Below are positions 1-64,000 of a stretch of DNA of 64,000 bases, one piece after another. The notes beneath the pieces were generated by a model that did not search any database, was not told where the DNA came from, and saw nothing but the letters and a program-made list of their open reading frames with translations. How positions within the stretch are numbered: the first letter of the stretch is position 1; each line of letters begins with the position of its first letter. Both the position numbers and the translations under genes were made by a program. This DNA is from Alistipes sp. (GTDB taxonomy: Bacteria; Bacteroidota; Bacteroidia; Bacteroidales; Rikenellaceae): positions 1,390 to 65,389 of the forward strand of contig JAFYRX010000024.1 in NCBI GenBank assembly GCA_017546725.1, read 5' to 3'.

Positions 1-1469
1 TTCTGCTTCATCATCATCGAGCACAATACCGGTGTAAACGTAACGGCTGCGGCAGTCGAAACGGTAAGAGTGATGGTAACCATCCAACCCATAGCGTTAA
101 ACAACACACCAGCCATACCCTGCACCATAGTCAAAGGCAAGAACACGGCGATAGTAGTAAGCGTACCACCCATTACAGAGATACCCACCTCCTTGGTAGC
201 GAAGATAGCCGCCTGCTTGGGCTTAGCACCTCGGTCAATATGCGTAGTGATATTCTCCAACACCACAATGGCATTATCCACAACCATACCGATGGCAATA
301 GATAGTGACGACATCGTGATGATATTGAGAGTCTCTCCTGTAGCCAAAATGTAGATGATGGCAGCCAACAACGAAATCGGAATAGTAAGCACAACCACAA
401 TCGTAGCACGCCAACGGCCCAAGAAGAGGAATACCACCAACATTACGAGCAAGAATGTTGTAATGATGGTATCACGCAACGAGTGAACTGTCGCAATGAT
501 GTTATCCGACGAGTCCATAATCGTAAAGATATTAACATCGGAGGGAAGGTTACCCTTTATCTCGTTAATATAAGCCTGCACGTTTTGGGCAATCTCTACA
601 GAGTTGGCACCAGACTTCTTCTGCACGATAATCATACCACCTTGCTGGCTACCGTGGTATGCCTCTTGAATACGCTCCTGAACAGAATCGTTAATTGAGG
701 CTACATCGCTAAGCAAGACAGGCGCACCGTTGCGATAACCCACTACGAGATTATACATCTCGCTGGGGTCCTCGAACTCGTGGTCAACACGCAATGAATA
801 GGCGTTAGAACCGATATCGAATGAACCTGCGGGAGTGTTACGGTTAGCGGCAGCAATAGCAGACGAAATCTGCTCGATAGAGAGGTTATATGCCTCCAAC
901 TTGCTGGGGTCGCAATATACCTGAATCTCACGCTGGGGGATACCTGCGATAGAGACTGTACCTACACCATCGACACGTGCCAACGGAGTTACAATCTGGT
1001 CATCCAAAATCTTATACAATCCCGACAAGCTCTCATCTGCCGTAACACCCACCATCAAGACGGGGAACATATCAGATGAGAACTTAAAGATGATAGGCTG
1101 ACTCACGCCATCGGGCAGAGTCGAAAGCATATCCAACTTATCGCGCACGTCGTTGGCCAAGATATCCAAATCGTAACCATACTCAAACTCCAATGATACG
1201 ATTGAGATGTTCTCCTTCGACTGTGAAGTAATATCCTTAAGGTGGTCAACACCATTAAGCACGTTCTCGATAGGGCGAGTAACATTGTTCTCGATATCCT
1301 CGGCACTCGCACCCGGATAAGTCGTCATCACCATCATAGCGTTCGACTCGATATCGGGGAATAGGTCGATACCCAATCGCGTAAGCGACACACCACCGAA
1401 AATCATAATCGCCACGAAGAGGATTATGGTGGTTATCGGGTTATTGACCGATGTCTTATATATATTCAT
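1..1469 (-). CDS. RND efflux permease subunit (AcrB/AcrD/AcrF family), runs off the window start
   Basis: Manual translation from ATG at 1469: MNIYKTSVNNPITTIILFVAIMIFGGVSLTRLGIDLFPDIE...TYPGASAEDIENNVTRPIE, a typical AcrB N-terminus; lies downstream of MFP and TolC genes. Absent from the ORF track because its stop is outside the window. Confidence 0.93.
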   Translation of the reverse strand, partial: MNIYKTSVNNPITTIILFVAIMIFGGVSLTRLGIDLFPDIESNAMMVMTTYPGASAEDIENNVTRPIENVLNGVDHLKDITSQSKENISIVSLEFEYGYDLDILANDVRDKLDMLSTLPDGVSQPIIFKFSSDMFPVLMVGVTADESLSGLYKILDDQIVTPLARVDGVGTVSIAGIPQREIQVYCDPSKLEAYNLSIEQISSAIAAANRNTPAGSFDIGSNAYSLRVDHEFEDPSEMYNLVVGYRNGAPVLLSDVASINDSVQERIQEAYHGSQQGGMIIVQKKSGANSVEIAQNVQAYINEIKGNLPSDVNIFTIMDSSDNIIATVHSLRDTIITTFLLVMLVVFLFLGRWRATIVVVLTIPISLLAAIIYILATGETLNIITMSSLSIAIGMVVDNAIVVLENITTHIDRGAKPKQAAIFATKEVGISVMGGTLTTIAVFLPLTMVQGMAGVLFNAMGWMVTITLTVSTAAAVTFTPVLCSMMMKQ

Positions 1470-1508
1470 CGTTCTGTGATTTTCTCGTTAAACAACAAAC
1501 TCATTTGA

Positions 1509-2540
1509 TTAGTTAGCACGCTCAACAGCCAAACCATCCTTCAAAACAGACTGGCCTGTTACGACAACCTCGTCACCATCGGCAAGACCGCTCAACACCT
1601 CATACTTGTCCTGCATACGGCGGCCCAACTCTATCTTCTGGTATGAAACAGTACCATCAGCCTTATAAACATAGATGAAACGCTCACCAGAACCCAACAT
1701 CTTAACTACAGCACGGTCGGGCACAACAACATTCTGGCGAGAGCCGTACTTCATTGTTACGCGAGCATACATACCTGGCTTGATTTGCTCCTTGCCATTA
1801 GGAATCACAACCTCAACAGGGAAGGTGTGAGTAGCGGCATCGATAGAGGGTGTGATGCGGTGAACCTTACCCTCGAAAGTCTGACCAGGAAGAGCATCCA
1901 ACTCGATGCTTACGGGCATACCCTTCTTAAGATATGAGTAGAGATTCTCCGAAACGCTGATAACAACCTTTGCGGGGCTAATCTGCTGTACTACGAAGAT
2001 AGGCTGACTAGCAACCATATCACCATTGTCATAGTTACGTGCAGTGATAACACCAGAGATAGGTGATACCAAAGTGGTGTTCTCCAAAAGATTCTCGTAA
2101 GTAAGTTTGGCAACCTCATATTGAGTCTTTACAGCCTCCCAACTTGCCTTTGACTCACCACCGAACTTATAGAGTTCGTCAGAACGCTCAAACGAAGCCT
2201 TTGCATTCTCATACTGAGCCTTTGCCTGTGCCAATGATGAGTTGTCCAACTCGGCTACCTTCTGGCCCGCAGAAACACGGTCACCTACATCAACCAATAC
2301 GCGTGTGATACGGCGAGGCTGCTGCGGAGTGATGTTATTAACGGCATAACCCTCTACAGTACCCATAAATACGCTCTGCATATCAACATCCTGAGTCTTT
2401 ACAACCTCGGTAGTAACCTTCGGCTTAACAACCTCGGCAGGCTGCTCGGCCACCTCGGCACTCTTCTTGCTATCGCAAGCAACGCTTGCTACACATACAC
2501 CGCAAACAAGCAGTGAACGAACAATTACATTCATTTTCAT
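1509..2540 (-). CDS. RND efflux periplasmic adaptor (membrane fusion protein), lipoprotein
   Basis: Lipobox-like SVAC; MFP motifs VDVGDRVSAGQ, SPISGVI, IKPGMYARV, GLADGDEVVVTG. Confidence 0.93.
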   Translation of the reverse strand: MKMNVIVRSLLVCGVCVASVACDSKKSAEVAEQPAEVVKPKVTTEVVKTQDVDMQSVFMGTVEGYAVNNITPQQPRRITRVLVDVGDRVSAGQKVAELDNSSLAQAKAQYENAKASFERSDELYKFGGESKASWEAVKTQYEVAKLTYENLLENTTLVSPISGVITARNYDNGDMVASQPIFVVQQISPAKVVISVSENLYSYLKKGMPVSIELDALPGQTFEGKVHRITPSIDAATHTFPVEVVIPNGKEQIKPGMYARVTMKYGSRQNVVVPDRAVVKMLGSGERFIYVYKADGTVSYQKIELGRRMQDKYEVLSGLADGDEVVVTGQSVLKDGLAVERAN

Positions 2541-2555
2541 ATCTTATCTCTCTTT

Positions 2556-3905
2556 TTAGTTTTCTTGTGAATATGTACCCTTAATCTTATCCAACGACAC
2601 CTGATTAATCAAGTAGTTGAAGATGGCTGTGCTGCGTGACAACTCGGCCTGTGTATATGCCAACTGTGAGTTATCGACATCAACCAATGTTCCGCCACCA
2701 ACCTCGTAACGCTTAACAGCGATTTCATAACCACGCTTAGCCTGCGAAATATTCTCCGATGAGGCGTGATACTGCTTAAGGCTGGTCTGCATACTGCTCT
2801 CGTACTGCATAATAGCGGTATGCAACTGACGCTCGGTATTCTCGCGCTGCAACTGCAATGTGGTAAGGTTTATCTTTGCCTGATTGATAGCGGCACGACG
2901 CTTACCACCTGAGAAGATAGGCACGTTAAGCGACAAAAGCGCTGTAGATGAGCCCATCCACTTATATTTATTAATAGCCATAGTCTCATCCATCGCATTT
3001 ACCATATAGTTGATAGATGCTGCAAGCGAGGGGATGTTTGTCGCGCGCTGCATACGGAGACTCTGGTTAAGCATACGCTCCTGAATGTCGAACTGACGCA
3101 TTGCAGAGTTGTTGGCGAGTGTTGTTGGAGTATCTACTCGAGCAGTCATCGCTGACTCAAAATCGGCCAACTTACCTGCACAATCGATGTTCTTGTCCAA
3201 ATCAAGGCCCAACAAAGCCTTCATCTGCCACAAGGCTACGATGATAGAGTTCTCAGCCTCAAAGACATTAGGCTCGGCATTGCTGACAGATACCTTTGAA
3301 CGGATAAAATCGTACTCTGAAACTGCACCTACGGCATATTTCTTCTCTACAATCTTATGATTCTCGACAGCATTGTTATATACTCGCTTGTATACCTCAT
3401 AAGAGTCCTTAGCCAACAAAACCTGATAGAAGGCCTTTGACACCTGCTCAATCATATCGATGCGTGACGAGCGAGCCTGCTCAACAGCCAACTCCACATC
3501 CATAGCCGAGAGTTTGAGTGAACGCCACAACTGCGCATTAACCAAAGGCATAGCAGCCGATACACCACCAGAAACGGTGTTGGTGGTACCCATCTTTACG
3601 GTCTGGCCCATAATGTGGAATGAGGGCTTTTCGATATAACGCTGGAATGAACCAGAACCCGTAATTTCGGGCCACAAAGCGGCATAAGTACCCTTCTTGG
3701 CATACTTCTTGGCCACGATGGTCTCATCGGCAATCTTCACCGTAGGATTCTCGCTCAAAGCGATTTCGAGAGCCTGCTCCAGAGTCAAGACCAAAGTTCC
3801 TGAATCAGCAGCGGCACTCCCTGTCTCTTGTGCCATTGCAGGCACCGTTGCTATGCCCAAAAGCATCAACAACGTAAAAAAGAGATTTTTCATCTTCATA
3901 ACCAT
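2556..3905 (-). CDS. TolC-family outer membrane efflux protein
   Basis: Signal peptide, LTLEQALEIALSENP, VPIFSGG, RYEVGGGTLVDV; operonic with MFP/RND. Confidence 0.92.
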   Translation of the reverse strand: MVMKMKNLFFTLLMLLGIATVPAMAQETGSAAADSGTLVLTLEQALEIALSENPTVKIADETIVAKKYAKKGTYAALWPEITGSGSFQRYIEKPSFHIMGQTVKMGTTNTVSGGVSAAMPLVNAQLWRSLKLSAMDVELAVEQARSSRIDMIEQVSKAFYQVLLAKDSYEVYKRVYNNAVENHKIVEKKYAVGAVSEYDFIRSKVSVSNAEPNVFEAENSIIVALWQMKALLGLDLDKNIDCAGKLADFESAMTARVDTPTTLANNSAMRQFDIQERMLNQSLRMQRATNIPSLAASINYMVNAMDETMAINKYKWMGSSTALLSLNVPIFSGGKRRAAINQAKINLTTLQLQRENTERQLHTAIMQYESSMQTSLKQYHASSENISQAKRGYEIAVKRYEVGGGTLVDVDNSQLAYTQAELSRSTAIFNYLINQVSLDKIKGTYSQEN

Positions 3906-3926
3906 TACTTAATTTTATACTTTATA

Positions 3927-4613
3927 TTAATTATTTTCATTCACACTTCCCTCACGCAGTTCGCGTTCCTCACGACGTTGCTTTAGGGTTTTGGGACGTG
4001 GCTCACGCGCAAGCAATTCATCGATAATCTGCAAGCCCTTGACCGTAGCGAGTCCTCGAAGGAAGTTTACCACCATAGCACCAAAAGCCTCCTCGCGGGT
4101 GACATCTTCGGGCAACGACACATTCATATCGTACATAAATATCGCGGTCGAAGAGAAGAACAGGCGAGCCATCAACTCAACATCGACAACAGGGTCTATA
4201 TAGCCATCCTTAACACATTGGTCCAAAGCATACTGCAGACCAGCAAGGCTTGTCTCTGATTGGAAACGTTGCAATCGCTCAAAGACATTTGGATAGAACT
4301 TCTTGAGATTGAAAGCCAATCGTTTCACCATTTCGTCGATATGACCGCCATAGGTAAAAATGCGCAAACTCTCGAGCAGCATCTCAAGCATATTGTCGCA
4401 TTGCTTCACTTTAGCAAAGAGTTCCTTATGACGCTTGACCATCGCATAAACCACACTCTGATAAAGCAACTCCTCCTTATCGCCAAACATCTCGTAGAGC
4501 GTACGCTTGGACATACCGAGCGAGGTTGCCACGTCGTCCATACGGACCGACTTGACGCCCAAAGTCATCATCATTCGCGATACGTGTTCCTTAACTTTCT
4601 CCTGCTGTGTCAT
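3927..4613 (-). CDS. TetR/AcrR family transcriptional regulator
   Basis: HTH motif GVKSVRMDDVATSLGMSKRTLYEMFGDKEEL; ATG 4613 chosen because a promoter motif lies at 4638-4645. Confidence 0.92.
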   Translation of the reverse strand: MTQQEKVKEHVSRMMMTLGVKSVRMDDVATSLGMSKRTLYEMFGDKEELLYQSVVYAMVKRHKELFAKVKQCDNMLEMLLESLRIFTYGGHIDEMVKRLAFNLKKFYPNVFERLQRFQSETSLAGLQYALDQCVKDGYIDPVVDVELMARLFFSSTAIFMYDMNVSLPEDVTREEAFGAMVVNFLRGLATVKGLQIIDELLAREPRPKTLKQRREERELREGSVNENN

Positions 4614-4637
4614 AATTTTTCTAAAATTATACGCCTG

Positions 4638-4678
4638 CAAATATATACAAAGAAAACTGAAAAACAAAAAAAGTTTTC
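4638..4678 (-). promoter_or_regulatory. Bacteroidetes -7 promoter element (TATATTTG) with adjacent inverted repeat GAAAACT-N13-AGTTTTC (candidate TetR operator)
   Basis: caaatata at 4638-4645; inverted repeat arms at 4652-4658 and 4672-4678. Confidence 0.55.
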
Positions 4679-5080
4679 AAGTTTTGCGGTTTTCGAGCAA
4701 TAATTTCACCATTTTGGCCAATCAATGCAAACCTAATTTAAAAATTTGCGTGTTTTCAATTAGCACATAACAAGAAAATGACACTCTACACTTTTGCCAA
4801 TACTTAAAAAGAACTTGACCTTTTGGGAGAGGCAAAGGTAAGCAAACAGCAAAGAATTAACGCAACAGAAGGTACAATATTATAGCCTTATTCGCTCTAT
4901 TTATAGGGCAAAGACTCGGTGCGCTTCACAATAGGACAGAAAATAATAAAAATCGGAATTAACAACAAAGCAAAAAAAATTCTGCTTGAATGACTCGGAG
5001 AGGTAACACCCCTACAACTACAAAGCGAATTTTGTGAAAATAAAAAGGCTGCAAAGGCCGAATAATTGAGTATTTTTGGT

Positions 5081-5088
5081 TATATTTG
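5081..5088 (+). promoter_or_regulatory. -7 promoter element for ruvB
   Basis: TATATTTG matches the Bacteroidetes TAnnTTTG consensus. Confidence 0.6.
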
Positions 5089-5168
5089 CAAAGAATATTT
5101 CCCAACGTAAGCAAGATTGTATAGCAGGCCGAACGGGGAGAAGAGAAATTGCAAAATCGGATACGACT

Positions 5169-6185
5169 ATGGGTATAGACCGAAATATGAGAAACATCGA
5201 GAGCGATGCGGATTTTGAAAACAAAATTCGACCACAAGAACTTACCGCCTTCTCGGGACAGGATAAGATTGTGGAGAATCTGAAGATTTTCATCAAGGCG
5301 GCTCTTATGCGTGGTGATTCGCTTGACCACGTTCTATTGCACGGCCCTCCAGGATTGGGTAAGACTACATTGGCAAACATCATCGCCAACGAGATGGGTG
5401 CGCAACTGAAAACTACATCGGGCCCCGTATTAGACAAGCCAGGCGACTTAGCGGGTTTGCTGACCAACCTCAACGCAGGCGACGTACTCTTTATTGACGA
5501 GATTCACCGCCTAAGCCCTATTGTCGAGGAGTACCTATACTCGGCAATGGAGGACTACAAGATTGATATTGTGCTGGACAAAGGCCCTTCGGCTCGCTCG
5601 ATTCAGATAGAGTTGGCTCCATTCACACTTATAGGCGCCACAACTCGTAGCGGATTGCTCACATCGCCCCTGCGTGCCCGCTTCGGCATTACCTGCCACT
5701 TGGAGTATTACGACACTGCAGTATTGAGTGGCATCGTGAAGCGTTCGGCTCGCATTATCGACATATCGATTGATGACAATGCGGCTTGGGAGGTTGCACT
5801 GCGTTCACGCGGTACGCCCCGTATTGCCAATGCTCTGTTGCGTCGTGTGAGAGATTTTGCAATGGTAAAGGGCGAGGGACACATTGACCTTGAGATTACA
5901 CGTTTTGCCCTTAAGGCGCTAAACATCGATTCGAGAGGTCTGGACCAGATGGACAACAAGATTCTCGCCACGATTATCGAGAAATTCAAGGGTGGCCCTG
6001 TAGGTCTGAATACCATTGCGACTGCCGTAGGCGAGGAGGCAGGAACGATAGAGGACGTTTATGAGCCATTCCTCATTAAGGAGGGATTCATCAAGCGCAC
6101 TCCACGTGGTCGTGAGGCTACCGAGTTGGCATACCGTCACTTGGGATTCACACCCGACAACGGTGGCGAGGGGTTGTTATTTTAA
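5169..6185 (+). CDS. ruvB: Holliday junction branch migration helicase RuvB
   Basis: IRPQ..., [16 protein letters not shown] Walker [34 protein letters not shown]; start moved to ATG 5169, downstream of the promoter. Confidence 0.97.
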
Positions 6186-6195
6186 TATATTATGC

Positions 6196-6290
6196 TGTCA
6201 TTCCGAAGGAGCATAGCGACTGTGGGAATCTCCAACGTTCCTCGATGTAGGAGATTGCCACGTCGGACTAAAGCCCTCCTCGCAATGACA
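6196..6290. repeat. REP/REPIN-like palindromic element (GTCATT...AATGAC type)
   Basis: Outer arms TGTCATTCCGAAGGAG / CTCCTCGCAATGACA; inner arms CGACTGTGGGAATCTCC / GGAGATTGCCACGTCG. Confidence 0.75.
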
Positions 6291-6342
6291 TAACAATAAT
6301 AACTATTCTTCTTAAATTGACTAACTAAAAACTACACTGAAT

Positions 6343-7467
6343 ATGAAAAAACTTACAATGATGGTCTGTGCTCTGATTTTGGCGGGTACAGCGTTGGCAC
6401 AAAGCCCAAAGGGCGAGCCTGTAATTCCCGTATATCCTAAATTGCTGGATGAGGGCTCATTCTCGATGATTATGGTCCCCGACCCACAGAGTTACACGAA
6501 GTTTGCAGCCAATCAGCCTCTGTTTGATTTGCAGACGGCTTGGATTGCGCAGAACATCAACCGATTGAACATCAAGGCCGCGCTTTTTACGGGTGATATG
6601 GTAGAGCATAATGGCAAGCAGATTTCATATCCTCTTCCGAACGCCTACAATGGCGACCAGACTGGCCGTCAGCAGTGGGAGGCTGTATCGAGAGCGTTGA
6701 GCCGTTTGGATAACCGCTTGCCTTATGTTGTAGCACAGGGTAATCACGACATCGGCCACATCACGGCTACCGACCGCCACTCATTGGCACCAGAGTTCAT
6801 CCGCCCCGAAAGAAATATTAAGTTTGAGAAGTGCTTGGTATCTACTTGCCCTAATTGGGAGGGTGTACACACTATGGAGAACTCGGCTTACGAATTCATC
6901 GATGAGGCGTGGGGTAAGATTTTGGTTATCACATTTGAGTTTGCTCCGCGTGACGAGGCTGTCGAGTGGGCAAAGCAACTCACCGAGTCAGAGGCATACA
7001 AGGACCACAAGGTAATAATCCTCACTCACTCTTGGTTAGATACTGCGGGTAATCGCATTGCCAAAGAGGGTTACACACTATCGCCTTGCAACTGGGCAGA
7101 GGCCGTATGGCAGAAGTTGGTATATCCGTCAAAGAATATCTGCTTGGTTTTGTGTGGTCACACTGGTGCCGCTCCGAAGATTGACGGCGACGTAGCAAAG
7201 ACTAACTTTAAGCCCACATCTTCATATCGCGTTGATAAGGCTGCCGATGGTCGCAACATCCCGCAGATGATGTTTAACTCGCAGCAGGGTGACGGCGACT
7301 GGAACGGTAATGGTGGTGACTGCTGGTTGCGCATTCTGGAGTTCAAGCCCGACGGCAAGACAATCAGCGTACGCACATTCTCACCTATGTTCGCGCTCTC
7401 TAAACTGACACAGCACTTGGCTTGGCGCACAGCAGAGTACGACCAATATGATATTGTGATTGAGTAA
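6343..7467 (+). CDS. Secreted calcineurin-like metallophosphoesterase
   Basis: Signal peptide; metal-binding motifs PDPQ, TGDMV, GNHD, LTHS, CGHT. Confidence 0.85.
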   Translation: MKKLTMMVCALILAGTALAQSPKGEPVIPVYPKLLDEGSFSMIMVPDPQSYTKFAANQPLFDLQTAWIAQNINRLNIKAALFTGDMVEHNGKQISYPLPNAYNGDQTGRQQWEAVSRALSRLDNRLPYVVAQGNHDIGHITATDRHSLAPEFIRPERNIKFEKCLVSTCPNWEGVHTMENSAYEFIDEAWGKILVITFEFAPRDEAVEWAKQLTESEAYKDHKVIILTHSWLDTAGNRIAKEGYTLSPCNWAEAVWQKLVYPSKNICLVLCGHTGAAPKIDGDVAKTNFKPTSSYRVDKAADGRNIPQMMFNSQQGDGDWNGNGGDCWLRILEFKPDGKTISVRTFSPMFALSKLTQHLAWRTAEYDQYDIVIE

Positions 7468-7486
7468 AGAGGATTCATTAGATACG

Positions 7487-7526
7487 AAAGAGGTTGTCCA
7501 ACAAGTCAAGTTGAGACAACCTCTTT
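7487..7526. terminator. Hairpin (copy 1 of a dispersed repeat), probable bidirectional terminator
   Basis: AAAGAGGTTGTC-CAACAAGTCAAGTTGA-GACAACCTCTTT between convergent genes; near-identical core at 14843-14876. Confidence 0.7.
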
Positions 7527-7530
7527 TGCT

Positions 7531-7652
7531 TGGAATTGTATAACAAGAGGGATTTTTAGGCCTGCGATGCTCGAAAAAGCGCAGTTTACTCAGCGTAAAT
7601 GAGCATTTTGAGAGCAAGCATAACGCAGAAATCACCTTGTTAGACAATTTCA
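7531..7652. mobile_element. MITE-like non-autonomous palindromic element (~120 bp)
   Basis: Imperfect terminal inverted repeats TGGAATTGTATAACAAG / CTTGTTAGACAATTTCA; central hairpin GCAGTTTAC-TCAGC-GTAAATGAGC. Confidence 0.55.
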
Positions 7653-7653
7653 T

Positions 7654-8208
7654 TTAGAAGGTGAATCCGAGATTAAGACCCGTTGATGTTTCGGTATGGA
7701 GGAATCCATATTCACCATTGAATGCAAAATCAAATTCAAGGGCAAGGCGGAATCGCCATATCTGTACTCCTACTCTGGGACCTAAAACGCCAAAGATTCC
7801 TGTATCAGTATAGTCAACAGACGTATCTTCAATCAACATTCCAGTACCTAATCCAACACCAATATATGGACTAACCAATCTATTCGGGCACACATTATAA
7901 TCTGCGACAGCCTTGAGGCCAATCTGATTATATACTATTCCCCATTGGGGAGCATCACCCCAAAAGGCCGATTTACCCGTGCTATGGTCATACGAAAGTT
8001 GTGCACCAAAATCTATCTTATCGGTAAAATCGTACCGATATTCAAAGAATGCACCAGGAGCAAAACCTCGACTTGGACCTCCATCGGCTCCGAGTATTCC
8101 ATAGACGTTCAAACCTACTCCAATTTCGTAGTTGTGCTTATCGTTATTTTGCGCAAATGATGATACGCTAACAAGTAGCAATGCCATCAAAACAGTTAAT
8201 CGTTTCAT
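7654..8208 (-). CDS. Small outer membrane beta-barrel protein
   Basis: Signal peptide, alternating hydrophobic strands, SPYIGVGLG, C-terminal GFTF. Confidence 0.8.
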   Translation of the reverse strand: MKRLTVLMALLLVSVSSFAQNNDKHNYEIGVGLNVYGILGADGGPSRGFAPGAFFEYRYDFTDKIDFGAQLSYDHSTGKSAFWGDAPQWGIVYNQIGLKAVADYNVCPNRLVSPYIGVGLGTGMLIEDTSVDYTDTGIFGVLGPRVGVQIWRFRLALEFDFAFNGEYGFLHTETSTGLNLGFTF

Positions 8209-8261
8209 AAATTAAGATTTAAGTGGGGGGGGTAAACAAATTGCTAAAAATTGCATTGCTC

Positions 8262-9275
8262 TTAGAACAATGCCTTGAACTCGTCAAGTGGCATCTTCTC
8301 GACGATACACTCGCCGATGGCACGGGGGAATACGGCATTAATAAAATTGCCTTCGCTCTTCTTATCCTTAGATATGGCCTTCAACATCTGACTCATAGCA
8401 ATGGGCGATTCCAAACAGAAACCGGCTCGCTGAAGAAGATTTTGGATGCGCTCATTATCGCTCTGCGCTAAAATACCACCCTTAACTGCAACCTCGGCAA
8501 TAAGCGACAAGCCTACGGCCACAGCCTCGCCGTGATTCATCTTCGAAGATGTCTTCTCGATGGCGTGAGCCAACGTATGGCCCAGATTCAGCAGACGTCT
8601 GTCGCCCGTCTCACACTCATCACGCTCGACGATAGAAGCCTTGACACTAATGGCACGATATACAATCTGTTGCAGAAGTGTAGTATCACGCTGCAAAGTT
8701 GAAAAATCTGCATTCTCGAGCATCTCGAACAACTCCTTATCGGCAATGATACCCGACTTGATGATTTCAGCCAATCCCGAACGGAACTCACGCACAGGAA
8801 GGGTACGCAACAAATTTACGTCGCAGATAACGAATCGAGGCTGACGGAATGTGCCGACCATATTTTTATAACCATCTACATTTACGCCATTCTTGCCTCC
8901 AACGCTGGCATCAACCTGACCGAGCAATGTAGTCGAAACAAAGCCGAACTCAACACCACGCATATAAGTAGCCGCAGCAAAGCCTGCAATATCGGTCACG
9001 ATACCTCCGCCTATGCCCAAAATAAATGTAGAGCGGTCAGCGCCCAACTCTATCAGGCGGCGGTAGATTGTGTCAATGGTAAGTAACGTCTTGCTTGACT
9101 CACCCAGACCTATGAGGATATGGTCAAAAGGCTCTAGCATAGAGTGATAGTAGCGGTCAAGATTGGTATCTGAGATAACAATAACACGCTTATCAGGCAG
9201 CAAACGCGGCAACAAATCAGCCACACTACCAACACACACTTCGCTATAATCTTTTACCTTTATACTGAAATCCAT
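8262..9275 (-). CDS. aroB: 3-dehydroquinate synthase
   Basis: GGGIVTDIAGFAAATYMRG, QVDASVGGKNGVN, LNLGHTLAHAIE, HGEAVAVG, DKK. Confidence 0.95.
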   Translation of the reverse strand: MDFSIKVKDYSEVCVGSVADLLPRLLPDKRVIVISDTNLDRYYHSMLEPFDHILIGLGESSKTLLTIDTIYRRLIELGADRSTFILGIGGGIVTDIAGFAAATYMRGVEFGFVSTTLLGQVDASVGGKNGVNVDGYKNMVGTFRQPRFVICDVNLLRTLPVREFRSGLAEIIKSGIIADKELFEMLENADFSTLQRDTTLLQQIVYRAISVKASIVERDECETGDRRLLNLGHTLAHAIEKTSSKMNHGEAVAVGLSLIAEVAVKGGILAQSDNERIQNLLQRAGFCLESPIAMSQMLKAISKDKKSEGNFINAVFPRAIGECIVEKMPLDEFKALF

Positions 9276-9300
9276 AACCACATTATATTGAATAGGAGAA

Positions 9301-9338
9301 CAAAAGTAGAACATTTTAACGATAAATTATTAACTTTG
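9301..9338. promoter_or_regulatory. Divergent -7 elements for aroB (9301-9308, minus) and typA (9331-9338, plus)
   Basis: TACTTTTG on minus and TAACTTTG on plus, both TAnnTTTG. Confidence 0.6.
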
Positions 9339-9358
9339 CACCATTAATTTCAATTACT

Positions 9359-11164
9359 ATGCAAAAAATTCGCAACATCGCAATAATTGCGCACGTTGAC
9401 CACGGCAAGACGACACTGGTCGATAAGATGATTCTCGCAGGACATCTGCTTCGCACCGAGACCAATACGGGAGACCTGATTATGGATAATAACGACCTGG
9501 AGCGTGAGCGCGGTATCACAATCCTGTCGAAGAACGTATCGGTAATATACAAGGATTACAAAATCAACATTATCGACACCCCGGGCCACGCCGACTTTGG
9601 TGGCGAGGTGGAGCGAGTGTTGAATATGTGTGACGGAGTGTTGCTGTTGGTGGATGCCTTTGAGGGCACAATGCCGCAGACACGTTTCGTATTGCAGAAG
9701 GCGCTCTCGTTGGGTAAGAAACCCATAGTCGTAATTAACAAGGTGGATAAGCCAAACTGCCGTCCCGAAGTGGTGAATGAGCAGGTATTCGACCTGATGT
9801 TCTCGCTGGATGCTACCGAGGAGCAGTTGGATTACAAAACAATATATGGTTCTGCTAAGCAGGGCTGGATGTCACACATCTGGAACGAGCCGACAGACTC
9901 TATCGCTCCTCTGCTGGATGCCATTATCGACGAGATTCCTGCGCCCGAAGTGGTTGAGGGCACACCACAGATGCTCGTCACTTCGTTGGAGTATTCACCC
10001 TATGTAGGTCGTATCGCAGTAGGTAAACTCACACGCGGTGTGTTGCGTGCTGGTCAGAACGTAACACTTGCAAAGCGCGACGGCGAGACTATGATAAAGA
10101 CTCGAATCAAGGAGTTGATGGTATTTGACGGCCTGGGCAAGAAGAAGGTTGAGCAGGTAGAGTGTGGTGAAATCTGCGCTATGGTAGGAATCGAGGGCTT
10201 CGAAATTGGTGACACAATTTGCGACTACGAGAATCCCGAGCCGCTGCCCCCTATCGCTATTGATGAGCCTACGATGTCAATGTTGTTTACAATCAACAAC
10301 TCGCCATTCTTTGGTCGCGACGGTAAATTCGTAACATCACGCCACTTGAAGGAGCGTTTGGACCGAGAGTTGGAGCGCAACCTTGCTCTTAGAGTAGAGC
10401 CGGGATTGAATGCCGATTCATTTGTAGTATTTGGCCGAGGAGTGTTGCACCTCTCGGTATTGGTAGAAACTATGCGTCGTGAGGGTTATGAGTTGCAGGT
10501 AGGACAGCCCAAAGTTATCATCAAGGAGATTGACGGCGTAAAGTGCGAGCCTGTTGAGGAGATGACTGTAGATTGTCCCGATGAATGTGCAGGAACAGTT
10601 ATCGAGATGGTAACAAAGCGCAAGGGCAACCTTACGAATATGAATTCTGACGGAGAGCGTACACGCTTGGAGTTCTTGGTGCCGTCGAGAGGTATCATCG
10701 GTCTGCGTTCATCGATGTTGACCGCTACGGCAGGTGAGGCTATTATGACTCACCGCTTGAAGGATTTCGAGCCCTGGATGGGTGAGATTGAGATGCGTAC
10801 AAACGGCTCTTTGATTGCTTCGGAGACTGGCACAGCATACGCATATTCGATTGACAAATTGCAGGATAGAGGTCGTTTCTTTATCTCGCCTATGGATGAG
10901 GTATATTGCGGTCAGGTTGTGGGCGAAAGCACACGCTCGGGCGATATCACCATCAACGTAACAAAGGCAAAGCAACTTACCAATATGCGTGCTTCGGGAG
11001 CCGATGACAAGGCCGTTATCGTACCACCAAAGGTATTCTCATTGGAGGAGGCTTTGGAGTATATCAAGGCTGACGAGTACGTAGAGGTTACACCAAAGGC
11101 TATGCGCCTAAGAAAGATTCTTTTGAATGAGGTGGACCGTAAGCGTGCAGCAAAGCAGGAGTAA
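9359..11164 (+). CDS. typA: Translational GTPase TypA/BipA
   Basis: [53 protein letters not shown]. Confidence 0.98.
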
Positions 11165-11194
11165 CGAAGGTTAAGTTTATAACTTAAAAATACG

Positions 11195-11234
11195 AAATAA
11201 GGTTGTCAGGCAAAGGTGTCAGGCAACCTTATTT
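11195..11234 (+). terminator. Intrinsic terminator after typA
   Basis: AAATAAGGTTG...CAACCTTATTT stem. Confidence 0.6.
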
Positions 11235-11330
11235 GTTTGCAAAAGGCAAAATATGTGTTAAAAAATTAACAAATAATGCCGTTTGGGTTACTTTTATCGG
11301 TTTTTATAGCGTTTTTTTGACTTTTTTTGA

Positions 11331-11338
11331 TAATTTTG
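11331..11338 (+). promoter_or_regulatory. -7 promoter element of the nad operon
   Basis: TAATTTTG ending 22 nt before the nadB ATG. Confidence 0.55.
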
Positions 11339-11360
11339 CAACGATTATCAACCGATTAAG

Positions 11361-12995
11361 ATGCATAAATTTGATTATATAATCGTCGGTAGCGGACTTG
11401 CTGGATTGTATGCAGCCTACAAGGCTTCGTTCAAGGGCAATGTGGCCGTTATCACAAAATCTCTCATAAGAGAGAGCAACTCGTTTAATGCGCAGGGCGG
11501 AATAGCCGTTGTGACGGCTGGCGACGATGACCCGCAGATTCACAAGTCAGACACACTGATTGCAGGTCGTGGCCTGTGCGAAGAGGAGGCTGTTGACATT
11601 TTGGTAAACGACGGCCCTGACCGTATCGCAGAAATCATTGCCGACGGTATGAAGTTCGATACCGAGGGTGGAGCATTAGCTCTGGGCTTGGAAGGCGGCC
11701 ACCACAAGCGTCGTATCTTGCACGCTGGCGGTGACTCTACTGGCAAATGGATTACGGAGTTCGTTATTTCGAAGGTAAATCAACAAGAGAACATTGAGGT
11801 TTTCGAGAATACTACCCTACTCGATTTATTGATTGAGGATGGAGTATGCTATGGCGTTAGATGCTGGAGCGAGAACGAGAAGTTGCAAGCAACGGAGTCA
11901 AAAGCAGAGAACGGTAGCGAGGTATTGCTATTTGCCAACCACGTTTTCCTCACATCGGGCGGAACATCAGCTATTTTTGCCCGCACAACAAACCCCGAGA
12001 CTACTGTAGGTGATGGATTAGCCATAGCCTACAATGCTGGTTGCCGAATTGTGGATATGGAGTTTATTCAATTCCACCCCTCGGCGTTATATCAAAAAGA
12101 TTCACCTAAAGCGATACTCATTAGCGAGGCTGTTCGTGGCGAGGGTGCACACCTTTTGGACAAGCGTGGCAAGCGTTTTATGGTACCTATTCACGAGTTG
12201 GCTGAGTTGGCTCCACGTGACATTGTTGCCCGCTCGATATTCAAGCAGATGATAAAGGATGATGTGCAACACGTTACACTGTCGTTGCGTCATCTTAATC
12301 GCGAAAAGATACTGAAACGATTCCCTGGAATATATGCCAAGTGTCAGGAGTATGGACACGACCTCACGCAAGAGATTCCCGTAGCACCTGCAGCACACTA
12401 TACTGTTGGTGGTATCGCATCAAACCACAACGGAAGAACTGACATCGAGCGTCTGTATGTGTGCGGTGAGATTGCAGCAACAGGTATTATGGGTGCAAAC
12501 CGTTTGGCGTCGAACTCTCTCATCGAGTGTTTGGTATTTGCCAACCGCGCCGTTGAGGACTCGGTTACTGTAGGCAAGACAGACAAAACACCCGCCTTTG
12601 ACAAAAAATTCTGCCGCGAAAAGACGAATAGAGAGGCTTACATCGCTCTCAAGAGTGAAGTGTCTAACATAATGAACCGCTATGCGGGCATTATCCGTAG
12701 CGAAGAGGGACTTACGGAGGGACTCAACAGAATAAACAATCTAAAACTCAGCCTCGAGGCGGGAGCAGAGACTCGCGAGAATGGCCAGAGAGAGTTCTTC
12801 GAGGAGGCTTCACGCCGACTGCTAACGGTAGCAACGCTGATTATGACGCCTGCGCTTATGCGTAAGGAGAGCCGCGGCGGACACTACCGCGAGGATTACG
12901 CTTGCGCAGACGAGAACTACGCTGTACACTCTATTCAGCAGAAGGGCAAGGAGTTTATGACAGCAGAGGTTAATGCCGACTGCTTTGACTTTTAA
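11361..12995 (+). CDS. nadB: L-aspartate oxidase
   Basis: GSGLAGL, AQGGIA, EGGHHKRRILHAGGD, QFHP, SEAVRGEGA, ELAPRDIV, GANRLASNSL, ESRGGH. Confidence 0.96.
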   Translation: MHKFDYIIVGSGLAGLYAAYKASFKGNVAVITKSLIRESNSFNAQGGIAVVTAGDDDPQIHKSDTLIAGRGLCEEEAVDILVNDGPDRIAEIIADGMKFDTEGGALALGLEGGHHKRRILHAGGDSTGKWITEFVISKVNQQENIEVFENTTLLDLLIEDGVCYGVRCWSENEKLQATESKAENGSEVLLFANHVFLTSGGTSAIFARTTNPETTVGDGLAIAYNAGCRIVDMEFIQFHPSALYQKDSPKAILISEAVRGEGAHLLDKRGKRFMVPIHELAELAPRDIVARSIFKQMIKDDVQHVTLSLRHLNREKILKRFPGIYAKCQEYGHDLTQEIPVAPAAHYTVGGIASNHNGRTDIERLYVCGEIAATGIMGANRLASNSLIECLVFANRAVEDSVTVGKTDKTPAFDKKFCREKTNREAYIALKSEVSNIMNRYAGIIRSEEGLTEGLNRINNLKLSLEAGAETRENGQREFFEEASRRLLTVATLIMTPALMRKESRGGHYREDYACADENYAVHSIQQKGKEFMTAEVNADCFDF

Positions 12996-13021
12996 CAGAT
13001 AACAATTTTACGCTTCAATAT

Positions 13022-13870
13022 ATGCAATACGAAAACTTAATCAAGAAGTTAATCGACCTCGGTATCGAGGAGGATATCAACACGGGTGACGTGACTACAG
13101 ACTCTATTATTCCCGCTACGATGAATGCCGTAGCAACAATGACGGCAAAGCAGGAAGGTGTAATATCTGGTTTGGAGATTGTAAAGATGGTTTACGATTA
13201 TTTCCAGAAGGATGTAGTATTCACAGCCTACTTCAATGATGGCGACAGTGTAAAGAAGGGCGATGTAATCCTTAAGATTGAGGCTACATACCCCACCCTG
13301 TTGCGCGGAGAGCGTCTTTCGCTCAACATCTTCCAGCGTATGTGCGGTATCGCAACCGAGACTGCTCGTTACGTCAAGGAGTTGGTAGGCACTTCTACCG
13401 AGTTGCTCGACACTCGCAAAACGGCACCTGGTTTGAGAGTATTGGATAAGATGGCTGTAAAGCACGGCGGCGGTACAAACCATCGTATGGGATTGTACGA
13501 TATGGCTATGATTAAGGATAACCACATCAAGATGGCTGGTGGCATCACTAAAGCCGTAGAGCAGGTGCGTGCCAACATCACACCCGAGATTAAGATTGAG
13601 GTGGAGACAACAAACCTCGACGAGGTTAAGGAGGCTATCGCTGCTGGCGCCGACATCATTATGTTGGACAATATGGACAACGCCACAATGACCGAGGCTG
13701 TAGAGATTATCAAGGCCGCAGACAAGGGTATCAAGACCGAGGCATCGGGTAATATGAACATCCCCCGATTGAAGGAGGTTGCCGCTACAGGCGTTGATTT
13801 CATCAGCGTTGGCGCTTTGACACACACTGTCAAGGCTATGGATATTAGTATGAACATTCAAGTTGAATAA
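13022..13870 (+). CDS. nadC: Quinolinate phosphoribosyltransferase
   Basis: ED..GDVTT, DTRKTAPGLR, NHRMGLYD, IKDNHI, IMLDNM, ISVGALTH. Confidence 0.97.
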   Translation: MQYENLIKKLIDLGIEEDINTGDVTTDSIIPATMNAVATMTAKQEGVISGLEIVKMVYDYFQKDVVFTAYFNDGDSVKKGDVILKIEATYPTLLRGERLSLNIFQRMCGIATETARYVKELVGTSTELLDTRKTAPGLRVLDKMAVKHGGGTNHRMGLYDMAMIKDNHIKMAGGITKAVEQVRANITPEIKIEVETTNLDEVKEAIAAGADIIMLDNMDNATMTEAVEIIKAADKGIKTEASGNMNIPRLKEVAATGVDFISVGALTHTVKAMDISMNIQVE

Positions 13871-13880
13871 TTTTCACACG

Positions 13881-14822
13881 ATGGGTATGGCTACTCACGA
13901 AGAACTTTTCAAGCGCATAGAGCAACTTAAAAAAGAGAAGAACGCCGTAATATTGGCTCACTACTACACCCGTGACGAGGTGCAGCAGGTAGCCGACTTC
14001 CTGGGCGACTCGTTAGCATTGTCGGTCAAGGCCCGAGACATCGACGCCAAGATTATATTGTTTGCAGGTGTGAACTTTATGGCCGAGACAGCCAAAGTGC
14101 TTTCGCCCGACAAGAAGGTGTTGATTCCCGTACCCGAGGCGGGTTGTTCGTTGGCCGAGTCGTGCGATGCCGCAGAGTTTGCAAAATTCAAGGCGCAATA
14201 TCCCGACCACAAGGTTGTATCGTATGTAAATACTTCGGTCGGCGTCAAGGCCCTCACCGATGTATGCTGTACATCATCCAACGCATTGCAGGTGGTAGAG
14301 AGCATACCGAGCGAGCAACCCATAATCTTTGCCCCCGACAGAAACTTGGGCGCATATATTCAGAAACTTACGGGCCGCGATAATATGGTAATATGGGATG
14401 GTGCCTGCACCGTTCACGAGGAGTTTTCGTTGGAGAAGATTCTGGAACTCAAGAAGCAGCACCCCGAGGCTAAGATTGTAGTACACCCCGAGTGCAAAGC
14501 ATATATTGCAGAGGTAGCCGATTACGTAGGCTCTACGGCAGGTATTTTGACCTACTGCGGCGAGGTGGATGCAGAGGAATTTATCGTCGTTACTGAGGCT
14601 GGTATCTTGGCCGAGATGCGCAAGCAGTATCCCAACAAGACCTTTATTCCTGCGCCTCCTATGGACTCAACTTGCGGATGCAACGAGTGCCGTTATATGA
14701 AGATGGTAACCCTCGAAAATATAGTCGCTTGCCTGGAGGCCGAGAGTCCCGAAGTCGTTCTCGACGAGCAGACGCGCAAGGCTGCCGAGAGGTCTATCGT
14801 CAATATGGTGAATATAAAGTAG
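13881..14822 (+). CDS. nadA: Quinolinate synthase NadA
   Basis: ILAHYY, GDSLAL, FMAETAK, AGCSLA, YVNTS, HPEC, CNECRYMK; ATG 13881 preferred over TTG 13863. Confidence 0.96.
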   Translation: MGMATHEELFKRIEQLKKEKNAVILAHYYTRDEVQQVADFLGDSLALSVKARDIDAKIILFAGVNFMAETAKVLSPDKKVLIPVPEAGCSLAESCDAAEFAKFKAQYPDHKVVSYVNTSVGVKALTDVCCTSSNALQVVESIPSEQPIIFAPDRNLGAYIQKLTGRDNMVIWDGACTVHEEFSLEKILELKKQHPEAKIVVHPECKAYIAEVADYVGSTAGILTYCGEVDAEEFIVVTEAGILAEMRKQYPNKTFIPAPPMDSTCGCNECRYMKMVTLENIVACLEAESPEVVLDEQTRKAAERSIVNMVNIK

Positions 14823-14838
14823 AGAGTAAACGATAATA

Positions 14839-14880
14839 GAATGAGGTTGTCCAACAAATCAAGTTGAGACAACCTCATTC
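14839..14880. terminator. Hairpin (copy 2 of the dispersed repeat), probable bidirectional terminator
   Basis: GAATGAGGTTGTC-CAACAAATCAAGTTGA-GACAACCTCATTC between nadA and a convergent OMP gene. Confidence 0.7.
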
Positions 14881-14903
14881 TTATTTTACTTGAAGTTGTA
14901 TAT

Positions 14904-15542
14904 TTAGAATATATAAGATGCTCCGACATAGAAATTACGATTATTCATCGTCGAGTCATCATCTTGCGCGATATTAATCAAGCCCCAATCATAACCAACA
15001 AAGATGCGGTAGTGGTCAAAGAGGCGCACACCTCCACGCAGGCCCAACCCAAAGTCGAATCTTTTAAGGCCGTCAGATGCGAAACTATCGGGTTTGGTAG
15101 ATTCGTCAGCCATAGTAACCTTATCGGTACCCCACATTCCAACTGCGACATACGGACCAAACGAGCCGAACAGACTAACATTGCCCGAAGAGCCTAAATC
15201 GTAACGATAACCGATGTGCATAGGAATCTCGAGATAGTAAGGGCGTGAAGTCCAATCGACATTAACATCGCCTACCGACGTGGACATTTTGGCACCTTTG
15301 GCGCTAATCAACGCCCCTGTATCGAAGTAGAAGCCGTCATAGATAAACGGAGCATCAATCTCCATCTCAATTCCCGCCTTAAAACCTATGCGAGAATCGG
15401 TGTCAAATGAGAGTCCATCGGTACTCATAGAGTAGTTGGCTACATTCATAGCGCCCATAACTCCAAATCGCAACTCCTGAGCAAAAGAGTTCACCGCAAA
15501 AGCAAATGTGGCAAAAGAGAGTAGTGATAAAAACTTTTTCAT
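14904..15542 (-). CDS. Porin-like outer membrane beta-barrel protein (PorT/OMP_b-brl_2 type)
   Basis: Signal peptide, FGVMGAMN, YLEIPMHIGY, FGPY, KRFDFGLG, terminal YIF. Confidence 0.85.
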   Translation of the reverse strand: MKKFLSLLSFATFAFAVNSFAQELRFGVMGAMNVANYSMSTDGLSFDTDSRIGFKAGIEMEIDAPFIYDGFYFDTGALISAKGAKMSTSVGDVNVDWTSRPYYLEIPMHIGYRYDLGSSGNVSLFGSFGPYVAVGMWGTDKVTMADESTKPDSFASDGLKRFDFGLGLRGGVRLFDHYRIFVGYDWGLINIAQDDDSTMNNRNFYVGASYIF

Positions 15543-15584
15543 AACATCTGTGTTTAATTAAACTTTCACAGATACTTGATACAA

Positions 15585-15619
15585 AAAAGATGCGAAAGCC
15601 ACTCGCTCTCGCATCTTTT
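15585..15619 (-). terminator. Intrinsic terminator between the tandem OMP genes
   Basis: AAAAGATGCGA...TCGCATCTTTT stem. Confidence 0.6.
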
Positions 15620-15712
15620 ATTCAAAAAATCCTCTTATGATTGTCGGGACGTATGCCTATACGCATATTCAAATCAGCCTCTTTATCCTCGACAATAACC
15701 GAAGCAAAGGAA

Positions 15713-16318
15713 TTAGAACATATAGGCTGTACCGATATAGAAATTAAACGGACGCAACTTAGCATTACCCTCGCCATCCACAGTACTCTTGGCAATATTA
15801 AGCATACTGTGCTCAAATCCGAGGAAAATCTGCCACTGATTCCACAACTCGACACCAGCAGTGTAATTAAGACCAAAGTCAAAACGCTTGTAACCCTCGC
15901 CGAAGATATCAGTCTTAACCTTTGCTCCGTCACCCTTCAACACATTTTTACCCAAAAGACCTACTCCGAAATAAGGACCTATGCCTGCAAGGATATTGAT
16001 AGAAGGAGCAACATTGAAACTATAGCCGAAATTAAGCGGCAACTCCAAATAGCCCAGATTTTGGTGAACTCCCGACCAGCGACCACCTTTGAGCGAGTAA
16101 AGCAAACGAGCATCGGCATAAAAACCATCTGCTACAACTGAGCTCAAACTCAACTCTGCCTTAACACCGGCATTAAAACCGAGATAGGTATCCGATGAAC
16201 TAACCGAGCTATGCATATTAGCGAAATTCACACCGCCTGTAATACCATAACGTATCTCCTGTGCAGAGAGATTAAACGTAGCCAACAAGGCTACTATCAA
16301 TACTAATAACTTTTTCAT
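15713..16318 (-). CDS. Porin-like outer membrane beta-barrel protein, paralog of 14904..15542
   Basis: YGITGGVN, YLELPLNFGY, GIGPY, KRFDFGLN, terminal YMF. Confidence 0.85.
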   Translation of the reverse strand: MKKLLVLIVALLATFNLSAQEIRYGITGGVNFANMHSSVSSSDTYLGFNAGVKAELSLSSVVADGFYADARLLYSLKGGRWSGVHQNLGYLELPLNFGYSFNVAPSINILAGIGPYFGVGLLGKNVLKGDGAKVKTDIFGEGYKRFDFGLNYTAGVELWNQWQIFLGFEHSMLNIAKSTVDGEGNAKLRPFNFYIGTAYMF

Positions 16319-16442
16319 CCGTATCTAGTTTTTACATATTCACGAAAACAAAAATAGTATTTTTTTTGATAGATACAAAATATAAGAGTGAAACAAAATA
16401 GAATATCGTGACTAATTTTCTCAATTAAACCATTTTAATTCG

Positions 16443-16450
16443 TATATTTG
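16443..16450 (+). promoter_or_regulatory. -7 promoter element for the rpe operon
   Basis: TATATTTG. Confidence 0.6.
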
Positions 16451-16469
16451 CAAATAAAATTTTCAAACA

Positions 16470-17120
16470 ATGACTCGTATTATCTCTCCCTCGATGTTGT
16501 CGGCAGATTTCGGCAACCTCGAACGTGATACAAAAATGATTGACCGCAGTGCTGCGGAGTGGGTACACATTGATGTTATGGATGGTGTTTTTGTGCCTAA
16601 CATCTCATTTGGATTCCCCGTAATGAAGCCTATACGCAAGGCCACTAACAAGGTGCTGGACGTGCACTTGATGATTGTAGAGCCTGAGAAATATGTACGT
16701 CGCTTTATCGAGGCTGGTGCCGATTACGTCACATTTCACTATGAGGCTACAGAAGACATCGATGGTTGCATCGCCGCCATACGCGAGGCGGGAGCAAAGG
16801 TAGGTATCTCCATCAAGCCCGCTACTCCGACTTCTGTATTGAAGGATATCTTAGGCAAGGTCGATTTGGTGTTGGTGATGAGCGTTGAGCCTGGTTTCGG
16901 AGGTCAATCATTCATTGATGGCTCGTTGGATAAAATTCGCGAGTTAGCCCAGATGCGAAAGGAGCAGGGCGTAGAGTTTTTGATTGAGGTTGATGGTGGT
17001 ATTTCGGCAAAGAATGCAGCAGATGTATTTAATGCTGGTGCCGAGGCTGTAGTTGCAGGTAGCGCAGTATTTGGTGCCGCAGACCCCGAGGCCGAGATTG
17101 TAAATATGTTGAATGCCTAA
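16470..17120 (+). CDS. rpe: Ribulose-phosphate 3-epimerase
   Basis: SPSMLSADF, HIDVMDGVFVPN, DVHLM, MSVEPGFGGQ, VDGGI. Confidence 0.97.
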   Translation: MTRIISPSMLSADFGNLERDTKMIDRSAAEWVHIDVMDGVFVPNISFGFPVMKPIRKATNKVLDVHLMIVEPEKYVRRFIEAGADYVTFHYEATEDIDGCIAAIREAGAKVGISIKPATPTSVLKDILGKVDLVLVMSVEPGFGGQSFIDGSLDKIRELAQMRKEQGVEFLIEVDGGISAKNAADVFNAGAEAVVAGSAVFGAADPEAEIVNMLNA

Positions 17121-17140
17121 AGGCTTTATTGCTTAAGAAG

Positions 17141-19075
17141 GTGATTTCATTAGATAACTTAACCGTCAGTTACGGAGGCTGGACTCTTTTTGACGGCATA
17201 TCATTCCTCATAAACGAAAAGGACCGCATAGGTCTTGTCGGCAAAAATGGCGCTGGCAAGACAACTTTGTTGCGCATTATTATGGGCGAGCAACAGCCGA
17301 CAGAGGGTGCCGTTACAATCAATGGCGAGTGCACGATTGGCTATCTGCCGCAGCAGATGCGTGTTGCTGACACAACTACTCTAAAGGCCGAGACCGAGAA
17401 GGCATTTGATGAGGTTTTGCGTTTGGAGGCCGAGAGCGAGTCACTCACTAATGAGATTGCCGAGCGTACAGACTACGAGTCGGAGGAGTATGCTGCGTTG
17501 CTTCAGCGACTGAACGAAGTACAGGACCGCTACCACATCCTGGGCGGAGATACTCGCGAAGCCGACATAGAGAAGACTCTGCTCGGTTTAGGATTCAAGC
17601 GCGAAGATTTCTCACGTGCTACAAGTGAGTTTTCGGGAGGTTGGCGTATGCGTATCGAGTTGGCCAAACTGCTTTTGCGCCGCCCTTCGATTTTCCTGCT
17701 CGACGAGCCTACGAATCACCTAGACATCGAGAGTATTCAGTGGCTGGAGGAGTATCTCAAGAACTATAATGGTGCAGTGTTGCTAATCTCACACGACCGC
17801 GCATTTTTGGACAATGTGACTACTCGTACCGTAGAACTTTCGTTGGGCCACATATACGATTATAAAGTACCATACTCTAAATTTGTCGAGTTACGTGCCG
17901 AGCGTCGTGCCCAGCAGATGGCCGCATACGAGAATCAGCAGCGCTTGATAGAGAAGACCGAGGAGTTTATTGAGAAATTCCGTTATAAGCCTACCAAAAG
18001 TAATCAGGTACAGTCGCGTATCAAGCAACTCGAGAAACTCGACCGCATAGAGGTCGAAGAGGAGGACTTGGCTACGCTTAATATAAAGTTCCCGCCCGCA
18101 CCACGTTCTGGACAGATTGTGGCAGAGATTAAGGAGGTGGGTAAGGCCTTCGGCGAGAAACGAATATTCTCGGATGCCAACTTTACCATCGAGCGCGGCC
18201 AGAAGATTGCACTCGTAGGACGCAATGGCGAGGGTAAGACCACAATGGCGCGTATGATTATCGGCGAGTTGGCGCAAACAGAGGGTACAATAAAGATTGG
18301 TGCAAATGTCAATATAGGATACTACGCACAGAATCAAGATGACTTGATGGATGGCGAATTTACGGTATTCGATACTTTGGACCGAGTTGCTACGGGAGAT
18401 ATTCGTACACGTCTGCGCGATATTTTGGGTGCATTCCTGTTCCGAGGAGAGGATATAGACAAGAAGGTAAAGGTATTGTCGGGAGGCGAACGCTCTCGCT
18501 TGGCTATGGCCCGACTGATGCTGGAGCCATATAACCTTTTGGTATTGGATGAGCCTACCAACCATATGGATATGCGCTCAAAGGATATTCTAAAACGTGC
18601 CATACAGAAGTATGATGGAACAGTAATCGTCGTATCGCACGACCGAGACTTCCTCGATGGAATGGTAGATAGAATATACGAGTTCCGTGATAGTGGCGTT
18701 AAGGAGTATCTGGGTGGCATATACTACTTCCTCGAGAAGCGCAAGGTGGAGTCATTGCAAGAGATTGAGCGAAGAGATACACCCGTGACTCAACCTTCGG
18801 CAGACAAAGGCTCTTCGCAAGGAAAACTATCATACGAGCAGAAGAAGGAACAGGAGAAACTAATTCGCAAACTCCGCAAGGCCGTAGAGAGCATAGAAGA
18901 GGAGTTGGCCGCAACAGAGAGCCACATTGCAGAATATGATGCAAAGTTCGCTGTAGCAACAGAGTACAACGAGGCCGACTACATTGAGTATAACAAACTC
19001 AAGGAGAGTTATGACCACCTGATGCACGAATGGGAAAAGGCATCGTATGAATTGGAGATAACAGAGAATCAATAA
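17141..19075 (+). CDS. ABC-F family ATP-binding protein
   Basis: Two NBDs (GKNGAGKTT/FSGGWRMR/DEPTNHLD and GRNGEGKTT/LSGGERSR/DEPTNHMD), no TM segments, C-terminal coiled coil; GTG start at 17141. Confidence 0.93.
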   Translation: MISLDNLTVSYGGWTLFDGISFLINEKDRIGLVGKNGAGKTTLLRIIMGEQQPTEGAVTINGECTIGYLPQQMRVADTTTLKAETEKAFDEVLRLEAESESLTNEIAERTDYESEEYAALLQRLNEVQDRYHILGGDTREADIEKTLLGLGFKREDFSRATSEFSGGWRMRIELAKLLLRRPSIFLLDEPTNHLDIESIQWLEEYLKNYNGAVLLISHDRAFLDNVTTRTVELSLGHIYDYKVPYSKFVELRAERRAQQMAAYENQQRLIEKTEEFIEKFRYKPTKSNQVQSRIKQLEKLDRIEVEEEDLATLNIKFPPAPRSGQIVAEIKEVGKAFGEKRIFSDANFTIERGQKIALVGRNGEGKTTMARMIIGELAQTEGTIKIGANVNIGYYAQNQDDLMDGEFTVFDTLDRVATGDIRTRLRDILGAFLFRGEDIDKKVKVLSGGERSRLAMARLMLEPYNLLVLDEPTNHMDMRSKDILKRAIQKYDGTVIVVSHDRDFLDGMVDRIYEFRDSGVKEYLGGIYYFLEKRKVESLQEIERRDTPVTQPSADKGSSQGKLSYEQKKEQEKLIRKLRKAVESIEEELAATESHIAEYDAKFAVATEYNEADYIEYNKLKESYDHLMHEWEKASYELEITENQ

Positions 19076-19086
19076 ACAAACCATAT

Positions 19087-19821
19087 ATGGCAAACGATAT
19101 TGTATTTGGCATACGTCCCGTAGCCGAGGCTATACAGACAGGCAAACAGATTGAGAAACTCTACATCCGCAAGGGTGCCGAGGGACAACTAATGACCGAG
19201 TTGCGAGACTTGGCTTTCCGCCACCGCATACGCATACAGGAGGTTCCTGTCGAGAAACTGAACAGATTGACTCGGCTGAATCATCAGGGTGTTGTGGCAC
19301 AGATAGCCCCCATAGAATATGTTGAGTTGAACGATATTTTGGAGCGTGTACCCGAAGACGAGACTCCGCTCGTAGTATTGTTTGACGGCGTGACGGATGT
19401 TCGTAACTTTGGCGCAATCGCCCGCTCAGCAGAGTGTGCTGGTGCACACGGTTTGATTACACCGCTAAAGAACTCTGCCCCTGTAAATTCGGAGGCTATG
19501 CGTTCATCGGCTGGTGCATTGAGCCGTATCCCCGTATGTCGTGTAGGCTCACTGCGTAACACAGTCAAGGCTCTGCAAGCAGAGGGTTTCCAATGTGTAG
19601 CCGCGACAGAGAAGAGTAATAAATTAATCTACGATGCCGACTTCAGCAAGCCTACTGTAATCGTAATGGGAGCAGAGGATACAGGAATCTCGAAAGAGTT
19701 ACTTAAACTCTGCGACGAGCAGTTGGCTATACCTATGATTGGTGCTATCGAGTCATTGAACGTATCGGCAGCCGCAGCGGTAATGCTTTTTGAGGTTGTA
19801 CGTCAGCGCATTGGCGAATAA
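19087..19821 (+). CDS. rlmB: 23S rRNA (G2251-2'-O)-methyltransferase
   Basis: NHQGVVA, DGVTDVRNFGAIARSAE, MGAEDTG, ESLNVSAA. Confidence 0.93.
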   Translation: MANDIVFGIRPVAEAIQTGKQIEKLYIRKGAEGQLMTELRDLAFRHRIRIQEVPVEKLNRLTRLNHQGVVAQIAPIEYVELNDILERVPEDETPLVVLFDGVTDVRNFGAIARSAECAGAHGLITPLKNSAPVNSEAMRSSAGALSRIPVCRVGSLRNTVKALQAEGFQCVAATEKSNKLIYDADFSKPTVIVMGAEDTGISKELLKLCDEQLAIPMIGAIESLNVSAAAAVMLFEVVRQRIGE

Positions 19822-19828
19822 TTCAGCA

Positions 19829-20398
19829 ATGAAAGAGATATTGAGGGATGATGTCGTGGGCGACGTTACGATTTGCTGTACACGCCGCTCAAGACGAATC
19901 TCGTTATCGATAAAGCCCTCGGGCGAAGTTCGCCTATCATTTCCGCCCTATGCCTCACGCGCAAGGGCATTGGATTTTTTACATTCACGCCGAGATTGGA
20001 TTCTAGCCACCAAAGAAAAGTTCGCTCACAGAGCCATAGACGGCAAGAGCGCCGCACACATCACGCCCGAAGAGATAGAGCAACTGCGAGCCGCAGCAAA
20101 GGCCACCCTACCCCACCGTGTGGCAGAATTGGCTACGCGACACAATCTAAAATATGGAAAGGTAAGTATTCGCGCATCACGCTCGAAATGGGGTTCGTGT
20201 TCGGCCGTAGGCAACATATCGCTATCGTTATATCTGATGATTCTGCCCGAACACTTGCGTGACTATGTCATTTTGCACGAATTGGCGCACACAGTACATC
20301 ACAACCACTCTCCGAGATTTCACGCATTGGTAAATAGTCTAACCGATGGACAGGAAAAGGCACTCGCCCGTGAATTAAAAGAGTATTCGACAAGATAA
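19829..20398 (+). CDS. YgjP/DUF45 (M48-like) metal-dependent hydrolase
   Basis: KWGSCS, YVILHELAHTVHHNHSPRF. Confidence 0.88.
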   Translation: MKEILRDDVVGDVTICCTRRSRRISLSIKPSGEVRLSFPPYASRARALDFLHSRRDWILATKEKFAHRAIDGKSAAHITPEEIEQLRAAAKATLPHRVAELATRHNLKYGKVSIRASRSKWGSCSAVGNISLSLYLMILPEHLRDYVILHELAHTVHHNHSPRFHALVNSLTDGQEKALARELKEYSTR

Positions 20399-20451
20399 AA
20401 AGGGGTTAGAGAATCAATGTATAGCAACACTCTATACAATAAGATAGTATT

Positions 20452-20976
20452 TTACAAAATCTTCTGCATCAGGATTTCATCGATTGCACCATCCGCCGTA
20501 AGTAGCCACTCACGTCTGCGGCCACACTCCACAAAACCTACCCCACTAAAAAGATTGATGCTGGCCTCATTGTCAGCCCCGATGCTACACCACAACTGAT
20601 GCATATGCAGCACTTCTTTAACATAAGTAGCCAACGCACACAGAGCATCTTTGGCATACCCTGCATTACGATATTCAGCCGAAATTACCACGCCTACTCC
20701 AGCCCTGAGATTCTGCGGGTCAAAATCATATAGGTCTATCGCTCCGACAGCCTTCGCTACGCCATCCACATCGGCCTCAACAACGAAACGTTGCTGACGC
20801 GAAGCATAAATGTCGTATTGTTGCTCATCGATAAAACGCATAAGCGAATGGCGAGAAAACGGAGCCATAGTTCCGCTTACTCGCCATAAGTCAGTATCAT
20901 TCTCCCAACTATACATCACGTCAATATCTTGCGGCTCCAATGCGCGCAGACGGCAAATCTTACCTTCGATGTTCAT
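20452..20976 (-). CDS. GNAT N-acetyltransferase (RimJ/SpeG-like)
   Basis: LRALEPQD..YSWEND, YRNAGYA, NEASINLF..GF. Confidence 0.88.
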   Translation of the reverse strand: MNIEGKICRLRALEPQDIDVMYSWENDTDLWRVSGTMAPFSRHSLMRFIDEQQYDIYASRQQRFVVEADVDGVAKAVGAIDLYDFDPQNLRAGVGVVISAEYRNAGYAKDALCALATYVKEVLHMHQLWCSIGADNEASINLFSGVGFVECGRRREWLLTADGAIDEILMQKIL

Positions 20977-20996
20977 AGTGGGTGAAAAATCAAATA

Positions 20997-22226
20997 TTAC
21001 AATCCGATAATCTTGTTGTGGATAAGCATCGCCACACCCCACGCACAAGCATTCTCCGACATCTTAGACTGACGGAACTTGGTATCCTTGTAAACGAGAT
21101 TGAGCGAATACTTGTTGGTAGATGACTTCAACGGCAACATAATGTAGTCGCCCGCAGCCGCAAGATTACCACCCACGATAATAGTCTCGGGGTTGAACGT
21201 ATTGATAAGGAAGGCTACGGCCTTACCCAACTTCTCACCCACCTCCTCGATAAGTTCGATAGAGAGGTTATCGTCATTCTGCGCTGCCGCGATGATATCG
21301 TTGATGTGAATCTGCTCACCTCGGTCATACTTCTCGCGCAGGATAGTGTTTACACCACTCTTGATTAACTTGATAATCTTCTCCTCGATAGCGATACCCG
21401 ACACCTCGGTCTCCAAGCAACCCTTCTTACCACAGGCACAGATAGTCTCGTTATCAAAGAATGGGATGTGACCGAACTCACCCGCAAAACCATTCTTGCC
21501 GTAATAGAGTTTGCCGTCGATGACGATACCGATAGCGACACCACGTCCCAAATGGAGATAGATGATATCGTTCTCCTCCTTCGAACGACTGCAATTATAC
21601 TCGGCATAGCAACGTGCACGGGTATCGTTTTCAAGCAATACACGAATCTTGGTACGCTCCTGAATAATATCGCGCAAAGACTCCTCGCTCGATGTGAAGT
21701 ACATATAACTGCGGCCCGTCTCGGGATTTACACGACCAACGATAGATACGCCAAGTCCCAAAATCTTACCTCGGTCGATTCCGCAGGTAGAGATAAACTC
21801 CTCGATATTGTTACATATCTTCTCCAAGCACTGTTGGCGGTTCTGCAACTCGAAACTGTTATCGACAACCTCTTTGATGATGTTGTTATGCAAGTCGGTA
21901 ATAACGTATGTCATATTATCACGGCCCACGTTCACACCCACGAAATAGATAGCCGAATTAGCCAAACCAAATACATTGGGGCGGCGACCACCAGGAGTCT
22001 CGACCTTACCCAAATCGTTTACGATATTCTCATCGATGAGTTCCTGCACCAATTTAGTTATTGTCGGCACACTGATATGCAACTCCTTAGTCAATTCGGC
22101 AAGCGTCGATTCGCCATTAACTGCCATATAGGCAATAATGTTACGCTTTATAATATTGTTCTTATGAGCAATACCTTTGATGTTGTCGCTCGGCTGGATG
22201 TTAAAAAATTCAGTAAGTGATGACAT
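20997..22226 (-). CDS. ROK family transcriptional regulator
   Basis: N-terminal HTH, GGRRP, LENDTRA, GFAGEFGH, CACGKKGCLE; promoter TATATTTG at 22272-22279 (minus). Confidence 0.93.
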   Translation of the reverse strand: MSSLTEFFNIQPSDNIKGIAHKNNIIKRNIIAYMAVNGESTLAELTKELHISVPTITKLVQELIDENIVNDLGKVETPGGRRPNVFGLANSAIYFVGVNVGRDNMTYVITDLHNNIIKEVVDNSFELQNRQQCLEKICNNIEEFISTCGIDRGKILGLGVSIVGRVNPETGRSYMYFTSSEESLRDIIQERTKIRVLLENDTRARCYAEYNCSRSKEENDIIYLHLGRGVAIGIVIDGKLYYGKNGFAGEFGHIPFFDNETICACGKKGCLETEVSGIAIEEKIIKLIKSGVNTILREKYDRGEQIHINDIIAAAQNDDNLSIELIEEVGEKLGKAVAFLINTFNPETIIVGGNLAAAGDYIMLPLKSSTNKYSLNLVYKDTKFRQSKMSENACAWGVAMLIHNKIIGL

Positions 22227-22388
22227 AACTACAAGTATTTGAAGGTTAAATTATTTTAATTAATCTCTTTGCAAATATAAACATTATTATTGATACGGGC
22301 AATTATTATTTAATTATTTTAACAAATTTTATAAAAAATAGTCTATCTCGCAACCTTTGTGTTTACAACACCACTCTCCCGCCAAACA

Positions 22389-22422
22389 AAAACCGCATAC
22401 GCTCAACGGCATATACGGTTTT
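22389..22422 (-). terminator. Intrinsic terminator after fabD
   Basis: AAAACCG..ATA.GC / GC.TAT.CGGTTTT imperfect stem with an A/T tract. Confidence 0.5.
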
Positions 22423-22450
22423 ATATCAAAGTCTATTCTAATCCACTGTG

Positions 22451-23335
22451 CTACTCCACATCAGCACGTGAGGTCACCTGCGCATCCGCCGACACCTTCT
22501 TGATAAGTCCTTGCAGAACATTGCCAGGACCTAACTCATCGAAGCACATTACGCCATCTGCAAGCATATTCTTCACTATCTGTGTCCAACGCACAGGAGC
22601 CGTAAGTTGTGCTATAAGGTTTTGCTTAATCTCATCGGGCGAGGTGTGTGGCTGGGCATCGACATTCTGATAGATGGGGCAACGGGGAGTATGGAACTCA
22701 ACCTCCTCAATCGCAGCCTGCAACTCTGCACGGGCAGCCTCCATAAGTGGTGAGTGGAATGCACCGCCGACGGGCAGACGCAGAGCACGTTTTGCTCCTG
22801 CCTCCTTCAACTTGGCACAAGCCTCGTCAACAGTCTCATCTGTACCCGAAATAACAAGTTGCCCAGGACAGTTATAGTTTGCAGCCACGACTACGCCTTC
22901 AATCGAAGAGCATATCTGCTCGACCTGCTCATCCTCCATAGACAATATTGCAGCCATACCTCCAGGAGTATTCTCACAACACTGCTGCATAGCCATAGCA
23001 CGTTTTGCCACAAGGCGCAGACCATCCTCAAACGACAGAACACCCGCTGCTACCAGTGCCGAGAACTCACCCAACGAGTGGCCCGCTACGGCATCGGGCT
23101 TAATATCCAGCACTTTTGCCAATACTACCGAATGGAGGAATACGGCGGGCTGTGTTACCTTTGTCTGCTTGAGTTCGTCAGCAGAGCCCTCAAACATAAT
23201 ATCTGTGATACGGAAGCCGAGAATATTGTTAGCCTGCTCAAAAAGTGCTTTGGCCTGCTCGTTATTTTCATAAAGGTTTTTTCCCATTCCCGAGAACTGC
23301 GCTCCTTGGCCTGGGAAAACATACGCGTGTTTCAT
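22451..23335 (-). CDS. fabD: Malonyl-CoA:ACP transacylase
   Basis: FPGQGAQ, TQPA, GHSLGE, ANYNCPGQ, AFHSPLM; promoter TAACTTTG at 23396-23403. Confidence 0.97.
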   Translation of the reverse strand: MKHAYVFPGQGAQFSGMGKNLYENNEQAKALFEQANNILGFRITDIMFEGSADELKQTKVTQPAVFLHSVVLAKVLDIKPDAVAGHSLGEFSALVAAGVLSFEDGLRLVAKRAMAMQQCCENTPGGMAAILSMEDEQVEQICSSIEGVVVAANYNCPGQLVISGTDETVDEACAKLKEAGAKRALRLPVGGAFHSPLMEAARAELQAAIEEVEFHTPRCPIYQNVDAQPHTSPDEIKQNLIAQLTAPVRWTQIVKNMLADGVMCFDELGPGNVLQGLIKKVSADAQVTSRADVE

Positions 23336-23446
23336 ATTTATAATTTTACTTTTTCAAGAGTCCGCGACAAACTCTACTATTAAAATTTTGTTGGGCAAAG
23401 TTAAACGCAATAATAGAATTTTGCAACACGCACGTGATGAATGGGG

Positions 23447-23517
23447 CATAATTGTGGCGTAATGCTCCATAATTTGGGGTAAATATTTGCAAACACGATG
23501 GCGAAATAGTATATTTG
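23447..23517 (+). promoter_or_regulatory. Direct repeat spaced 21 bp apart plus -7 element upstream of the esterase
   Basis: CATAATTGTGGCGTAA (23447) and CATAATTTGGGGTAA (23468); TATATTTG at 23510-23517. Confidence 0.45.
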
Positions 23518-23597
23518 TAAATGTGTAAAATTGCAACCCCAAAACTTTAACCGCAATTTAGAACATAATAATAATATTTTACCAAAACTATTTTTCT

Positions 23598-24770
23598 ATG
23601 AAAAAAATTACTTTCCTAATTCTTGCAGCCTTTGCCGTTGTATTTGGCGCACAGGCACAGGAGGCATTGTGGAGCAGAGCAAATGTCGTTTCTCCACAGA
23701 TTAACGAAGACAACAGCGTAACATTCCGCCTGATGGCTCCCCAGGCACAGAAGGTAGCCGTTACGGGCGATTTCACCACAACCGAGGGTAAGGACATCCG
23801 CTACGGCGAGATGAGTAAGAACGACAAGGGTGTTTGGGAGTTCACTACACCTCCTTTGCGCTCGGAGTTGTACAGTTACAGTTTCGTTATGGACGGTGTG
23901 GTTATTCGTGACCCCTCTAACGTCTATATGAATCGTGACGTAGCATCGGTAACCAACATCTTTATCGTAAACGGCGACCGTGGTGACATCTACAAAGTTA
24001 ATGATGTTCCTCACGGCAGCGTTAAGCGCAGCTGGTATCACAGTGCGACATTGGAGAAGGACCGCCGCGTGACTATCTACACGCCGGCAGGCTATGAGTC
24101 AGGCAAGGATAAGTATCCCGTACTTTACCTCTTGCACGGTGCTGGTGGCGACGAGGAGGCTTGGATTGCATTGGGTCGCACATCGCAGATTTTGGATAAC
24201 CTTATCGCACAGGGCAAATGCGAGCCTATGATTGTTGTTATGACTAACGGTAACGCTTGGCAGCAGGCTGCTGCGGGCGAGTCGGCTGCGGGTATGACTA
24301 CACCTTCGATGATGGGTGGTGGTCGTCGTGGCGGCAACTCGGGCGCACCCCAAAAGTCATTCGAGGATTCGTTTGGCGATGTAATCAAGTATGTTGAGGC
24401 TAACTACCGCGTCATCAAGAAGAAGGAGGGTCGCGCCGTTGCAGGTTTGTCAATGGGAGGTATGCACTCTGCTAACATTTCGCGTATGTATGCCAAGACT
24501 TTTGACTATGTAGGTTTGTTCTCGGCTGCATTGCCCAACACAAAGGACGAGGCTATCCAGGCTGGCATCAAGACACAGAAGGATAACGGTTTCAAACTAT
24601 ATTGGATTGCTTGCGGTACAACCGATTTCTTGTATCAGGCAAATTTGGGTTATATGAAGTACCTTGACTCAATCGACTTCCCCTACACTTATCGTGAGAG
24701 CGATGGTGGCCACATTTGGCGCAACTGGCGACTCTACTTGTCGGAGTTCGCACCGATGTTGTGGAAGTAA
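23598..24770 (+). CDS. Secreted CBM48-like + CE1-type carbohydrate esterase
   Basis: Signal peptide, SP....SVTFRL.AP, VPHG, YPVLYLLHG, GLSMGG nucleophile, GGHIWRNWR. Confidence 0.9.
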   Translation: MKKITFLILAAFAVVFGAQAQEALWSRANVVSPQINEDNSVTFRLMAPQAQKVAVTGDFTTTEGKDIRYGEMSKNDKGVWEFTTPPLRSELYSYSFVMDGVVIRDPSNVYMNRDVASVTNIFIVNGDRGDIYKVNDVPHGSVKRSWYHSATLEKDRRVTIYTPAGYESGKDKYPVLYLLHGAGGDEEAWIALGRTSQILDNLIAQGKCEPMIVVMTNGNAWQQAAAGESAAGMTTPSMMGGGRRGGNSGAPQKSFEDSFGDVIKYVEANYRVIKKKEGRAVAGLSMGGMHSANISRMYAKTFDYVGLFSAALPNTKDEAIQAGIKTQKDNGFKLYWIACGTTDFLYQANLGYMKYLDSIDFPYTYRESDGGHIWRNWRLYLSEFAPMLWK

Positions 24771-24791
24771 GAGTCAAACTCTAAAGCAAAA

Positions 24792-24823
24792 CAAACCCCG
24801 CAGTCAGTTGATTGCGGGGTTTG
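24792..24823. terminator. Bidirectional terminator
   Basis: CAAACCCCGC...GCGGGGTTTG. Confidence 0.7.
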
Positions 24824-24826
24824 CTG

Positions 24827-25645
24827 TTATCTTAAAGTTCCATTCTCATTGTGGCTTCGCGAAATAGCGCCCAATATATGATAACTTATTTCGTAATGGG
24901 TATATTTACTCTTATCAATCTCGCCGCCCATAACGTTTGCCTTTGTTTCGCACTGCCAACCAGCAGATTGAGAAGTAGCAGCGCGCGAAGAACGGTCAAT
25001 CAATATACCATCCTTGCTATATGTGGCACTGACATAAAGGTCGTAATTATAAGCATCTATTCCAAAAACATTCTTTGCATATCCCGCGAGAGAGATACTG
25101 CGCTTTGACTGCTCCTGAACTGTCTCATTATGACGTGTGGTCCGAATATCACTATCCATAATGGCATACGAACCAATCCTGTCGAATATAAAATTGTGTT
25201 CGTCAGATACCGCCGCAATGGTCTTGACCGTACAACCATTTACCTCCCAACACAACTCCACAAGAGTAATCGCATCCTTATCGTTGGCAAATATATTTTC
25301 GATATGGGGTTTGATAATCTCTTTCGTTCTATTAAAACCAACATTGTCTATCTTATTGATTTTTCTATAGACTCCAGATGTCATCACATACACATCATAG
25401 TCCGTTGCGATAGGATTTACCACCATATATGAATCATCAGAATACCAACTATCAATCAGTTTTTCGAGTTGGGCCTCGCTACGGATTTTTCCTTGTACCT
25501 TATACGATTTGAGAGTTATGCCGCGACGAGTGTTTTGTTTGGCATTTTCGAGAGCCTCCTGCCAACTGAAAGCAGGCTCATTTGCGCAAACCGATGCTGG
25601 CAGTGCAAGCATCAGGCTCATTGCTAAAATTAATAACTTTTTCAT
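24827..25645 (-). CDS. Hypothetical secreted protein
   Basis: 272-aa ORF with a classic signal peptide (MKKLLILAMSLMLALPASVCA); no family recognised. Confidence 0.7.
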   Translation of the reverse strand: MKKLLILAMSLMLALPASVCANEPAFSWQEALENAKQNTRRGITLKSYKVQGKIRSEAQLEKLIDSWYSDDSYMVVNPIATDYDVYVMTSGVYRKINKIDNVGFNRTKEIIKPHIENIFANDKDAITLVELCWEVNGCTVKTIAAVSDEHNFIFDRIGSYAIMDSDIRTTRHNETVQEQSKRSISLAGYAKNVFGIDAYNYDLYVSATYSKDGILIDRSSRAATSQSAGWQCETKANVMGGEIDKSKYTHYEISYHILGAISRSHNENGTLR

Positions 25646-25692
25646 AGTCGTAATAGTTTTGGTGAAATTTCGGTCGTTGCTAAATTAATAAG

Positions 25693-25728
25693 AAAAACAG
25701 CAAATTCCAAACGGAATTCGCTGTTTTT
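25693..25728 (-). terminator. Hairpin after miaB
   Basis: AAAAACAGCAAATTCC-AAAC-GGAATTCGCTGTTTTT. Confidence 0.6.
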
Positions 25729-25774
25729 TATGGGGGGGGGAAATTCGGACACTTTTGTGTCAAAATAGAATATT

Positions 25775-27124
25775 TTATACCATTTCTTCACCAAATAGTG
25801 TTGCCGATGAGCAACCCGTAATACGACAACGTACATAGTCACCAACCTTATGGTCGCCTCGGTCGAATACTACAACCTTGTTTTGCGACGTACGGCCAAA
25901 CAACTGCTCCTCGCTACGCTTTGATGTACCTTCAACAAGCACCTCAAACTCCTTGCCTACATCGCGCTTATTGCTCTGCTCCGAAAGGCGATTTTGCAGA
26001 TTGATAATCTCGGTCAAGCGAGCCGTCTTGACATCCTCGGGTATATCGTCACCCAAATGACGCTGTGCAAATGTGCCAGGGCGCTCCGAGTATTTGAACA
26101 TAAAGGCAAACTCATAGCCAACCTCCTCCATAAGTGAGAGCGTCAAACGGTGGTCCTCCTCGGTCTCGCCCGTAAATCCTGCGATAAGGTCGGTCGTGAT
26201 GGCACAATCGGGCATATAACGACGTATTGCCGCCACTCTATCGAGATACCACTCGCGCGTATATTTACGATTCATCTTCTCGAGCATCACCGTAGAGCCC
26301 GATTGAGCAGGCAGGTGGATAGCGCGGCAGATGTTGGGCATCGAGGCCATAGTCTCCAACAACTTATCGCTCATATCCTTGGGGTGTGACGTAGCGAAAC
26401 GCACACGAAGCAACGGAGAAATCTCGGCTACGGCCTTCAAGAGTGCAGGGAAATCGTAATCGCCCGTACGGTATGAGTTCACATTCTGGCCCAAAAGAGT
26501 AACTTCACGGTAGCCATTCTCAAAGAGAGTACGAGCCTCGGCGATGATTGTCTCGGCATCGCGGCTACGCTCACGGCCACGAGTATAAGGCACTACGCAA
26601 TATGAGCAGAAATTGTTGCAACCACGCATAATAGCGATATAGGCACTCACGCCATTTCTATCCAAGCGCACAGGCTTAATCTCGGCATAGGTCTCCTCTG
26701 TAGAGAGCAGGGTGTTGACACCTTTACCTCCCGACTCGGCCTCACGCACCAAGCGTGGCAAATCACGGTAGGCATCAGGTCCCGCCACGATATCTACGGC
26801 CAATTCACCCTCCAAGAGTTGCTCCTTGAGGCGTTCGGCCATACAGCCTATAATACCGATTTTGAGCGCAGGATTCTTCTTGCGCAGACGACGCATATCG
26901 CTCAAACGGCCCCAAATGCGTTGCTCGGCATTGTCACGGATAGAGCAAGTGTTGATGAGAATTACATCGGCATCCTCTATTTTGTCGGTATAGAAGTAGC
27001 CCTCATTCTGCATAATAGAGATGACAATCTCCGAGTCGCCAACATTCATCTGGCAACCATAGGTCTCGATAAATATCTTGCGACCTTCGCCTGTGAGTGG
27101 TCGCAGGGTATTAGTATTAAGCAT
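25775..27124 (-). CDS. miaB: tRNA-i6A37 methylthiotransferase MiaB
   Basis: ETYGCQMN, NTCSIR, GCMAER, CNNFCSYC radical SAM motif, C-terminal TRAM domain. Confidence 0.96.
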   Translation of the reverse strand: MLNTNTLRPLTGEGRKIFIETYGCQMNVGDSEIVISIMQNEGYFYTDKIEDADVILINTCSIRDNAEQRIWGRLSDMRRLRKKNPALKIGIIGCMAERLKEQLLEGELAVDIVAGPDAYRDLPRLVREAESGGKGVNTLLSTEETYAEIKPVRLDRNGVSAYIAIMRGCNNFCSYCVVPYTRGRERSRDAETIIAEARTLFENGYREVTLLGQNVNSYRTGDYDFPALLKAVAEISPLLRVRFATSHPKDMSDKLLETMASMPNICRAIHLPAQSGSTVMLEKMNRKYTREWYLDRVAAIRRYMPDCAITTDLIAGFTGETEEDHRLTLSLMEEVGYEFAFMFKYSERPGTFAQRHLGDDIPEDVKTARLTEIINLQNRLSEQSNKRDVGKEFEVLVEGTSKRSEEQLFGRTSQNKVVVFDRGDHKVGDYVRCRITGCSSATLFGEEMV

Positions 27125-27134
27125 AATTCTTTAG

Positions 27135-28127
27135 TTACTCTAAAACACTATTGTTATCCGTAAACGACTTGAAGCCCTCACCATAGGTGTCGTAAGCATC
27201 TGTCACAACAAGGAACAACGTCGGGTCAATCTCACGCAACTTGCGCTGCACCTGTGTAACCTCACGACGGCTTACGACCAAGAAAATCATCTGCTTATCC
27301 TCGTTGCTATAAAGACCCGATGACTTGATATATGTACCTCCACGCTGCAAATCGTTGAGGATGTAGTCGCGTATCTGCTCGGTATGGTCTCGGCTGATAA
27401 TAAATAGCAGTTTGTCGTACGATGCACCATCAATCACACGGTCAATCACACGCGAAGAAATAAAGATGCAGATAAGTGAGTAGAACGACAAGAGCCAACC
27501 GCCAGCTTCTTTTCCATCGATACCCAAGCCAAAGCCGATAACTACCAAACCAGCCAACACAACGCAAGAGTCAGCCAAAAGCACTCCTTTGGGGAAGGGT
27601 ATCTTCAGGAACTTGTTCAGAATCATCGCAATAATATCTGTTCCACCTGTCGTTGCATTACATCTTACGACCAAACCCAAGCCTACACCAAGCATAGTAC
27701 CGCCAAGCACCGATGCCAAGATGAGGTGATTAGAGAAGTCCATCGAGCCACCCAAAAGTTGCGAGGGGTCCAACGCCTCCAGAGCCTCACGTGTGGGATA
27801 GACCAGCGACGAGAAGATATTCATCAAACCAGGGGTGATGGCTGCGGCATAGAGCGTACGACCACCGAACTGCTTTCCGAATAGTATAATCGCAGCGGTA
27901 AGCAACGGAATATCAAAGATATAGCCGAATGTACCCACCTGCACCGACGGGAAGATATTGTGCAACACAATACCCAAACCATAAATACCACCAGGAACGA
28001 TGTTATAGGGGTTGATAAAGAATACAAAACCTACGGCGGCCATAATACAGCCGATGGTTATAATTGTCATTTCGCGCCACCAAACGGGATTGGCGAGAGA
28101 ATCCTTTACGATTGATTTTACTGCCAT
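27135..28127 (-). CDS. YitT family membrane protein
   Basis: PGGIYGL, TTGGTDIIA, C-terminal IDP..F domain; promoter TAACTTTG at 28152-28159 supports ATG 28127. Confidence 0.9.
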   Translation of the reverse strand: MAVKSIVKDSLANPVWWREMTIITIGCIMAAVGFVFFINPYNIVPGGIYGLGIVLHNIFPSVQVGTFGYIFDIPLLTAAIILFGKQFGGRTLYAAAITPGLMNIFSSLVYPTREALEALDPSQLLGGSMDFSNHLILASVLGGTMLGVGLGLVVRCNATTGGTDIIAMILNKFLKIPFPKGVLLADSCVVLAGLVVIGFGLGIDGKEAGGWLLSFYSLICIFISSRVIDRVIDGASYDKLLFIISRDHTEQIRDYILNDLQRGGTYIKSSGLYSNEDKQMIFLVVSRREVTQVQRKLREIDPTLFLVVTDAYDTYGEGFKSFTDNNSVLE

Positions 28128-28589
28128 ATTGTTTTTGCTTTTTATTGGGGGCAAAGTTACGATTTTTTTCGTCATTTTTACGTCCAAACGACGATTTTAG
28201 ATTACGAATTTTAATTTCAATCCATTTTACGCGAATTCTGCGAGACTACTCCACTCGCAATATTTAACTTTGGCGGGTAATAACAGACAAAAAAAAGAGC
28301 GAATAGCGTATTTTTTACCACAAATTACGATATTTTGACCACAAGCGTAGTGCTTTTTGTAACATTGAGCCAATGTTAGCCACATATTTTTTGAAAATAA
28401 GATAAAATAGTAGAGTTTTGCAACAAAATTATAGCGATATAGAATATTAAAACAAGCGGATAAAAGAACCTCGACTTGGAAAATTAAAGAAATATCCCTA
28501 TATTTGTACAGATTATATATGTGAGTTTACGCAGATTTTGAGGCATTACGTAGCCTACAGCATTGCGTAGTTAATTAAATTTGAAAGAT

Positions 28590-29288
28590 ATGGCCAGTTG
28601 GAGTTTTATTACATACTATTGCGTTATCACTATGCTTCTTATCGCTTATGTGCTTGGTTCAATCCCCAGTGCAGTGTGGATTGGTAAGAAGTATTACGGC
28701 GTAGACATCCGCGAACACGGAAGCAAGAATGCAGGTACAACTAATATGTTGCGTGTACTTGGCCGCCGTGCAGCGTTGCCCGTATTTGTTTTGGATTTCT
28801 TCAAGGGATTCGTAGCAGTTACGCTCATCGGACTTATGCGCTACGATGCCGACATAAATTCGGCGTGGTTGATTAACCTCAAGATTTTGGGTGTATTTGC
28901 GGCAGTTATTGGTCACATATTCCCCATCTTTGCCAACTTCAAGGGCGGCAAAGGCGTTGCGACACTCGTAGGTGCTGTTACAGGTATTTACCCTCAAATC
29001 ATCTTCTTGTGCTTTGCTGTGTGGTGCCTTGTATTCCTCATTTCGCATTATGTATCATTGGCATCGATGACGGCAGGATGCTGCTTCCCGCTACTGGTAG
29101 TTATCTACTCATCGTCTGAGTGGTCGCGTAACAACGATGTATCGTTTACATTCATCATATTTGCATTTGCGGTAGCCATCCTGTTGTTGTGGTCACACCG
29201 TAAGAATATCGAGAGATTGAAGGCAGGTACAGAATCGAAGATATATATTTGGAAGAGTTCCGACAATAAAGAGGCCAAAAAGGAATAA
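28590..29288 (+). CDS. plsY: Glycerol-3-phosphate acyltransferase PlsY
   Basis: YVLGSIP, DIREHGSKNAGTTN, GHIFP..FKGGKGVAT, HRKNIERL..GTE; promoter TATATTTG at 28499-28506. Confidence 0.95.
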   Translation: MASWSFITYYCVITMLLIAYVLGSIPSAVWIGKKYYGVDIREHGSKNAGTTNMLRVLGRRAALPVFVLDFFKGFVAVTLIGLMRYDADINSAWLINLKILGVFAAVIGHIFPIFANFKGGKGVATLVGAVTGIYPQIIFLCFAVWCLVFLISHYVSLASMTAGCCFPLLVVIYSSSEWSRNNDVSFTFIIFAFAVAILLLWSHRKNIERLKAGTESKIYIWKSSDNKEAKKE

Positions 29289-29388
29289 GCGGCGCCACGG
29301 TGCGTCTATTAGTCATTAGCAAAAGAGGCTAAAGCGACTCAACAGCCATTATTAAATCGAGTTTAACACAAGAAAAGAATATTTTTTT

Positions 29389-31077
29389 ATGTTGCAAGAG
29401 AATCTAATTAAGATGTATGAGGCGAGTTTTCGTAAGAACCACGACTTGCCCGCATTGAGCGATTATTTTAGTAAAGAGACTTTGACCTATTTGCAGATGG
29501 CAGAGCAGGTCGCTCGTTTACATTTGTTGTTTGACAAGTTAGGCGTCAAGCAGGGTGATAAGATTGCCTTGATTGGCCGTAACAATATAAATTGGTGTAC
29601 CACTTATATCGCTACCATCACCTATGGTGCGGTAATCGTACCCATTCTTCAGGACTTCAATCCCTCGGACGTTGAGAACATTGTAACTCACTCTGAGAGT
29701 AGATTCCTCTTCGCTGGCGAGGTATTTTGGCAGACATTCGACTCTGACCGTATGCCCGACCTGGAGGCTGCTATTACTATCGACAAGTTCAAGGTTGCCT
29801 ACCAGAAGGAGGGCTACACTGCTATGGCCGAGGCTATCGAATCGTTGGACAATGATTTCGCAGAGGCTTATCCGCAGGGCTTTACCACCGCAGACATCAA
29901 GTACAAGGATGTACCCAACGAGCAGATGATTCTGCTGAACTATACTTCGGGTACAACCGGCTCTTCAAAGGGTGTTATGTTGTCGGTTAATAACCTGACG
30001 GGTAATATGGTATTTGCCCGCGATATGATTAACCCCGAGACTGGCAAGACCTATTTCCACGCTGGAGGTCGCGCGCTTTCTTTCCTGCCTTTGGCTCACG
30101 CCTATGGTTGCGCATTCGATTTCTTGGCACAGTTAGTCGTAGGTGGTCACATCACACTGTTGGGCCGTATGCCGTCACCCACGATTTTGGTGGAGGCTAT
30201 GAAGAACGTGAAGCCGACTATCGTATGTAGCGTACCTCTGGTGCTTGAGAAGGTATATCGCAAGATGATTATGCCTATGCTGGAGAAGGGCCCAATGAGT
30301 ATTGCGATGAAGATTCCTTTTGTAAACACAGCACTCTACGCCATCATCAAGACTAAACTTATGGAGTCATTCGGCGGCGAGGTACAGATATTTATCGTAG
30401 GTGGCGCACCTATGAATCAGGAGACCGAGTCATTCCTGCGCAAGATTAACTTCCCCATTACTATCGGATATGGTATGACCGAGTGTGCTCCGCTTATCAG
30501 TTTCTCACTCCCGACAGAGTTCAAGGCCGGCTCTTGCGGTAAGAACCTCGACGGCATTATGACTGCAAAGATTGATTCACGCGACCCGCAGAACATCTCG
30601 GGCGAGATTTTGGTTAAGGGCGAGAACGTGATGATGGGCTACTACAAGAATGAGGAGGCCACATCGGCTGTATTGGATGCCGACGGCTGGTTGCACACTG
30701 GCGATATGGGCGTAATGGACGAGGATGGCACTATCTACATCAAGGGCCGTTGCAAGACTATGATTCTTACAGGTTCAGGTCAGAACATCTACCCCGAGGA
30801 GATTGAGGATAAACTCAACAACCTGCCTTTAGTAATGGAGTCACTGATTGTCGAGCGCAAGGGTGTGTTGGTTGCTCTTATAGTTCCCGACTACGACCAG
30901 GCAAAGCAGGAGGGTATCGTTGGCGACGCCTTGACTGCGATGATGGATGATAATATCAAGACGCTCAATACACAGGTAGCATCTTACGAGAAGGTTGCCC
31001 GCTACGAGATTATGAAGTCAGAGTTCGAGAAGACTCCCAAGCGCAGTATCAAGCGTTACCTCTATTGGGATAAATAG
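29389..31077 (+). CDS. Long-chain fatty acid-CoA ligase (AMP-binding)
   Basis: YTSGTTGSSKGVML, GYGMTEC, WLHTGDMG, NIYPEEIE. Confidence 0.93.
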   Translation: MLQENLIKMYEASFRKNHDLPALSDYFSKETLTYLQMAEQVARLHLLFDKLGVKQGDKIALIGRNNINWCTTYIATITYGAVIVPILQDFNPSDVENIVTHSESRFLFAGEVFWQTFDSDRMPDLEAAITIDKFKVAYQKEGYTAMAEAIESLDNDFAEAYPQGFTTADIKYKDVPNEQMILLNYTSGTTGSSKGVMLSVNNLTGNMVFARDMINPETGKTYFHAGGRALSFLPLAHAYGCAFDFLAQLVVGGHITLLGRMPSPTILVEAMKNVKPTIVCSVPLVLEKVYRKMIMPMLEKGPMSIAMKIPFVNTALYAIIKTKLMESFGGEVQIFIVGGAPMNQETESFLRKINFPITIGYGMTECAPLISFSLPTEFKAGSCGKNLDGIMTAKIDSRDPQNISGEILVKGENVMMGYYKNEEATSAVLDADGWLHTGDMGVMDEDGTIYIKGRCKTMILTGSGQNIYPEEIEDKLNNLPLVMESLIVERKGVLVALIVPDYDQAKQEGIVGDALTAMMDDNIKTLNTQVASYEKVARYEIMKSEFEKTPKRSIKRYLYWDK

Positions 31078-31094
31078 TCAAAAGGCACATAATT

Positions 31095-31140
31095 CAACAA
31101 AATAGGCTACCGCCCGAAAGGATGGTAGCCTATTTTGTTG
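31095..31140. terminator. Strong bidirectional terminator
   Basis: CAACAAAATAGGCTACC...GGTAGCCTATTTTGTTG, 17-bp stem. Confidence 0.8.
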
Positions 31141-31154
31141 TGTATGCAGTGTTT

Positions 31155-32321
31155 TTACATCTCGTAAACCGCCAATTTCCAGTGTTTCATATTGGGCTTC
31201 TTTTTATCACTATTACCGTATATTCTTGAGTGGCTGTTTACCGAAGTTCCCATAATATTACTATTCATCAAGCGTCTTCCGATGTAGATTTTCTCCTTTC
31301 CATTAGTATAGAACTTATACTCCACATCTCTTACGTTGGCAGTGATTTCACCCGATGTCCCTTTGCGAGAGGTAATCTCTATCACTTGACCAGCACACTC
31401 TAATCTGCCTGAAGGAAGGTTTGTTTTATTTTTTTTCAAAGCCAATAGCAATACGCCTAATTTGCTAATTTGCGCCTTGAAGGTATATTTAGCAGACTTG
31501 CCCACAGGAGGCATAAACGAGAAGTCGGTGAGTTGATATGTGATGCCATTGCGTTGAGCCTCTGCCTCATAGGGGGCAGGGAATATCGAGGCCTGCACCT
31601 CATAACCCGCATCGGTCAGAGCCTTGCAAAACTGCGGGGTATAGAGTTTGTAGTTCATTGTCGAGATACCGCAGTGGCCACCAATCTGCTTTAGGCGGGC
31701 AATGTTCTCCTCTGCCGTACCGTCGTTTATGGCAAGTAAGATTGTGCAGTCGGAGAACTTACGCACCTTCTGCATATGCTCTACGCCTCCCGTAAAACAT
31801 ATCCAATCATTGCCAAACATCTTCTGCGCCACCTCGTAAGACTCCCATACTGCGCTATGCAACATAGGGATAATACCTTGACGCTTACACTCCTCCAGCA
31901 ACTCCTCCAACGTAGGAATGGGCGTACGCAATTCGGGATTAGCCGACTCCAGCACATAGTCTCGACGCAACTCCTCAAAGGTAAGGTCCGCCAGACGGAC
32001 AGGCTTATCCAATTTAGAGTAGTCGGCTGCATTTCTTGCTGTACGGTTGAGCGTAGCATCGTGCAGGATGACCATACGCTTATCCTTAGTGTAATGCACA
32101 TCACATTCGATGCCCACATAGCCCATACGCTTGGCCATAGCGACAGCCGCTACACTATTTTCGGGAATGACAAATTCACCCTCGGCGTTCTTACTCCAGC
32201 AACCTCTGTGAGCAAACATTGTTGGGAATTGTTGTTTCTTGTCACTAGGTTTCGCCTCGATGTCGGTTACGCAGCAAATAGCGATAACCAAAAATAAAAT
32301 TGTTGTTAAAAATCGTCTCAT
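31155..32321 (-). CDS. Secreted glycerophosphodiester phosphodiesterase (GDPD) family protein
   Basis: FAHRG, PENS, IECDVHYTKD, ILHDATL.RT, IPTLEE; signal peptide from ATG 32321. Confidence 0.88.
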   Translation of the reverse strand: MRRFLTTILFLVIAICCVTDIEAKPSDKKQQFPTMFAHRGCWSKNAEGEFVIPENSVAAVAMAKRMGYVGIECDVHYTKDKRMVILHDATLNRTARNAADYSKLDKPVRLADLTFEELRRDYVLESANPELRTPIPTLEELLEECKRQGIIPMLHSAVWESYEVAQKMFGNDWICFTGGVEHMQKVRKFSDCTILLAINDGTAEENIARLKQIGGHCGISTMNYKLYTPQFCKALTDAGYEVQASIFPAPYEAEAQRNGITYQLTDFSFMPPVGKSAKYTFKAQISKLGVLLLALKKNKTNLPSGRLECAGQVIEITSRKGTSGEITANVRDVEYKFYTNGKEKIYIGRRLMNSNIMGTSVNSHSRIYGNSDKKKPNMKHWKLAVYEM

Positions 32322-32458
32322 TGTAGTAGTCTGTTTCAGCAAAAATACGAAAAATTTCCCATTCCTACATATAGTACGACAAAAGAGCAATTTTGTAACA
32401 TCGAAAATGAAAAAAATTTTTATCTTTGCTATGAATTTACCTTAAAACCAAGATACTG

Positions 32459-33577
32459 ATGATTGACCGAAAGATTTGTCGCCGCGATTTCCTACGAATG
32501 ATGGCCGCCGCAACAGCTGCTGCTACGCTTGCCCCGTCAGTCTTAGATGCTGCCAACTCGGATTCGGCAGCCCCTGCCCCACTACCTGCAAAGAAGATGC
32601 CTCAATGGAAGGGATTTAACTTGCTGAATAAGTTTAATCCCGACGCACAGTCGCCTTTCGATGAGAAGGATTTTGAGATTATGGCCGAGTGGGGATTTAA
32701 CTTTGCTCGCATCCCATTGTCATATTGGTGCTGGAGTTCGCAGGATGATTGGTACAAGGTAGATGAAAAAAACTTGAAAGAGATAGACCGCGTAGTAGAG
32801 TTCGGTAAGCAATACAAGATTCACGTTAACTTGAATTTCCACCGTGCTCCTGGCTACTGCATCAATCCACCACACGAAAAGGCAAAATTATTTGAAGAGG
32901 AGGAGCCGCTGAAGGCGTGCGAGTATCATTGGCGAATGTTTGCCGAACGATATAAATCCTACTCGTCAAAATATTTGAGTTTTAACCTTATCAACGAGGC
33001 TCCATCGATTGAAGATGCCAAGTACGAAAAGGTAGCACGTCGTCTGATTAAGGCTATACGCGACGTAAGTCCCAAGCGAACAATCATCGTAGATGGACTG
33101 GATGTAGGTAATCGCCCGTTGATGGCATTGACGGATGTCGATAATATCATCCAAAGCGGACGAGGTTATCAGCCTATGCTTATCTCGCATTACGAGGCAA
33201 GTTGGGTATATGGCAATGGACCGATGTATTACCCAAAGGAGAAGTTATCGTGGCCACTCAACGAGAATGGCAAGATATACGACAAGGAGTGGTTGCGCCA
33301 AACCTTAAAACGTAATTGGATGCCTTGGATTGAGGCAGGCGGTGCTGTGCATATCGGCGAGTTTGGTTGTCACAACCGCACGCCGCACGATGTGGCTCTC
33401 GCGTGGTTGAAGGACCAATTTGATTTGTTTGAGGAGAACGGCTGGGGATGGTCTTTGTGGAATCTCTACGGCTCGTTTGGCGTGCTGGATAGCGGACGCC
33501 GTGATGTAAAGTACGAGAATTACAAAGGTCACAAACTTGACAGACGAATGATGGAGTTACTGATGCAGTATAAGTAA
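32459..33577 (+). CDS. Glycoside hydrolase family 5 (GH5_36-like) with Tat signal peptide
   Basis: RRDFLR Tat motif; WKGFNL, FNFARIP, HRAPGY, FNLINEA acid/base, IGEFG nucleophile; promoter TATCTTTG at 32421-32428. Confidence 0.9.
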   Translation: MIDRKICRRDFLRMMAAATAAATLAPSVLDAANSDSAAPAPLPAKKMPQWKGFNLLNKFNPDAQSPFDEKDFEIMAEWGFNFARIPLSYWCWSSQDDWYKVDEKNLKEIDRVVEFGKQYKIHVNLNFHRAPGYCINPPHEKAKLFEEEEPLKACEYHWRMFAERYKSYSSKYLSFNLINEAPSIEDAKYEKVARRLIKAIRDVSPKRTIIVDGLDVGNRPLMALTDVDNIIQSGRGYQPMLISHYEASWVYGNGPMYYPKEKLSWPLNENGKIYDKEWLRQTLKRNWMPWIEAGGAVHIGEFGCHNRTPHDVALAWLKDQFDLFEENGWGWSLWNLYGSFGVLDSGRRDVKYENYKGHKLDRRMMELLMQYK

Positions 33578-33608
33578 TTACTCGTGAATAGTATTTAATG
33601 AAAGCAGT

Positions 33609-34697
33609 ATGGAAATAAAGAAGGTTACGACCAACAAACCCGTAATCGGCGAAAATGTCCTATACCTTCTAGTATGGGGTGCAGTGGTTCTAGTACCGAT
33701 CCTTAACTCGAAGATGATGTCCGAGGAGCACATCTATCTGGTTAATCTTATGACGGTATGGAGCAAATTGCTGCCCTACATTTTCATATTTATTATGCAC
33801 AACAACCTGCTAGTGCCTAAACTACTATTGAAACGACGCTACTTACTATATGTGCTCCTGTCGATAGCAATGCTCGTTGCACTCTTCTACCCGATGGAGT
33901 ATTACCAGGATTCGTTGCGCCGATTACCGTATGCTGGAGGTGACCTTTATGTCGTTCACGGACGCGCTTCATTCACTGACCTTGCTTGGTATTGGAATGT
34001 GTTGTTGGGAGTCTTTATGATGGGTGCAAACATAGGTATCAAATTTATCTTTATGTCGATTCAGACCGACCAACGAATGGAGGCCCTCGAAAAGCAGAGT
34101 CTGCAGGCTGAGATGGATTATCTGAAGTATCAGATTAACCCGCACTTCTTTATGAATACACTGAACAACATTCACGCGCTGATTGATATCGACACCGAGG
34201 CTGCCAAAGACACCGTCATAGAGTTATCGAAGATGATGCGTTATGTGTTGTATGATTCCGAGAATGCAGCAACAAACCTAGTAAGCGAGATGCGTTTCAT
34301 AGAGAATTACATAGCCTTGATGCGTATCAGATATACCGACAACGTTGATGTTCGCTTTACTGTACACGACACTGTACGTCCTACGGCAAAAGTACCGCCT
34401 CTACTCTTTATCGTGCTTGTCGAGAACGCATTTAAACACGGTGTAAGTTACAACAAGCCATCGTATGTCAATATTGACGTATGGTGTGATGAGAAGCAGG
34501 TATCGTGTCAAGTACAAAATTCGCGTCACGAACAAGCCGCCATCTCGAAACAATCGACAAAGAGTAGCGGTATGGGACTTGACAACATCCGTAAACGACT
34601 CGATTTATTGTTTGGAGAAGAGTATAACCTCGCAATAGATGACTCCAACAAAGAGCAATATACCATAAAACTTACCATCCCTATTAAAAATGATTAG
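33609..34697 (+). CDS. LytS-type membrane sensor histidine kinase
   Basis: TM N-terminus, LKYQINPHFFMNTLNNI, VENAFKHG, GMGLDNIRKRL. Confidence 0.93.
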   Translation: MEIKKVTTNKPVIGENVLYLLVWGAVVLVPILNSKMMSEEHIYLVNLMTVWSKLLPYIFIFIMHNNLLVPKLLLKRRYLLYVLLSIAMLVALFYPMEYYQDSLRRLPYAGGDLYVVHGRASFTDLAWYWNVLLGVFMMGANIGIKFIFMSIQTDQRMEALEKQSLQAEMDYLKYQINPHFFMNTLNNIHALIDIDTEAAKDTVIELSKMMRYVLYDSENAATNLVSEMRFIENYIALMRIRYTDNVDVRFTVHDTVRPTAKVPPLLFIVLVENAFKHGVSYNKPSYVNIDVWCDEKQVSCQVQNSRHEQAAISKQSTKSSGMGLDNIRKRLDLLFGEEYNLAIDDSNKEQYTIKLTIPIKND

Positions 34698-35445
34698 ATG
34701 TATAGCCATAGATGACGAGCCGTTGGCTCTGCGTCAAATAAAGAGTTATATCGAGCGATTGCCGCAGTTGCAGTTGTGTTCGTTGTGCAGTAGCGCCTAT
34801 CAGGCTCAAGAGGCATTGACGTCGGAGAGCGTTGACTTGATTTTCGTCGATATCAATATGCCCGATATGAGCGGTGTGGATTTCGTAAGAGGGCTGCAGT
34901 CGCCACCGATGGTGATTTTCACGACAGCCTACTCGGAATATGCCGTCGAGGGATTTCGTCTCGATGCCGTAGATTACCTGCTCAAGCCGTTCTCGTTTGC
35001 CGATTTTGAGAGAGCCGTCAATAAAGCTGCCTCATTGTTTGAATTGAAGCAACTGCGCGACTCGCAGCAAGTAACAACCGAGACCACACCTGCTACCGAA
35101 AGCGACAGCAACGAGTACATCTCAATAAAAGCCGATTACAAAGTATCGCTTGTACGTTATTCCGACATTATATACATTGAGAGTGTCGGAGAGTATGTAC
35201 GTCTGCATCTGGTAAATGCCTCGCCCATCACTACTCTCTTCCGATTGAAAAATATGGAGACGGCACTACCAGCCGACAGGTTTATGCGCGTTCATCGCTC
35301 CTATATCATCAATCTGGAGCACGTCGCAGCATACGCTCGTGGCAGAGTATATCTCGACAACGAGGAGTACGTACCCATTAGTGGCAACTATCGTGACACT
35401 TTCCGCGAGTACATCAACAAGATGCATCCAAAAGCGCAAGTATAA
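34690..35445 (+). CDS. LytTR family response regulator
   Basis: IDDEPLA, DINMPD, FTTAY, DYLLKP, FMRVHRSYIIN. Confidence 0.95.
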   Translation: MIRCIAIDDEPLALRQIKSYIERLPQLQLCSLCSSAYQAQEALTSESVDLIFVDINMPDMSGVDFVRGLQSPPMVIFTTAYSEYAVEGFRLDAVDYLLKPFSFADFERAVNKAASLFELKQLRDSQQVTTETTPATESDSNEYISIKADYKVSLVRYSDIIYIESVGEYVRLHLVNASPITTLFRLKNMETALPADRFMRVHRSYIINLEHVAAYARGRVYLDNEEYVPISGNYRDTFREYINKMHPKAQV

Positions 35446-35502
35446 TCTGCATCAGGGGATGATTAAAAACAAATCAGAATAAAACTTAAAACTATATAAC
35501 AG

Positions 35503-36639
35503 ATGATTACAAAAGAGACAAACCGCATCGTTTGGGTAGATTTACTGCGACTTATCGCGATGCTGATGGTCATAACCGCCCACTGTACTGATATGTATAA
35601 TGCCAGACCTCAAGAGGACCCAATGGCAGGCTTCTGGGGTATGTTCATAGGCTCGATGATGCGCCCGAGCGTACCACTGTTTGCTATGATGACAGGTTTG
35701 TTGTTGCTGCCCGTCAAAGCGTCACCTTCGGAGTTTTATCGCAAACGCATACCACGAGTAGTGATACCGATGGTATTGTGGTCGGTATTATACTATTTGG
35801 TGCCTTGGTTTACTGGATTGATGGGATTGGATAAATCTATAATCAGCGTTATGTTCCCCTACGTCTATGAGCCTTCGCAGGAGTTGGGCGCTACACTGAA
35901 AAATATAGCGCAGATACCTTTTACCTTCAACTTCTACACTACGCATATGTGGTATATCTATATGCTCATAGGATTGTATCTGCTTATGCCGTTCTTCTCG
36001 GCGTGGGTTAAGATGAATGACAAGGCTCTGACCAAGACCTACCTGATTTTATGGGGTATATCATTGCTCCTACCATATCTAATGCAGGTCATCTCGCCCT
36101 TTATCTTCGGTACTTGCCACTGGAATGCTTACGGTACGTTCCACTATTTCGCTGGATTTACGGGCTACCTATTGCTCGGTCACTTGATGGCCAAAGGCAA
36201 CTCGCTTGCTACCCGCAAGGTTGTCGCATTGGGCATAATAATGTACTTGGCAGGATATGCCGTTACATATTTTGGATTCTCTACAATCGGTGCCAAATAC
36301 ACCTATGCTGAGGCACCCGAACTGACACAACTATTCTGGTTATTCTGTACACCGAACGTAGCGCTTATGGCTTTAGGCGTATTTATGATTGTGCAACGCA
36401 TAAAGATTACTTCACCCAAAGTGCAGGCCATACTTGCCAATACTACAAAATGCAGTTTTGGAGCATATCTGATGCACTACATACTGATTGGACCGATTAT
36501 CATATTGCTTGCGCCGCTGAAACTGCCAACCGTATTATGCGTTATTTGCAGCGTGATACTCGTATTCGGTTCGTGCTGGGCGTTGACTGCACTGATATAC
36601 AAAATCGCACCGAAATGGGCTAAATACATTGTGGGATAA
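35503..36639 (+). CDS. Acyltransferase_3 family membrane acyltransferase
   Basis: RIVWVDLLRLIAMLMVITAH, VPLFAMMTG, HMWYIY, SFGAYLMH. Confidence 0.88.
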   Translation: MITKETNRIVWVDLLRLIAMLMVITAHCTDMYNARPQEDPMAGFWGMFIGSMMRPSVPLFAMMTGLLLLPVKASPSEFYRKRIPRVVIPMVLWSVLYYLVPWFTGLMGLDKSIISVMFPYVYEPSQELGATLKNIAQIPFTFNFYTTHMWYIYMLIGLYLLMPFFSAWVKMNDKALTKTYLILWGISLLLPYLMQVISPFIFGTCHWNAYGTFHYFAGFTGYLLLGHLMAKGNSLATRKVVALGIIMYLAGYAVTYFGFSTIGAKYTYAEAPELTQLFWLFCTPNVALMALGVFMIVQRIKITSPKVQAILANTTKCSFGAYLMHYILIGPIIILLAPLKLPTVLCVICSVILVFGSCWALTALIYKIAPKWAKYIVG

Positions 36640-36668
36640 TACAAGCAACCACCTATATAAGTGGGGCT

Positions 36669-37115
36669 TTATCCGAGATTGGGGAAAGTGGTTAGCGCCG
36701 TATAGCCCTCGCTGCAATGCTCATAGCAATAATGCTCCATACCGTTAGTTAGGATGATATAGCGGGCATTCACTACAGCATTGTAGCGTGTGGCCTGCTC
36801 AAATACGGCACTATCAATTTTAACATCGGGAGCCTTGCACTCTACCAGAGCAAGCGGCTGTGCACTATTGTCCATCACAACCACATCGGCACGCTGGGCC
36901 GTAGAATTTATATTGACAGGATACTCCTCTACGATGGATAGTTGTGGCGCGTGACAATGCGATATGAGGTACTCGACCAAATGACGACGCACCCACTCCT
37001 CGGGAGTCAGTACGACATACATACGACGAATGTTATCGAACACCATAATGCGTCCATTATCGCGTGTAGCACGCAAATTTATGGGTGGAAAATTTAGTTT
37101 TGGCGTTGAATTCAT
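36669..37115 (-). CDS. Stand-alone HsdR N-terminal-like (HSDR_N_2) domain protein
   Basis: LTPEEWVR, RADVV, VECKAP, Q..RYN, LTNG. Confidence 0.85.
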   Translation of the reverse strand: MNSTPKLNFPPINLRATRDNGRIMVFDNIRRMYVVLTPEEWVRRHLVEYLISHCHAPQLSIVEEYPVNINSTAQRADVVVMDNSAQPLALVECKAPDVKIDSAVFEQATRYNAVVNARYIILTNGMEHYCYEHCSEGYTALTTFPNLG

Positions 37116-37135
37116 CGTATAAATAAAATTTTTTA

Positions 37136-37166
37136 TAACTTTGGCCTTACAAATATAGCAAATATA
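37136..37166. promoter_or_regulatory. Overlapping divergent -7 elements
   Basis: TAACTTTG plus (37136-37143); TATATTTG minus (37150-37157 and 37159-37166). Confidence 0.5.
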
Positions 37167-37174
37167 AGCGAGAT

Positions 37175-38503
37175 ATGAAACGCATTTTATCAATCATAGC
37201 ACTTTTTGCACTCTCTGTGCAGATGTTGTCGGCACAGGAGTATGACTCCCCAGAGTATGTATCTTTGGGTAGAGAGTTGCCGCGTGCAAAGACCGTTGCC
37301 TACCCCACTGCTGGCGAGGCACAGGCTTTGGGCGCTGGTGCGGTATCCTCAAAGTATCTGCGTCCCATCACCAAGTGGGAGCGTACGGAGGAGGCCGATG
37401 CAGTGGTATTTACATCGAAGTATGTAATTCCTTTCGTATGGTTAAGCCGTTTGGCTATACTCTATGTCGATGAGGCATCAGGCGCCTACGAGGTATTAAT
37501 CAACGGCAAGAAGGTAGGTTATTCTGCAAACGCATTCACACCCGCAGAGTTTAACATCACCAAGGTATCGAAGGAGGAGACCAACACAATCTCTATCCGT
37601 GTCTTGAAGGAGCATTGGAGCCGTAAGATGGAGTGTTTTAACAAGAATACCGAGCCGCGTATCGGTGACGTTTATGTTACTTCGCAGCCCACAATCCGTG
37701 TACGCAACGTTGTACATCGCACAACAGTTGATATGAAGAGTGAGTTGGCAAGTGTCGAGGTAGGAATGGTCGTTAAGACTGAGTCGCTGAACGACAAGAA
37801 GGCTCGTATCCACTACGAACTTATCGCACCCGACACAACCGTCGTTACACACGGATACAAGGATGTTACGCTCGGAATGCGTGGCGAGGATACCGTTAAG
37901 TTTGTGACAAACATTCCTTATGTATATACGTGGTGCGCCGATATGCCTGTGCGTTACCGCTTGAATATCCGCACTCAAATCGAAGGCCGCGACCAGGAAT
38001 TCCAATCACATATGATAGGTTTCCGCACGGTAGAGTGTGACGAGGATGGCAACTTTATGATTAACGGCATCAAGACAGAATTGTTCTACCGCGACTTTGA
38101 CCCGCTAACCGTTACAGAGAAGGATATCATCGCGGCGCGCGTACTTAAATATAACGCTCTGCGATTCGATATGGGCGCAGTTCCGCAGAATGTATATCGT
38201 ATGTGCGATTCGTTGGGTATGTACGTCATAGCGCAGGTGCCTATCAACACTCGCGAGAGCGGTGCTTCGCGTCGCATCGGTGGCAACCCGTCGAATGACC
38301 CGAAATGGAAGAATGCTTTCCTTGACCGTGTAGAAACATCGTATCGTACGACTTGTGGTCAGGCTTGCGTGATTGGCTACGTTATGGCAGAGGACTCGGC
38401 TAATGGTATTAACCTATACGAGAGTTACTTACGCCTAAAATCGCTGGAGAAAACACGCCCCGTATTATACATCGAGGCCGGAGGCGAGTGGAATAGCGAC
38501 TAG
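37175..38503 (+). CDS. Truncated GH2 beta-galactosidase-like secreted protein
   Basis: LacZ-like N-terminus (GRELPRA), INGKKVGYS, PAEFNIT, IGFRTVE, INGI, YRMCDSLGMYV; ends part-way through the TIM barrel. Confidence 0.8.
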   Translation: MKRILSIIALFALSVQMLSAQEYDSPEYVSLGRELPRAKTVAYPTAGEAQALGAGAVSSKYLRPITKWERTEEADAVVFTSKYVIPFVWLSRLAILYVDEASGAYEVLINGKKVGYSANAFTPAEFNITKVSKEETNTISIRVLKEHWSRKMECFNKNTEPRIGDVYVTSQPTIRVRNVVHRTTVDMKSELASVEVGMVVKTESLNDKKARIHYELIAPDTTVVTHGYKDVTLGMRGEDTVKFVTNIPYVYTWCADMPVRYRLNIRTQIEGRDQEFQSHMIGFRTVECDEDGNFMINGIKTELFYRDFDPLTVTEKDIIAARVLKYNALRFDMGAVPQNVYRMCDSLGMYVIAQVPINTRESGASRRIGGNPSNDPKWKNAFLDRVETSYRTTCGQACVIGYVMAEDSANGINLYESYLRLKSLEKTRPVLYIEAGGEWNSD

Positions 38504-38565
38504 CAGAAAAATAAAAAAAATTAAAAAAAGTTTGCAAAAAATTTGCACAGAATAAAAAAGTGCCT

Positions 38566-38573
38566 TATATTTG
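38566..38573 (+). promoter_or_regulatory. tRNA promoter -7 element
   Basis: TATATTTG with upstream TTTG. Confidence 0.65.
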
Positions 38574-38598
38574 CACTCGCAATCAGCAAATGATTGAT

Positions 38599-38671
38599 GC
38601 CTCTTTAGCTCAGTTGGTAGAGCACGACACTCTTAATGTTGGGGTCCAGGGTTCGAGCCCCTGAGGGGGTA
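38599..38671 (+). tRNA. tRNA-Lys(CTT)
   Basis: Cloverleaf: D arm GCTC/GAGC, anticodon arm CGACA-CTCTTAA-TGTTG, T arm CAGGG-TTCGAGC-CCCTG; CCA not encoded. Confidence 0.95.
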
Positions 38672-38698
38672 CAAAAAGCAAACAAAACAAAAGTCGAC

Positions 38699-38728
38699 AG
38701 CCTCTCAGTGTATTCTGAGAGGCTTTTT
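38699..38728 (+). terminator. Terminator after tRNA-Lys
   Basis: AGCCTCTCAG-TGTATT-CTGAGAGGCT followed by TTTT. Confidence 0.8.
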
Positions 38729-38755
38729 GTTTTCAAGCCCTACGCGAAAAGGACC

Positions 38756-38810
38756 AAATTTGCAATCAAATATGCAATCAATACACTTCAACTCAAAAGT
38801 GATTGCAAAT
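38756..38810. repeat. Tandem 12-bp repeat plus an inverted copy (integrase arm-site-like)
   Basis: AAATTTGCAATC AAATATGCAATC (38756-38779) and GATTGCAAAT (38801-38810). Confidence 0.55.
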
Positions 38811-38855
38811 AACGCATAAAGTTACACAAAAGTATTGATTATCGACAGATAAGAT

Positions 38856-39287
38856 ATGGGAGATAAATTCGTACCACACAGCATAGACAACACCAACACA
38901 TTTGAAACTGAGATGTTGGGCGAAGTTAAGGCAGGTTTCCCAAGCCCCGCCGAAGATATTCGCGAAAAGTTGGATTTGATAAAATTGCTCGTAAGGCATA
39001 AGGCATCAACATTCTTCTTTCGCGTCAGTGGCGTGTCGATGGTAGATGCCGCTATGGACGAAGGTGACATAATCATTGTAGATAGAGCCATTGACCCATA
39101 TAACAATTGTAAGGCCGTGTGCTACATCGATGGCGAATACACCGTCAAGCGAGTGGAAATTTCAGACAAAGGCGTTCGACTGATGCCCGCCAACGAAAAT
39201 AATACAGCATACAAACCTATTGAAGTAACACCCGAAAACAACTTTGTAATTTGGGGTGTGGTTACTTGGGTTATTAAGAAGATGTAG
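38856..39287 (+). CDS. umuD: DNA polymerase V subunit UmuD
   Basis: VKAGFPSPA cleavage site, VSGVSM serine, TVKR lysine, IWGVVT. Confidence 0.93.
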   Translation: MGDKFVPHSIDNTNTFETEMLGEVKAGFPSPAEDIREKLDLIKLLVRHKASTFFFRVSGVSMVDAAMDEGDIIIVDRAIDPYNNCKAVCYIDGEYTVKRVEISDKGVRLMPANENNTAYKPIEVTPENNFVIWGVVTWVIKKM

Positions 39288-39289
39288 AG

Positions 39290-40555
39290 ATGTTCGCCCT
39301 AGCCGACTGCAACAACTTTTTCGTCTCTTGCGAGCGTGTCTTTAGGCCCGATTTACAGGGTAAGCCAGTCATTGTTCTATCGAGCAATGATGGATGCGCT
39401 ATTGCGCGTAGCAACGAGGCCAAAGCATTGGGCATAAAGATGGGCGCACCACTATTCAAGATTCGCGATATTATAGCCAAACATAACGTAGCAGTCTTCT
39501 CGGGCAATATGGCCCTTTATGGAGATATGTCACAACGCGTACGCTGGGTATTGGAAGGATACGCACCATCTGTCGAGGTTTATTCCATTGACGAATGTTT
39601 CCTGGATTTAAGGGGATTGACGGGCACTGATTTCGACGCCTACGCAAAGGATATTTCCGCACAATGCTGGAGACAAACCTCCATCCCCGTTTCCGTCGGC
39701 ATAGCCCCAACTAAAACACTCGCCAAGATTGCATCAAAACTCTGCAAACAGTACCCCAAGTTGCGTGGTGGATGTTATATGCACCGACCTCAAGACATCG
39801 AGAAAGTGTTACGAAAATTCCCCATTGAGGATGTTTGGGGTATTGGGCGTAGGTCTGCTCCAAAACTTAATGCCTTAGGAGTATACACCGCCTACGAGTT
39901 TACCCTACTATCCGAGTCACAGGTTCGCTCTATGCTCGGCATAACGGGACTTAGAACCTGGAAGGAGTTGCAAGGGATTCCCTGCATTGAGTTTGAGGAT
40001 GGCTTTGAAGCCAAGCAATCGATATGCGTATCACGAAGTTTTTCATCAGAGATATACGATGTTAAGGAGTTGCATGAGCAAATAGCCAACTTCGCGGCAT
40101 CGTTGGCCGAAAAGTTACGCCAACAGAGGAGCGTTGCGGCAGAGATGATAGTGTTTGCTTATACCAATCGATTCAAGGAGTCGCTACCCCAGACCTATTC
40201 AAATGCTTTGATATCACTCCACACTCCGACTTCCGACCAAAGAACAATTATTGCACAGGCTGTTAATACCACCAACAAGGTTTTTATGGATGGCTATGGT
40301 TACAAGAAGGCAGGAGTAATAGCCTCGAAGATTATTGCCGAAAGCGATGTGATGCACTCATTGTTTGAAGACACTGAGTCTATCGAGCGGGAGCATAAGA
40401 TAACGACAGCACTGGACTCTATAAATGCCACCTTCGGCAAAGGCACTATCAAGTTGGCTATTCAGGGGAATGGCAGAATCAAAACCGCCAGCGACAACCA
40501 ATCTCCACACTACACAACCAGATGGAGCGACATCCCCAAGGTAACCGTGAAGTGA
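39290..40555 (+). CDS. umuC: Y-family DNA polymerase V subunit UmuC
   Basis: DCNNFFVSCERVFRPDL, SNDGCAIARS, YSIDE, VWGIG, SPHYTTRWSDIP. Confidence 0.95.
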   Translation: MFALADCNNFFVSCERVFRPDLQGKPVIVLSSNDGCAIARSNEAKALGIKMGAPLFKIRDIIAKHNVAVFSGNMALYGDMSQRVRWVLEGYAPSVEVYSIDECFLDLRGLTGTDFDAYAKDISAQCWRQTSIPVSVGIAPTKTLAKIASKLCKQYPKLRGGCYMHRPQDIEKVLRKFPIEDVWGIGRRSAPKLNALGVYTAYEFTLLSESQVRSMLGITGLRTWKELQGIPCIEFEDGFEAKQSICVSRSFSSEIYDVKELHEQIANFAASLAEKLRQQRSVAAEMIVFAYTNRFKESLPQTYSNALISLHTPTSDQRTIIAQAVNTTNKVFMDGYGYKKAGVIASKIIAESDVMHSLFEDTESIEREHKITTALDSINATFGKGTIKLAIQGNGRIKTASDNQSPHYTTRWSDIPKVTVK

Positions 40556-40623
40556 TAATTCGCCCTATTCTCGTCATAATCTGATGCGAATAGCACAAAC
40601 GGAATACCGATAAAAACAAAACT

Positions 40624-40651
40624 CCCCATAATTCTGTATCGAATTACGGGG
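40624..40651. terminator. Hairpin terminator after umuC
   Basis: CCCCATAATTC-TGTATC-GAATTACGGGG. Confidence 0.55.
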
Positions 40652-40889
40652 AATTCTTTATTTCATATATTGGATTAATAGTCAAAACTTAAATCTTATT
40701 TCATTATCCTATAGGCCTTATCCTACAACACCCTCACAAAGGAGAACGACTTCTCAACGGTGTTTACTTGCGGAAACTATACTCATACATTATCGTAATA
40801 GTGAAAAAACTATTTTTAGATTCTATATAAGTTCAAAGAAAAGAAGAACCTACCAAACGAGTTTCGTTGAACCTAGTCTCAACATTTTG

Positions 40890-41966
40890 CTACAACTTAA
40901 GAGAATTTGGCTTAAGTAAATGACTCCAAACCTGAACAAAGAATGTTTTGGCCAGGCTCTCGTTATAGACAATGCGGTGTTTCCAACGATTTGCCCACCA
41001 ACGACGGAACATAAAGTTCCACGATTTGATGTAACCCGCGTTCTTTGGTTGTGGCTGGGCAAATTCGGGATGCAGAATTTCATTCCACACACGCTCTTCG
41101 AGTTGTTTGTCGCGTTCAAATTCAGGCACACAATGATTTGAAAGGCCAAGACGGTCAATACAAATAGCATTAATGCAATCAAGGAATTTATGCATATTTG
41201 TCTGTGTGGCTATCTTGCGTAATGCCGGCCAATCAATATGCGCAGTGTACTTCTCTATAAAATATCGCCAATCCAACAAATGACGCATCACAATGCGTTC
41301 AGCGGCAAAGTGTGATGCAGAATGTCGCAACATAAACAATGTGTGAAAATCAGGGGAAGGGAGATAAATCGCAGTATCGTCAACCAGAATTTGTCCCATT
41401 GGCTGTTGAGTAAGTTGCTGCAATCGTTGCTCAATAATACGGTTAGAGAGATGTGCGTGGATATTCAAAAAATCATAGTGATTCTCTACCATCACACCAT
41501 CGATATAGAATACTGTATGATGGTGTTTACCCTCATCGATAGGGATATTGAAATATTCGCGCAATAGGGCATCAGCCTTCTGTTGCACACCAACCCTACT
41601 TATTTGGCCATCAATAGTTTGCGTCTCTTCGAATAACCAAATATCCACATCGCTACAAGGTCGATGATTCGGCACGGGGTAATTAAGACTCAACCCATAA
41701 CCTTTAAGAATCATCATCTTGATATTATGCTCAGCAAAGAATCTCGCAAGTTTTACAATAACCAGCCTCTGACGTGCATACTTATTCTCAACCTGCTCCA
41801 CAGCCAACGCCCACTGAATCTTCTGCACCTTCGTCGGTTGCTGTTCAGTTGCAACTTTACCCTCCGAAATCGCCCGTTGAATATAATCCCATACAATAGC
41901 CGCAATGTTGTGCTGGATAGAGAGTGAGTATAAATCTGGCCAAAGTATATTGTTTACCTTATTCAT
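40890..41966 (-). CDS. Nucleotidyltransferase family protein (NTP_transf_5-like)
   Basis: MILKGYGLSLNYP..HRPCSDVDIW, VENH, HSASHF, MRHLLDW. Confidence 0.85.
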   Translation of the reverse strand: MNKVNNILWPDLYSLSIQHNIAAIVWDYIQRAISEGKVATEQQPTKVQKIQWALAVEQVENKYARQRLVIVKLARFFAEHNIKMMILKGYGLSLNYPVPNHRPCSDVDIWLFEETQTIDGQISRVGVQQKADALLREYFNIPIDEGKHHHTVFYIDGVMVENHYDFLNIHAHLSNRIIEQRLQQLTQQPMGQILVDDTAIYLPSPDFHTLFMLRHSASHFAAERIVMRHLLDWRYFIEKYTAHIDWPALRKIATQTNMHKFLDCINAICIDRLGLSNHCVPEFERDKQLEERVWNEILHPEFAQPQPKNAGYIKSWNFMFRRWWANRWKHRIVYNESLAKTFFVQVWSHLLKPNSLKL

Positions 41967-41974
41967 TTTTTCAT

Positions 41975-42007
41975 AAAAACTGCCGAAACAACACGTTGTC
42001 CGGCAGT
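41975..42007 (-). terminator. Terminator-like hairpin ending the polysaccharide operon
   Basis: ACTGCCG..ACAAC-AC-GTTGT..CGGCAGT followed by a U-tract on the minus strand. Confidence 0.6.
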
Positions 42008-42046
42008 AGTGATAATAAATTTCTTATAGTGACTTTTATCCACGCT

Positions 42047-42457
42047 CTACTTTGAGGGAATATATGCACCGTCTTTTGCTTCAAAAATTACCGATGGTTC
42101 AATCACATTTATAGTATGCCACACACCTTTGGGTATTTGCATACCGTATGTACCCAATTTTGGACATAATAAATGGCGCGATTTCTCTTTATATTGAATA
42201 TTTTCTGCGCAATTATCTCCAACCACAGTTTCAGCATCATAGATAATCTCTTCGATTTTTCCACAAAGGCACACAACCGTTTCTGCTGTAGATATATGCT
42301 GATGAATTGGGACCTCAGTACCTGGCATCAACGCATTAAGCATTCGTTGAGACGTGTCATCTGCCGAATTCCTCAAATCATAATTATGTCGTAATCGAGG
42401 AGATTCTACAGCATCAGCAAACAATTTATCAATAAATTCTTTATCAAATAAATTCAT
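42047..42457 (-). CDS. wbuC: WbuC family cupin-fold metalloprotein
   Basis: SPRLRHNYDL, QRMLNALMPGT.VPIH.H, IPKGVWHT, EAKDG.Y. Confidence 0.9.
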   Translation of the reverse strand: MNLFDKEFIDKLFADAVESPRLRHNYDLRNSADDTSQRMLNALMPGTEVPIHQHISTAETVVCLCGKIEEIIYDAETVVGDNCAENIQYKEKSRHLLCPKLGTYGMQIPKGVWHTINVIEPSVIFEAKDGAYIPSK

Positions 42458-42467
42458 AATAATGACG

Positions 42468-43478
42468 TTAACTATTAAGAGATGCTAAATACTCTTCGTG
42501 AAGGTGGTAATATTTCTTTTTGAATAAAACATATATGAGCGACAACGCTAATATTGCACATATCAAATAAATCCAATGAGCAATCACTGAATTGGGACAT
42601 AAATATATAAAGCCAACAGAAATGACAAATTGAATGACCATATAAAGCGAAGATACAGTTACGTGACCAATCTTTAGTTCATTAGCCATCAACTGATAAG
42701 CGTGTTTACGATGAGCCTCACCTAGATTTTCGTGTAATAAAATACGATGAACAATAGTTAGACAGCCATCAATGCCATAAACCGACAAGAAAATTAGATA
42801 GGTAACATCTTGTGTTAATACTATCAATTTCCCGATAGCAAATAGCATAATGAACGCAATACTAATACTACCAACATCTCCAGCAAAACACTTAGCCTTA
42901 CCCTTTGGACGGAAGTTGAATATGCAAAAGACTAGTACTCCTAAACACGCTATAATTAGATAAGATTCTTCAATAAAATAAAGTCCTTTGTTCAATAATA
43001 CTAATGGCAACAGAACCGCCAAAGCATATCCCGCAGTTATTCCGTTAATACCATCCATAAAATTAATTACATTGGTTGCTCCAACACATACGATTAGTGC
43101 AAGGATAACTATCCACCACATATTCCAATGCATAATTCCCATACTCCAAAACATCAGCGCCATAGCAGTGAATTGAACAATTAGGCGGACTGAATCGGGC
43201 AACGACTTTACATCATCCCAAAAACTCACCCCTACGACCATCAACAACCCGCACAAAAAAGGAATATAGCCTATTATAGCAGAACTATCTCCTGTTAATG
43301 CCATCATTACAGTCCAGGCAACCATCGACAAACTGAAAATTATTCCGCCACCTCTCAATACAATAGTAGAATGAGAAGAACGTTCATTCGGCTTATCAAT
43401 AATGTTGAATTTATCTGCAACCTTGAAATATATAAGTTCTGCTAAAAGTAGAAGAGCGAATATAATTATATATATCAT
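42468..43478 (-). CDS. MraY/WecA-family undecaprenyl-phosphate sugar-1-P transferase (initiating transferase)
   Basis: IDKPNERSSH, RGGG, DD, NFMDGINGI, FAGDVGS, HRKHAYQ. Confidence 0.92.
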   Translation of the reverse strand: MIYIIIFALLLLAELIYFKVADKFNIIDKPNERSSHSTIVLRGGGIIFSLSMVAWTVMMALTGDSSAIIGYIPFLCGLLMVVGVSFWDDVKSLPDSVRLIVQFTAMALMFWSMGIMHWNMWWIVILALIVCVGATNVINFMDGINGITAGYALAVLLPLVLLNKGLYFIEESYLIIACLGVLVFCIFNFRPKGKAKCFAGDVGSISIAFIMLFAIGKLIVLTQDVTYLIFLSVYGIDGCLTIVHRILLHENLGEAHRKHAYQLMANELKIGHVTVSSLYMVIQFVISVGFIYLCPNSVIAHWIYLICAILALSLIYVLFKKKYYHLHEEYLASLNS

Positions 43479-43488
43479 AATGTAGAAT

Positions 43489-44367
43489 TTATTTTAACGA
43501 ATCGGCTATACGATGTAGAGACTCCTCAAAACTTACTAGTTGATAATCAAACTCCATTTTTGACATCTGTTGGTCATAATAGTAAGTAGCAAACATTTTG
43601 TTAATAGGTTGCAACACAAAACTACCTAGCCACACAATTGGATTCAACAACTTAGTGATCCACACCCTATTACCTGCATCCTTCGCAAAGAAACGAATAA
43701 TCTCAACCGTATCCGCCAACTCACGATTTTGAGGATAGAAAGTACCCTCTAGTTCACACTCCATTGCCTGCAACACAAATTCGGCCAAATTATCAATGTA
43801 TAGCATCGAACGCTTGTTATGCCATTCAGGAAACACTGGAGTCTTGCACGCCAACTTAGCCAAACGAGGGAAGTTGCCTTTTGCATTTGGTCCATATATC
43901 ATACACGGACGAAGAATACAAATCTTCATATTTCCTCCTTCGTTACTCAATGCCTTTAACCCTTCTTCCGCCTGTAACTTGCTGCTGCCATAGAATCCAT
44001 TAGGGTTAGGTTTCGTCTCTGCAGTCAGCACCTCTGTTTTCAGTGATTGGCTCTCGTGAAACACAATCTGGCTAGACATAAATATAAACTGCTTAACCCC
44101 TGCCTCTTGAGCATAGCGGGCCACTTCCAGCGTCAAGTCACGATTCACCCTATAATAAAGAGACTCCAACTTAGGATCTGCATTCACATGCGCTATACCA
44201 GCCACATGAAACACAACATCATACTGGCTATAGTTCGCCGTCTTCCAGTTATCCCCCATTGTATCCACGGCATCAATCTCGTACTCACTCGGCACCTTGG
44301 CCAAAATATATCTTCTGACGCTCTCGCCAACATAGCTACCTGCGCCAGTGATTAGAACTTTCTTCAT
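43489..44367 (-). CDS. NAD-dependent epimerase/reductase (CapN/WbpK-like)
   Basis: ITGAGSYVG, HVAGIAH, YGSSK, RPCMIYG, RSMLYIDNL. Confidence 0.88.
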   Translation of the reverse strand: MKKVLITGAGSYVGESVRRYILAKVPSEYEIDAVDTMGDNWKTANYSQYDVVFHVAGIAHVNADPKLESLYYRVNRDLTLEVARYAQEAGVKQFIFMSSQIVFHESQSLKTEVLTAETKPNPNGFYGSSKLQAEEGLKALSNEGGNMKICILRPCMIYGPNAKGNFPRLAKLACKTPVFPEWHNKRSMLYIDNLAEFVLQAMECELEGTFYPQNRELADTVEIIRFFAKDAGNRVWITKLLNPIVWLGSFVLQPINKMFATYYYDQQMSKMEFDYQLVSFEESLHRIADSLK

Positions 44368-44378
44368 TGTGTTAATTG

Positions 44379-45371
44379 TTAAATGTTATCAAACAAATCA
44401 TCTACAAGGCCTCTTACTGAATACTTATGCATAATCTGCTCTGAAACGGGTTCGAATGGTGTTTCAAGGAACTCTTTTGGAATTATAGGATTATTTATAT
44501 CTACAACTAAGACATTGTTAGGATTATAGTATTCATAATCCATAATATGATTATTGGTAGTAATGTACTTTCTGCGTGCAGCCATTGCTTCATGAGCACG
44601 TGTAGAAAGACTTGTCTGGTATGGAGGATTAATATCCAAGATACACTTGGTCTTATTTAGAATATCAATCGTACCAGGTACGGATATAGGCGTAAGCGAA
44701 ATTTCCTTAAAAGGATAAAATGGGAAATGGAACAAAAACTCCTGAATATAGCGTATTAAGCCTGGTACATACAGATATGTAAAGAAGCGGATACCTTGTA
44801 ATTCAAATAGCCTTCTAAGTTCCTTAATCATCTTTTGACGGGGATGATATAGTGTACATATAAACTCCATATCATACATCAAATCATTTGTTTCCTTTAC
44901 AAACAGATAATCATCCACAAAGAAAGTAGGTCTGAAACCAATGTTATTCTCGTTTGCATCAACAGGATCAAAAGACATACACTTGTCGCAAGAATCCAGC
45001 ACATCCTTCATCTTGCAATTGTGCATTACATCCCACAGATACAAAATCACCTTGGCCTTTGGGTATGCAGTTCTAAGAGTTGCAATAGAATAAGGAGTAA
45101 AAGCCTCTCCCCTACAAATCAAGATATAATCATAGTCCTTATCTAAATTCTTCTTAATGACATTCTTGATATAGTTGTTAAATATCTGAGGAACCTTTTT
45201 CTTAAATAAACGAATCACAATTTTCATAAGAGCATTCTGCGAAGGACGCTCATCATACTCATCTACATATGCTCCTCTCTTCTGCAACTCGGCCATAATG
45301 GCCTGTCCGTAGTGTTTGGTGCAGCCATAAGGAGAGAACAAAAGTACTTTCTTCTCAGCTAAATCAGTCAT
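44379..45371 (-). CDS. Putative glycosyltransferase (polysaccharide biosynthesis protein)
   Basis: LYLWD, SFD..D, ILDIN...Q..LS.R..EA, YITTN; position in the operon. Confidence 0.65.
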   Translation of the reverse strand: MTDLAEKKVLLFSPYGCTKHYGQAIMAELQKRGAYVDEYDERPSQNALMKIVIRLFKKKVPQIFNNYIKNVIKKNLDKDYDYILICRGEAFTPYSIATLRTAYPKAKVILYLWDVMHNCKMKDVLDSCDKCMSFDPVDANENNIGFRPTFFVDDYLFVKETNDLMYDMEFICTLYHPRQKMIKELRRLFELQGIRFFTYLYVPGLIRYIQEFLFHFPFYPFKEISLTPISVPGTIDILNKTKCILDINPPYQTSLSTRAHEAMAARRKYITTNNHIMDYEYYNPNNVLVVDINNPIIPKEFLETPFEPVSEQIMHKYSVRGLVDDLFDNI

Positions 45372-45376
45372 TTTTC

Positions 45377-46237
45377 TTACTTTACATTATAATGTGGATA
45401 AAGTGAAGGATGTGCATCCACCCACTCACGCATCTCTTTTACTTGCTGCTCATACGAAGGGACAACAAAACTAAAGTCCTCACGCTTGTGCCTGAGACTC
45501 TTATCAAGTTGGAGTTTATCATTTGGATTAATCTTCACCTCACCTGCACGGAAATACTTGTTGAAAAGACCCAGAAGATCATACTTATTGATGCTCTCGT
45601 TGTTGACCAAGTTGTACAAGCCAGTAAGGTTCTCCTTCAGAGCCTGCTCCATCGCCTTGGCGAGGGTATAGGTAGTGACACCTGTCCAAATAGCCCCTGT
45701 GTAACCTCCAACCTCTCCTTCTTGCTTCATAAACCAGTTGAAGAGACCTATACCCGAAGCTTTGATGTCTGGTCCCACAATGGAGTTACGAAAGGTAAGG
45801 TCCTTCTCTGTATTGATTTCGCCCATTGCCTTGGAACGATCATAGAAGGTCGCTCCATTAGGGAGCGTATCTTCATAATAAGGCCCATCATTACCGGCAA
45901 ACACACAATCTGTGGACATATGTATTACCTTGGTCCTGGCATACTTGGTAATCTCGGTCAAATAGTGAGGTAGGTAACCGTTCAACAGAACTGCCATAGC
46001 CTTGTTCTGCTCTGCAAACTGGTTAAGCAAGCCGATGCTGTTGATGACTGCATCAAAATTTCCCTCATCTATAGTCTTCTTGATGAGAGGTATATCAGAA
46101 GCATCACCAATGATGGTGCTATCCAACAATTCTGATTGCTGACGGGCAAAACCTACCACCTCATATCCCTGCTCCTTGAAGTAGAGGGAGATGAGGTGAC
46201 CGGCCATACCGTTACAGCCTAAAACTAATATTTTCAT
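45377..46237 (-). CDS. RmlD-like NDP-4-keto-6-deoxysugar reductase (WbvR/QnlA-like)
   Basis: VLGCNGMAGH, HMSTDCVF.G, YDRSKAMGE; directly downstream of the FnlA-like gene. Confidence 0.8.
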   Translation of the reverse strand: MKILVLGCNGMAGHLISLYFKEQGYEVVGFARQQSELLDSTIIGDASDIPLIKKTIDEGNFDAVINSIGLLNQFAEQNKAMAVLLNGYLPHYLTEITKYARTKVIHMSTDCVFAGNDGPYYEDTLPNGATFYDRSKAMGEINTEKDLTFRNSIVGPDIKASGIGLFNWFMKQEGEVGGYTGAIWTGVTTYTLAKAMEQALKENLTGLYNLVNNESINKYDLLGLFNKYFRAGEVKINPNDKLQLDKSLRHKREDFSFVVPSYEQQVKEMREWVDAHPSLYPHYNVK

Positions 46238-46238
46238 C

Positions 46239-47333
46239 TTACTCTGAACGAATCTCTTTTGCCTTAGATCTTGGTTGGAGGCCAAGGTCTTCACGGATAA
46301 ATGTCAACTTGTGGAGAAGAGCCTTCATACCCTCTACATCTAAACGATGGGTGTTGTGAGAGTGATACTCTTCCATCTTGTCAATCTCAGGGTTACCGCC
46401 CTCAATCTTATCGTAATTCAAGTCACGTGCATCACAAGGGATACGGTAGTAGTCTCCCATATCAATAGCACGAGCCATCTCCTCACGAGTTACGAGTGTC
46501 TCATATAATTTCTCACCATGACGGGTACCAATAACCTTCACCTCTGTATCTAGATACTTCGGATCAATCTCTGCATAAGTTTCCTTCAAAGCCTGTGCAA
46601 GCACATCAAGAGTTGCTGCCGGAGCCTTCTGAACGAAGAGGTCACCATTCTTACCATGCTCAAACGCATAGATAACGAGGTCGACCGCATCGTTAAGGGT
46701 CATCATGAAACGAGTCATGTTAGGGTCTGTGATAGTGATAGGCTTGCCATCCATCATCTGCTCTACCCACAAAGGAATCACAGAACCACGAGAAGCCATC
46801 ACATTTCCGTAACGGGTGCAGCAGATTGTAGTCTGAGCATTCTCGCCTAACTGACGACCTTTAGCGGTAGCTACCTTCTCCATCATAGCCTTTGAGATAC
46901 CCATCGCATTGATAGGATATGCAGCCTTATCAGTAGAAAGCACCACAATATTCTTCACACTATGACGAATAGCCGACTCAAGCACGTTGTTAGTACCATA
47001 CACGTTAGTCTCTACCGCCTGCATTGGGAAGAACTCACAAGAAGGAACCTGCTTGAGGGCAGCTGCTGCAAAAATGTAGTCCACACCACCTCTCATCGCT
47101 ATATCAATAGACTGAGGGTCGCGCACATCACCGATATAGAATTTCACCTTATTAGCAATCTCCGGTGCATACTGAGCTTGAAGATGATGACGCATATCAT
47201 CCTGCTTCTTCTCATCACGACTAAAAATACAAATCTCCTTGATATCAGACTCAAGAAAACGCTTCAACACCATGTTACCGAACGATCCGGTACCCCCTGT
47301 AATGAGGAGGATTTTGTCTTTGAAAATTGACAT
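46239..47333 (-). CDS. fnlA: UDP-GlcNAc 4,6-dehydratase/5-epimerase (FnlA/WbjB/CapE family)
   Basis: ITGGTGSFG, FSRDEKKQDDMR, AALKQVPSCEFFP, STDKAAYPINAMGISKA, RYGNVMASRGSVIP, RHGEKLYE. Confidence 0.9.
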   Translation of the reverse strand: MSIFKDKILLITGGTGSFGNMVLKRFLESDIKEICIFSRDEKKQDDMRHHLQAQYAPEIANKVKFYIGDVRDPQSIDIAMRGGVDYIFAAAALKQVPSCEFFPMQAVETNVYGTNNVLESAIRHSVKNIVVLSTDKAAYPINAMGISKAMMEKVATAKGRQLGENAQTTICCTRYGNVMASRGSVIPLWVEQMMDGKPITITDPNMTRFMMTLNDAVDLVIYAFEHGKNGDLFVQKAPAATLDVLAQALKETYAEIDPKYLDTEVKVIGTRHGEKLYETLVTREEMARAIDMGDYYRIPCDARDLNYDKIEGGNPEIDKMEEYHSHNTHRLDVEGMKALLHKLTFIREDLGLQPRSKAKEIRSE

Positions 47334-47337
47334 ATTG

Positions 47338-48444
47338 TTAAAATTTTAAATATTCATTATTTAGATAATCATTTGTATAATTCTTATAAGATATGACCCA
47401 ACATTCTCTCGCACATAGCCCTTTCTTTGTCATATCTTCTAGTTCAATCGATTTGATAGTAGAAGCTATTTCTTCTTCTGATTCTCCAGAAACATACCCC
47501 ATATTTCTATCAAGAACCTTTTTCTCTACTATTGTACCCTTAGTTGTAAATAAAGGTTTACCGAGAAACATTGCCTCATAATATTTATTAGGCGCCGCAT
47601 ATATATTATTAGGATTTACTGTTTGATACATCGCATACATCACATCAGAATTATATGAAATATTTAAACCATCCTCATACTTTACTTTACCATAATAGCG
47701 TATGTTCGGTAAGATTTCATTATCTTTCTTTAACCGTTCCTCAAGCTCAAGTAATCCAAAACCAGCTATAGAAAGATTTATAAGTCCTTTTTCGGCCAAA
47801 CTCACGATTTCAAACAAACATCTATCCGTAGAAAAGCCTCCCACATAAGAGAATGTGATTAAGTCATTATCAAAACGCTTTGTGGAATCCACCTTAAGAA
47901 ACATATCATTTTCAAAATAAGGGATATTGGGAAGTATGCTTAATTTAGATCGCGATACCTTAAAAGGTATCTGCACAATTCGTTCCTGCTCACATAGTAT
48001 TACACGATCAGAATGTTTGACCGTAAATTTCTCCATGAACTTAAAAGCTGCGAGGATATATGTTTTTTGATTGTACAAGGTTGCTGAGAACCAATCAAAA
48101 ACATCAAAAATCAGTTTATTCTTCGAATGAAAAAGCTTGTAACAGGCTGCAGGAAAGGCTGAATCTACATCACATCCGTGGATAATGGCATCCTTTGGTT
48201 TCATTTTACAAAGTTGTCTATAGACAAACCACATCCATCCAATTCTATTCTTAACGGCCTTGAAACCACCCACATTATAACCTGCTTGCTCCTTCCACAT
48301 AACGGAATTAGCTAATTCTAGATTCTTTCCATCTCTATCCCATCCAATGAGTTTATGCTCAATACTATTATCCTGAAGGTAACGCACATACTTCATTGCA
48401 CGAGGATCAGACAAGATGTCATTACATCTAATTATAATTACCAT
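47338..48444 (-). CDS. GT4-like glycosyltransferase
   Basis: DPRAMK, YVGG, APNKYYEAMFLGKP. Confidence 0.82.
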   Translation of the reverse strand: MVIIIRCNDILSDPRAMKYVRYLQDNSIEHKLIGWDRDGKNLELANSVMWKEQAGYNVGGFKAVKNRIGWMWFVYRQLCKMKPKDAIIHGCDVDSAFPAACYKLFHSKNKLIFDVFDWFSATLYNQKTYILAAFKFMEKFTVKHSDRVILCEQERIVQIPFKVSRSKLSILPNIPYFENDMFLKVDSTKRFDNDLITFSYVGGFSTDRCLFEIVSLAEKGLINLSIAGFGLLELEERLKKDNEILPNIRYYGKVKYEDGLNISYNSDVMYAMYQTVNPNNIYAAPNKYYEAMFLGKPLFTTKGTIVEKKVLDRNMGYVSGESEEEIASTIKSIELEDMTKKGLCARECWVISYKNYTNDYLNNEYLKF

Positions 48445-48456
48445 TTAATAGTGTAT

Positions 48457-49653
48457 TTACAAGTTAAAATACTGATTTACAATTGTTTTTTCAGAGAATA
48501 CAGAATCTGCAATTTTACCTTTTTCATCTATTCGATGATTGGTAAAATCATTATAGATTCTTACTAAAGAATTATATATATCATCTACACTTCTGACATC
48601 AGAAAAATAATTGACATATCCTTCTTTATATAGATCGTTTAATACTCCGAGCTTAGGACTGACTGCAAATATCGGCTTACGATATTGCATAAAATCTGTA
48701 ACTTTTGTTGGTAGAAAAATGCCTTCTTCACAATCAGCTTCAATGATGAGCGCAATATGATATCTAGCGAGAATCTCTAGACTCTCGGAATAGGTTACTG
48801 GCGCCAAAAAATGAACATCATCTTGAAGCTTTAGTATATTTATCAGTTCCACATCCTCTTTTTCCATAATTCCCAAAATATCGACGGATATCGAACTGTC
48901 TGGGAAATTTTCTTTAAACCTGCTGAAAGCTTGCAAAAAAGTCTTAGGGCTTCGTGGAGATTGCAAGGTTCCGGAATGAAGAATTCTTAGTTGCGATTTA
49001 TCTAAACGATTTGTTATGTCAGTTTCGAGTATTACATGAGGAACAACAACTGTGTTATCTCTTTTAACATCTAAATATCTTAACATATAATCCCTTATAC
49101 GCTCCGAAGGGAAAATATGAATATCAGCTTTCCGCATGACCTTAATGATCATTCTGTCAAATATATTTCCTTTCGCATCAACGCCTTGCCCGTATGGAAC
49201 TGGATATTTGATTCCGGGATAAGGATCATTCCAAGTAGCAACCCACTTTATTCGATATTTTTGTTGCAAATAATGACCTAGGACAAAACTTGGAGCATCT
49301 TTAGTCAAGATATAATCATAATTATTATTAGCAATCAACTCTTCAGCAATTGGTAATGCTTTAACTGCCCAATGAATTGCTTTGAAAGTAATTCCGAATA
49401 AAAAGTAAGCTTTAATATGCTCCCATATAAGTTTGGGAGTAACAGACAAATCATTATCTATTATGTGAATAGAATTAAGGGAAATATCTGTTTGTTCTAT
49501 TGGATAATGCAGATATTTGACTCTTTGTGAAATAAGATCAATTTCAAATTTATTACTCTTATCCAAAGCCGTTAACAACTTCTTATTGACTATTGCTTCT
49601 GCTCCATAAGTAGGTATTGAAGATGGTGCTAACATTAATATCTTTCTAGTCAT
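48457..49653 (-). CDS. GT4-like glycosyltransferase
   Basis: WNDPY, HSGTL...R, LPTKVTDFMQYRKPI. Confidence 0.78.
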   Translation of the reverse strand: MTRKILMLAPSSIPTYGAEAIVNKKLLTALDKSNKFEIDLISQRVKYLHYPIEQTDISLNSIHIIDNDLSVTPKLIWEHIKAYFLFGITFKAIHWAVKALPIAEELIANNNYDYILTKDAPSFVLGHYLQQKYRIKWVATWNDPYPGIKYPVPYGQGVDAKGNIFDRMIIKVMRKADIHIFPSERIRDYMLRYLDVKRDNTVVVPHVILETDITNRLDKSQLRILHSGTLQSPRSPKTFLQAFSRFKENFPDSSISVDILGIMEKEDVELINILKLQDDVHFLAPVTYSESLEILARYHIALIIEADCEEGIFLPTKVTDFMQYRKPIFAVSPKLGVLNDLYKEGYVNYFSDVRSVDDIYNSLVRIYNDFTNHRIDEKGKIADSVFSEKTIVNQYFNL

Positions 49654-49674
49654 AGCATTGTGGTGTATTTGTCT

Positions 49675-50844
49675 TTAATAGAAATAAGTTTCTCTGATAG
49701 GATTAGTTGTTTTATCTAGATATGACGAATATGGTACATATCTACAATCATATTTGCTATTATCAAAATCTAGTGGTGTTAAAAAACTATCTATACCTAA
49801 GTAAATATTATAAACAAAACACAGTTTCACATATAGCGCCAATATTTGTTTTTTATGCAAAATATAGTAGTTGATAGAGTATACAATCAATATAATTTGC
49901 CAATAATTTAGAAAGCGAGTAATTATGAATAATTTCAACCGTAATATCGCAATTAACCCATACATCAATAACAATTTGGCTATTAATGGATCTATTCTCT
50001 TATCTTTTGATACAACAAAAGAATATAAAATTTTAGTTAAAAAAGCAAAAGCTATACCGATTAGCGATGCATTCATCATACCATATTTGTCTGATTCAAT
50101 GTAATCTGTAGCAATACTCATTGTCTCACTATCTAAAACCCCTCCAAATAAAAGGATAAATTGGATGACCATATCTTCTGATAAAGTTAGATATAAAACA
50201 ATTGATAAGAGCAAACCAAAATACAATAGTCTATTGTACTTTATATAATATAAAATAAAAGTAAGTAGAAGAGGAATAAATGCGAAATGATGTATAAACA
50301 TCAATGGTATAGAATATAACAAAAATCGACGTATATTATTATTCTTGATATAGCAGTCATATAAAAGATTTAAATATATTGCGATACATAAAGACTCGCG
50401 CATAATTTCAAAGTTAAAGTTTGCCCAAGCGCAACATAAATAAGCTAAAAGAGCTAGAAAGGGTTTACTACATGTCTTATATATAAATCGGCCGACAAGC
50501 AAATTCACAGCAAAAGAATGAACTAGCTGCACTAAAATAAAATCATCAACAACTGTTTTACATATTGAATTCAACAAGAACCATAAGGGCTGACTTAAAT
50601 CGTCAAAATCTACCGAAGTCAAAATATTAGAGATAGTTGGAACTTCGATAAAATAATTCATATAGTTTGCAGTATCAGATCCAATATGATATCTCAATCC
50701 TGAAACTAATGAAATTAAACCACATAAAAAGTAAAAGAATCTAGATTTATTACCTATATTCTTCAAATTATAGTCGTATAATATACAAAAGAATAAGACT
50801 ACAATAAAAACAAAAATATATACAAGCATCCTAGATAAAATCAA
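49675..50844 (-). CDS. wzy: EpsG-family polysaccharide polymerase (Wzy)
   Basis: Polytopic and very AT-rich; GLRYHIGSDTANY, IMRESL, RF..Y, YVPY. Confidence 0.82.
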   Translation of the reverse strand: MILSRMLVYIFVFIVVLFFCILYDYNLKNIGNKSRFFYFLCGLISLVSGLRYHIGSDTANYMNYFIEVPTISNILTSVDFDDLSQPLWFLLNSICKTVVDDFILVQLVHSFAVNLLVGRFIYKTCSKPFLALLAYLCCAWANFNFEIMRESLCIAIYLNLLYDCYIKNNNIRRFLLYSIPLMFIHHFAFIPLLLTFILYYIKYNRLLYFGLLLSIVLYLTLSEDMVIQFILLFGGVLDSETMSIATDYIESDKYGMMNASLIGIAFAFLTKILYSFVVSKDKRIDPLIAKLLLMYGLIAILRLKLFIITRFLNYWQIILIVYSINYYILHKKQILALYVKLCFVYNIYLGIDSFLTPLDFDNSKYDCRYVPYSSYLDKTTNPIRETYFY

Positions 50845-50897
50845 TACAGCAATAACAAATTGAGAAATTGCGATACCAAATCAATGGTTTAAATATG

Positions 50898-51725
50898 CTA
50901 CTTCCAATATGCCTGAAAATGATGATGAGCAACTTGTTGTTCCAAAGGTGGTAATTTCATATAATTACCATATGATGCAGACAAAAACTCATCGTAATTT
51001 GAGATAGACTTGAATATATATTTTTCAAACTGGATATTTACTAAAGTGTCAAAGGATGACTTTGAGAAATCTCTTTGCCTATAATCAAAAACCACCATAT
51101 CAACTCTCTTAGCCTTATTAAAATTAGAACTTTTAGCCATCCTAATTATCTTTTTCTGAACTGACTTATAACCAATAATATGTCCAATTGTAGAAATCAT
51201 GTTTTTACCAAGTTTGAATATAACACCTTTTCTTTGCATGTTATCTAAATCAATCGAACTTGGATTAAAAGATCGTTTTAACTGTTCTAAAAAATTATAT
51301 CGAAATTGCAACCAGCGTTTACTTCCATCAGGAACTGCATCAATTGGGAATATATCTATTTTAACCCCTATATCAAATCCTCTATGACGATCATATTTTG
51401 TTTCAATAGAGCCTTCATATAACTTTGTCCTATTATCCCATACATTTGCATATGGAGCATAATAATCCAAATTTAACTCAGGAGCACAAATAGACAACTC
51501 CGGATATGCACCAGAGAAAGATTTAACAAACTTCTCATAATCAGGACGCAACATCATAATATCAATATCATCATCCCATGGGATATAACCTTTGTGGCGT
51601 ATTGCACCTAATAATGTTCCATATGCTAATGAATACTTAATTCCATTATTTATACAAAATATATGAACCTTATTCAAAATATCACATTGTATATCCTTTA
51701 ATTCATCTATATCAATATTTCTCAT
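50898..51725 (-). CDS. licD: LicD family phosphotransferase
   Basis: GTLLGAIRHKGYIPWDDDIDI, IDIFPID, YGNYMKLPP...HH. Confidence 0.93.
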   Translation of the reverse strand: MRNIDIDELKDIQCDILNKVHIFCINNGIKYSLAYGTLLGAIRHKGYIPWDDDIDIMMLRPDYEKFVKSFSGAYPELSICAPELNLDYYAPYANVWDNRTKLYEGSIETKYDRHRGFDIGVKIDIFPIDAVPDGSKRWLQFRYNFLEQLKRSFNPSSIDLDNMQRKGVIFKLGKNMISTIGHIIGYKSVQKKIIRMAKSSNFNKAKRVDMVVFDYRQRDFSKSSFDTLVNIQFEKYIFKSISNYDEFLSASYGNYMKLPPLEQQVAHHHFQAYWK

Positions 51726-52452
51726 ATCTAATTCTTTCTAATTTATAATCATATGAATGAGCCCCCTCCTTACGAAAATCATCCTGATATCTCTGAAGCA
51801 CAGTCTTAAACACTTCCTCATACTGTGGAATAAAAAGATCATTCTTTTTCTCCATTTCAGCTATAATTGCCTGTGCCATAGGAGCAGTAATAGATAAGTC
51901 AGTCTTACCATTCGTAAAACTAGTCCCCTTTAGTGAACCAGGGCTCACATTCAATATCTTATTGGTACTACCAGCCTTCAACAACTCTACATTCACACTT
52001 TCAATGAATACCTTTAATGCAGCCTTAGTAGCAGCATAGATACTGAAGAACGGTGAAGACATAAAGCCTGCAATACTCACCATTACTCCACAATAGAAGT
52101 CCTGCTGGGATTCAAGCTTATGATAGAATCTCTTGATAATGCGCATTACAGGAATGGTGTTCACATTAAAGCTCAGAGGAATCATGCTCTCATCCACTTC
52201 CTTGAACAGTGCCAAACGTCCGAAACCAGCTGTAACCATCAAGGTATCCACATCTAGAAACTTATCAAAGATGGAATAATCCTCTTGAGTCAGGTCAAAT
52301 TGATAAGCCTCAAACTTTTCATTGGCATACTCCTCAGTAAGGGAAACTTTATCCACTATATAGACCTTCTCCACATCAGTTCTTTTTGCCAACTCTGTAG
52401 CAATACTCAAACCGATGCCATTAGCTCCTCCAACAACTAACGCCTTTCTCAT
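51712..52452 (-). CDS. SDR family oxidoreductase
   Basis: GGANGIG, TAG, S..., YAATK, SPG. Confidence 0.88.
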   Translation of the reverse strand: MRKALVVGGANGIGLSIATELAKRTDVEKVYIVDKVSLTEEYANEKFEAYQFDLTQEDYSIFDKFLDVDTLMVTAGFGRLALFKEVDESMIPLSFNVNTIPVMRIIKRFYHKLESQQDFYCGVMVSIAGFMSSPFFSIYAATKAALKVFIESVNVELLKAGSTNKILNVSPGSLKGTSFTNGKTDLSITAPMAQAIIAEMEKKNDLFIPQYEEVFKTVLQRYQDDFRKEGAHSYDYKLERIRYEKY

Positions 52453-53798
52453 ATCTCCATAAAGTTTTTACGATTAGTAAACTGCTCCATCACCTCTGCC
52501 ATACATACCGACTCTCTTCTTCTAAGACGAGATGTAGAAAAGCGTTTATTCAAAATGCAAGAAATGAATTCCTGAATCTCATATCTCAACCCAGCACCAT
52601 CCCACTTGTAGAAGTATTTCTGATTTTTATTCTGATCTTCGTAACGTAGTTCAAAGTAATCTGTCTTCCACCAAGGAGCAGGAACGTAAGCATATCCTTT
52701 GGTTCCTGAAATCACAAGGTTACCTTCTGTCTTTACTCCCAACCCAACCTTAAACGAACATACTGCATGTGGATAACGCAACACACCCTTTGTATACATA
52801 TCCACCCCATCCTTAATGCGAGAATAAAGGTTCAGGTTCTCGTACTGGCACCCCATGAGCCGAATGATAGGAAGCAATGGATAACTACCCAATTCATAAA
52901 GCGAACCACCGGCTTGACCCGGATCGAACTCACGAAGCGACTTCTGATCATTCCATAGCTTAGAAAGAGAGGCCTCAATATCCACTACATCACCAATCAC
53001 ACCCGACTTAATCATCACCATCAAGTGATTAAAAGCAGGACAATGAGCCGTCTTGTTGGCTTCCATCAGAATGACACTATTCTCCTCAGCCAAAGCAAAT
53101 AGTTCTTTAGCCTCCTCTCCCTTTAAAACCATCGGAGTCTCACAAAGTACATGTTTACCTGCAAGGATTGATTCCTTAATATACTGGTAGTGCGACAAGT
53201 GAGGGGTTGCAATATATACGGCATCTACAGCTCCATATAATTCTTCTACTGACTTGCATGTTTTCGCATCCTCAATTGTCGAAGTGATTTTTTCGGCTTC
53301 TGCCTGGTTAACATCATAGGTTGCTACAATCTTCAGCCCATTTACCACATCGGCTTCAGCAGGAAAACGTTTGGCTACACGTCCACAACCGATAATACCT
53401 ACTCGTACATCAGTAGTTATCTCTGCACGAAGCATCGTAGAGCTTATTCCTTCTGTTCGTGGAAGATAAACTACTTTAGTAAACTCATTAAGATAATCAA
53501 ACTTACCTTCCCAATCAGAACCTATAGCAAAGATATCAATATTGTACTTTTGTATATCATCAATCTTCTGACCAACATAATCCTCAATTATTACCTCATC
53601 CGCATATCCTGTAGCCTTAACAGCTTCTACACGTTCAAGTACATTGTTTCGCACGTTTAGTTTACCTCTACTTCTGTCAAAAGAATCACTTGTGACCCCT
53701 ACGATAAGATAGTCACCAAGCTCTTTAGCCCTTCGAAGTAAGTTTATATGTCCTTGATGAAGAAGATCGTATGTACCATATGTTATTATTCGCGTCAT
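52449..53798 (-). CDS. Fusion of a TagD-like cytidylyltransferase and a Gfo/Idh/MocA oxidoreductase
   Basis: N-terminal ITYGTYDLLHQGH...GSDWEGKFD..LPRTEGISST; C-terminal GIIGCG, AVYIATP..H, KHVLCETP, GGSLYELG. Confidence 0.9.
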   Translation of the reverse strand: MTRIITYGTYDLLHQGHINLLRRAKELGDYLIVGVTSDSFDRSRGKLNVRNNVLERVEAVKATGYADEVIIEDYVGQKIDDIQKYNIDIFAIGSDWEGKFDYLNEFTKVVYLPRTEGISSTMLRAEITTDVRVGIIGCGRVAKRFPAEADVVNGLKIVATYDVNQAEAEKITSTIEDAKTCKSVEELYGAVDAVYIATPHLSHYQYIKESILAGKHVLCETPMVLKGEEAKELFALAEENSVILMEANKTAHCPAFNHLMVMIKSGVIGDVVDIEASLSKLWNDQKSLREFDPGQAGGSLYELGSYPLLPIIRLMGCQYENLNLYSRIKDGVDMYTKGVLRYPHAVCSFKVGLGVKTEGNLVISGTKGYAYVPAPWWKTDYFELRYEDQNKNQKYFYKWDGAGLRYEIQEFISCILNKRFSTSRLRRRESVCMAEVMEQFTNRKNFMEI

Positions 53799-53803
53799 AT
53801 GTA

Positions 53804-54997
53804 TTAACTCAAAAGTTTTCTTAAAATTCGTTTAATAACAAAGCCTACTCGATAAATAAAATTATATATGTTAATCACATCAAAATATAACTGTTGTCTC
53901 GAAGATGAAGTAACTAATTCAGCATGTTTTGAAAAATGGAAATTAAGTTTTTCATCTAATAGAGCGGGCTTTAAATTTTTAGCATACTGGCGCTTTATTA
54001 GGACAGCTTCAATTAAAGACGACACCGAAACCTCTGGCTCGCTTTCTTTTCTAAAAACAGTACTCGTAGTCGTGTGATTATGAATTCCTATTGCCTTTAA
54101 ATCCCTTCCATCTATTGCTATTGTCGGTATACCAACTTCCGAGGTAATTAAGACTGAATTCGACGAGGCTATTGAAATATCGGCAAGCTTAATCCAATCA
54201 TATGGAACGGGAAACACATAACCTAATAAGGATAAATGTACATTCTTTGTGCTTGAGAAATGATCTTGTATGTATTCTTCCATTACATGTGAATTATCAT
54301 TCCCTATGAATACCAAATTAAAGTGATGAGTTTGATATTTCTCAACGAATGTTTTAATTTCATCCAACATTGGCTTTATATAGTCTTTATCCAATCGTCC
54401 GATACTGAAAATATTATAATCAGCATCAATTATAGTAGGCGGCTTTTCTGTTGGAGTATTATCTAAAACATTAGAGCAATATGGAACTAACTGATAATTA
54501 TAGTTGTCATACAAAGACTTATAATGACTTTTAAAGATATTATGCAATGCCCTATTATGGCTATTCAATAATTCCTTGCGATTTAATTTAAAATCTAGAA
54601 ATTCTGCTTGAACAGAAGTCAAGCTAGGTATTGTCTCTTGTAAAATAAAAACTACATGCTTTCCCCCAATCTTTTGTGCTATTAATTCACCCCAATACGC
54701 CAATGACAATAAATTAGATTCGATCACGACCTCATCACAATTATTTATTTCATTACATATTCGTTTAATAATGCTATCTCTAGATTTTTTTGATAAACTC
54801 CATATACTATTTGCTAACTCAGGGATAAAATTATCAGCAAATCGTTTAAGATAATTTATGTATACAGGACCTTCTGTATAAAAGAAAACTGCACATTCCC
54901 ACCCTAACGACTCATAATACGATGCTTTGTTAGCTACATACATTTGGGCGCCACCCATATTACGAATCCCAGAAGTGAGTATTATATATTTTTTCAT
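53804..54997 (-). CDS. Putative glycosyltransferase (GT-B-like)
   Basis: MGGAQMY, SIGRLDK, GIPTI; adjacent to wzx. Confidence 0.6.
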   Translation of the reverse strand: MKKYIILTSGIRNMGGAQMYVANKASYYESLGWECAVFFYTEGPVYINYLKRFADNFIPELANSIWSLSKKSRDSIIKRICNEINNCDEVVIESNLLSLAYWGELIAQKIGGKHVVFILQETIPSLTSVQAEFLDFKLNRKELLNSHNRALHNIFKSHYKSLYDNYNYQLVPYCSNVLDNTPTEKPPTIIDADYNIFSIGRLDKDYIKPMLDEIKTFVEKYQTHHFNLVFIGNDNSHVMEEYIQDHFSSTKNVHLSLLGYVFPVPYDWIKLADISIASSNSVLITSEVGIPTIAIDGRDLKAIGIHNHTTTSTVFRKESEPEVSVSSLIEAVLIKRQYAKNLKPALLDEKLNFHFSKHAELVTSSSRQQLYFDVINIYNFIYRVGFVIKRILRKLLS

Positions 54998-54998
54998 G

Positions 54999-56522
54999 CT
55001 ATTTAACTCTTTTAAATCTTGACATAAGAAAGTCAATAATTGATTTTCTTATCGCTGTATTCATGTAAGCATATGCAGAAGCTATAACCACTACCACAGA
55101 TAACAAAGCGACACATACACTTCGCATTAATGTGGTCTGAGGGATTAAAATGTAGATGCTCGCACATACTACAACAATAGTAAGCAGATTCTTCAAACAT
55201 TGCCAAATACAATTGTATATATCTTTCAGATTATAATTGACGTCATGCCATAATATATAAGGCTTTACAACGAAACTAAAGATAACACATGAGAATAATG
55301 CAAGGTAGCGTGCCCACAATGGTCCTAATCCACAACTAAAAAGAACCCACAATAATGCAAATTGGATTAGACACAAGAAAACTGACACAATTGAATTCTT
55401 GGATATTTTATTAGCGGCTAACATCGGAGTATAAAAAGCAGCGCTAAAATTACCTAATATGTCTTGTACAATTATTAATTGAGCAAATACAACTGCATAT
55501 TCTGGGACATCAACTAACCATAAATCTAATAGCGATGGCATAACCATTATGCACGGAACACCAAGTAAAAGTAATAAATCAAATATATATTCTGCAGACG
55601 CAAAAGTTAACCTTTGGGATGCCTCATACTGTTCATCTGCATATAATTTAATAACCTGTGGATTAACAGCTTGTCTAACATTATTCACAAATTGCATTAA
55701 TGCATTAGAAATCTGATTTGATATGGCTTGAGCTGCAACGACTACTGGTGCAAAAAACAAATTAAAAAGCATAATAACACCCTGACTCATAAGGGTATTA
55801 CTAAGGGTAGCCATAATATTCCATCCAGAAAACTTTAAGATAGACTTAAATATGCCTTTATCAAAGTATAGTTTAAAAGTAACCTCTTGAAAATGTTTCT
55901 TACTATACCAAACGTAAAATAAAAACACTGTAAAGACTACAACACATTGTAAAGTCGCAAAGTAAATAAGCTTATCAAACGAGGTATGGATAATCAGAAC
56001 GACTACTGCTAATTTTGCAATTGCCTCATAGATTCCAAGATATGCATACACATTCATCTCCTCGTGTGCCATAATCTCAGAAGTAAATGGCACCTGCAAT
56101 ATACTTATGATTGTGCTAAGAATGGATATCTGATACACAATCATTGCAGCCTCCATTCTCCCTTGTGGCACCACCATTATGTTATGAGCATACCATAAAC
56201 CTATGGTTTCACCTAAAAGTAATATGATGCCTGCAAGAAGTAGATGCGAAATAAGTGTTGTACTAAAAGTTGTCTTAAGCCTTTCAGGATTTCCTTTTCC
56301 AAGTTCAAAAGTAATAAAACGTGAAGTACCAGAGCTTAATGTACCATTCAGAAAAGAAAGTAGTCCGATAACACCAAAAACGACATAGTATAACGCATAG
56401 TCTGTCGTCCCCAACTTATCAAGAATGACACGTGAGGAATATAGTTGCACGCCCATCACTAAGATTAGACGTGCATACAAAAATATCGTATTCTTAGCTA
56501 TTCGCTTAGAATCTATAGCCAT
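54999..56522 (-). CDS. wzx: Wzx flippase
   Basis: RIAKNTIFLY, LG..DY, AHEEM, FSGW, NPQ.IK.YA; polytopic. Confidence 0.9.
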   Translation of the reverse strand: MAIDSKRIAKNTIFLYARLILVMGVQLYSSRVILDKLGTTDYALYYVVFGVIGLLSFLNGTLSSGTSRFITFELGKGNPERLKTTFSTTLISHLLLAGIILLLGETIGLWYAHNIMVVPQGRMEAAMIVYQISILSTIISILQVPFTSEIMAHEEMNVYAYLGIYEAIAKLAVVVLIIHTSFDKLIYFATLQCVVVFTVFLFYVWYSKKHFQEVTFKLYFDKGIFKSILKFSGWNIMATLSNTLMSQGVIMLFNLFFAPVVVAAQAISNQISNALMQFVNNVRQAVNPQVIKLYADEQYEASQRLTFASAEYIFDLLLLLGVPCIMVMPSLLDLWLVDVPEYAVVFAQLIIVQDILGNFSAAFYTPMLAANKISKNSIVSVFLCLIQFALLWVLFSCGLGPLWARYLALFSCVIFSFVVKPYILWHDVNYNLKDIYNCIWQCLKNLLTIVVVCASIYILIPQTTLMRSVCVALLSVVVVIASAYAYMNTAIRKSIIDFLMSRFKRVK

Positions 56523-56528
56523 GAACTT

Positions 56529-57671
56529 TTATCTCTCAGAATAATATTTCTTAATCAACCCCACAATCATATCCACCTGCTCCAACTCAAGCTCATAGTA
56601 CATAGGCATACGAACCAAGCAATCTGCATACATATCGCACAACGGAAGTTCTGGAACAGAATCTGTATGATTTACGTAATAGTCACTCTTATGCAATGAG
56701 AGGTAATGGAAAGGAGCTGTAACACCATTCTCCTTCAAGAACTGAATCAAACCTGAACGCTCCTCCAAGTTGCGACATACGATGTAGAACATGTGTGCAT
56801 TGTTAGTAGCGTAACCTGGAATCTGAGGAAGACGAATCTTACCCTCTCCAGCCAATGTCTGAAGACCGGCAAAATACTGTTCCCAAAGTTTCTTACGCTT
56901 GCCCTGAATCTCATCAAGATTCTCCAACTGTGCCCACAAGAAAGCTGCATTGATTTCTGCAGGAAGGAAAGATGAGCCCATATCCACCCAACCATACTTG
57001 TTTACTGCTCCACGGAAGAACTCTGCACGATTGGTACCCTTCTCCCAAAGGATCTCAGATCTGCGGATGAAACGCTCATCGTTGATTACAAGAAGACCAC
57101 CTTCACCACCAGCTGTAATATTCTTTGTTTCATGGAAGGAGAATGCTCCGAGATGAGCTATACCACCAAGAGCTTTTCCTTTGTAGAAAGAATCAACAGC
57201 CTGGGCTGCATCTTCTACTACAATCAGATTATGCTGCTCTGCAACAGCCATGATTGCATCCATATCACATGCAACACCAGCATAGTGCACCGGAGCGATA
57301 ACTCGTGTCTTTGGTGTAATCAATGACTCCAGCTTCTCAGCATCCAAGTTTGGATTGCTATCCATAGAATCTGCAAACACCACCTTTGCACCCTCACGAA
57401 GGAAGGCAAGAGCTGTTGATACGAATGTATATGAAGGAACGATGACCTCATCTCCCGGCTTCAAGTCACAGAGCATTGCACACATTTCCAATGCATCTGT
57501 TCCTGATGTGGTTAGCAGACATTTCTTGAAGCCATAACGCTCCATAAAAAAATTCTGACACTTCTTTGTAAAAACGCCATTACCAGACAATTTCTTATTG
57601 TACACTGCCTGGTACATGTAATGAGCCTCTTTACCTGTGAGGCAAGGTTGATTAAAAGGTATCTGTATCAT
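56529..57671 (-). CDS. rffA: dTDP-4-amino-4,6-dideoxygalactose transaminase (WecE/RffA)
   Basis: IPFNQP, SGNG.FTKKC, VHYAGVACDM, FSFHETKN, EKGTNR..F.RG.V.KY.WVD.GSS. Confidence 0.92.
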   Translation of the reverse strand: MIQIPFNQPCLTGKEAHYMYQAVYNKKLSGNGVFTKKCQNFFMERYGFKKCLLTTSGTDALEMCAMLCDLKPGDEVIVPSYTFVSTALAFLREGAKVVFADSMDSNPNLDAEKLESLITPKTRVIAPVHYAGVACDMDAIMAVAEQHNLIVVEDAAQAVDSFYKGKALGGIAHLGAFSFHETKNITAGGEGGLLVINDERFIRRSEILWEKGTNRAEFFRGAVNKYGWVDMGSSFLPAEINAAFLWAQLENLDEIQGKRKKLWEQYFAGLQTLAGEGKIRLPQIPGYATNNAHMFYIVCRNLEERSGLIQFLKENGVTAPFHYLSLHKSDYYVNHTDSVPELPLCDMYADCLVRMPMYYELELEQVDMIVGLIKKYYSER

Positions 57672-57702
57672 ATCTGTATTGTGTCAAATAATTAAACTTC
57701 TA

Positions 57703-58872
57703 TTAGTTATTCTGAATATTATAATACTTATCTATTAAATTGTGAAGAGTATACTTATGAAATTCTCCATTACCTTGAATCAAATTAGGTTCACCGACAT
57801 CATTAGCCTCAACCATACACCAACCGTTTATGCTATAAGCCAAATCCCATGAAATCACTGTAACTCCATCAACTGCTTTAGCCATATCTTTTACCAATTG
57901 TTTGGCTTCTTCCCATTGTGGAATATCAAAACCAATAAATCTAACACCTGTATCTGGATGGAATACATATTTATTGCTCACATAATCCCTAGCATATGTA
58001 TCAATAAAGCCATATTCACAATTCACATGACAATATATTCCGCCAGAACCAGCATTATCTACAATAGAGGTTCCTGTTCCCATACGAACTGCAGCACCAT
58101 ATATCACTACATCATCTTTAATTCTAAAAGTCGCTAGTCTGAGTGTATTTATACTTTCTGGGTGTAGCATAGCCATACTATCTCCCTGTTTAATTAATTC
58201 TTCAATAACAAAAGGACCATGCATCAGAAAGTCATCAAAGAGTATCTTGTGATCAAAGCGTACATCTCGATATATTTTTATACCCTTTCCACAAACACCT
58301 TTAAGCGGTTTGTAAATGAATTCACTATGTATGGCCAAGAATTTTTCAAACAAATCATAGTCTTCAATAGAATTGACTGTTATTAAATCTCTTTTATAAA
58401 AAGGCTTGAACTTTTCATACGTCAATCCCTTATTTTCAAATAATTCTCGCAAACTAGGGGCATTAACAATCTCGCAAAAACCATATTGCAAACGAAGGTT
58501 ATTAATCTGCTCGCGCCCCACGGAGTTCAGTGAATAATATTTGTGAACAAAATACTCTGTAAAATTGATGCCGAAACGATGCAAAGAATAAATCATATCT
58601 ATCCTCAACCATCTCTTACTCAGCGATTTACCTCCACCTAATTGGATTTGAGTTAAATTAGGATACTGTTTTTCTATCTCTTTTTGTACGTATGGCAAGC
58701 CATTCTTGTAGTAGGTATTGTCAAAGAGTCTATAATATAGCACATATAGCCTTTTCCAAAACTCACTTTTATCAGCTCTATACCCTAACCAGTTTTCAAA
58801 CCAGTTATCCAACTTCCATCGGGTAATAGATTTGGCTACCACATAATATTTATCTTTCATAATCAATTCCAA
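57703..58872 (-). CDS. Sugar-transfer-associated ATP-grasp protein (ATPgrasp_ST-like)
   Basis: KPLKGVCGKGI, IEELIKQ, SINTLR, VDN..SGG, HPDTG, WDLA, VEAN. Confidence 0.85.
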   Translation of the reverse strand: MELIMKDKYYVVAKSITRWKLDNWFENWLGYRADKSEFWKRLYVLYYRLFDNTYYKNGLPYVQKEIEKQYPNLTQIQLGGGKSLSKRWLRIDMIYSLHRFGINFTEYFVHKYYSLNSVGREQINNLRLQYGFCEIVNAPSLRELFENKGLTYEKFKPFYKRDLITVNSIEDYDLFEKFLAIHSEFIYKPLKGVCGKGIKIYRDVRFDHKILFDDFLMHGPFVIEELIKQGDSMAMLHPESINTLRLATFRIKDDVVIYGAAVRMGTGTSIVDNAGSGGIYCHVNCEYGFIDTYARDYVSNKYVFHPDTGVRFIGFDIPQWEEAKQLVKDMAKAVDGVTVISWDLAYSINGWCMVEANDVGEPNLIQGNGEFHKYTLHNLIDKYYNIQNN

Positions 58873-60101
58873 ATTATTCCATTAATGTCTCCTTCACTAT
58901 TCTCCACTTCAATTGTCAATGATGACTGTATTGAGTGTATCTTGTCTTCTATATCATTCCTGTCTTTTCCTGAAATAATAATTGGTCCTAATCGTTGACC
59001 TTTATAAGTCATCTGCTTAGTCTCATCACCAACTGATGCATCAATATCGCATTTATGTACATAGAACAATGACTTGATTAGTTCAATCCCTTCCACTGAC
59101 TTAACAATTCCCTTAGGAAGATAAAAACAAATATAGGCTGATGCTCCTTCTTTTAAAGAACTATACAACTCTTTGAAATCCGTCTCGATCCCTAAAGAAC
59201 AATCCAACAGATAGCTACTTATATTAATACCACATGCCATAGGTAGCAGATGCGAAGATATGTACACACCACCTCCACGTAAAGCACTTTCAACAATCCG
59301 AATCTCCCCTGTCGCCTGATTTACCAAATATTCAGCATGTACTATAGCAAAACGCGGATTAATATATTGACACATCTTTTGTTCGCACTCTATGCACTGT
59401 TGCTTGATGTCATCTGAAATAGTAGAAGGAAATATCGTTTGGCTCGGAATAAATATATTGGGAAGATTAAAGTACCTACGATCTGCAATACCTAAATTAA
59501 AGTATTCCCCTTTATAAATAAATCCTTCAACAACGATTTCATCTCCAACGAAGAACTCTTCTACAATAGCTGCTCCATTACGTGAGCATTTCAATGCATG
59601 CTCTATAGCTGCAAAATACTCCTCGGTAGAATTTACTTTTGAAACACCTATACTACTCTGGGAATCCTCCGGCTTAACCATCCAAGGAAACGGAATTTCC
59701 TTGAATTCGTCAGGAATCCTAACCTCCAAAACACGAGTATGCTTAGGAACAGGTATTCCTAAAATATCGCTATTCTGTCTGAAAATATTTTTATTGCAGT
59801 ACGCATCTACCTGAGAAAATGTATTGCCTGGTAAGGAGAGATGTTCTGCCACATAAGCTACAGTAGGCATCATCAAATCATTCTGATCAGAAATGACTGC
59901 ATCTATCTTTTCTTCTTTAGCAATACGGAGTACTTCCTCACGTTTGAATATATCTACATAATAAACCTTATCAGCAAGTTCAATACAAGGATAATCTCCT
60001 GGGATAGTTACAACTATCAGGTAATATCCTCTATCTTTAGCAAGGAGTGATATTGGGACTTGACCGATACCAGCACCTATCATTAAAACTTTTTTCATCA
60101 A
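58863..60101 (-). CDS. ATP-grasp amide ligase family protein
   Basis: IGAGIGQ, NK..FR, VKPEDSQSSIGV, VEEFFVG.E, HAEY, VESALRGGG. Confidence 0.87.
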   Translation of the reverse strand: MMKKVLMIGAGIGQVPISLLAKDRGYYLIVVTIPGDYPCIELADKVYYVDIFKREEVLRIAKEEKIDAVISDQNDLMMPTVAYVAEHLSLPGNTFSQVDAYCNKNIFRQNSDILGIPVPKHTRVLEVRIPDEFKEIPFPWMVKPEDSQSSIGVSKVNSTEEYFAAIEHALKCSRNGAAIVEEFFVGDEIVVEGFIYKGEYFNLGIADRRYFNLPNIFIPSQTIFPSTISDDIKQQCIECEQKMCQYINPRFAIVHAEYLVNQATGEIRIVESALRGGGVYISSHLLPMACGINISSYLLDCSLGIETDFKELYSSLKEGASAYICFYLPKGIVKSVEGIELIKSLFYVHKCDIDASVGDETKQMTYKGQRLGPIIISGKDRNDIEDKIHSIQSSLTIEVENSEGDINGIIWN

Positions 60102-61132
60102 TCAAACTTTATCAAATCTAGCAACCATGACTTATTTACAAGCACAACTGCTACTAAATAAACAGCAACAGCAAGCCCCCACGATTTCTTTGACAATATA
60201 CAGTTCATGACCTTATCAATCCTATCACCAAAGAAAAATATCGACATAAAAGGCACTATAAATACATTCAAAACAATCCACAGAAGTGTATATGGTAATT
60301 GCGAAAATATTCCATAAGAGATTGGAAACACCAATAGCATGTGCAATAGATAAACGTTCATTGTACGACCGCCATATGCAGACCACACAAATTTCTTATT
60401 GGGCGTAACTCGAATAATGAAGTAACAAATCAAACCAATAAAGAGATAGTTTACAACAAAACAGAGTATGCTATATAACGACATATGCGGAACAAGGTAA
60501 AAGCCCGAACTGTATGACAAACCTTTTATAAACCAGCATAAAAACAAGTAAACTACAATTGAAAATATCAAATATAGTAAGGAACTTTTACCCCCCCCTA
60601 ATTTAATATTTTTTAACATTATTCCCAATAGATAAAATGGATAAAAGCCAATTATTCGATTAAGCTGGAACTCATTAGAAAGCGTAAGGACATGGCCAGA
60701 TAGTGGAAGGAAGTTGTACACCATCACCATCAAACAACTCAGTAATAATAATCTCATTAGTGTCAATCTACTCATTAGCTTAGGTGTTATGAATGAGTAT
60801 ACAAATAATGCCCAAAGATACCACATTGCATATCCCATTGCATGAAATCCACTTTGATAAGATGGATAGAAAAAATACCCTACTATGAAATTGACGCCAG
60901 AGAATAACAACATAGGATACAAATATCGGCTACACAAATCAACCAAGGGGCGTTCTTTCATCCAATATCCACTAATGATAGTAAACATGGGCATCAACCA
61001 ACTTATAAAAAGACCCCAAAACAATTCCAAGCTTCTCGGATAGCCATATATAAGTATAGCATGCTCAAGCACAATGCCTAAAATCATTATGACCTTTAGG
61101 TTATCCCATTTATATACACGTGCTACTGTCAT
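60098..61132 (-). CDS. Acyltransferase_3 family O-acyltransferase
   Basis: RVYKWDNLK, MPMF.IISGY, MWYL, G.RTMNVYLLH. Confidence 0.85.
   Translation of the reverse strand: MTVARVYKWDNLKVIMILGIVLEHAILIYGYPRSLELFWGLFISWLMPMFTIISGYWMKERPLVDLCSRYLYPMLLFSGVNFIVGYFFYPSYQSGFHAMGYAMWYLWALFVYSFITPKLMSRLTLMRLLLLSCLMVMVYNFLPLSGHVLTLSNEFQLNRIIGFYPFYLLGIMLKNIKLGGGKSSLLYLIFSIVVYLFLCWFIKGLSYSSGFYLVPHMSLYSILCFVVNYLFIGLICYFIIRVTPNKKFVWSAYGGRTMNVYLLHMLLVFPISYGIFSQLPYTLLWIVLNVFIVPFMSIFFFGDRIDKVMNCILSKKSWGLAVAVYLVAVVLVNKSWLLDLIKFD
60591..60598 (-). repeat. In-frame G8 homopolymer tract (candidate phase-variation site)
   Basis: C8 on plus; coding strand TTA GGG GGG GGT AAA. Confidence 0.6.
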
Positions 61133-61141
61133 TACCGGTAT

Positions 61142-62281
61142 TTAAGCCTTAAATTTCGATTCTCCTTGATAAATAACATACCCACTCCTATCCGCACTAC
61201 AAGTAACTTCACGGAGTTCCATATCAGTAATCTCTCCAACAACATATGCAGGATTGTCTCTCCAGTTCTCAATGGTAGATTTCAAATGCTCCGTTTCCTT
61301 GCAAAGGAAATAAACACCAGAACACATATTTAGCGTCTTAACCGGTTCTTCAAACTCACCAAGAGCAACATCAATCACACCCTTCACGAAGTCATATCCT
61401 GTAGAAAGACGTACTAGATCAGAGCCGATAAAGTCTCCACCCATTCGACCGCCAATTTCCATAATAGCAATGCGTCCATCCTTGGTAATCTTATACTCTG
61501 CATGAGAAGCACCATTGGTCAAACCAAGAGCATTGAGTGCATTCTTGGTAATGTCATAAATGGTAGCAAACATCTCTTCAGAAAGAGTGGATGGCTGGTG
61601 GTGTTCGAGTTCTACAAAATGAGGAGCCTCAGTTGTAACCTTATCCGTAATCTGTAAAGGATAGTGTACACCATTATATGAAATAAACTCTACACTAATC
61701 TCACGTCCTTCTATAAACTCCTCCACCATTGCTTGATGCTTAAAGGACTTCTCCATGGCAAGCTCAACAGCAGGGTAAAACTCTGAAGAATCCATTATTT
61801 TTGTTACACCCAAAGATCCTGAACGATCTGACGGCTTAGAAATCATTGGATATTGAAACTCACGAAGTCCTTCTATCACTTCCGGGCTATGAAGAGTTTC
61901 AGGAGTGACCATTATATATTTAGGACATGGCACACCAGCTTTCATAAAAGCCTCACGCATCTGGTATTTATTGTTGGCTTTTACAGATGCCTCATAATCG
62001 TTACCTACAAGGTTCATCTTGTTTGCAACGTACGCAACGGTAGGAGCAGCTACATCAGAAGCAATAGTGCAGATACCGTCGATTCCTACCTCTTGACATA
62101 CCTTCAGTATCTCTTCGTTCTCAATGATAGAGATTGGATAGAAGTAATCTACCAAGTCCTTGCATACCGCTCCTTCTGCCCAAGCAAAACAATGGACATC
62201 CAATCCCATCTCCTTAGCCTTCTTAACCAAAGGCAATTGAAGGTATGATGCTCCTATTACTGCTAGCTTTTTTATTTGCAT
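61142..62281 (-). CDS. ATP-grasp amide ligase family protein
   Basis: IGASYLQ, NKYQMRE, SKPSDRSGSLGV, VEEFIEGREISVE, SHAEY, MEIGGRMGG. Confidence 0.88.
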   Translation of the reverse strand: MQIKKLAVIGASYLQLPLVKKAKEMGLDVHCFAWAEGAVCKDLVDYFYPISIIENEEILKVCQEVGIDGICTIASDVAAPTVAYVANKMNLVGNDYEASVKANNKYQMREAFMKAGVPCPKYIMVTPETLHSPEVIEGLREFQYPMISKPSDRSGSLGVTKIMDSSEFYPAVELAMEKSFKHQAMVEEFIEGREISVEFISYNGVHYPLQITDKVTTEAPHFVELEHHQPSTLSEEMFATIYDITKNALNALGLTNGASHAEYKITKDGRIAIMEIGGRMGGDFIGSDLVRLSTGYDFVKGVIDVALGEFEEPVKTLNMCSGVYFLCKETEHLKSTIENWRDNPAYVVGEITDMELREVTCSADRSGYVIYQGESKFKA

Positions 62282-62293
62282 AATTTTAAAACA

Positions 62294-63439
62294 TTACTTT
62301 AACGCATCCGCAATTCTAGGACAAGCCAATCCATCCCCATAAGGATTAACAGCCTGAGACATCTTAGCATACGCCTCTGCATCCTCAAGGAGTGTGCTCA
62401 CCTCATTCATAATCTTATCATAGTCAGTACCCACAAGATGTACTGTGCCGCTCTCCAAAGCTTCAGGACGCTCTGTAGTGTCACGCATTACAAGAACTGG
62501 CTTACCCAAGCCTGGAGCCTCTTCCTGGATACCACCAGAATCGGTAAGAACGATAGTAGCCTTTGACATCAAATGGACAAACTCAAGATACTGGAGTGGT
62601 TCAATAAAGAAGAAGTTCGGACGAGTAAGATCTTCTCCAAACACTTCGTGTATAGGTTTACGCACATTAGGATTCAAGTGCATTGGGTAAACAAAGTCAA
62701 CTTCTGGGTATTTGTCAGAAAGATCCTTCATAGCGGTCACCATACGGATAAAACCATCACCAAAGTTCTCACGTCTGTGACCAGTAATAAGAACAAGTTT
62801 CTTACCGTCTGCCAAACGGGTAACATCGTAACCTGCATTGAGAAGGACTGCATCTTGCTCCTTAGCAATTGCATCGTCACTCTTCAACTTATTCACTACA
62901 TAGTGAAGAGCATCAATAACAGTATTACCTGTTACAAAAATCTGCCCCATCGCCTTCTCTTCAATGAGGTTCTTCTCAGAAAGTGGTGTTGGAGAGAAGT
63001 TATAAGTGGCAATACGTCCAGTCACCTGACGGTTCATCTCCTCTGGCCATGGGCTATAGATATTGTGTGTACGAAGACCAGCCTCAACGTGACCTACGGG
63101 AATCTGAGCATAGAATGCTGCAAGGGCAGCGGCTGTAGAAGTAGTAGTATCACCATGTACAAGCACCACATCAGGACGGCACGTCTTGAACACATCACGC
63201 ATACCATTAAGAATACGTACTGTCACATCTGTCAAGTCCTGTCCCTGCTTCATGATGTTAAGGTCAATATCTGGTATTACCTCAAAAATCTTGAGTACCT
63301 GATCCAGCATCTCTCTGTGCTGACCTGTCACACACACAATTGTTTCAAATTCATCATTTCGTTTCTGAAATTCCTTCACGAGCGGGCACATCTTGATTGC
63401 TTCGGGTCTTGTGCCAAAGACTAACATTACTTTTTTCAT
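62294..63439 (-). CDS. wecB: Non-hydrolysing UDP-GlcNAc 2-epimerase
   Basis: VFGTRPEAIKM, TGQHREM, HGDTTT, HVEAGLRT, HRREN, TDSGGIQEEA, NPYGDG. Confidence 0.95.
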   Translation of the reverse strand: MKKVMLVFGTRPEAIKMCPLVKEFQKRNDEFETIVCVTGQHREMLDQVLKIFEVIPDIDLNIMKQGQDLTDVTVRILNGMRDVFKTCRPDVVLVHGDTTTSTAAALAAFYAQIPVGHVEAGLRTHNIYSPWPEEMNRQVTGRIATYNFSPTPLSEKNLIEEKAMGQIFVTGNTVIDALHYVVNKLKSDDAIAKEQDAVLLNAGYDVTRLADGKKLVLITGHRRENFGDGFIRMVTAMKDLSDKYPEVDFVYPMHLNPNVRKPIHEVFGEDLTRPNFFFIEPLQYLEFVHLMSKATIVLTDSGGIQEEAPGLGKPVLVMRDTTERPEALESGTVHLVGTDYDKIMNEVSTLLEDAEAYAKMSQAVNPYGDGLACPRIADALK

Positions 63440-63495
63440 ATATAATATATTTATTGTTCTTTTATCATGAAATAATATATAATCTTTCCTCTATT

Positions 63496-64000
63496 TTACC
63501 TTCCCTTATACATCTCCTCATAGTACTTCTGGTAGCTGCCAGAGGTGACGTTGTCCATCCAATCTTGATTGTCCAAATACCAGCGGACGGTCTTTTCGAT
63601 ACCCTCCTCAAACTGCAATGATGGCTCCCAGCCGAGCTCCTTCTGCAACTTGGTTGAGTCGATTGCGTAGCGGGCATCGTGACCCAAACGGTCTGTGACG
63701 TATGTTATCAAATCAAGCGAATGACCCTCTGGGTTGCCCAGCAAGCGGTCAACAGTCTTGATAACCACCTTGATAATATCGATATTCTTCCACTCGTTGA
63801 AGCCGCCGATGTTGTAGGTCTCGTTGATCTTGCCCTCGTGGAAAATAACATCAATCGCGCGTGCGTGATCCTCAACAAACAACCAGTCGCGTACGTTCTC
63901 GCCCTTACCATACACAGGCAGAGGCTTGCGCTGGCGGATATTGTTGATAAACAGCGGGATCAGCTTCTCGGGGAACTGATATGGACCGTAGTTATTCGAG
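63496..64000 (-). CDS. rfbB: dTDP-glucose 4,6-dehydratase (3' part; start outside the window)
   Basis: SNNYGPYQFPEKLIP, YGKGENVRDWLFVEDH, DRLGHDARYAID, TVRWYLDN. Confidence 0.95.
   Translation of the reverse strand, partial: SNNYGPYQFPEKLIPLFINNIRQRKPLPVYGKGENVRDWLFVEDHARAIDVIFHEGKINETYNIGGFNEWKNIDIIKVVIKTVDRLLGNPEGHSLDLITYVTDRLGHDARYAIDSTKLQKELGWEPSLQFEEGIEKTVRWYLDNQDWMDNVTSGSYQKYYEEMYKGR

Follow-up and report, generated by a model that had tools for sequence, protein, structure and literature searches.

Site content of the window and of its polysaccharide island

The window (the whole 64,000-nt stretch of DNA analysed, from an Alistipes sp. genome) comprises a host backbone (1..43600) from which five 4-bp palindromes have been purged, a sample of the genome-wide state, and a foreign, low-GC island for polysaccharide synthesis (43601..64000, minus strand) that has retained its sites and runs around 600 bases beyond the window. 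The island serves as an internal control for the purge. The backbone includes a marker gene on the plus strand (9359..11164), 93–95% identical to sequences from herbivore-gut Alistipes sp. and presumably encoding a TypA/BipA-like GTPase, as well as umuC (39290–40555), whose product matches Pfam IMS. Genes in the island encode epimerases, Polysacc_synt_2 proteins, an EpsG polymerase and a MatE-like flippase. Distal genes of the polysaccharide locus, with a GC content of 35–42% (40890..43478, minus strand; NTP_transf_5, DUF6016 and Glycos_transf_4), contain no CATG, GATC or AGCT and are probably older arrivals, or were acquired from another avoiding lineage.

With expectations from a maximal-order Markov model, positions 1–40072 hold no CATG (around 147 expected), one GATC (around 170), 10 AGCT (around 117), 10 CCGG (around 85) and 12 CTAG (around 65); the next-lowest 4-mer has an observed/expected ratio (O/E) of 0.71, which sets these five words apart. 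The counts agree with a preliminary description of this DNA, which had reported no CATG before position 40073 in umuC, a single GATC at 33698 and a reduced number of AGCT; the Markov correction that it had proposed leaves the O/E of CATG in the first 40 kb far from 1. That description was right on these three words and had overlooked CCGG and CTAG; the stretch that it delimited as 1..40072 is depleted, but the depletion extends past 40072 to the true boundary at about 43.6 kb. The CATG in umuC (40073..40076) is therefore an isolated residual site and not the edge of the purged region, and the only GATC before 43.6 kb (33698..33701) lies within an ORF at 33609–34697. Observed and expected numbers are 1/159 (CATG), 1/181 (GATC), 10/125 (AGCT), 12/90 (CCGG) and 16/73 (CTAG) for positions 1–43600, and 53/88 (CATG), 41/84 (GATC), 66/80 (AGCT) and 17/16 (CCGG) for 43601–64000. 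Such leftover sites would serve to mark foreign islands and contaminant contigs in genomes of this type. The host chromosome tolerates this island of about 21 kb with its 53 CATG.

Genome-wide depletion

The depletion is genome-wide and not local to the window. Backbone O/E values are 0.013 for CATG, 0.012 for GATC and 0.08 for AGCT, so that CATG and GATC fall short of expectation by about 99%, and most AGCT, CCGG and CTAG are missing as well; contigs as long as 202 kb are nearly free of sites. Karlin-type ratios for the backbone (CATG 0.021, GATC 0.022, AGCT 0.097, CCGG 0.178, CTAG 0.081) are all below a Kr of 0.78, the limit for under-represented short palindromes; for CATG in the entire assembly, our own implementation gave 0.038. 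The scarcity of CTAG is mostly a general background of Bacteroidales and Alistipes that does not require restriction.

The preliminary description had left room for an explanation by codon and dinucleotide bias, and such an effect does not account for the depletion: after shuffling of synonymous codons, O/E was still 0.015 for CATG, 0.021 for GATC, 0.076 for AGCT, 0.118 for CTAG and 0.168 for CCGG, with controls at 0.95 (GGCC), 0.99 (TCGA), 1.15 (TGCA) and 0.69 (CGCG). Additionally, the depletion is present in every reading frame and outside of genes (O/E in non-coding DNA: CATG 0.055, GATC 0.074, AGCT 0.28). Two codon habits that had been noticed in the window hold across the genome, where C precedes only 38 of 16,353 internal Met codons and Glu-Leu is written GAG-CTN 57 times vs. 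2,092 times GAG-TTR.

Enzymes and cassettes in this genome and its relatives

The preliminary description had also suggested that systems directed to CATG and GATC, or another site-specific pressure, are present in this lineage, or were for a long time, with their genes outside the window. In the 85%-complete assembly there were no Pfam matches to PF01555, PF00145, PF02086, PF04471, PF05315, PF04556, PF06044 or PF02976, with no match for an N4/N6, C5 or D12 methyltransferase, nor for IceA, DpnII, DpnI, MutH or Mrr. Candidates for PF02384 and PF07669 were all sub-threshold and we take them to be PrmC-like and tRNA methyltransferases, while those for PF04851 are presumably PriA, UvrB, RecG, Mfd and a UvrD-like helicase. 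Tblastn with 20 restriction-modification (R-M) proteins from relatives retrieved no methyltransferase, only an HNH nuclease gene in contig C35 and one weak match, and a catalytic-motif scan of 1,633 ORFs yielded no candidate. Four places occupied by cassettes in sister species are empty sites here; a cassette hidden at the break between contigs C44 and C24 is unlikely, as the 34 bases at the start of C24 correspond to the flank on the far side of the cassette in G002. With the IceA/NlaIII-family carriers described below, the proposal is supported, at the level of the lineage, for a CATG-directed system carried in the past; for one resident in the genome it is not supported in this 85%-complete assembly.

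We compared 151 species-level genomes of the genus, scoring word poverty per Mb and considering as CATG-poor those with fewer than 20 ACATGA per Mb. The set of avoided words differs by species and, in a quick tree, is scattered over the phylogeny. Twenty-five genomes were CATG-poor, and they include all four carriers of an IceA/NlaIII-family gene, which matches PF05315 with E around 1e-113, has no stops and lies less than 200 bases from a PF02086 match. In three of these carriers, some 20 kb per genome contained no CATG at all, with GATC at 0.90–0.94; at least three of the four cassettes are in differing gene neighbourhoods and their proteins are 67–72% identical, in keeping with mobile cassettes. 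Carrier genomes are related and not independent, so Fisher p values for the match between sites and enzymes overstate its significance. IceA had no match in the other 21 CATG-poor genomes; of the eight CATG-poor genomes with a completeness of 90% or more, six lacked a match.

Of the sisters tested, G073 is the nearest, with a nucleotide identity of about 83%. It contains 3 CATG vs. 1,611 expected (Markov) and carries, between dapB and lepB, a cassette of 32% GC with an IceA/NlaIII-family nuclease and a D12 methyltransferase. This site is empty in five of five other sisters and in runs X4, X11 and X12; the cassette is a gain of G073 only and is therefore excluded as the cause of the shared purge. 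On 350 kb of aligned DNA there are 5 CATG here vs. 0 in G073 (p 0.06) and 5 GATC vs. 2 (p 0.45), neither difference being significant.

DpnII occurs in 13 of the 151 genomes, 11 of them among the 74 that are GATC-poor and two (G008 and G089) without strong GATC depletion; it was found in none of the closest sisters (G002, G006, G028, G035, G073 and G082). DpnI was found in two of the 151 genomes, both GATC-poor. Neither DpnII nor DpnI was found in the 11 most GATC-poor genomes, and MutH was found in none of 10 tested. Avoidance is also seen in a prophage family of G073, for GATC (below 0.1 in 73 of 80 loci), GGCC (76) and CTAG (65). Judging from these homology searches, no enzyme for CATG, GATC or CCGG appears tied to the own past of this lineage, with a putatively cognate CATG cassette in its sister G073.

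Sister G073 also has a cassette of 2,516 nt at purF, and a contig from run X6, with flanks 94–98% identical, carries an insert of 2,517 letters at this site that was matched to the cassette of G073 by place and length only. Runs X5, X11 and X14 span the site and are empty, so the cassette seems to be present in one of four near-conspecific populations. On the same 350 kb, AGCT occurs 63 times here vs. 19 in G073 (p 1e-6) and GGCC, GTAC and ACGT are equal; cassette loss followed by site rebound is supported for AGCT.

The purF cassette of G073 comprises a 293-aa ORF and its partner, a C5 methyltransferase. Its family has an invariant PxD...SxK pattern and adjoins a methyltransferase in seven of eight loci; the protein belongs to no Pfam, NCBIfam or PADLOC family and had no plasmid match. 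Its best fold matches are MspI and HinP1I (PDB 1sa3 and 1ynm/2fkc), although these are weak (Foldseek E 2.4e-4; VIA Z 5.5–5.8, rmsd about 7 over 165–174 residues; 9–12% identity and TM-score around 0.2). The target of MspI is CCGG and that of HinP1I, GCGC. As a target of the 293-aa protein, CCGG was rejected, with values of 0.36–0.59 in the carriers, and so was CATG, which is outside the eight lowest palindromes of the carrier G545 and occurs 10 times in its cassette. We predict that the protein is an MspI-like nuclease directed to AGCT, the relatives thus having a cognate AGCT system by predicted specificity only; AGCT is barely depleted in G521 (0.72), one of the four carrier genomes, and likewise at locus L238 (15/29).

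Origin of the depletion and comparison with known systems

We favour, with a probability of roughly 0.7, the reading that Type II systems, acquired and lost one after another, emptied the chromosome of sites and left these traces. Ancestors would have repeatedly held two-gene Type II R-M cassettes, which would enter between housekeeping genes and remain long enough to purge their own site, their nucleases occasionally cutting unmethylated host sites and so favouring site-destroying changes. The cassettes would then be lost and the gap would persist, with sites creeping back, as for AGCT. Weak selection per site would suffice, with 2Ns around 3–6 from the formula for mutation-selection-drift balance. 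The model of avoidance by host chromosomes and a class of traces of lost R-M systems are found in the available part of Rusinov (2015; PMC4687349). Residence alone does not purge, since Helicobacter pylori has CATG systems and a CATG Kr of around 0.93, that is, the word is not avoided (among 30 of the 43 CATG rows of PMC4687349).

DNA transfer between strains could instead be the selective force in populations of which only a part has a cassette, with site-free alleles surviving transfer and site-poor chromosomes gaining or dropping cassettes unharmed. This is possible, if less probable: the purF cassette is seemingly polymorphic in near-conspecifics (one of four runs), the lineage in which IceA entered dapB-lepB has sisters that were CATG-poor beforehand, the majority of avoiders lack a resident enzyme, and an exchange argument has been proposed for GATC (PMC4687349, in part); however, the polysaccharide island arrived with many sites and plain gain and loss predicts the same counts. 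Just as tentatively, the purge might make small-genome, herbivore-gut Alistipes restriction-proof by sequence, with cassettes no longer addictive and circulating as plug-in modules that mainly enter pre-cleared genomes and leave freely. If so, a restriction-proof strain would live without a DNA methyltransferase, with a methylation-sensing nuclease instead, and missing words would record past enzymes and predict targets of unnamed nuclease families (AGCT for the 293-aa, MspI-like one).

It is unlikely that cognate CATG and GATC systems are resident yet absent from the assembly, through binning loss of low-GC cassettes or because their families were missed. The assembly is 85% complete in 74 contigs, cassettes have 32–35% GC vs. 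47% for the host, 16 of 148 contig ends are below 36% GC, neither CATG nor GATC rebounded significantly with respect to G073, and several partner nucleases of relatives match no Pfam or PADLOC family. Nevertheless, the cassettes of relatives lie within ordinary chromosomal contigs and assemble well, the four known sites are empty, the tblastn and catalytic-motif searches gave neither methyltransferase nor candidate, G111 and G125 (98–100% complete) are CATG-poor without IceA, and the island with its CATG sites is tolerated.

A doubtful account is that selection acts against methylated sites. The strain would then represent the unmethylated partner in a DpnI/DpnII-like pair, and modification-dependent nucleases would penalise sites on each arrival of a methyltransferase. 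It fits with the solitary HNH gene beside ftsY in C35 (255 aa, 32% GC), whose nuclease domain matches VcaM4I and TagI in sequence and fold, with the lack of a methyltransferase match in the 85%-complete genome and with the GATC poverty of both DpnI carriers. The helical N-terminal part of the HNH protein matched no known sensor and the protein is below the NCBIfam cut-off; the gene was not found in five of five sisters sharing the purge and is thus probably too recent, and Type IV sites, except GATC, are not avoided in the available part of PMC4687349.

Mutational decay, in which long methylation increases C-to-T deamination at the sites without selection, is very improbable and was rejected as the main cause by orthologue and codon data. 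In 230 orthologue pairs, CATG of relatives was retained in 0 of 108 cases, GATC in 3 of 315, and AGCT in the nnA-GCT frame in 1 of 372 vs. 108 of 636 for TGCA; sites are gone even in frames where deamination alters the protein. They were lost through any of the four positions, including A or T positions and transversions, and differences not of the deamination type amount to 47 of 86 (CATG), 159 of 254 (GATC) and 104 of 146 (CCGG). Codons also shift from T to C, with 27 CAT vs. 2,832 CAC for His before G and 50 GAT vs. 3,650 GAC for Asp before C, and CTGG/CCAG, the deamination product of CCGG, is itself low (0.71). For AGCT, 515 of 797 single-base differences (65%) are C>T/G>A, also obtainable by deamination, and the predicted AGCT system includes a C5 methyltransferase, so a share of deamination is possible there. 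The codon shuffle, the depletion in all frames and in non-coding DNA, and the changes beyond cytosine deamination indicate that sites were likely removed by selection. That the depletion is an artefact, whether of library preparation, of assembly or of codon bias, was rejected and is hardly credible, even for a metagenome-assembled genome that includes some sister-species contigs, because long contigs are nearly site-free, the island on the same contig retains its sites, independent sister assemblies are alike and the codon shuffle leaves the depletion.

Serial gain and loss of Type II systems, as favoured here, concerns an effect whose existence, depth and persistence after enzyme loss are already published. 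This lineage contributes a series of stages within one genus, from carriers and empty sites to a cassette that is apparently polymorphic and a rebound that can be measured; these make testable the gain-purge-loss model and the causal order of enzyme and purge, and suggest targets for unnamed nucleases. Methods based on GATC, CATG or AGCT cutters, such as Hi-C binning or restriction-based libraries, would probably under-sample these gut bacteria.

We found no study of site avoidance in Alistipes or Bacteroidales in a search thin on subscription journals and bioRxiv supplements, and the pair table of PMC4687349, in its available part, has a single Alistipes row (A. shahii, CTAG 0.05). The depletion, which the preliminary description considered unusually strong, is strong but not unique: 25 of the 151 genomes are alike and, among the same 30 of 43 rows, CATG Kr is 0.03 in Helicobacter hepaticus, 0.05–0.07 in H. 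cinaedi and 0.15 in Gallibacterium anatis. These three share the word and the depth, but encode a CATG system, of which we found none here; CATG depletion in G073 is deeper than in these three. The NlaIII and H. pylori IceA1-HpyIM systems (CATG) and DpnII (GATC) (PMC13340068 and PMC4687349, both in part) have counterparts in relatives (IceA with a D12 methyltransferase, and DpnII), neither of which was found here. The predicted 293-aa nuclease weakly resembles MspI and HinP1I in fold, but host depletion indicates AGCT and not CCGG as its target. Site avoidance as described for phages in the available part of PMC12707154 is seen in the G073 prophage family, with the difference that the host chromosome is purged equally deeply. 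As in the cases of Rusinov (2015), to the extent available, 4-bp palindromes are far below a Kr of 0.78, an enzyme of relatives is not found here and the rebound after loss appears slow. Unlike in those cases, five words are depleted together, CATG poverty to this degree is shared by 25 of 151 genomes of the genus, which differ in their sets of avoided words, and a partial rebound is seen along with an empty site and a cassette that is apparently polymorphic.

Five depleted palindromes in the window and the assembly

The preliminary description had reported that CATG is absent from positions 1–40072 of the window, that a single GATC occurs there, at 33698, and that AGCT is reduced. Markov-corrected counts for this interval gave the same picture, with 0 CATG (about 147 expected), 1 GATC (about 170) and 10 AGCT (about 117); CCGG (10, about 85 expected) and CTAG (12, about 65 expected) are also depleted, and the next-lowest 4-mer has an observed/expected ratio (O/E) of 0.71. 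The limit proposed at 40072 is correct as to the first CATG, at 40073, which is a stray site within umuC; the purged DNA really ends near 43.6 kb, at the start of a low-GC polysaccharide island. As defined by word counts and gene families, this island (43601–64000, ending just beyond the window) is a swapped polysaccharide cassette marked by the return of the five words (the final 20 kb of the window hold 53 CATG, 41 GATC and 66 AGCT); low-GC genes flanking it in the same polysaccharide locus are purged of them. The edge of the returning words lies inside an epimerase gene (43489–44367), and a umuDC pair (38856–40555) immediately precedes the locus.

The depletion is real and genome-wide. Across the entire assembly (2.14 Mb, 74 contigs, 85% complete, 3% contaminated), O/E was 0.024 for CATG, nowhere near 1, 0.028 for GATC, 0.084 for CTAG, 0.116 for AGCT and 0.133 for CCGG. 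Once 11 small contigs with odd counts and contig C32 past 41.4 kb were set aside, the remaining 2.04 Mb held 95 CATG (7,220 expected), 100 GATC (8,496), 482 AGCT (6,196), 597 CCGG (4,718) and 229 CTAG (3,223). Diverged copies of nine of the 11 small contigs occur in other parts of the assembly. Contigs C9, C10, C11, C15, C25, C26, C50, C61 and C71, whose word profiles differ and whose diverged duplicates are mostly 72–92% identical, are likely sister-species contamination; the duplicated contigs include two pieces of the S8 ribosomal-protein operon. A small recent element (C32:80514–85475, L246), with an integrase and three unnamed ORFs of 33–37% GC, retains CATG and AGCT. Other words depleted genome-wide, possibly traces of other systems, are GTCGAC (0.14), CCGCGG (0.30), GAACC/GGTTC (0.52), GACCC (0.56), CTNAG (about 0.6) and GCWGC (0.74). 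A marker gene shares 93–95% identity with herbivore-gut records that bear the title Alistipes sp.

Codon bias, raised earlier as a possible full explanation, does not account for this pattern: depletion survived synonymous-codon shuffling within genes (three shuffles of 1,633 ORFs from our own caller, leaving out C32 ORFs past 42 kb), with O/E of 0.015 for CATG, 0.021 for GATC, 0.076 for AGCT, 0.118 for CTAG and 0.168 for CCGG. It was present in all three frames, and non-coding DNA is likewise depleted. Histidine before G is encoded by 27 CAT vs. 2,832 CAC, and aspartate before C by 50 GAT vs. 3,650 GAC. Across 230 pairs of orthologues shared with the nearest sisters in that comparison, this genome retained 0 of the sisters' 108 CATG, 3 of 315 GATC and, in the nnA-GCT frame, 1 of 372 AGCT, against 108 of 636 TGCA. 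The depletion thus likely reflects selection rather than composition or mutation, with a possible share of deamination for AGCT.

Restriction enzymes and avoidance across the genus

A survey of 80 named loci and 40 regions of genus genomes, with a quick tree, revealed that avoidance is patchy, every small-genome species lacking its own set of words: G003 avoids GATC, CCGG, GGCC and ACGT, and G014 TCGA and ACGT. In high-GC Alistipes the main missing word is CTAG, which is low in most Bacteroidales loci examined and is treated as a special case in PMC4687349. None of the 13 genomes of at least 2.6 Mb was CATG-poor.

With 6-mers as proxies, 151 genomes drawn from the genus were screened. ACATGA fell below 20/Mb in 25, among which are all four carriers of IceA, a nuclease tied to NlaIII and CATG (PMC13340068) (Fisher p 6e-4, the kin not being independent); CGATCA fell below 220/Mb in 74, to which 11 of the 13 DpnII carriers belong (p 0.008), and TAGCTG below 30/Mb in six, among them the two genomes that carry an unnamed 293-aa ORF. 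Three IceA carriers have no CATG in about 20 kb, yet GATC at 0.90–0.94. Against a one-to-one picture, IceA is missing from 21 of the 25 CATG-poor genomes, neither DpnII nor DpnI was found in the 11 most GATC-poor ones, and MutH in none of 10 tested. In G161 and G159, a 174–176-aa ORF (L146:47–568, L150:889–1416) that neither Pfam nor PADLOC recognizes adjoins DpnM-like methyltransferases; as DpnII was not detected in G159, one of the genomes poorest in GATC, this ORF may encode a further GATC nuclease. Possible ACGT systems are the cassettes at L202–L205, L163 and L164, whose partner ORFs are unnamed and whose host genomes (G124, G147, G161, G067, G003 and G166) have ACGT near 0.

The 293-aa ORF, a putative nuclease of an unnamed family whose members occur beside a C5 methyltransferase, lies at L192:5117–7549 (contig C13 of G073, the closest sister tested); further members are at L196, L337, L338 and L238–L241. 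It has 508 homologues, some 91–99% identical to that of G073, but falls into none of the families of Pfam, NCBIfam or PADLOC; its predicted structure (pLDDT 86) best matches, weakly, MspI and HinP1I. Carrier genomes have AGCT at an O/E of 0.04 (G073), 0.05 (G097), 0.09 (G545) and 0.72 (G521), and metagenome locus L238 has 15 AGCT for 29 expected. AGCT is its predicted target, which we consider probable.

Gain and probable loss of cassettes

Relatives' cassettes are two or three low-GC genes set between housekeeping genes, and no integrase was noticed beside those looked at. G073 is 83% identical in nucleotides to this genome and, in 452 kb, contains 3 CATG (1,611 expected), 11 GATC (1,788) and 51 AGCT (1,135). 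It carries IceA with a methyltransferase between what we take to be dapB and lepB, and the 293-aa cassette at what is presumably purF. This genome is empty at both places, at rimO-ftsY, the site of the G006 cassette, and at the G002 cassette site (34-base anchor). The dapB-lepB site is also empty in 5/5 other sisters and in sequencing runs X4, X11 and X12 (X5 is ambiguous), and the IceA cassette is therefore a late gain in G073, whose lineage was already CATG-poor before it. At purF, X5, X11 and X14 span an empty site, and one X6 contig has 2,517 letters between the anchors vs. 2,516 in G073, a match by place and length. Over 350 kb of aligned DNA, AGCT is commoner here than in G073 (63 vs. 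19, p 1e-6) and CCGG rarer (92 vs. 253), for CATG (5 vs. 0) and GATC (5 vs. 2) the difference is not significant, and CTAG (38 vs. 16) and CGCG (797 vs. 1,065) also differ.

Among 80 viral loci (L250–L329) related to a G073 prophage, ratios were below 0.1 for GATC in 73, GGCC in 76 and CTAG in 65; CATG was avoided in only two, one with a terminase 100% identical to that of G073. Such a pattern agrees with a CATG pressure peculiar to the present host lineage, although prophage DNA is also exposed to the selection on its host. The G073 prophage regions (L193, L194, L226) have 0–1 CATG and no GATC. Avoidance of restriction sites is known in phages (PMC12707154).

Proposed serial residence, its alternatives and known systems

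Depletion was likely restriction-driven. Our preferred reading (probability about 0.72) is that Type II cassettes, directed in this lineage at CATG, GATC and CCGG among others, would have resided one after another in ancestors, their nucleases cutting unmethylated host sites; weak selection would favour site loss, and after cassette loss sites would slowly rebound. The data show directly the depletion with its mark of selection, the pairing of words and enzymes in relatives and the empty sites; self-cutting, the former CATG, GATC and CCGG systems of this lineage and the AGCT target are inferred. The alternatives overlap in part with it. Selection acting through DNA exchange, with cheap cassette turnover, is the strongest of them, although clearly less probable.

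That a resident system is merely unassembled seems somewhat less likely still. The preliminary description proposed that the lineage carries, or long carried, CATG and GATC systems; past residence is what the data suggest, and no resident enzyme was found in this 85%-complete assembly, be it N4/N6, C5 or D12 methyltransferase, IceA, DpnII, DpnI, MutH or Mrr, nor any methyltransferase or cognate nuclease by tblastn with 20 relatives' proteins. A Vsr mismatch endonuclease gene (C19, L245:609–1175) lies on a 2.6-kb contig that retains CATG and AGCT and has no C5 methyltransferase adjoining it. There is a stand-alone 174-aa HSDR_N_2 domain gene in the window (36669–37193, minus strand); searches of the assembly for Type I subunits other than S identified no further one.

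Methylation-dependent nucleases are an improbable cause. A solitary 255-aa HNH nuclease gene of 32% GC adjoining ftsY (C35:18987–19754, L244:1988–2755) may encode a modification-dependent enzyme, in a genome where no methyltransferase was detected; its nuclease domain resembles VcaM4I and TagI, its N-terminal part is all-helical and matched no solved sensor domain, and it has 5,881 homologues, the gene not being found in 5/5 sisters. Deamination is very improbable as the cause. It may add to AGCT loss, since C>T or G>A changes make up 515 of the 797 single-base differences at this word, but the sisters' AGCT is almost never kept in the nnA-GCT frame, in which such a change would alter alanine. 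An artefact can be dismissed as negligible.

Site avoidance, traces of lost systems and a gain-purge-loss model have been described (PMC4687349); our literature search found no study of such avoidance in Alistipes or Bacteroidales. Within this one genus the successive stages can be seen next to one another, and an enzyme prediction emerges that can be tested. The effect itself is already known, and the CATG depletion here lies at the known extreme: among 30 of the 43 CATG rows in PMC4687349, the Karlin-type ratio for CATG is 0.03 in H. hepaticus, 0.05–0.07 in H. cinaedi and about 0.93 in H. pylori.
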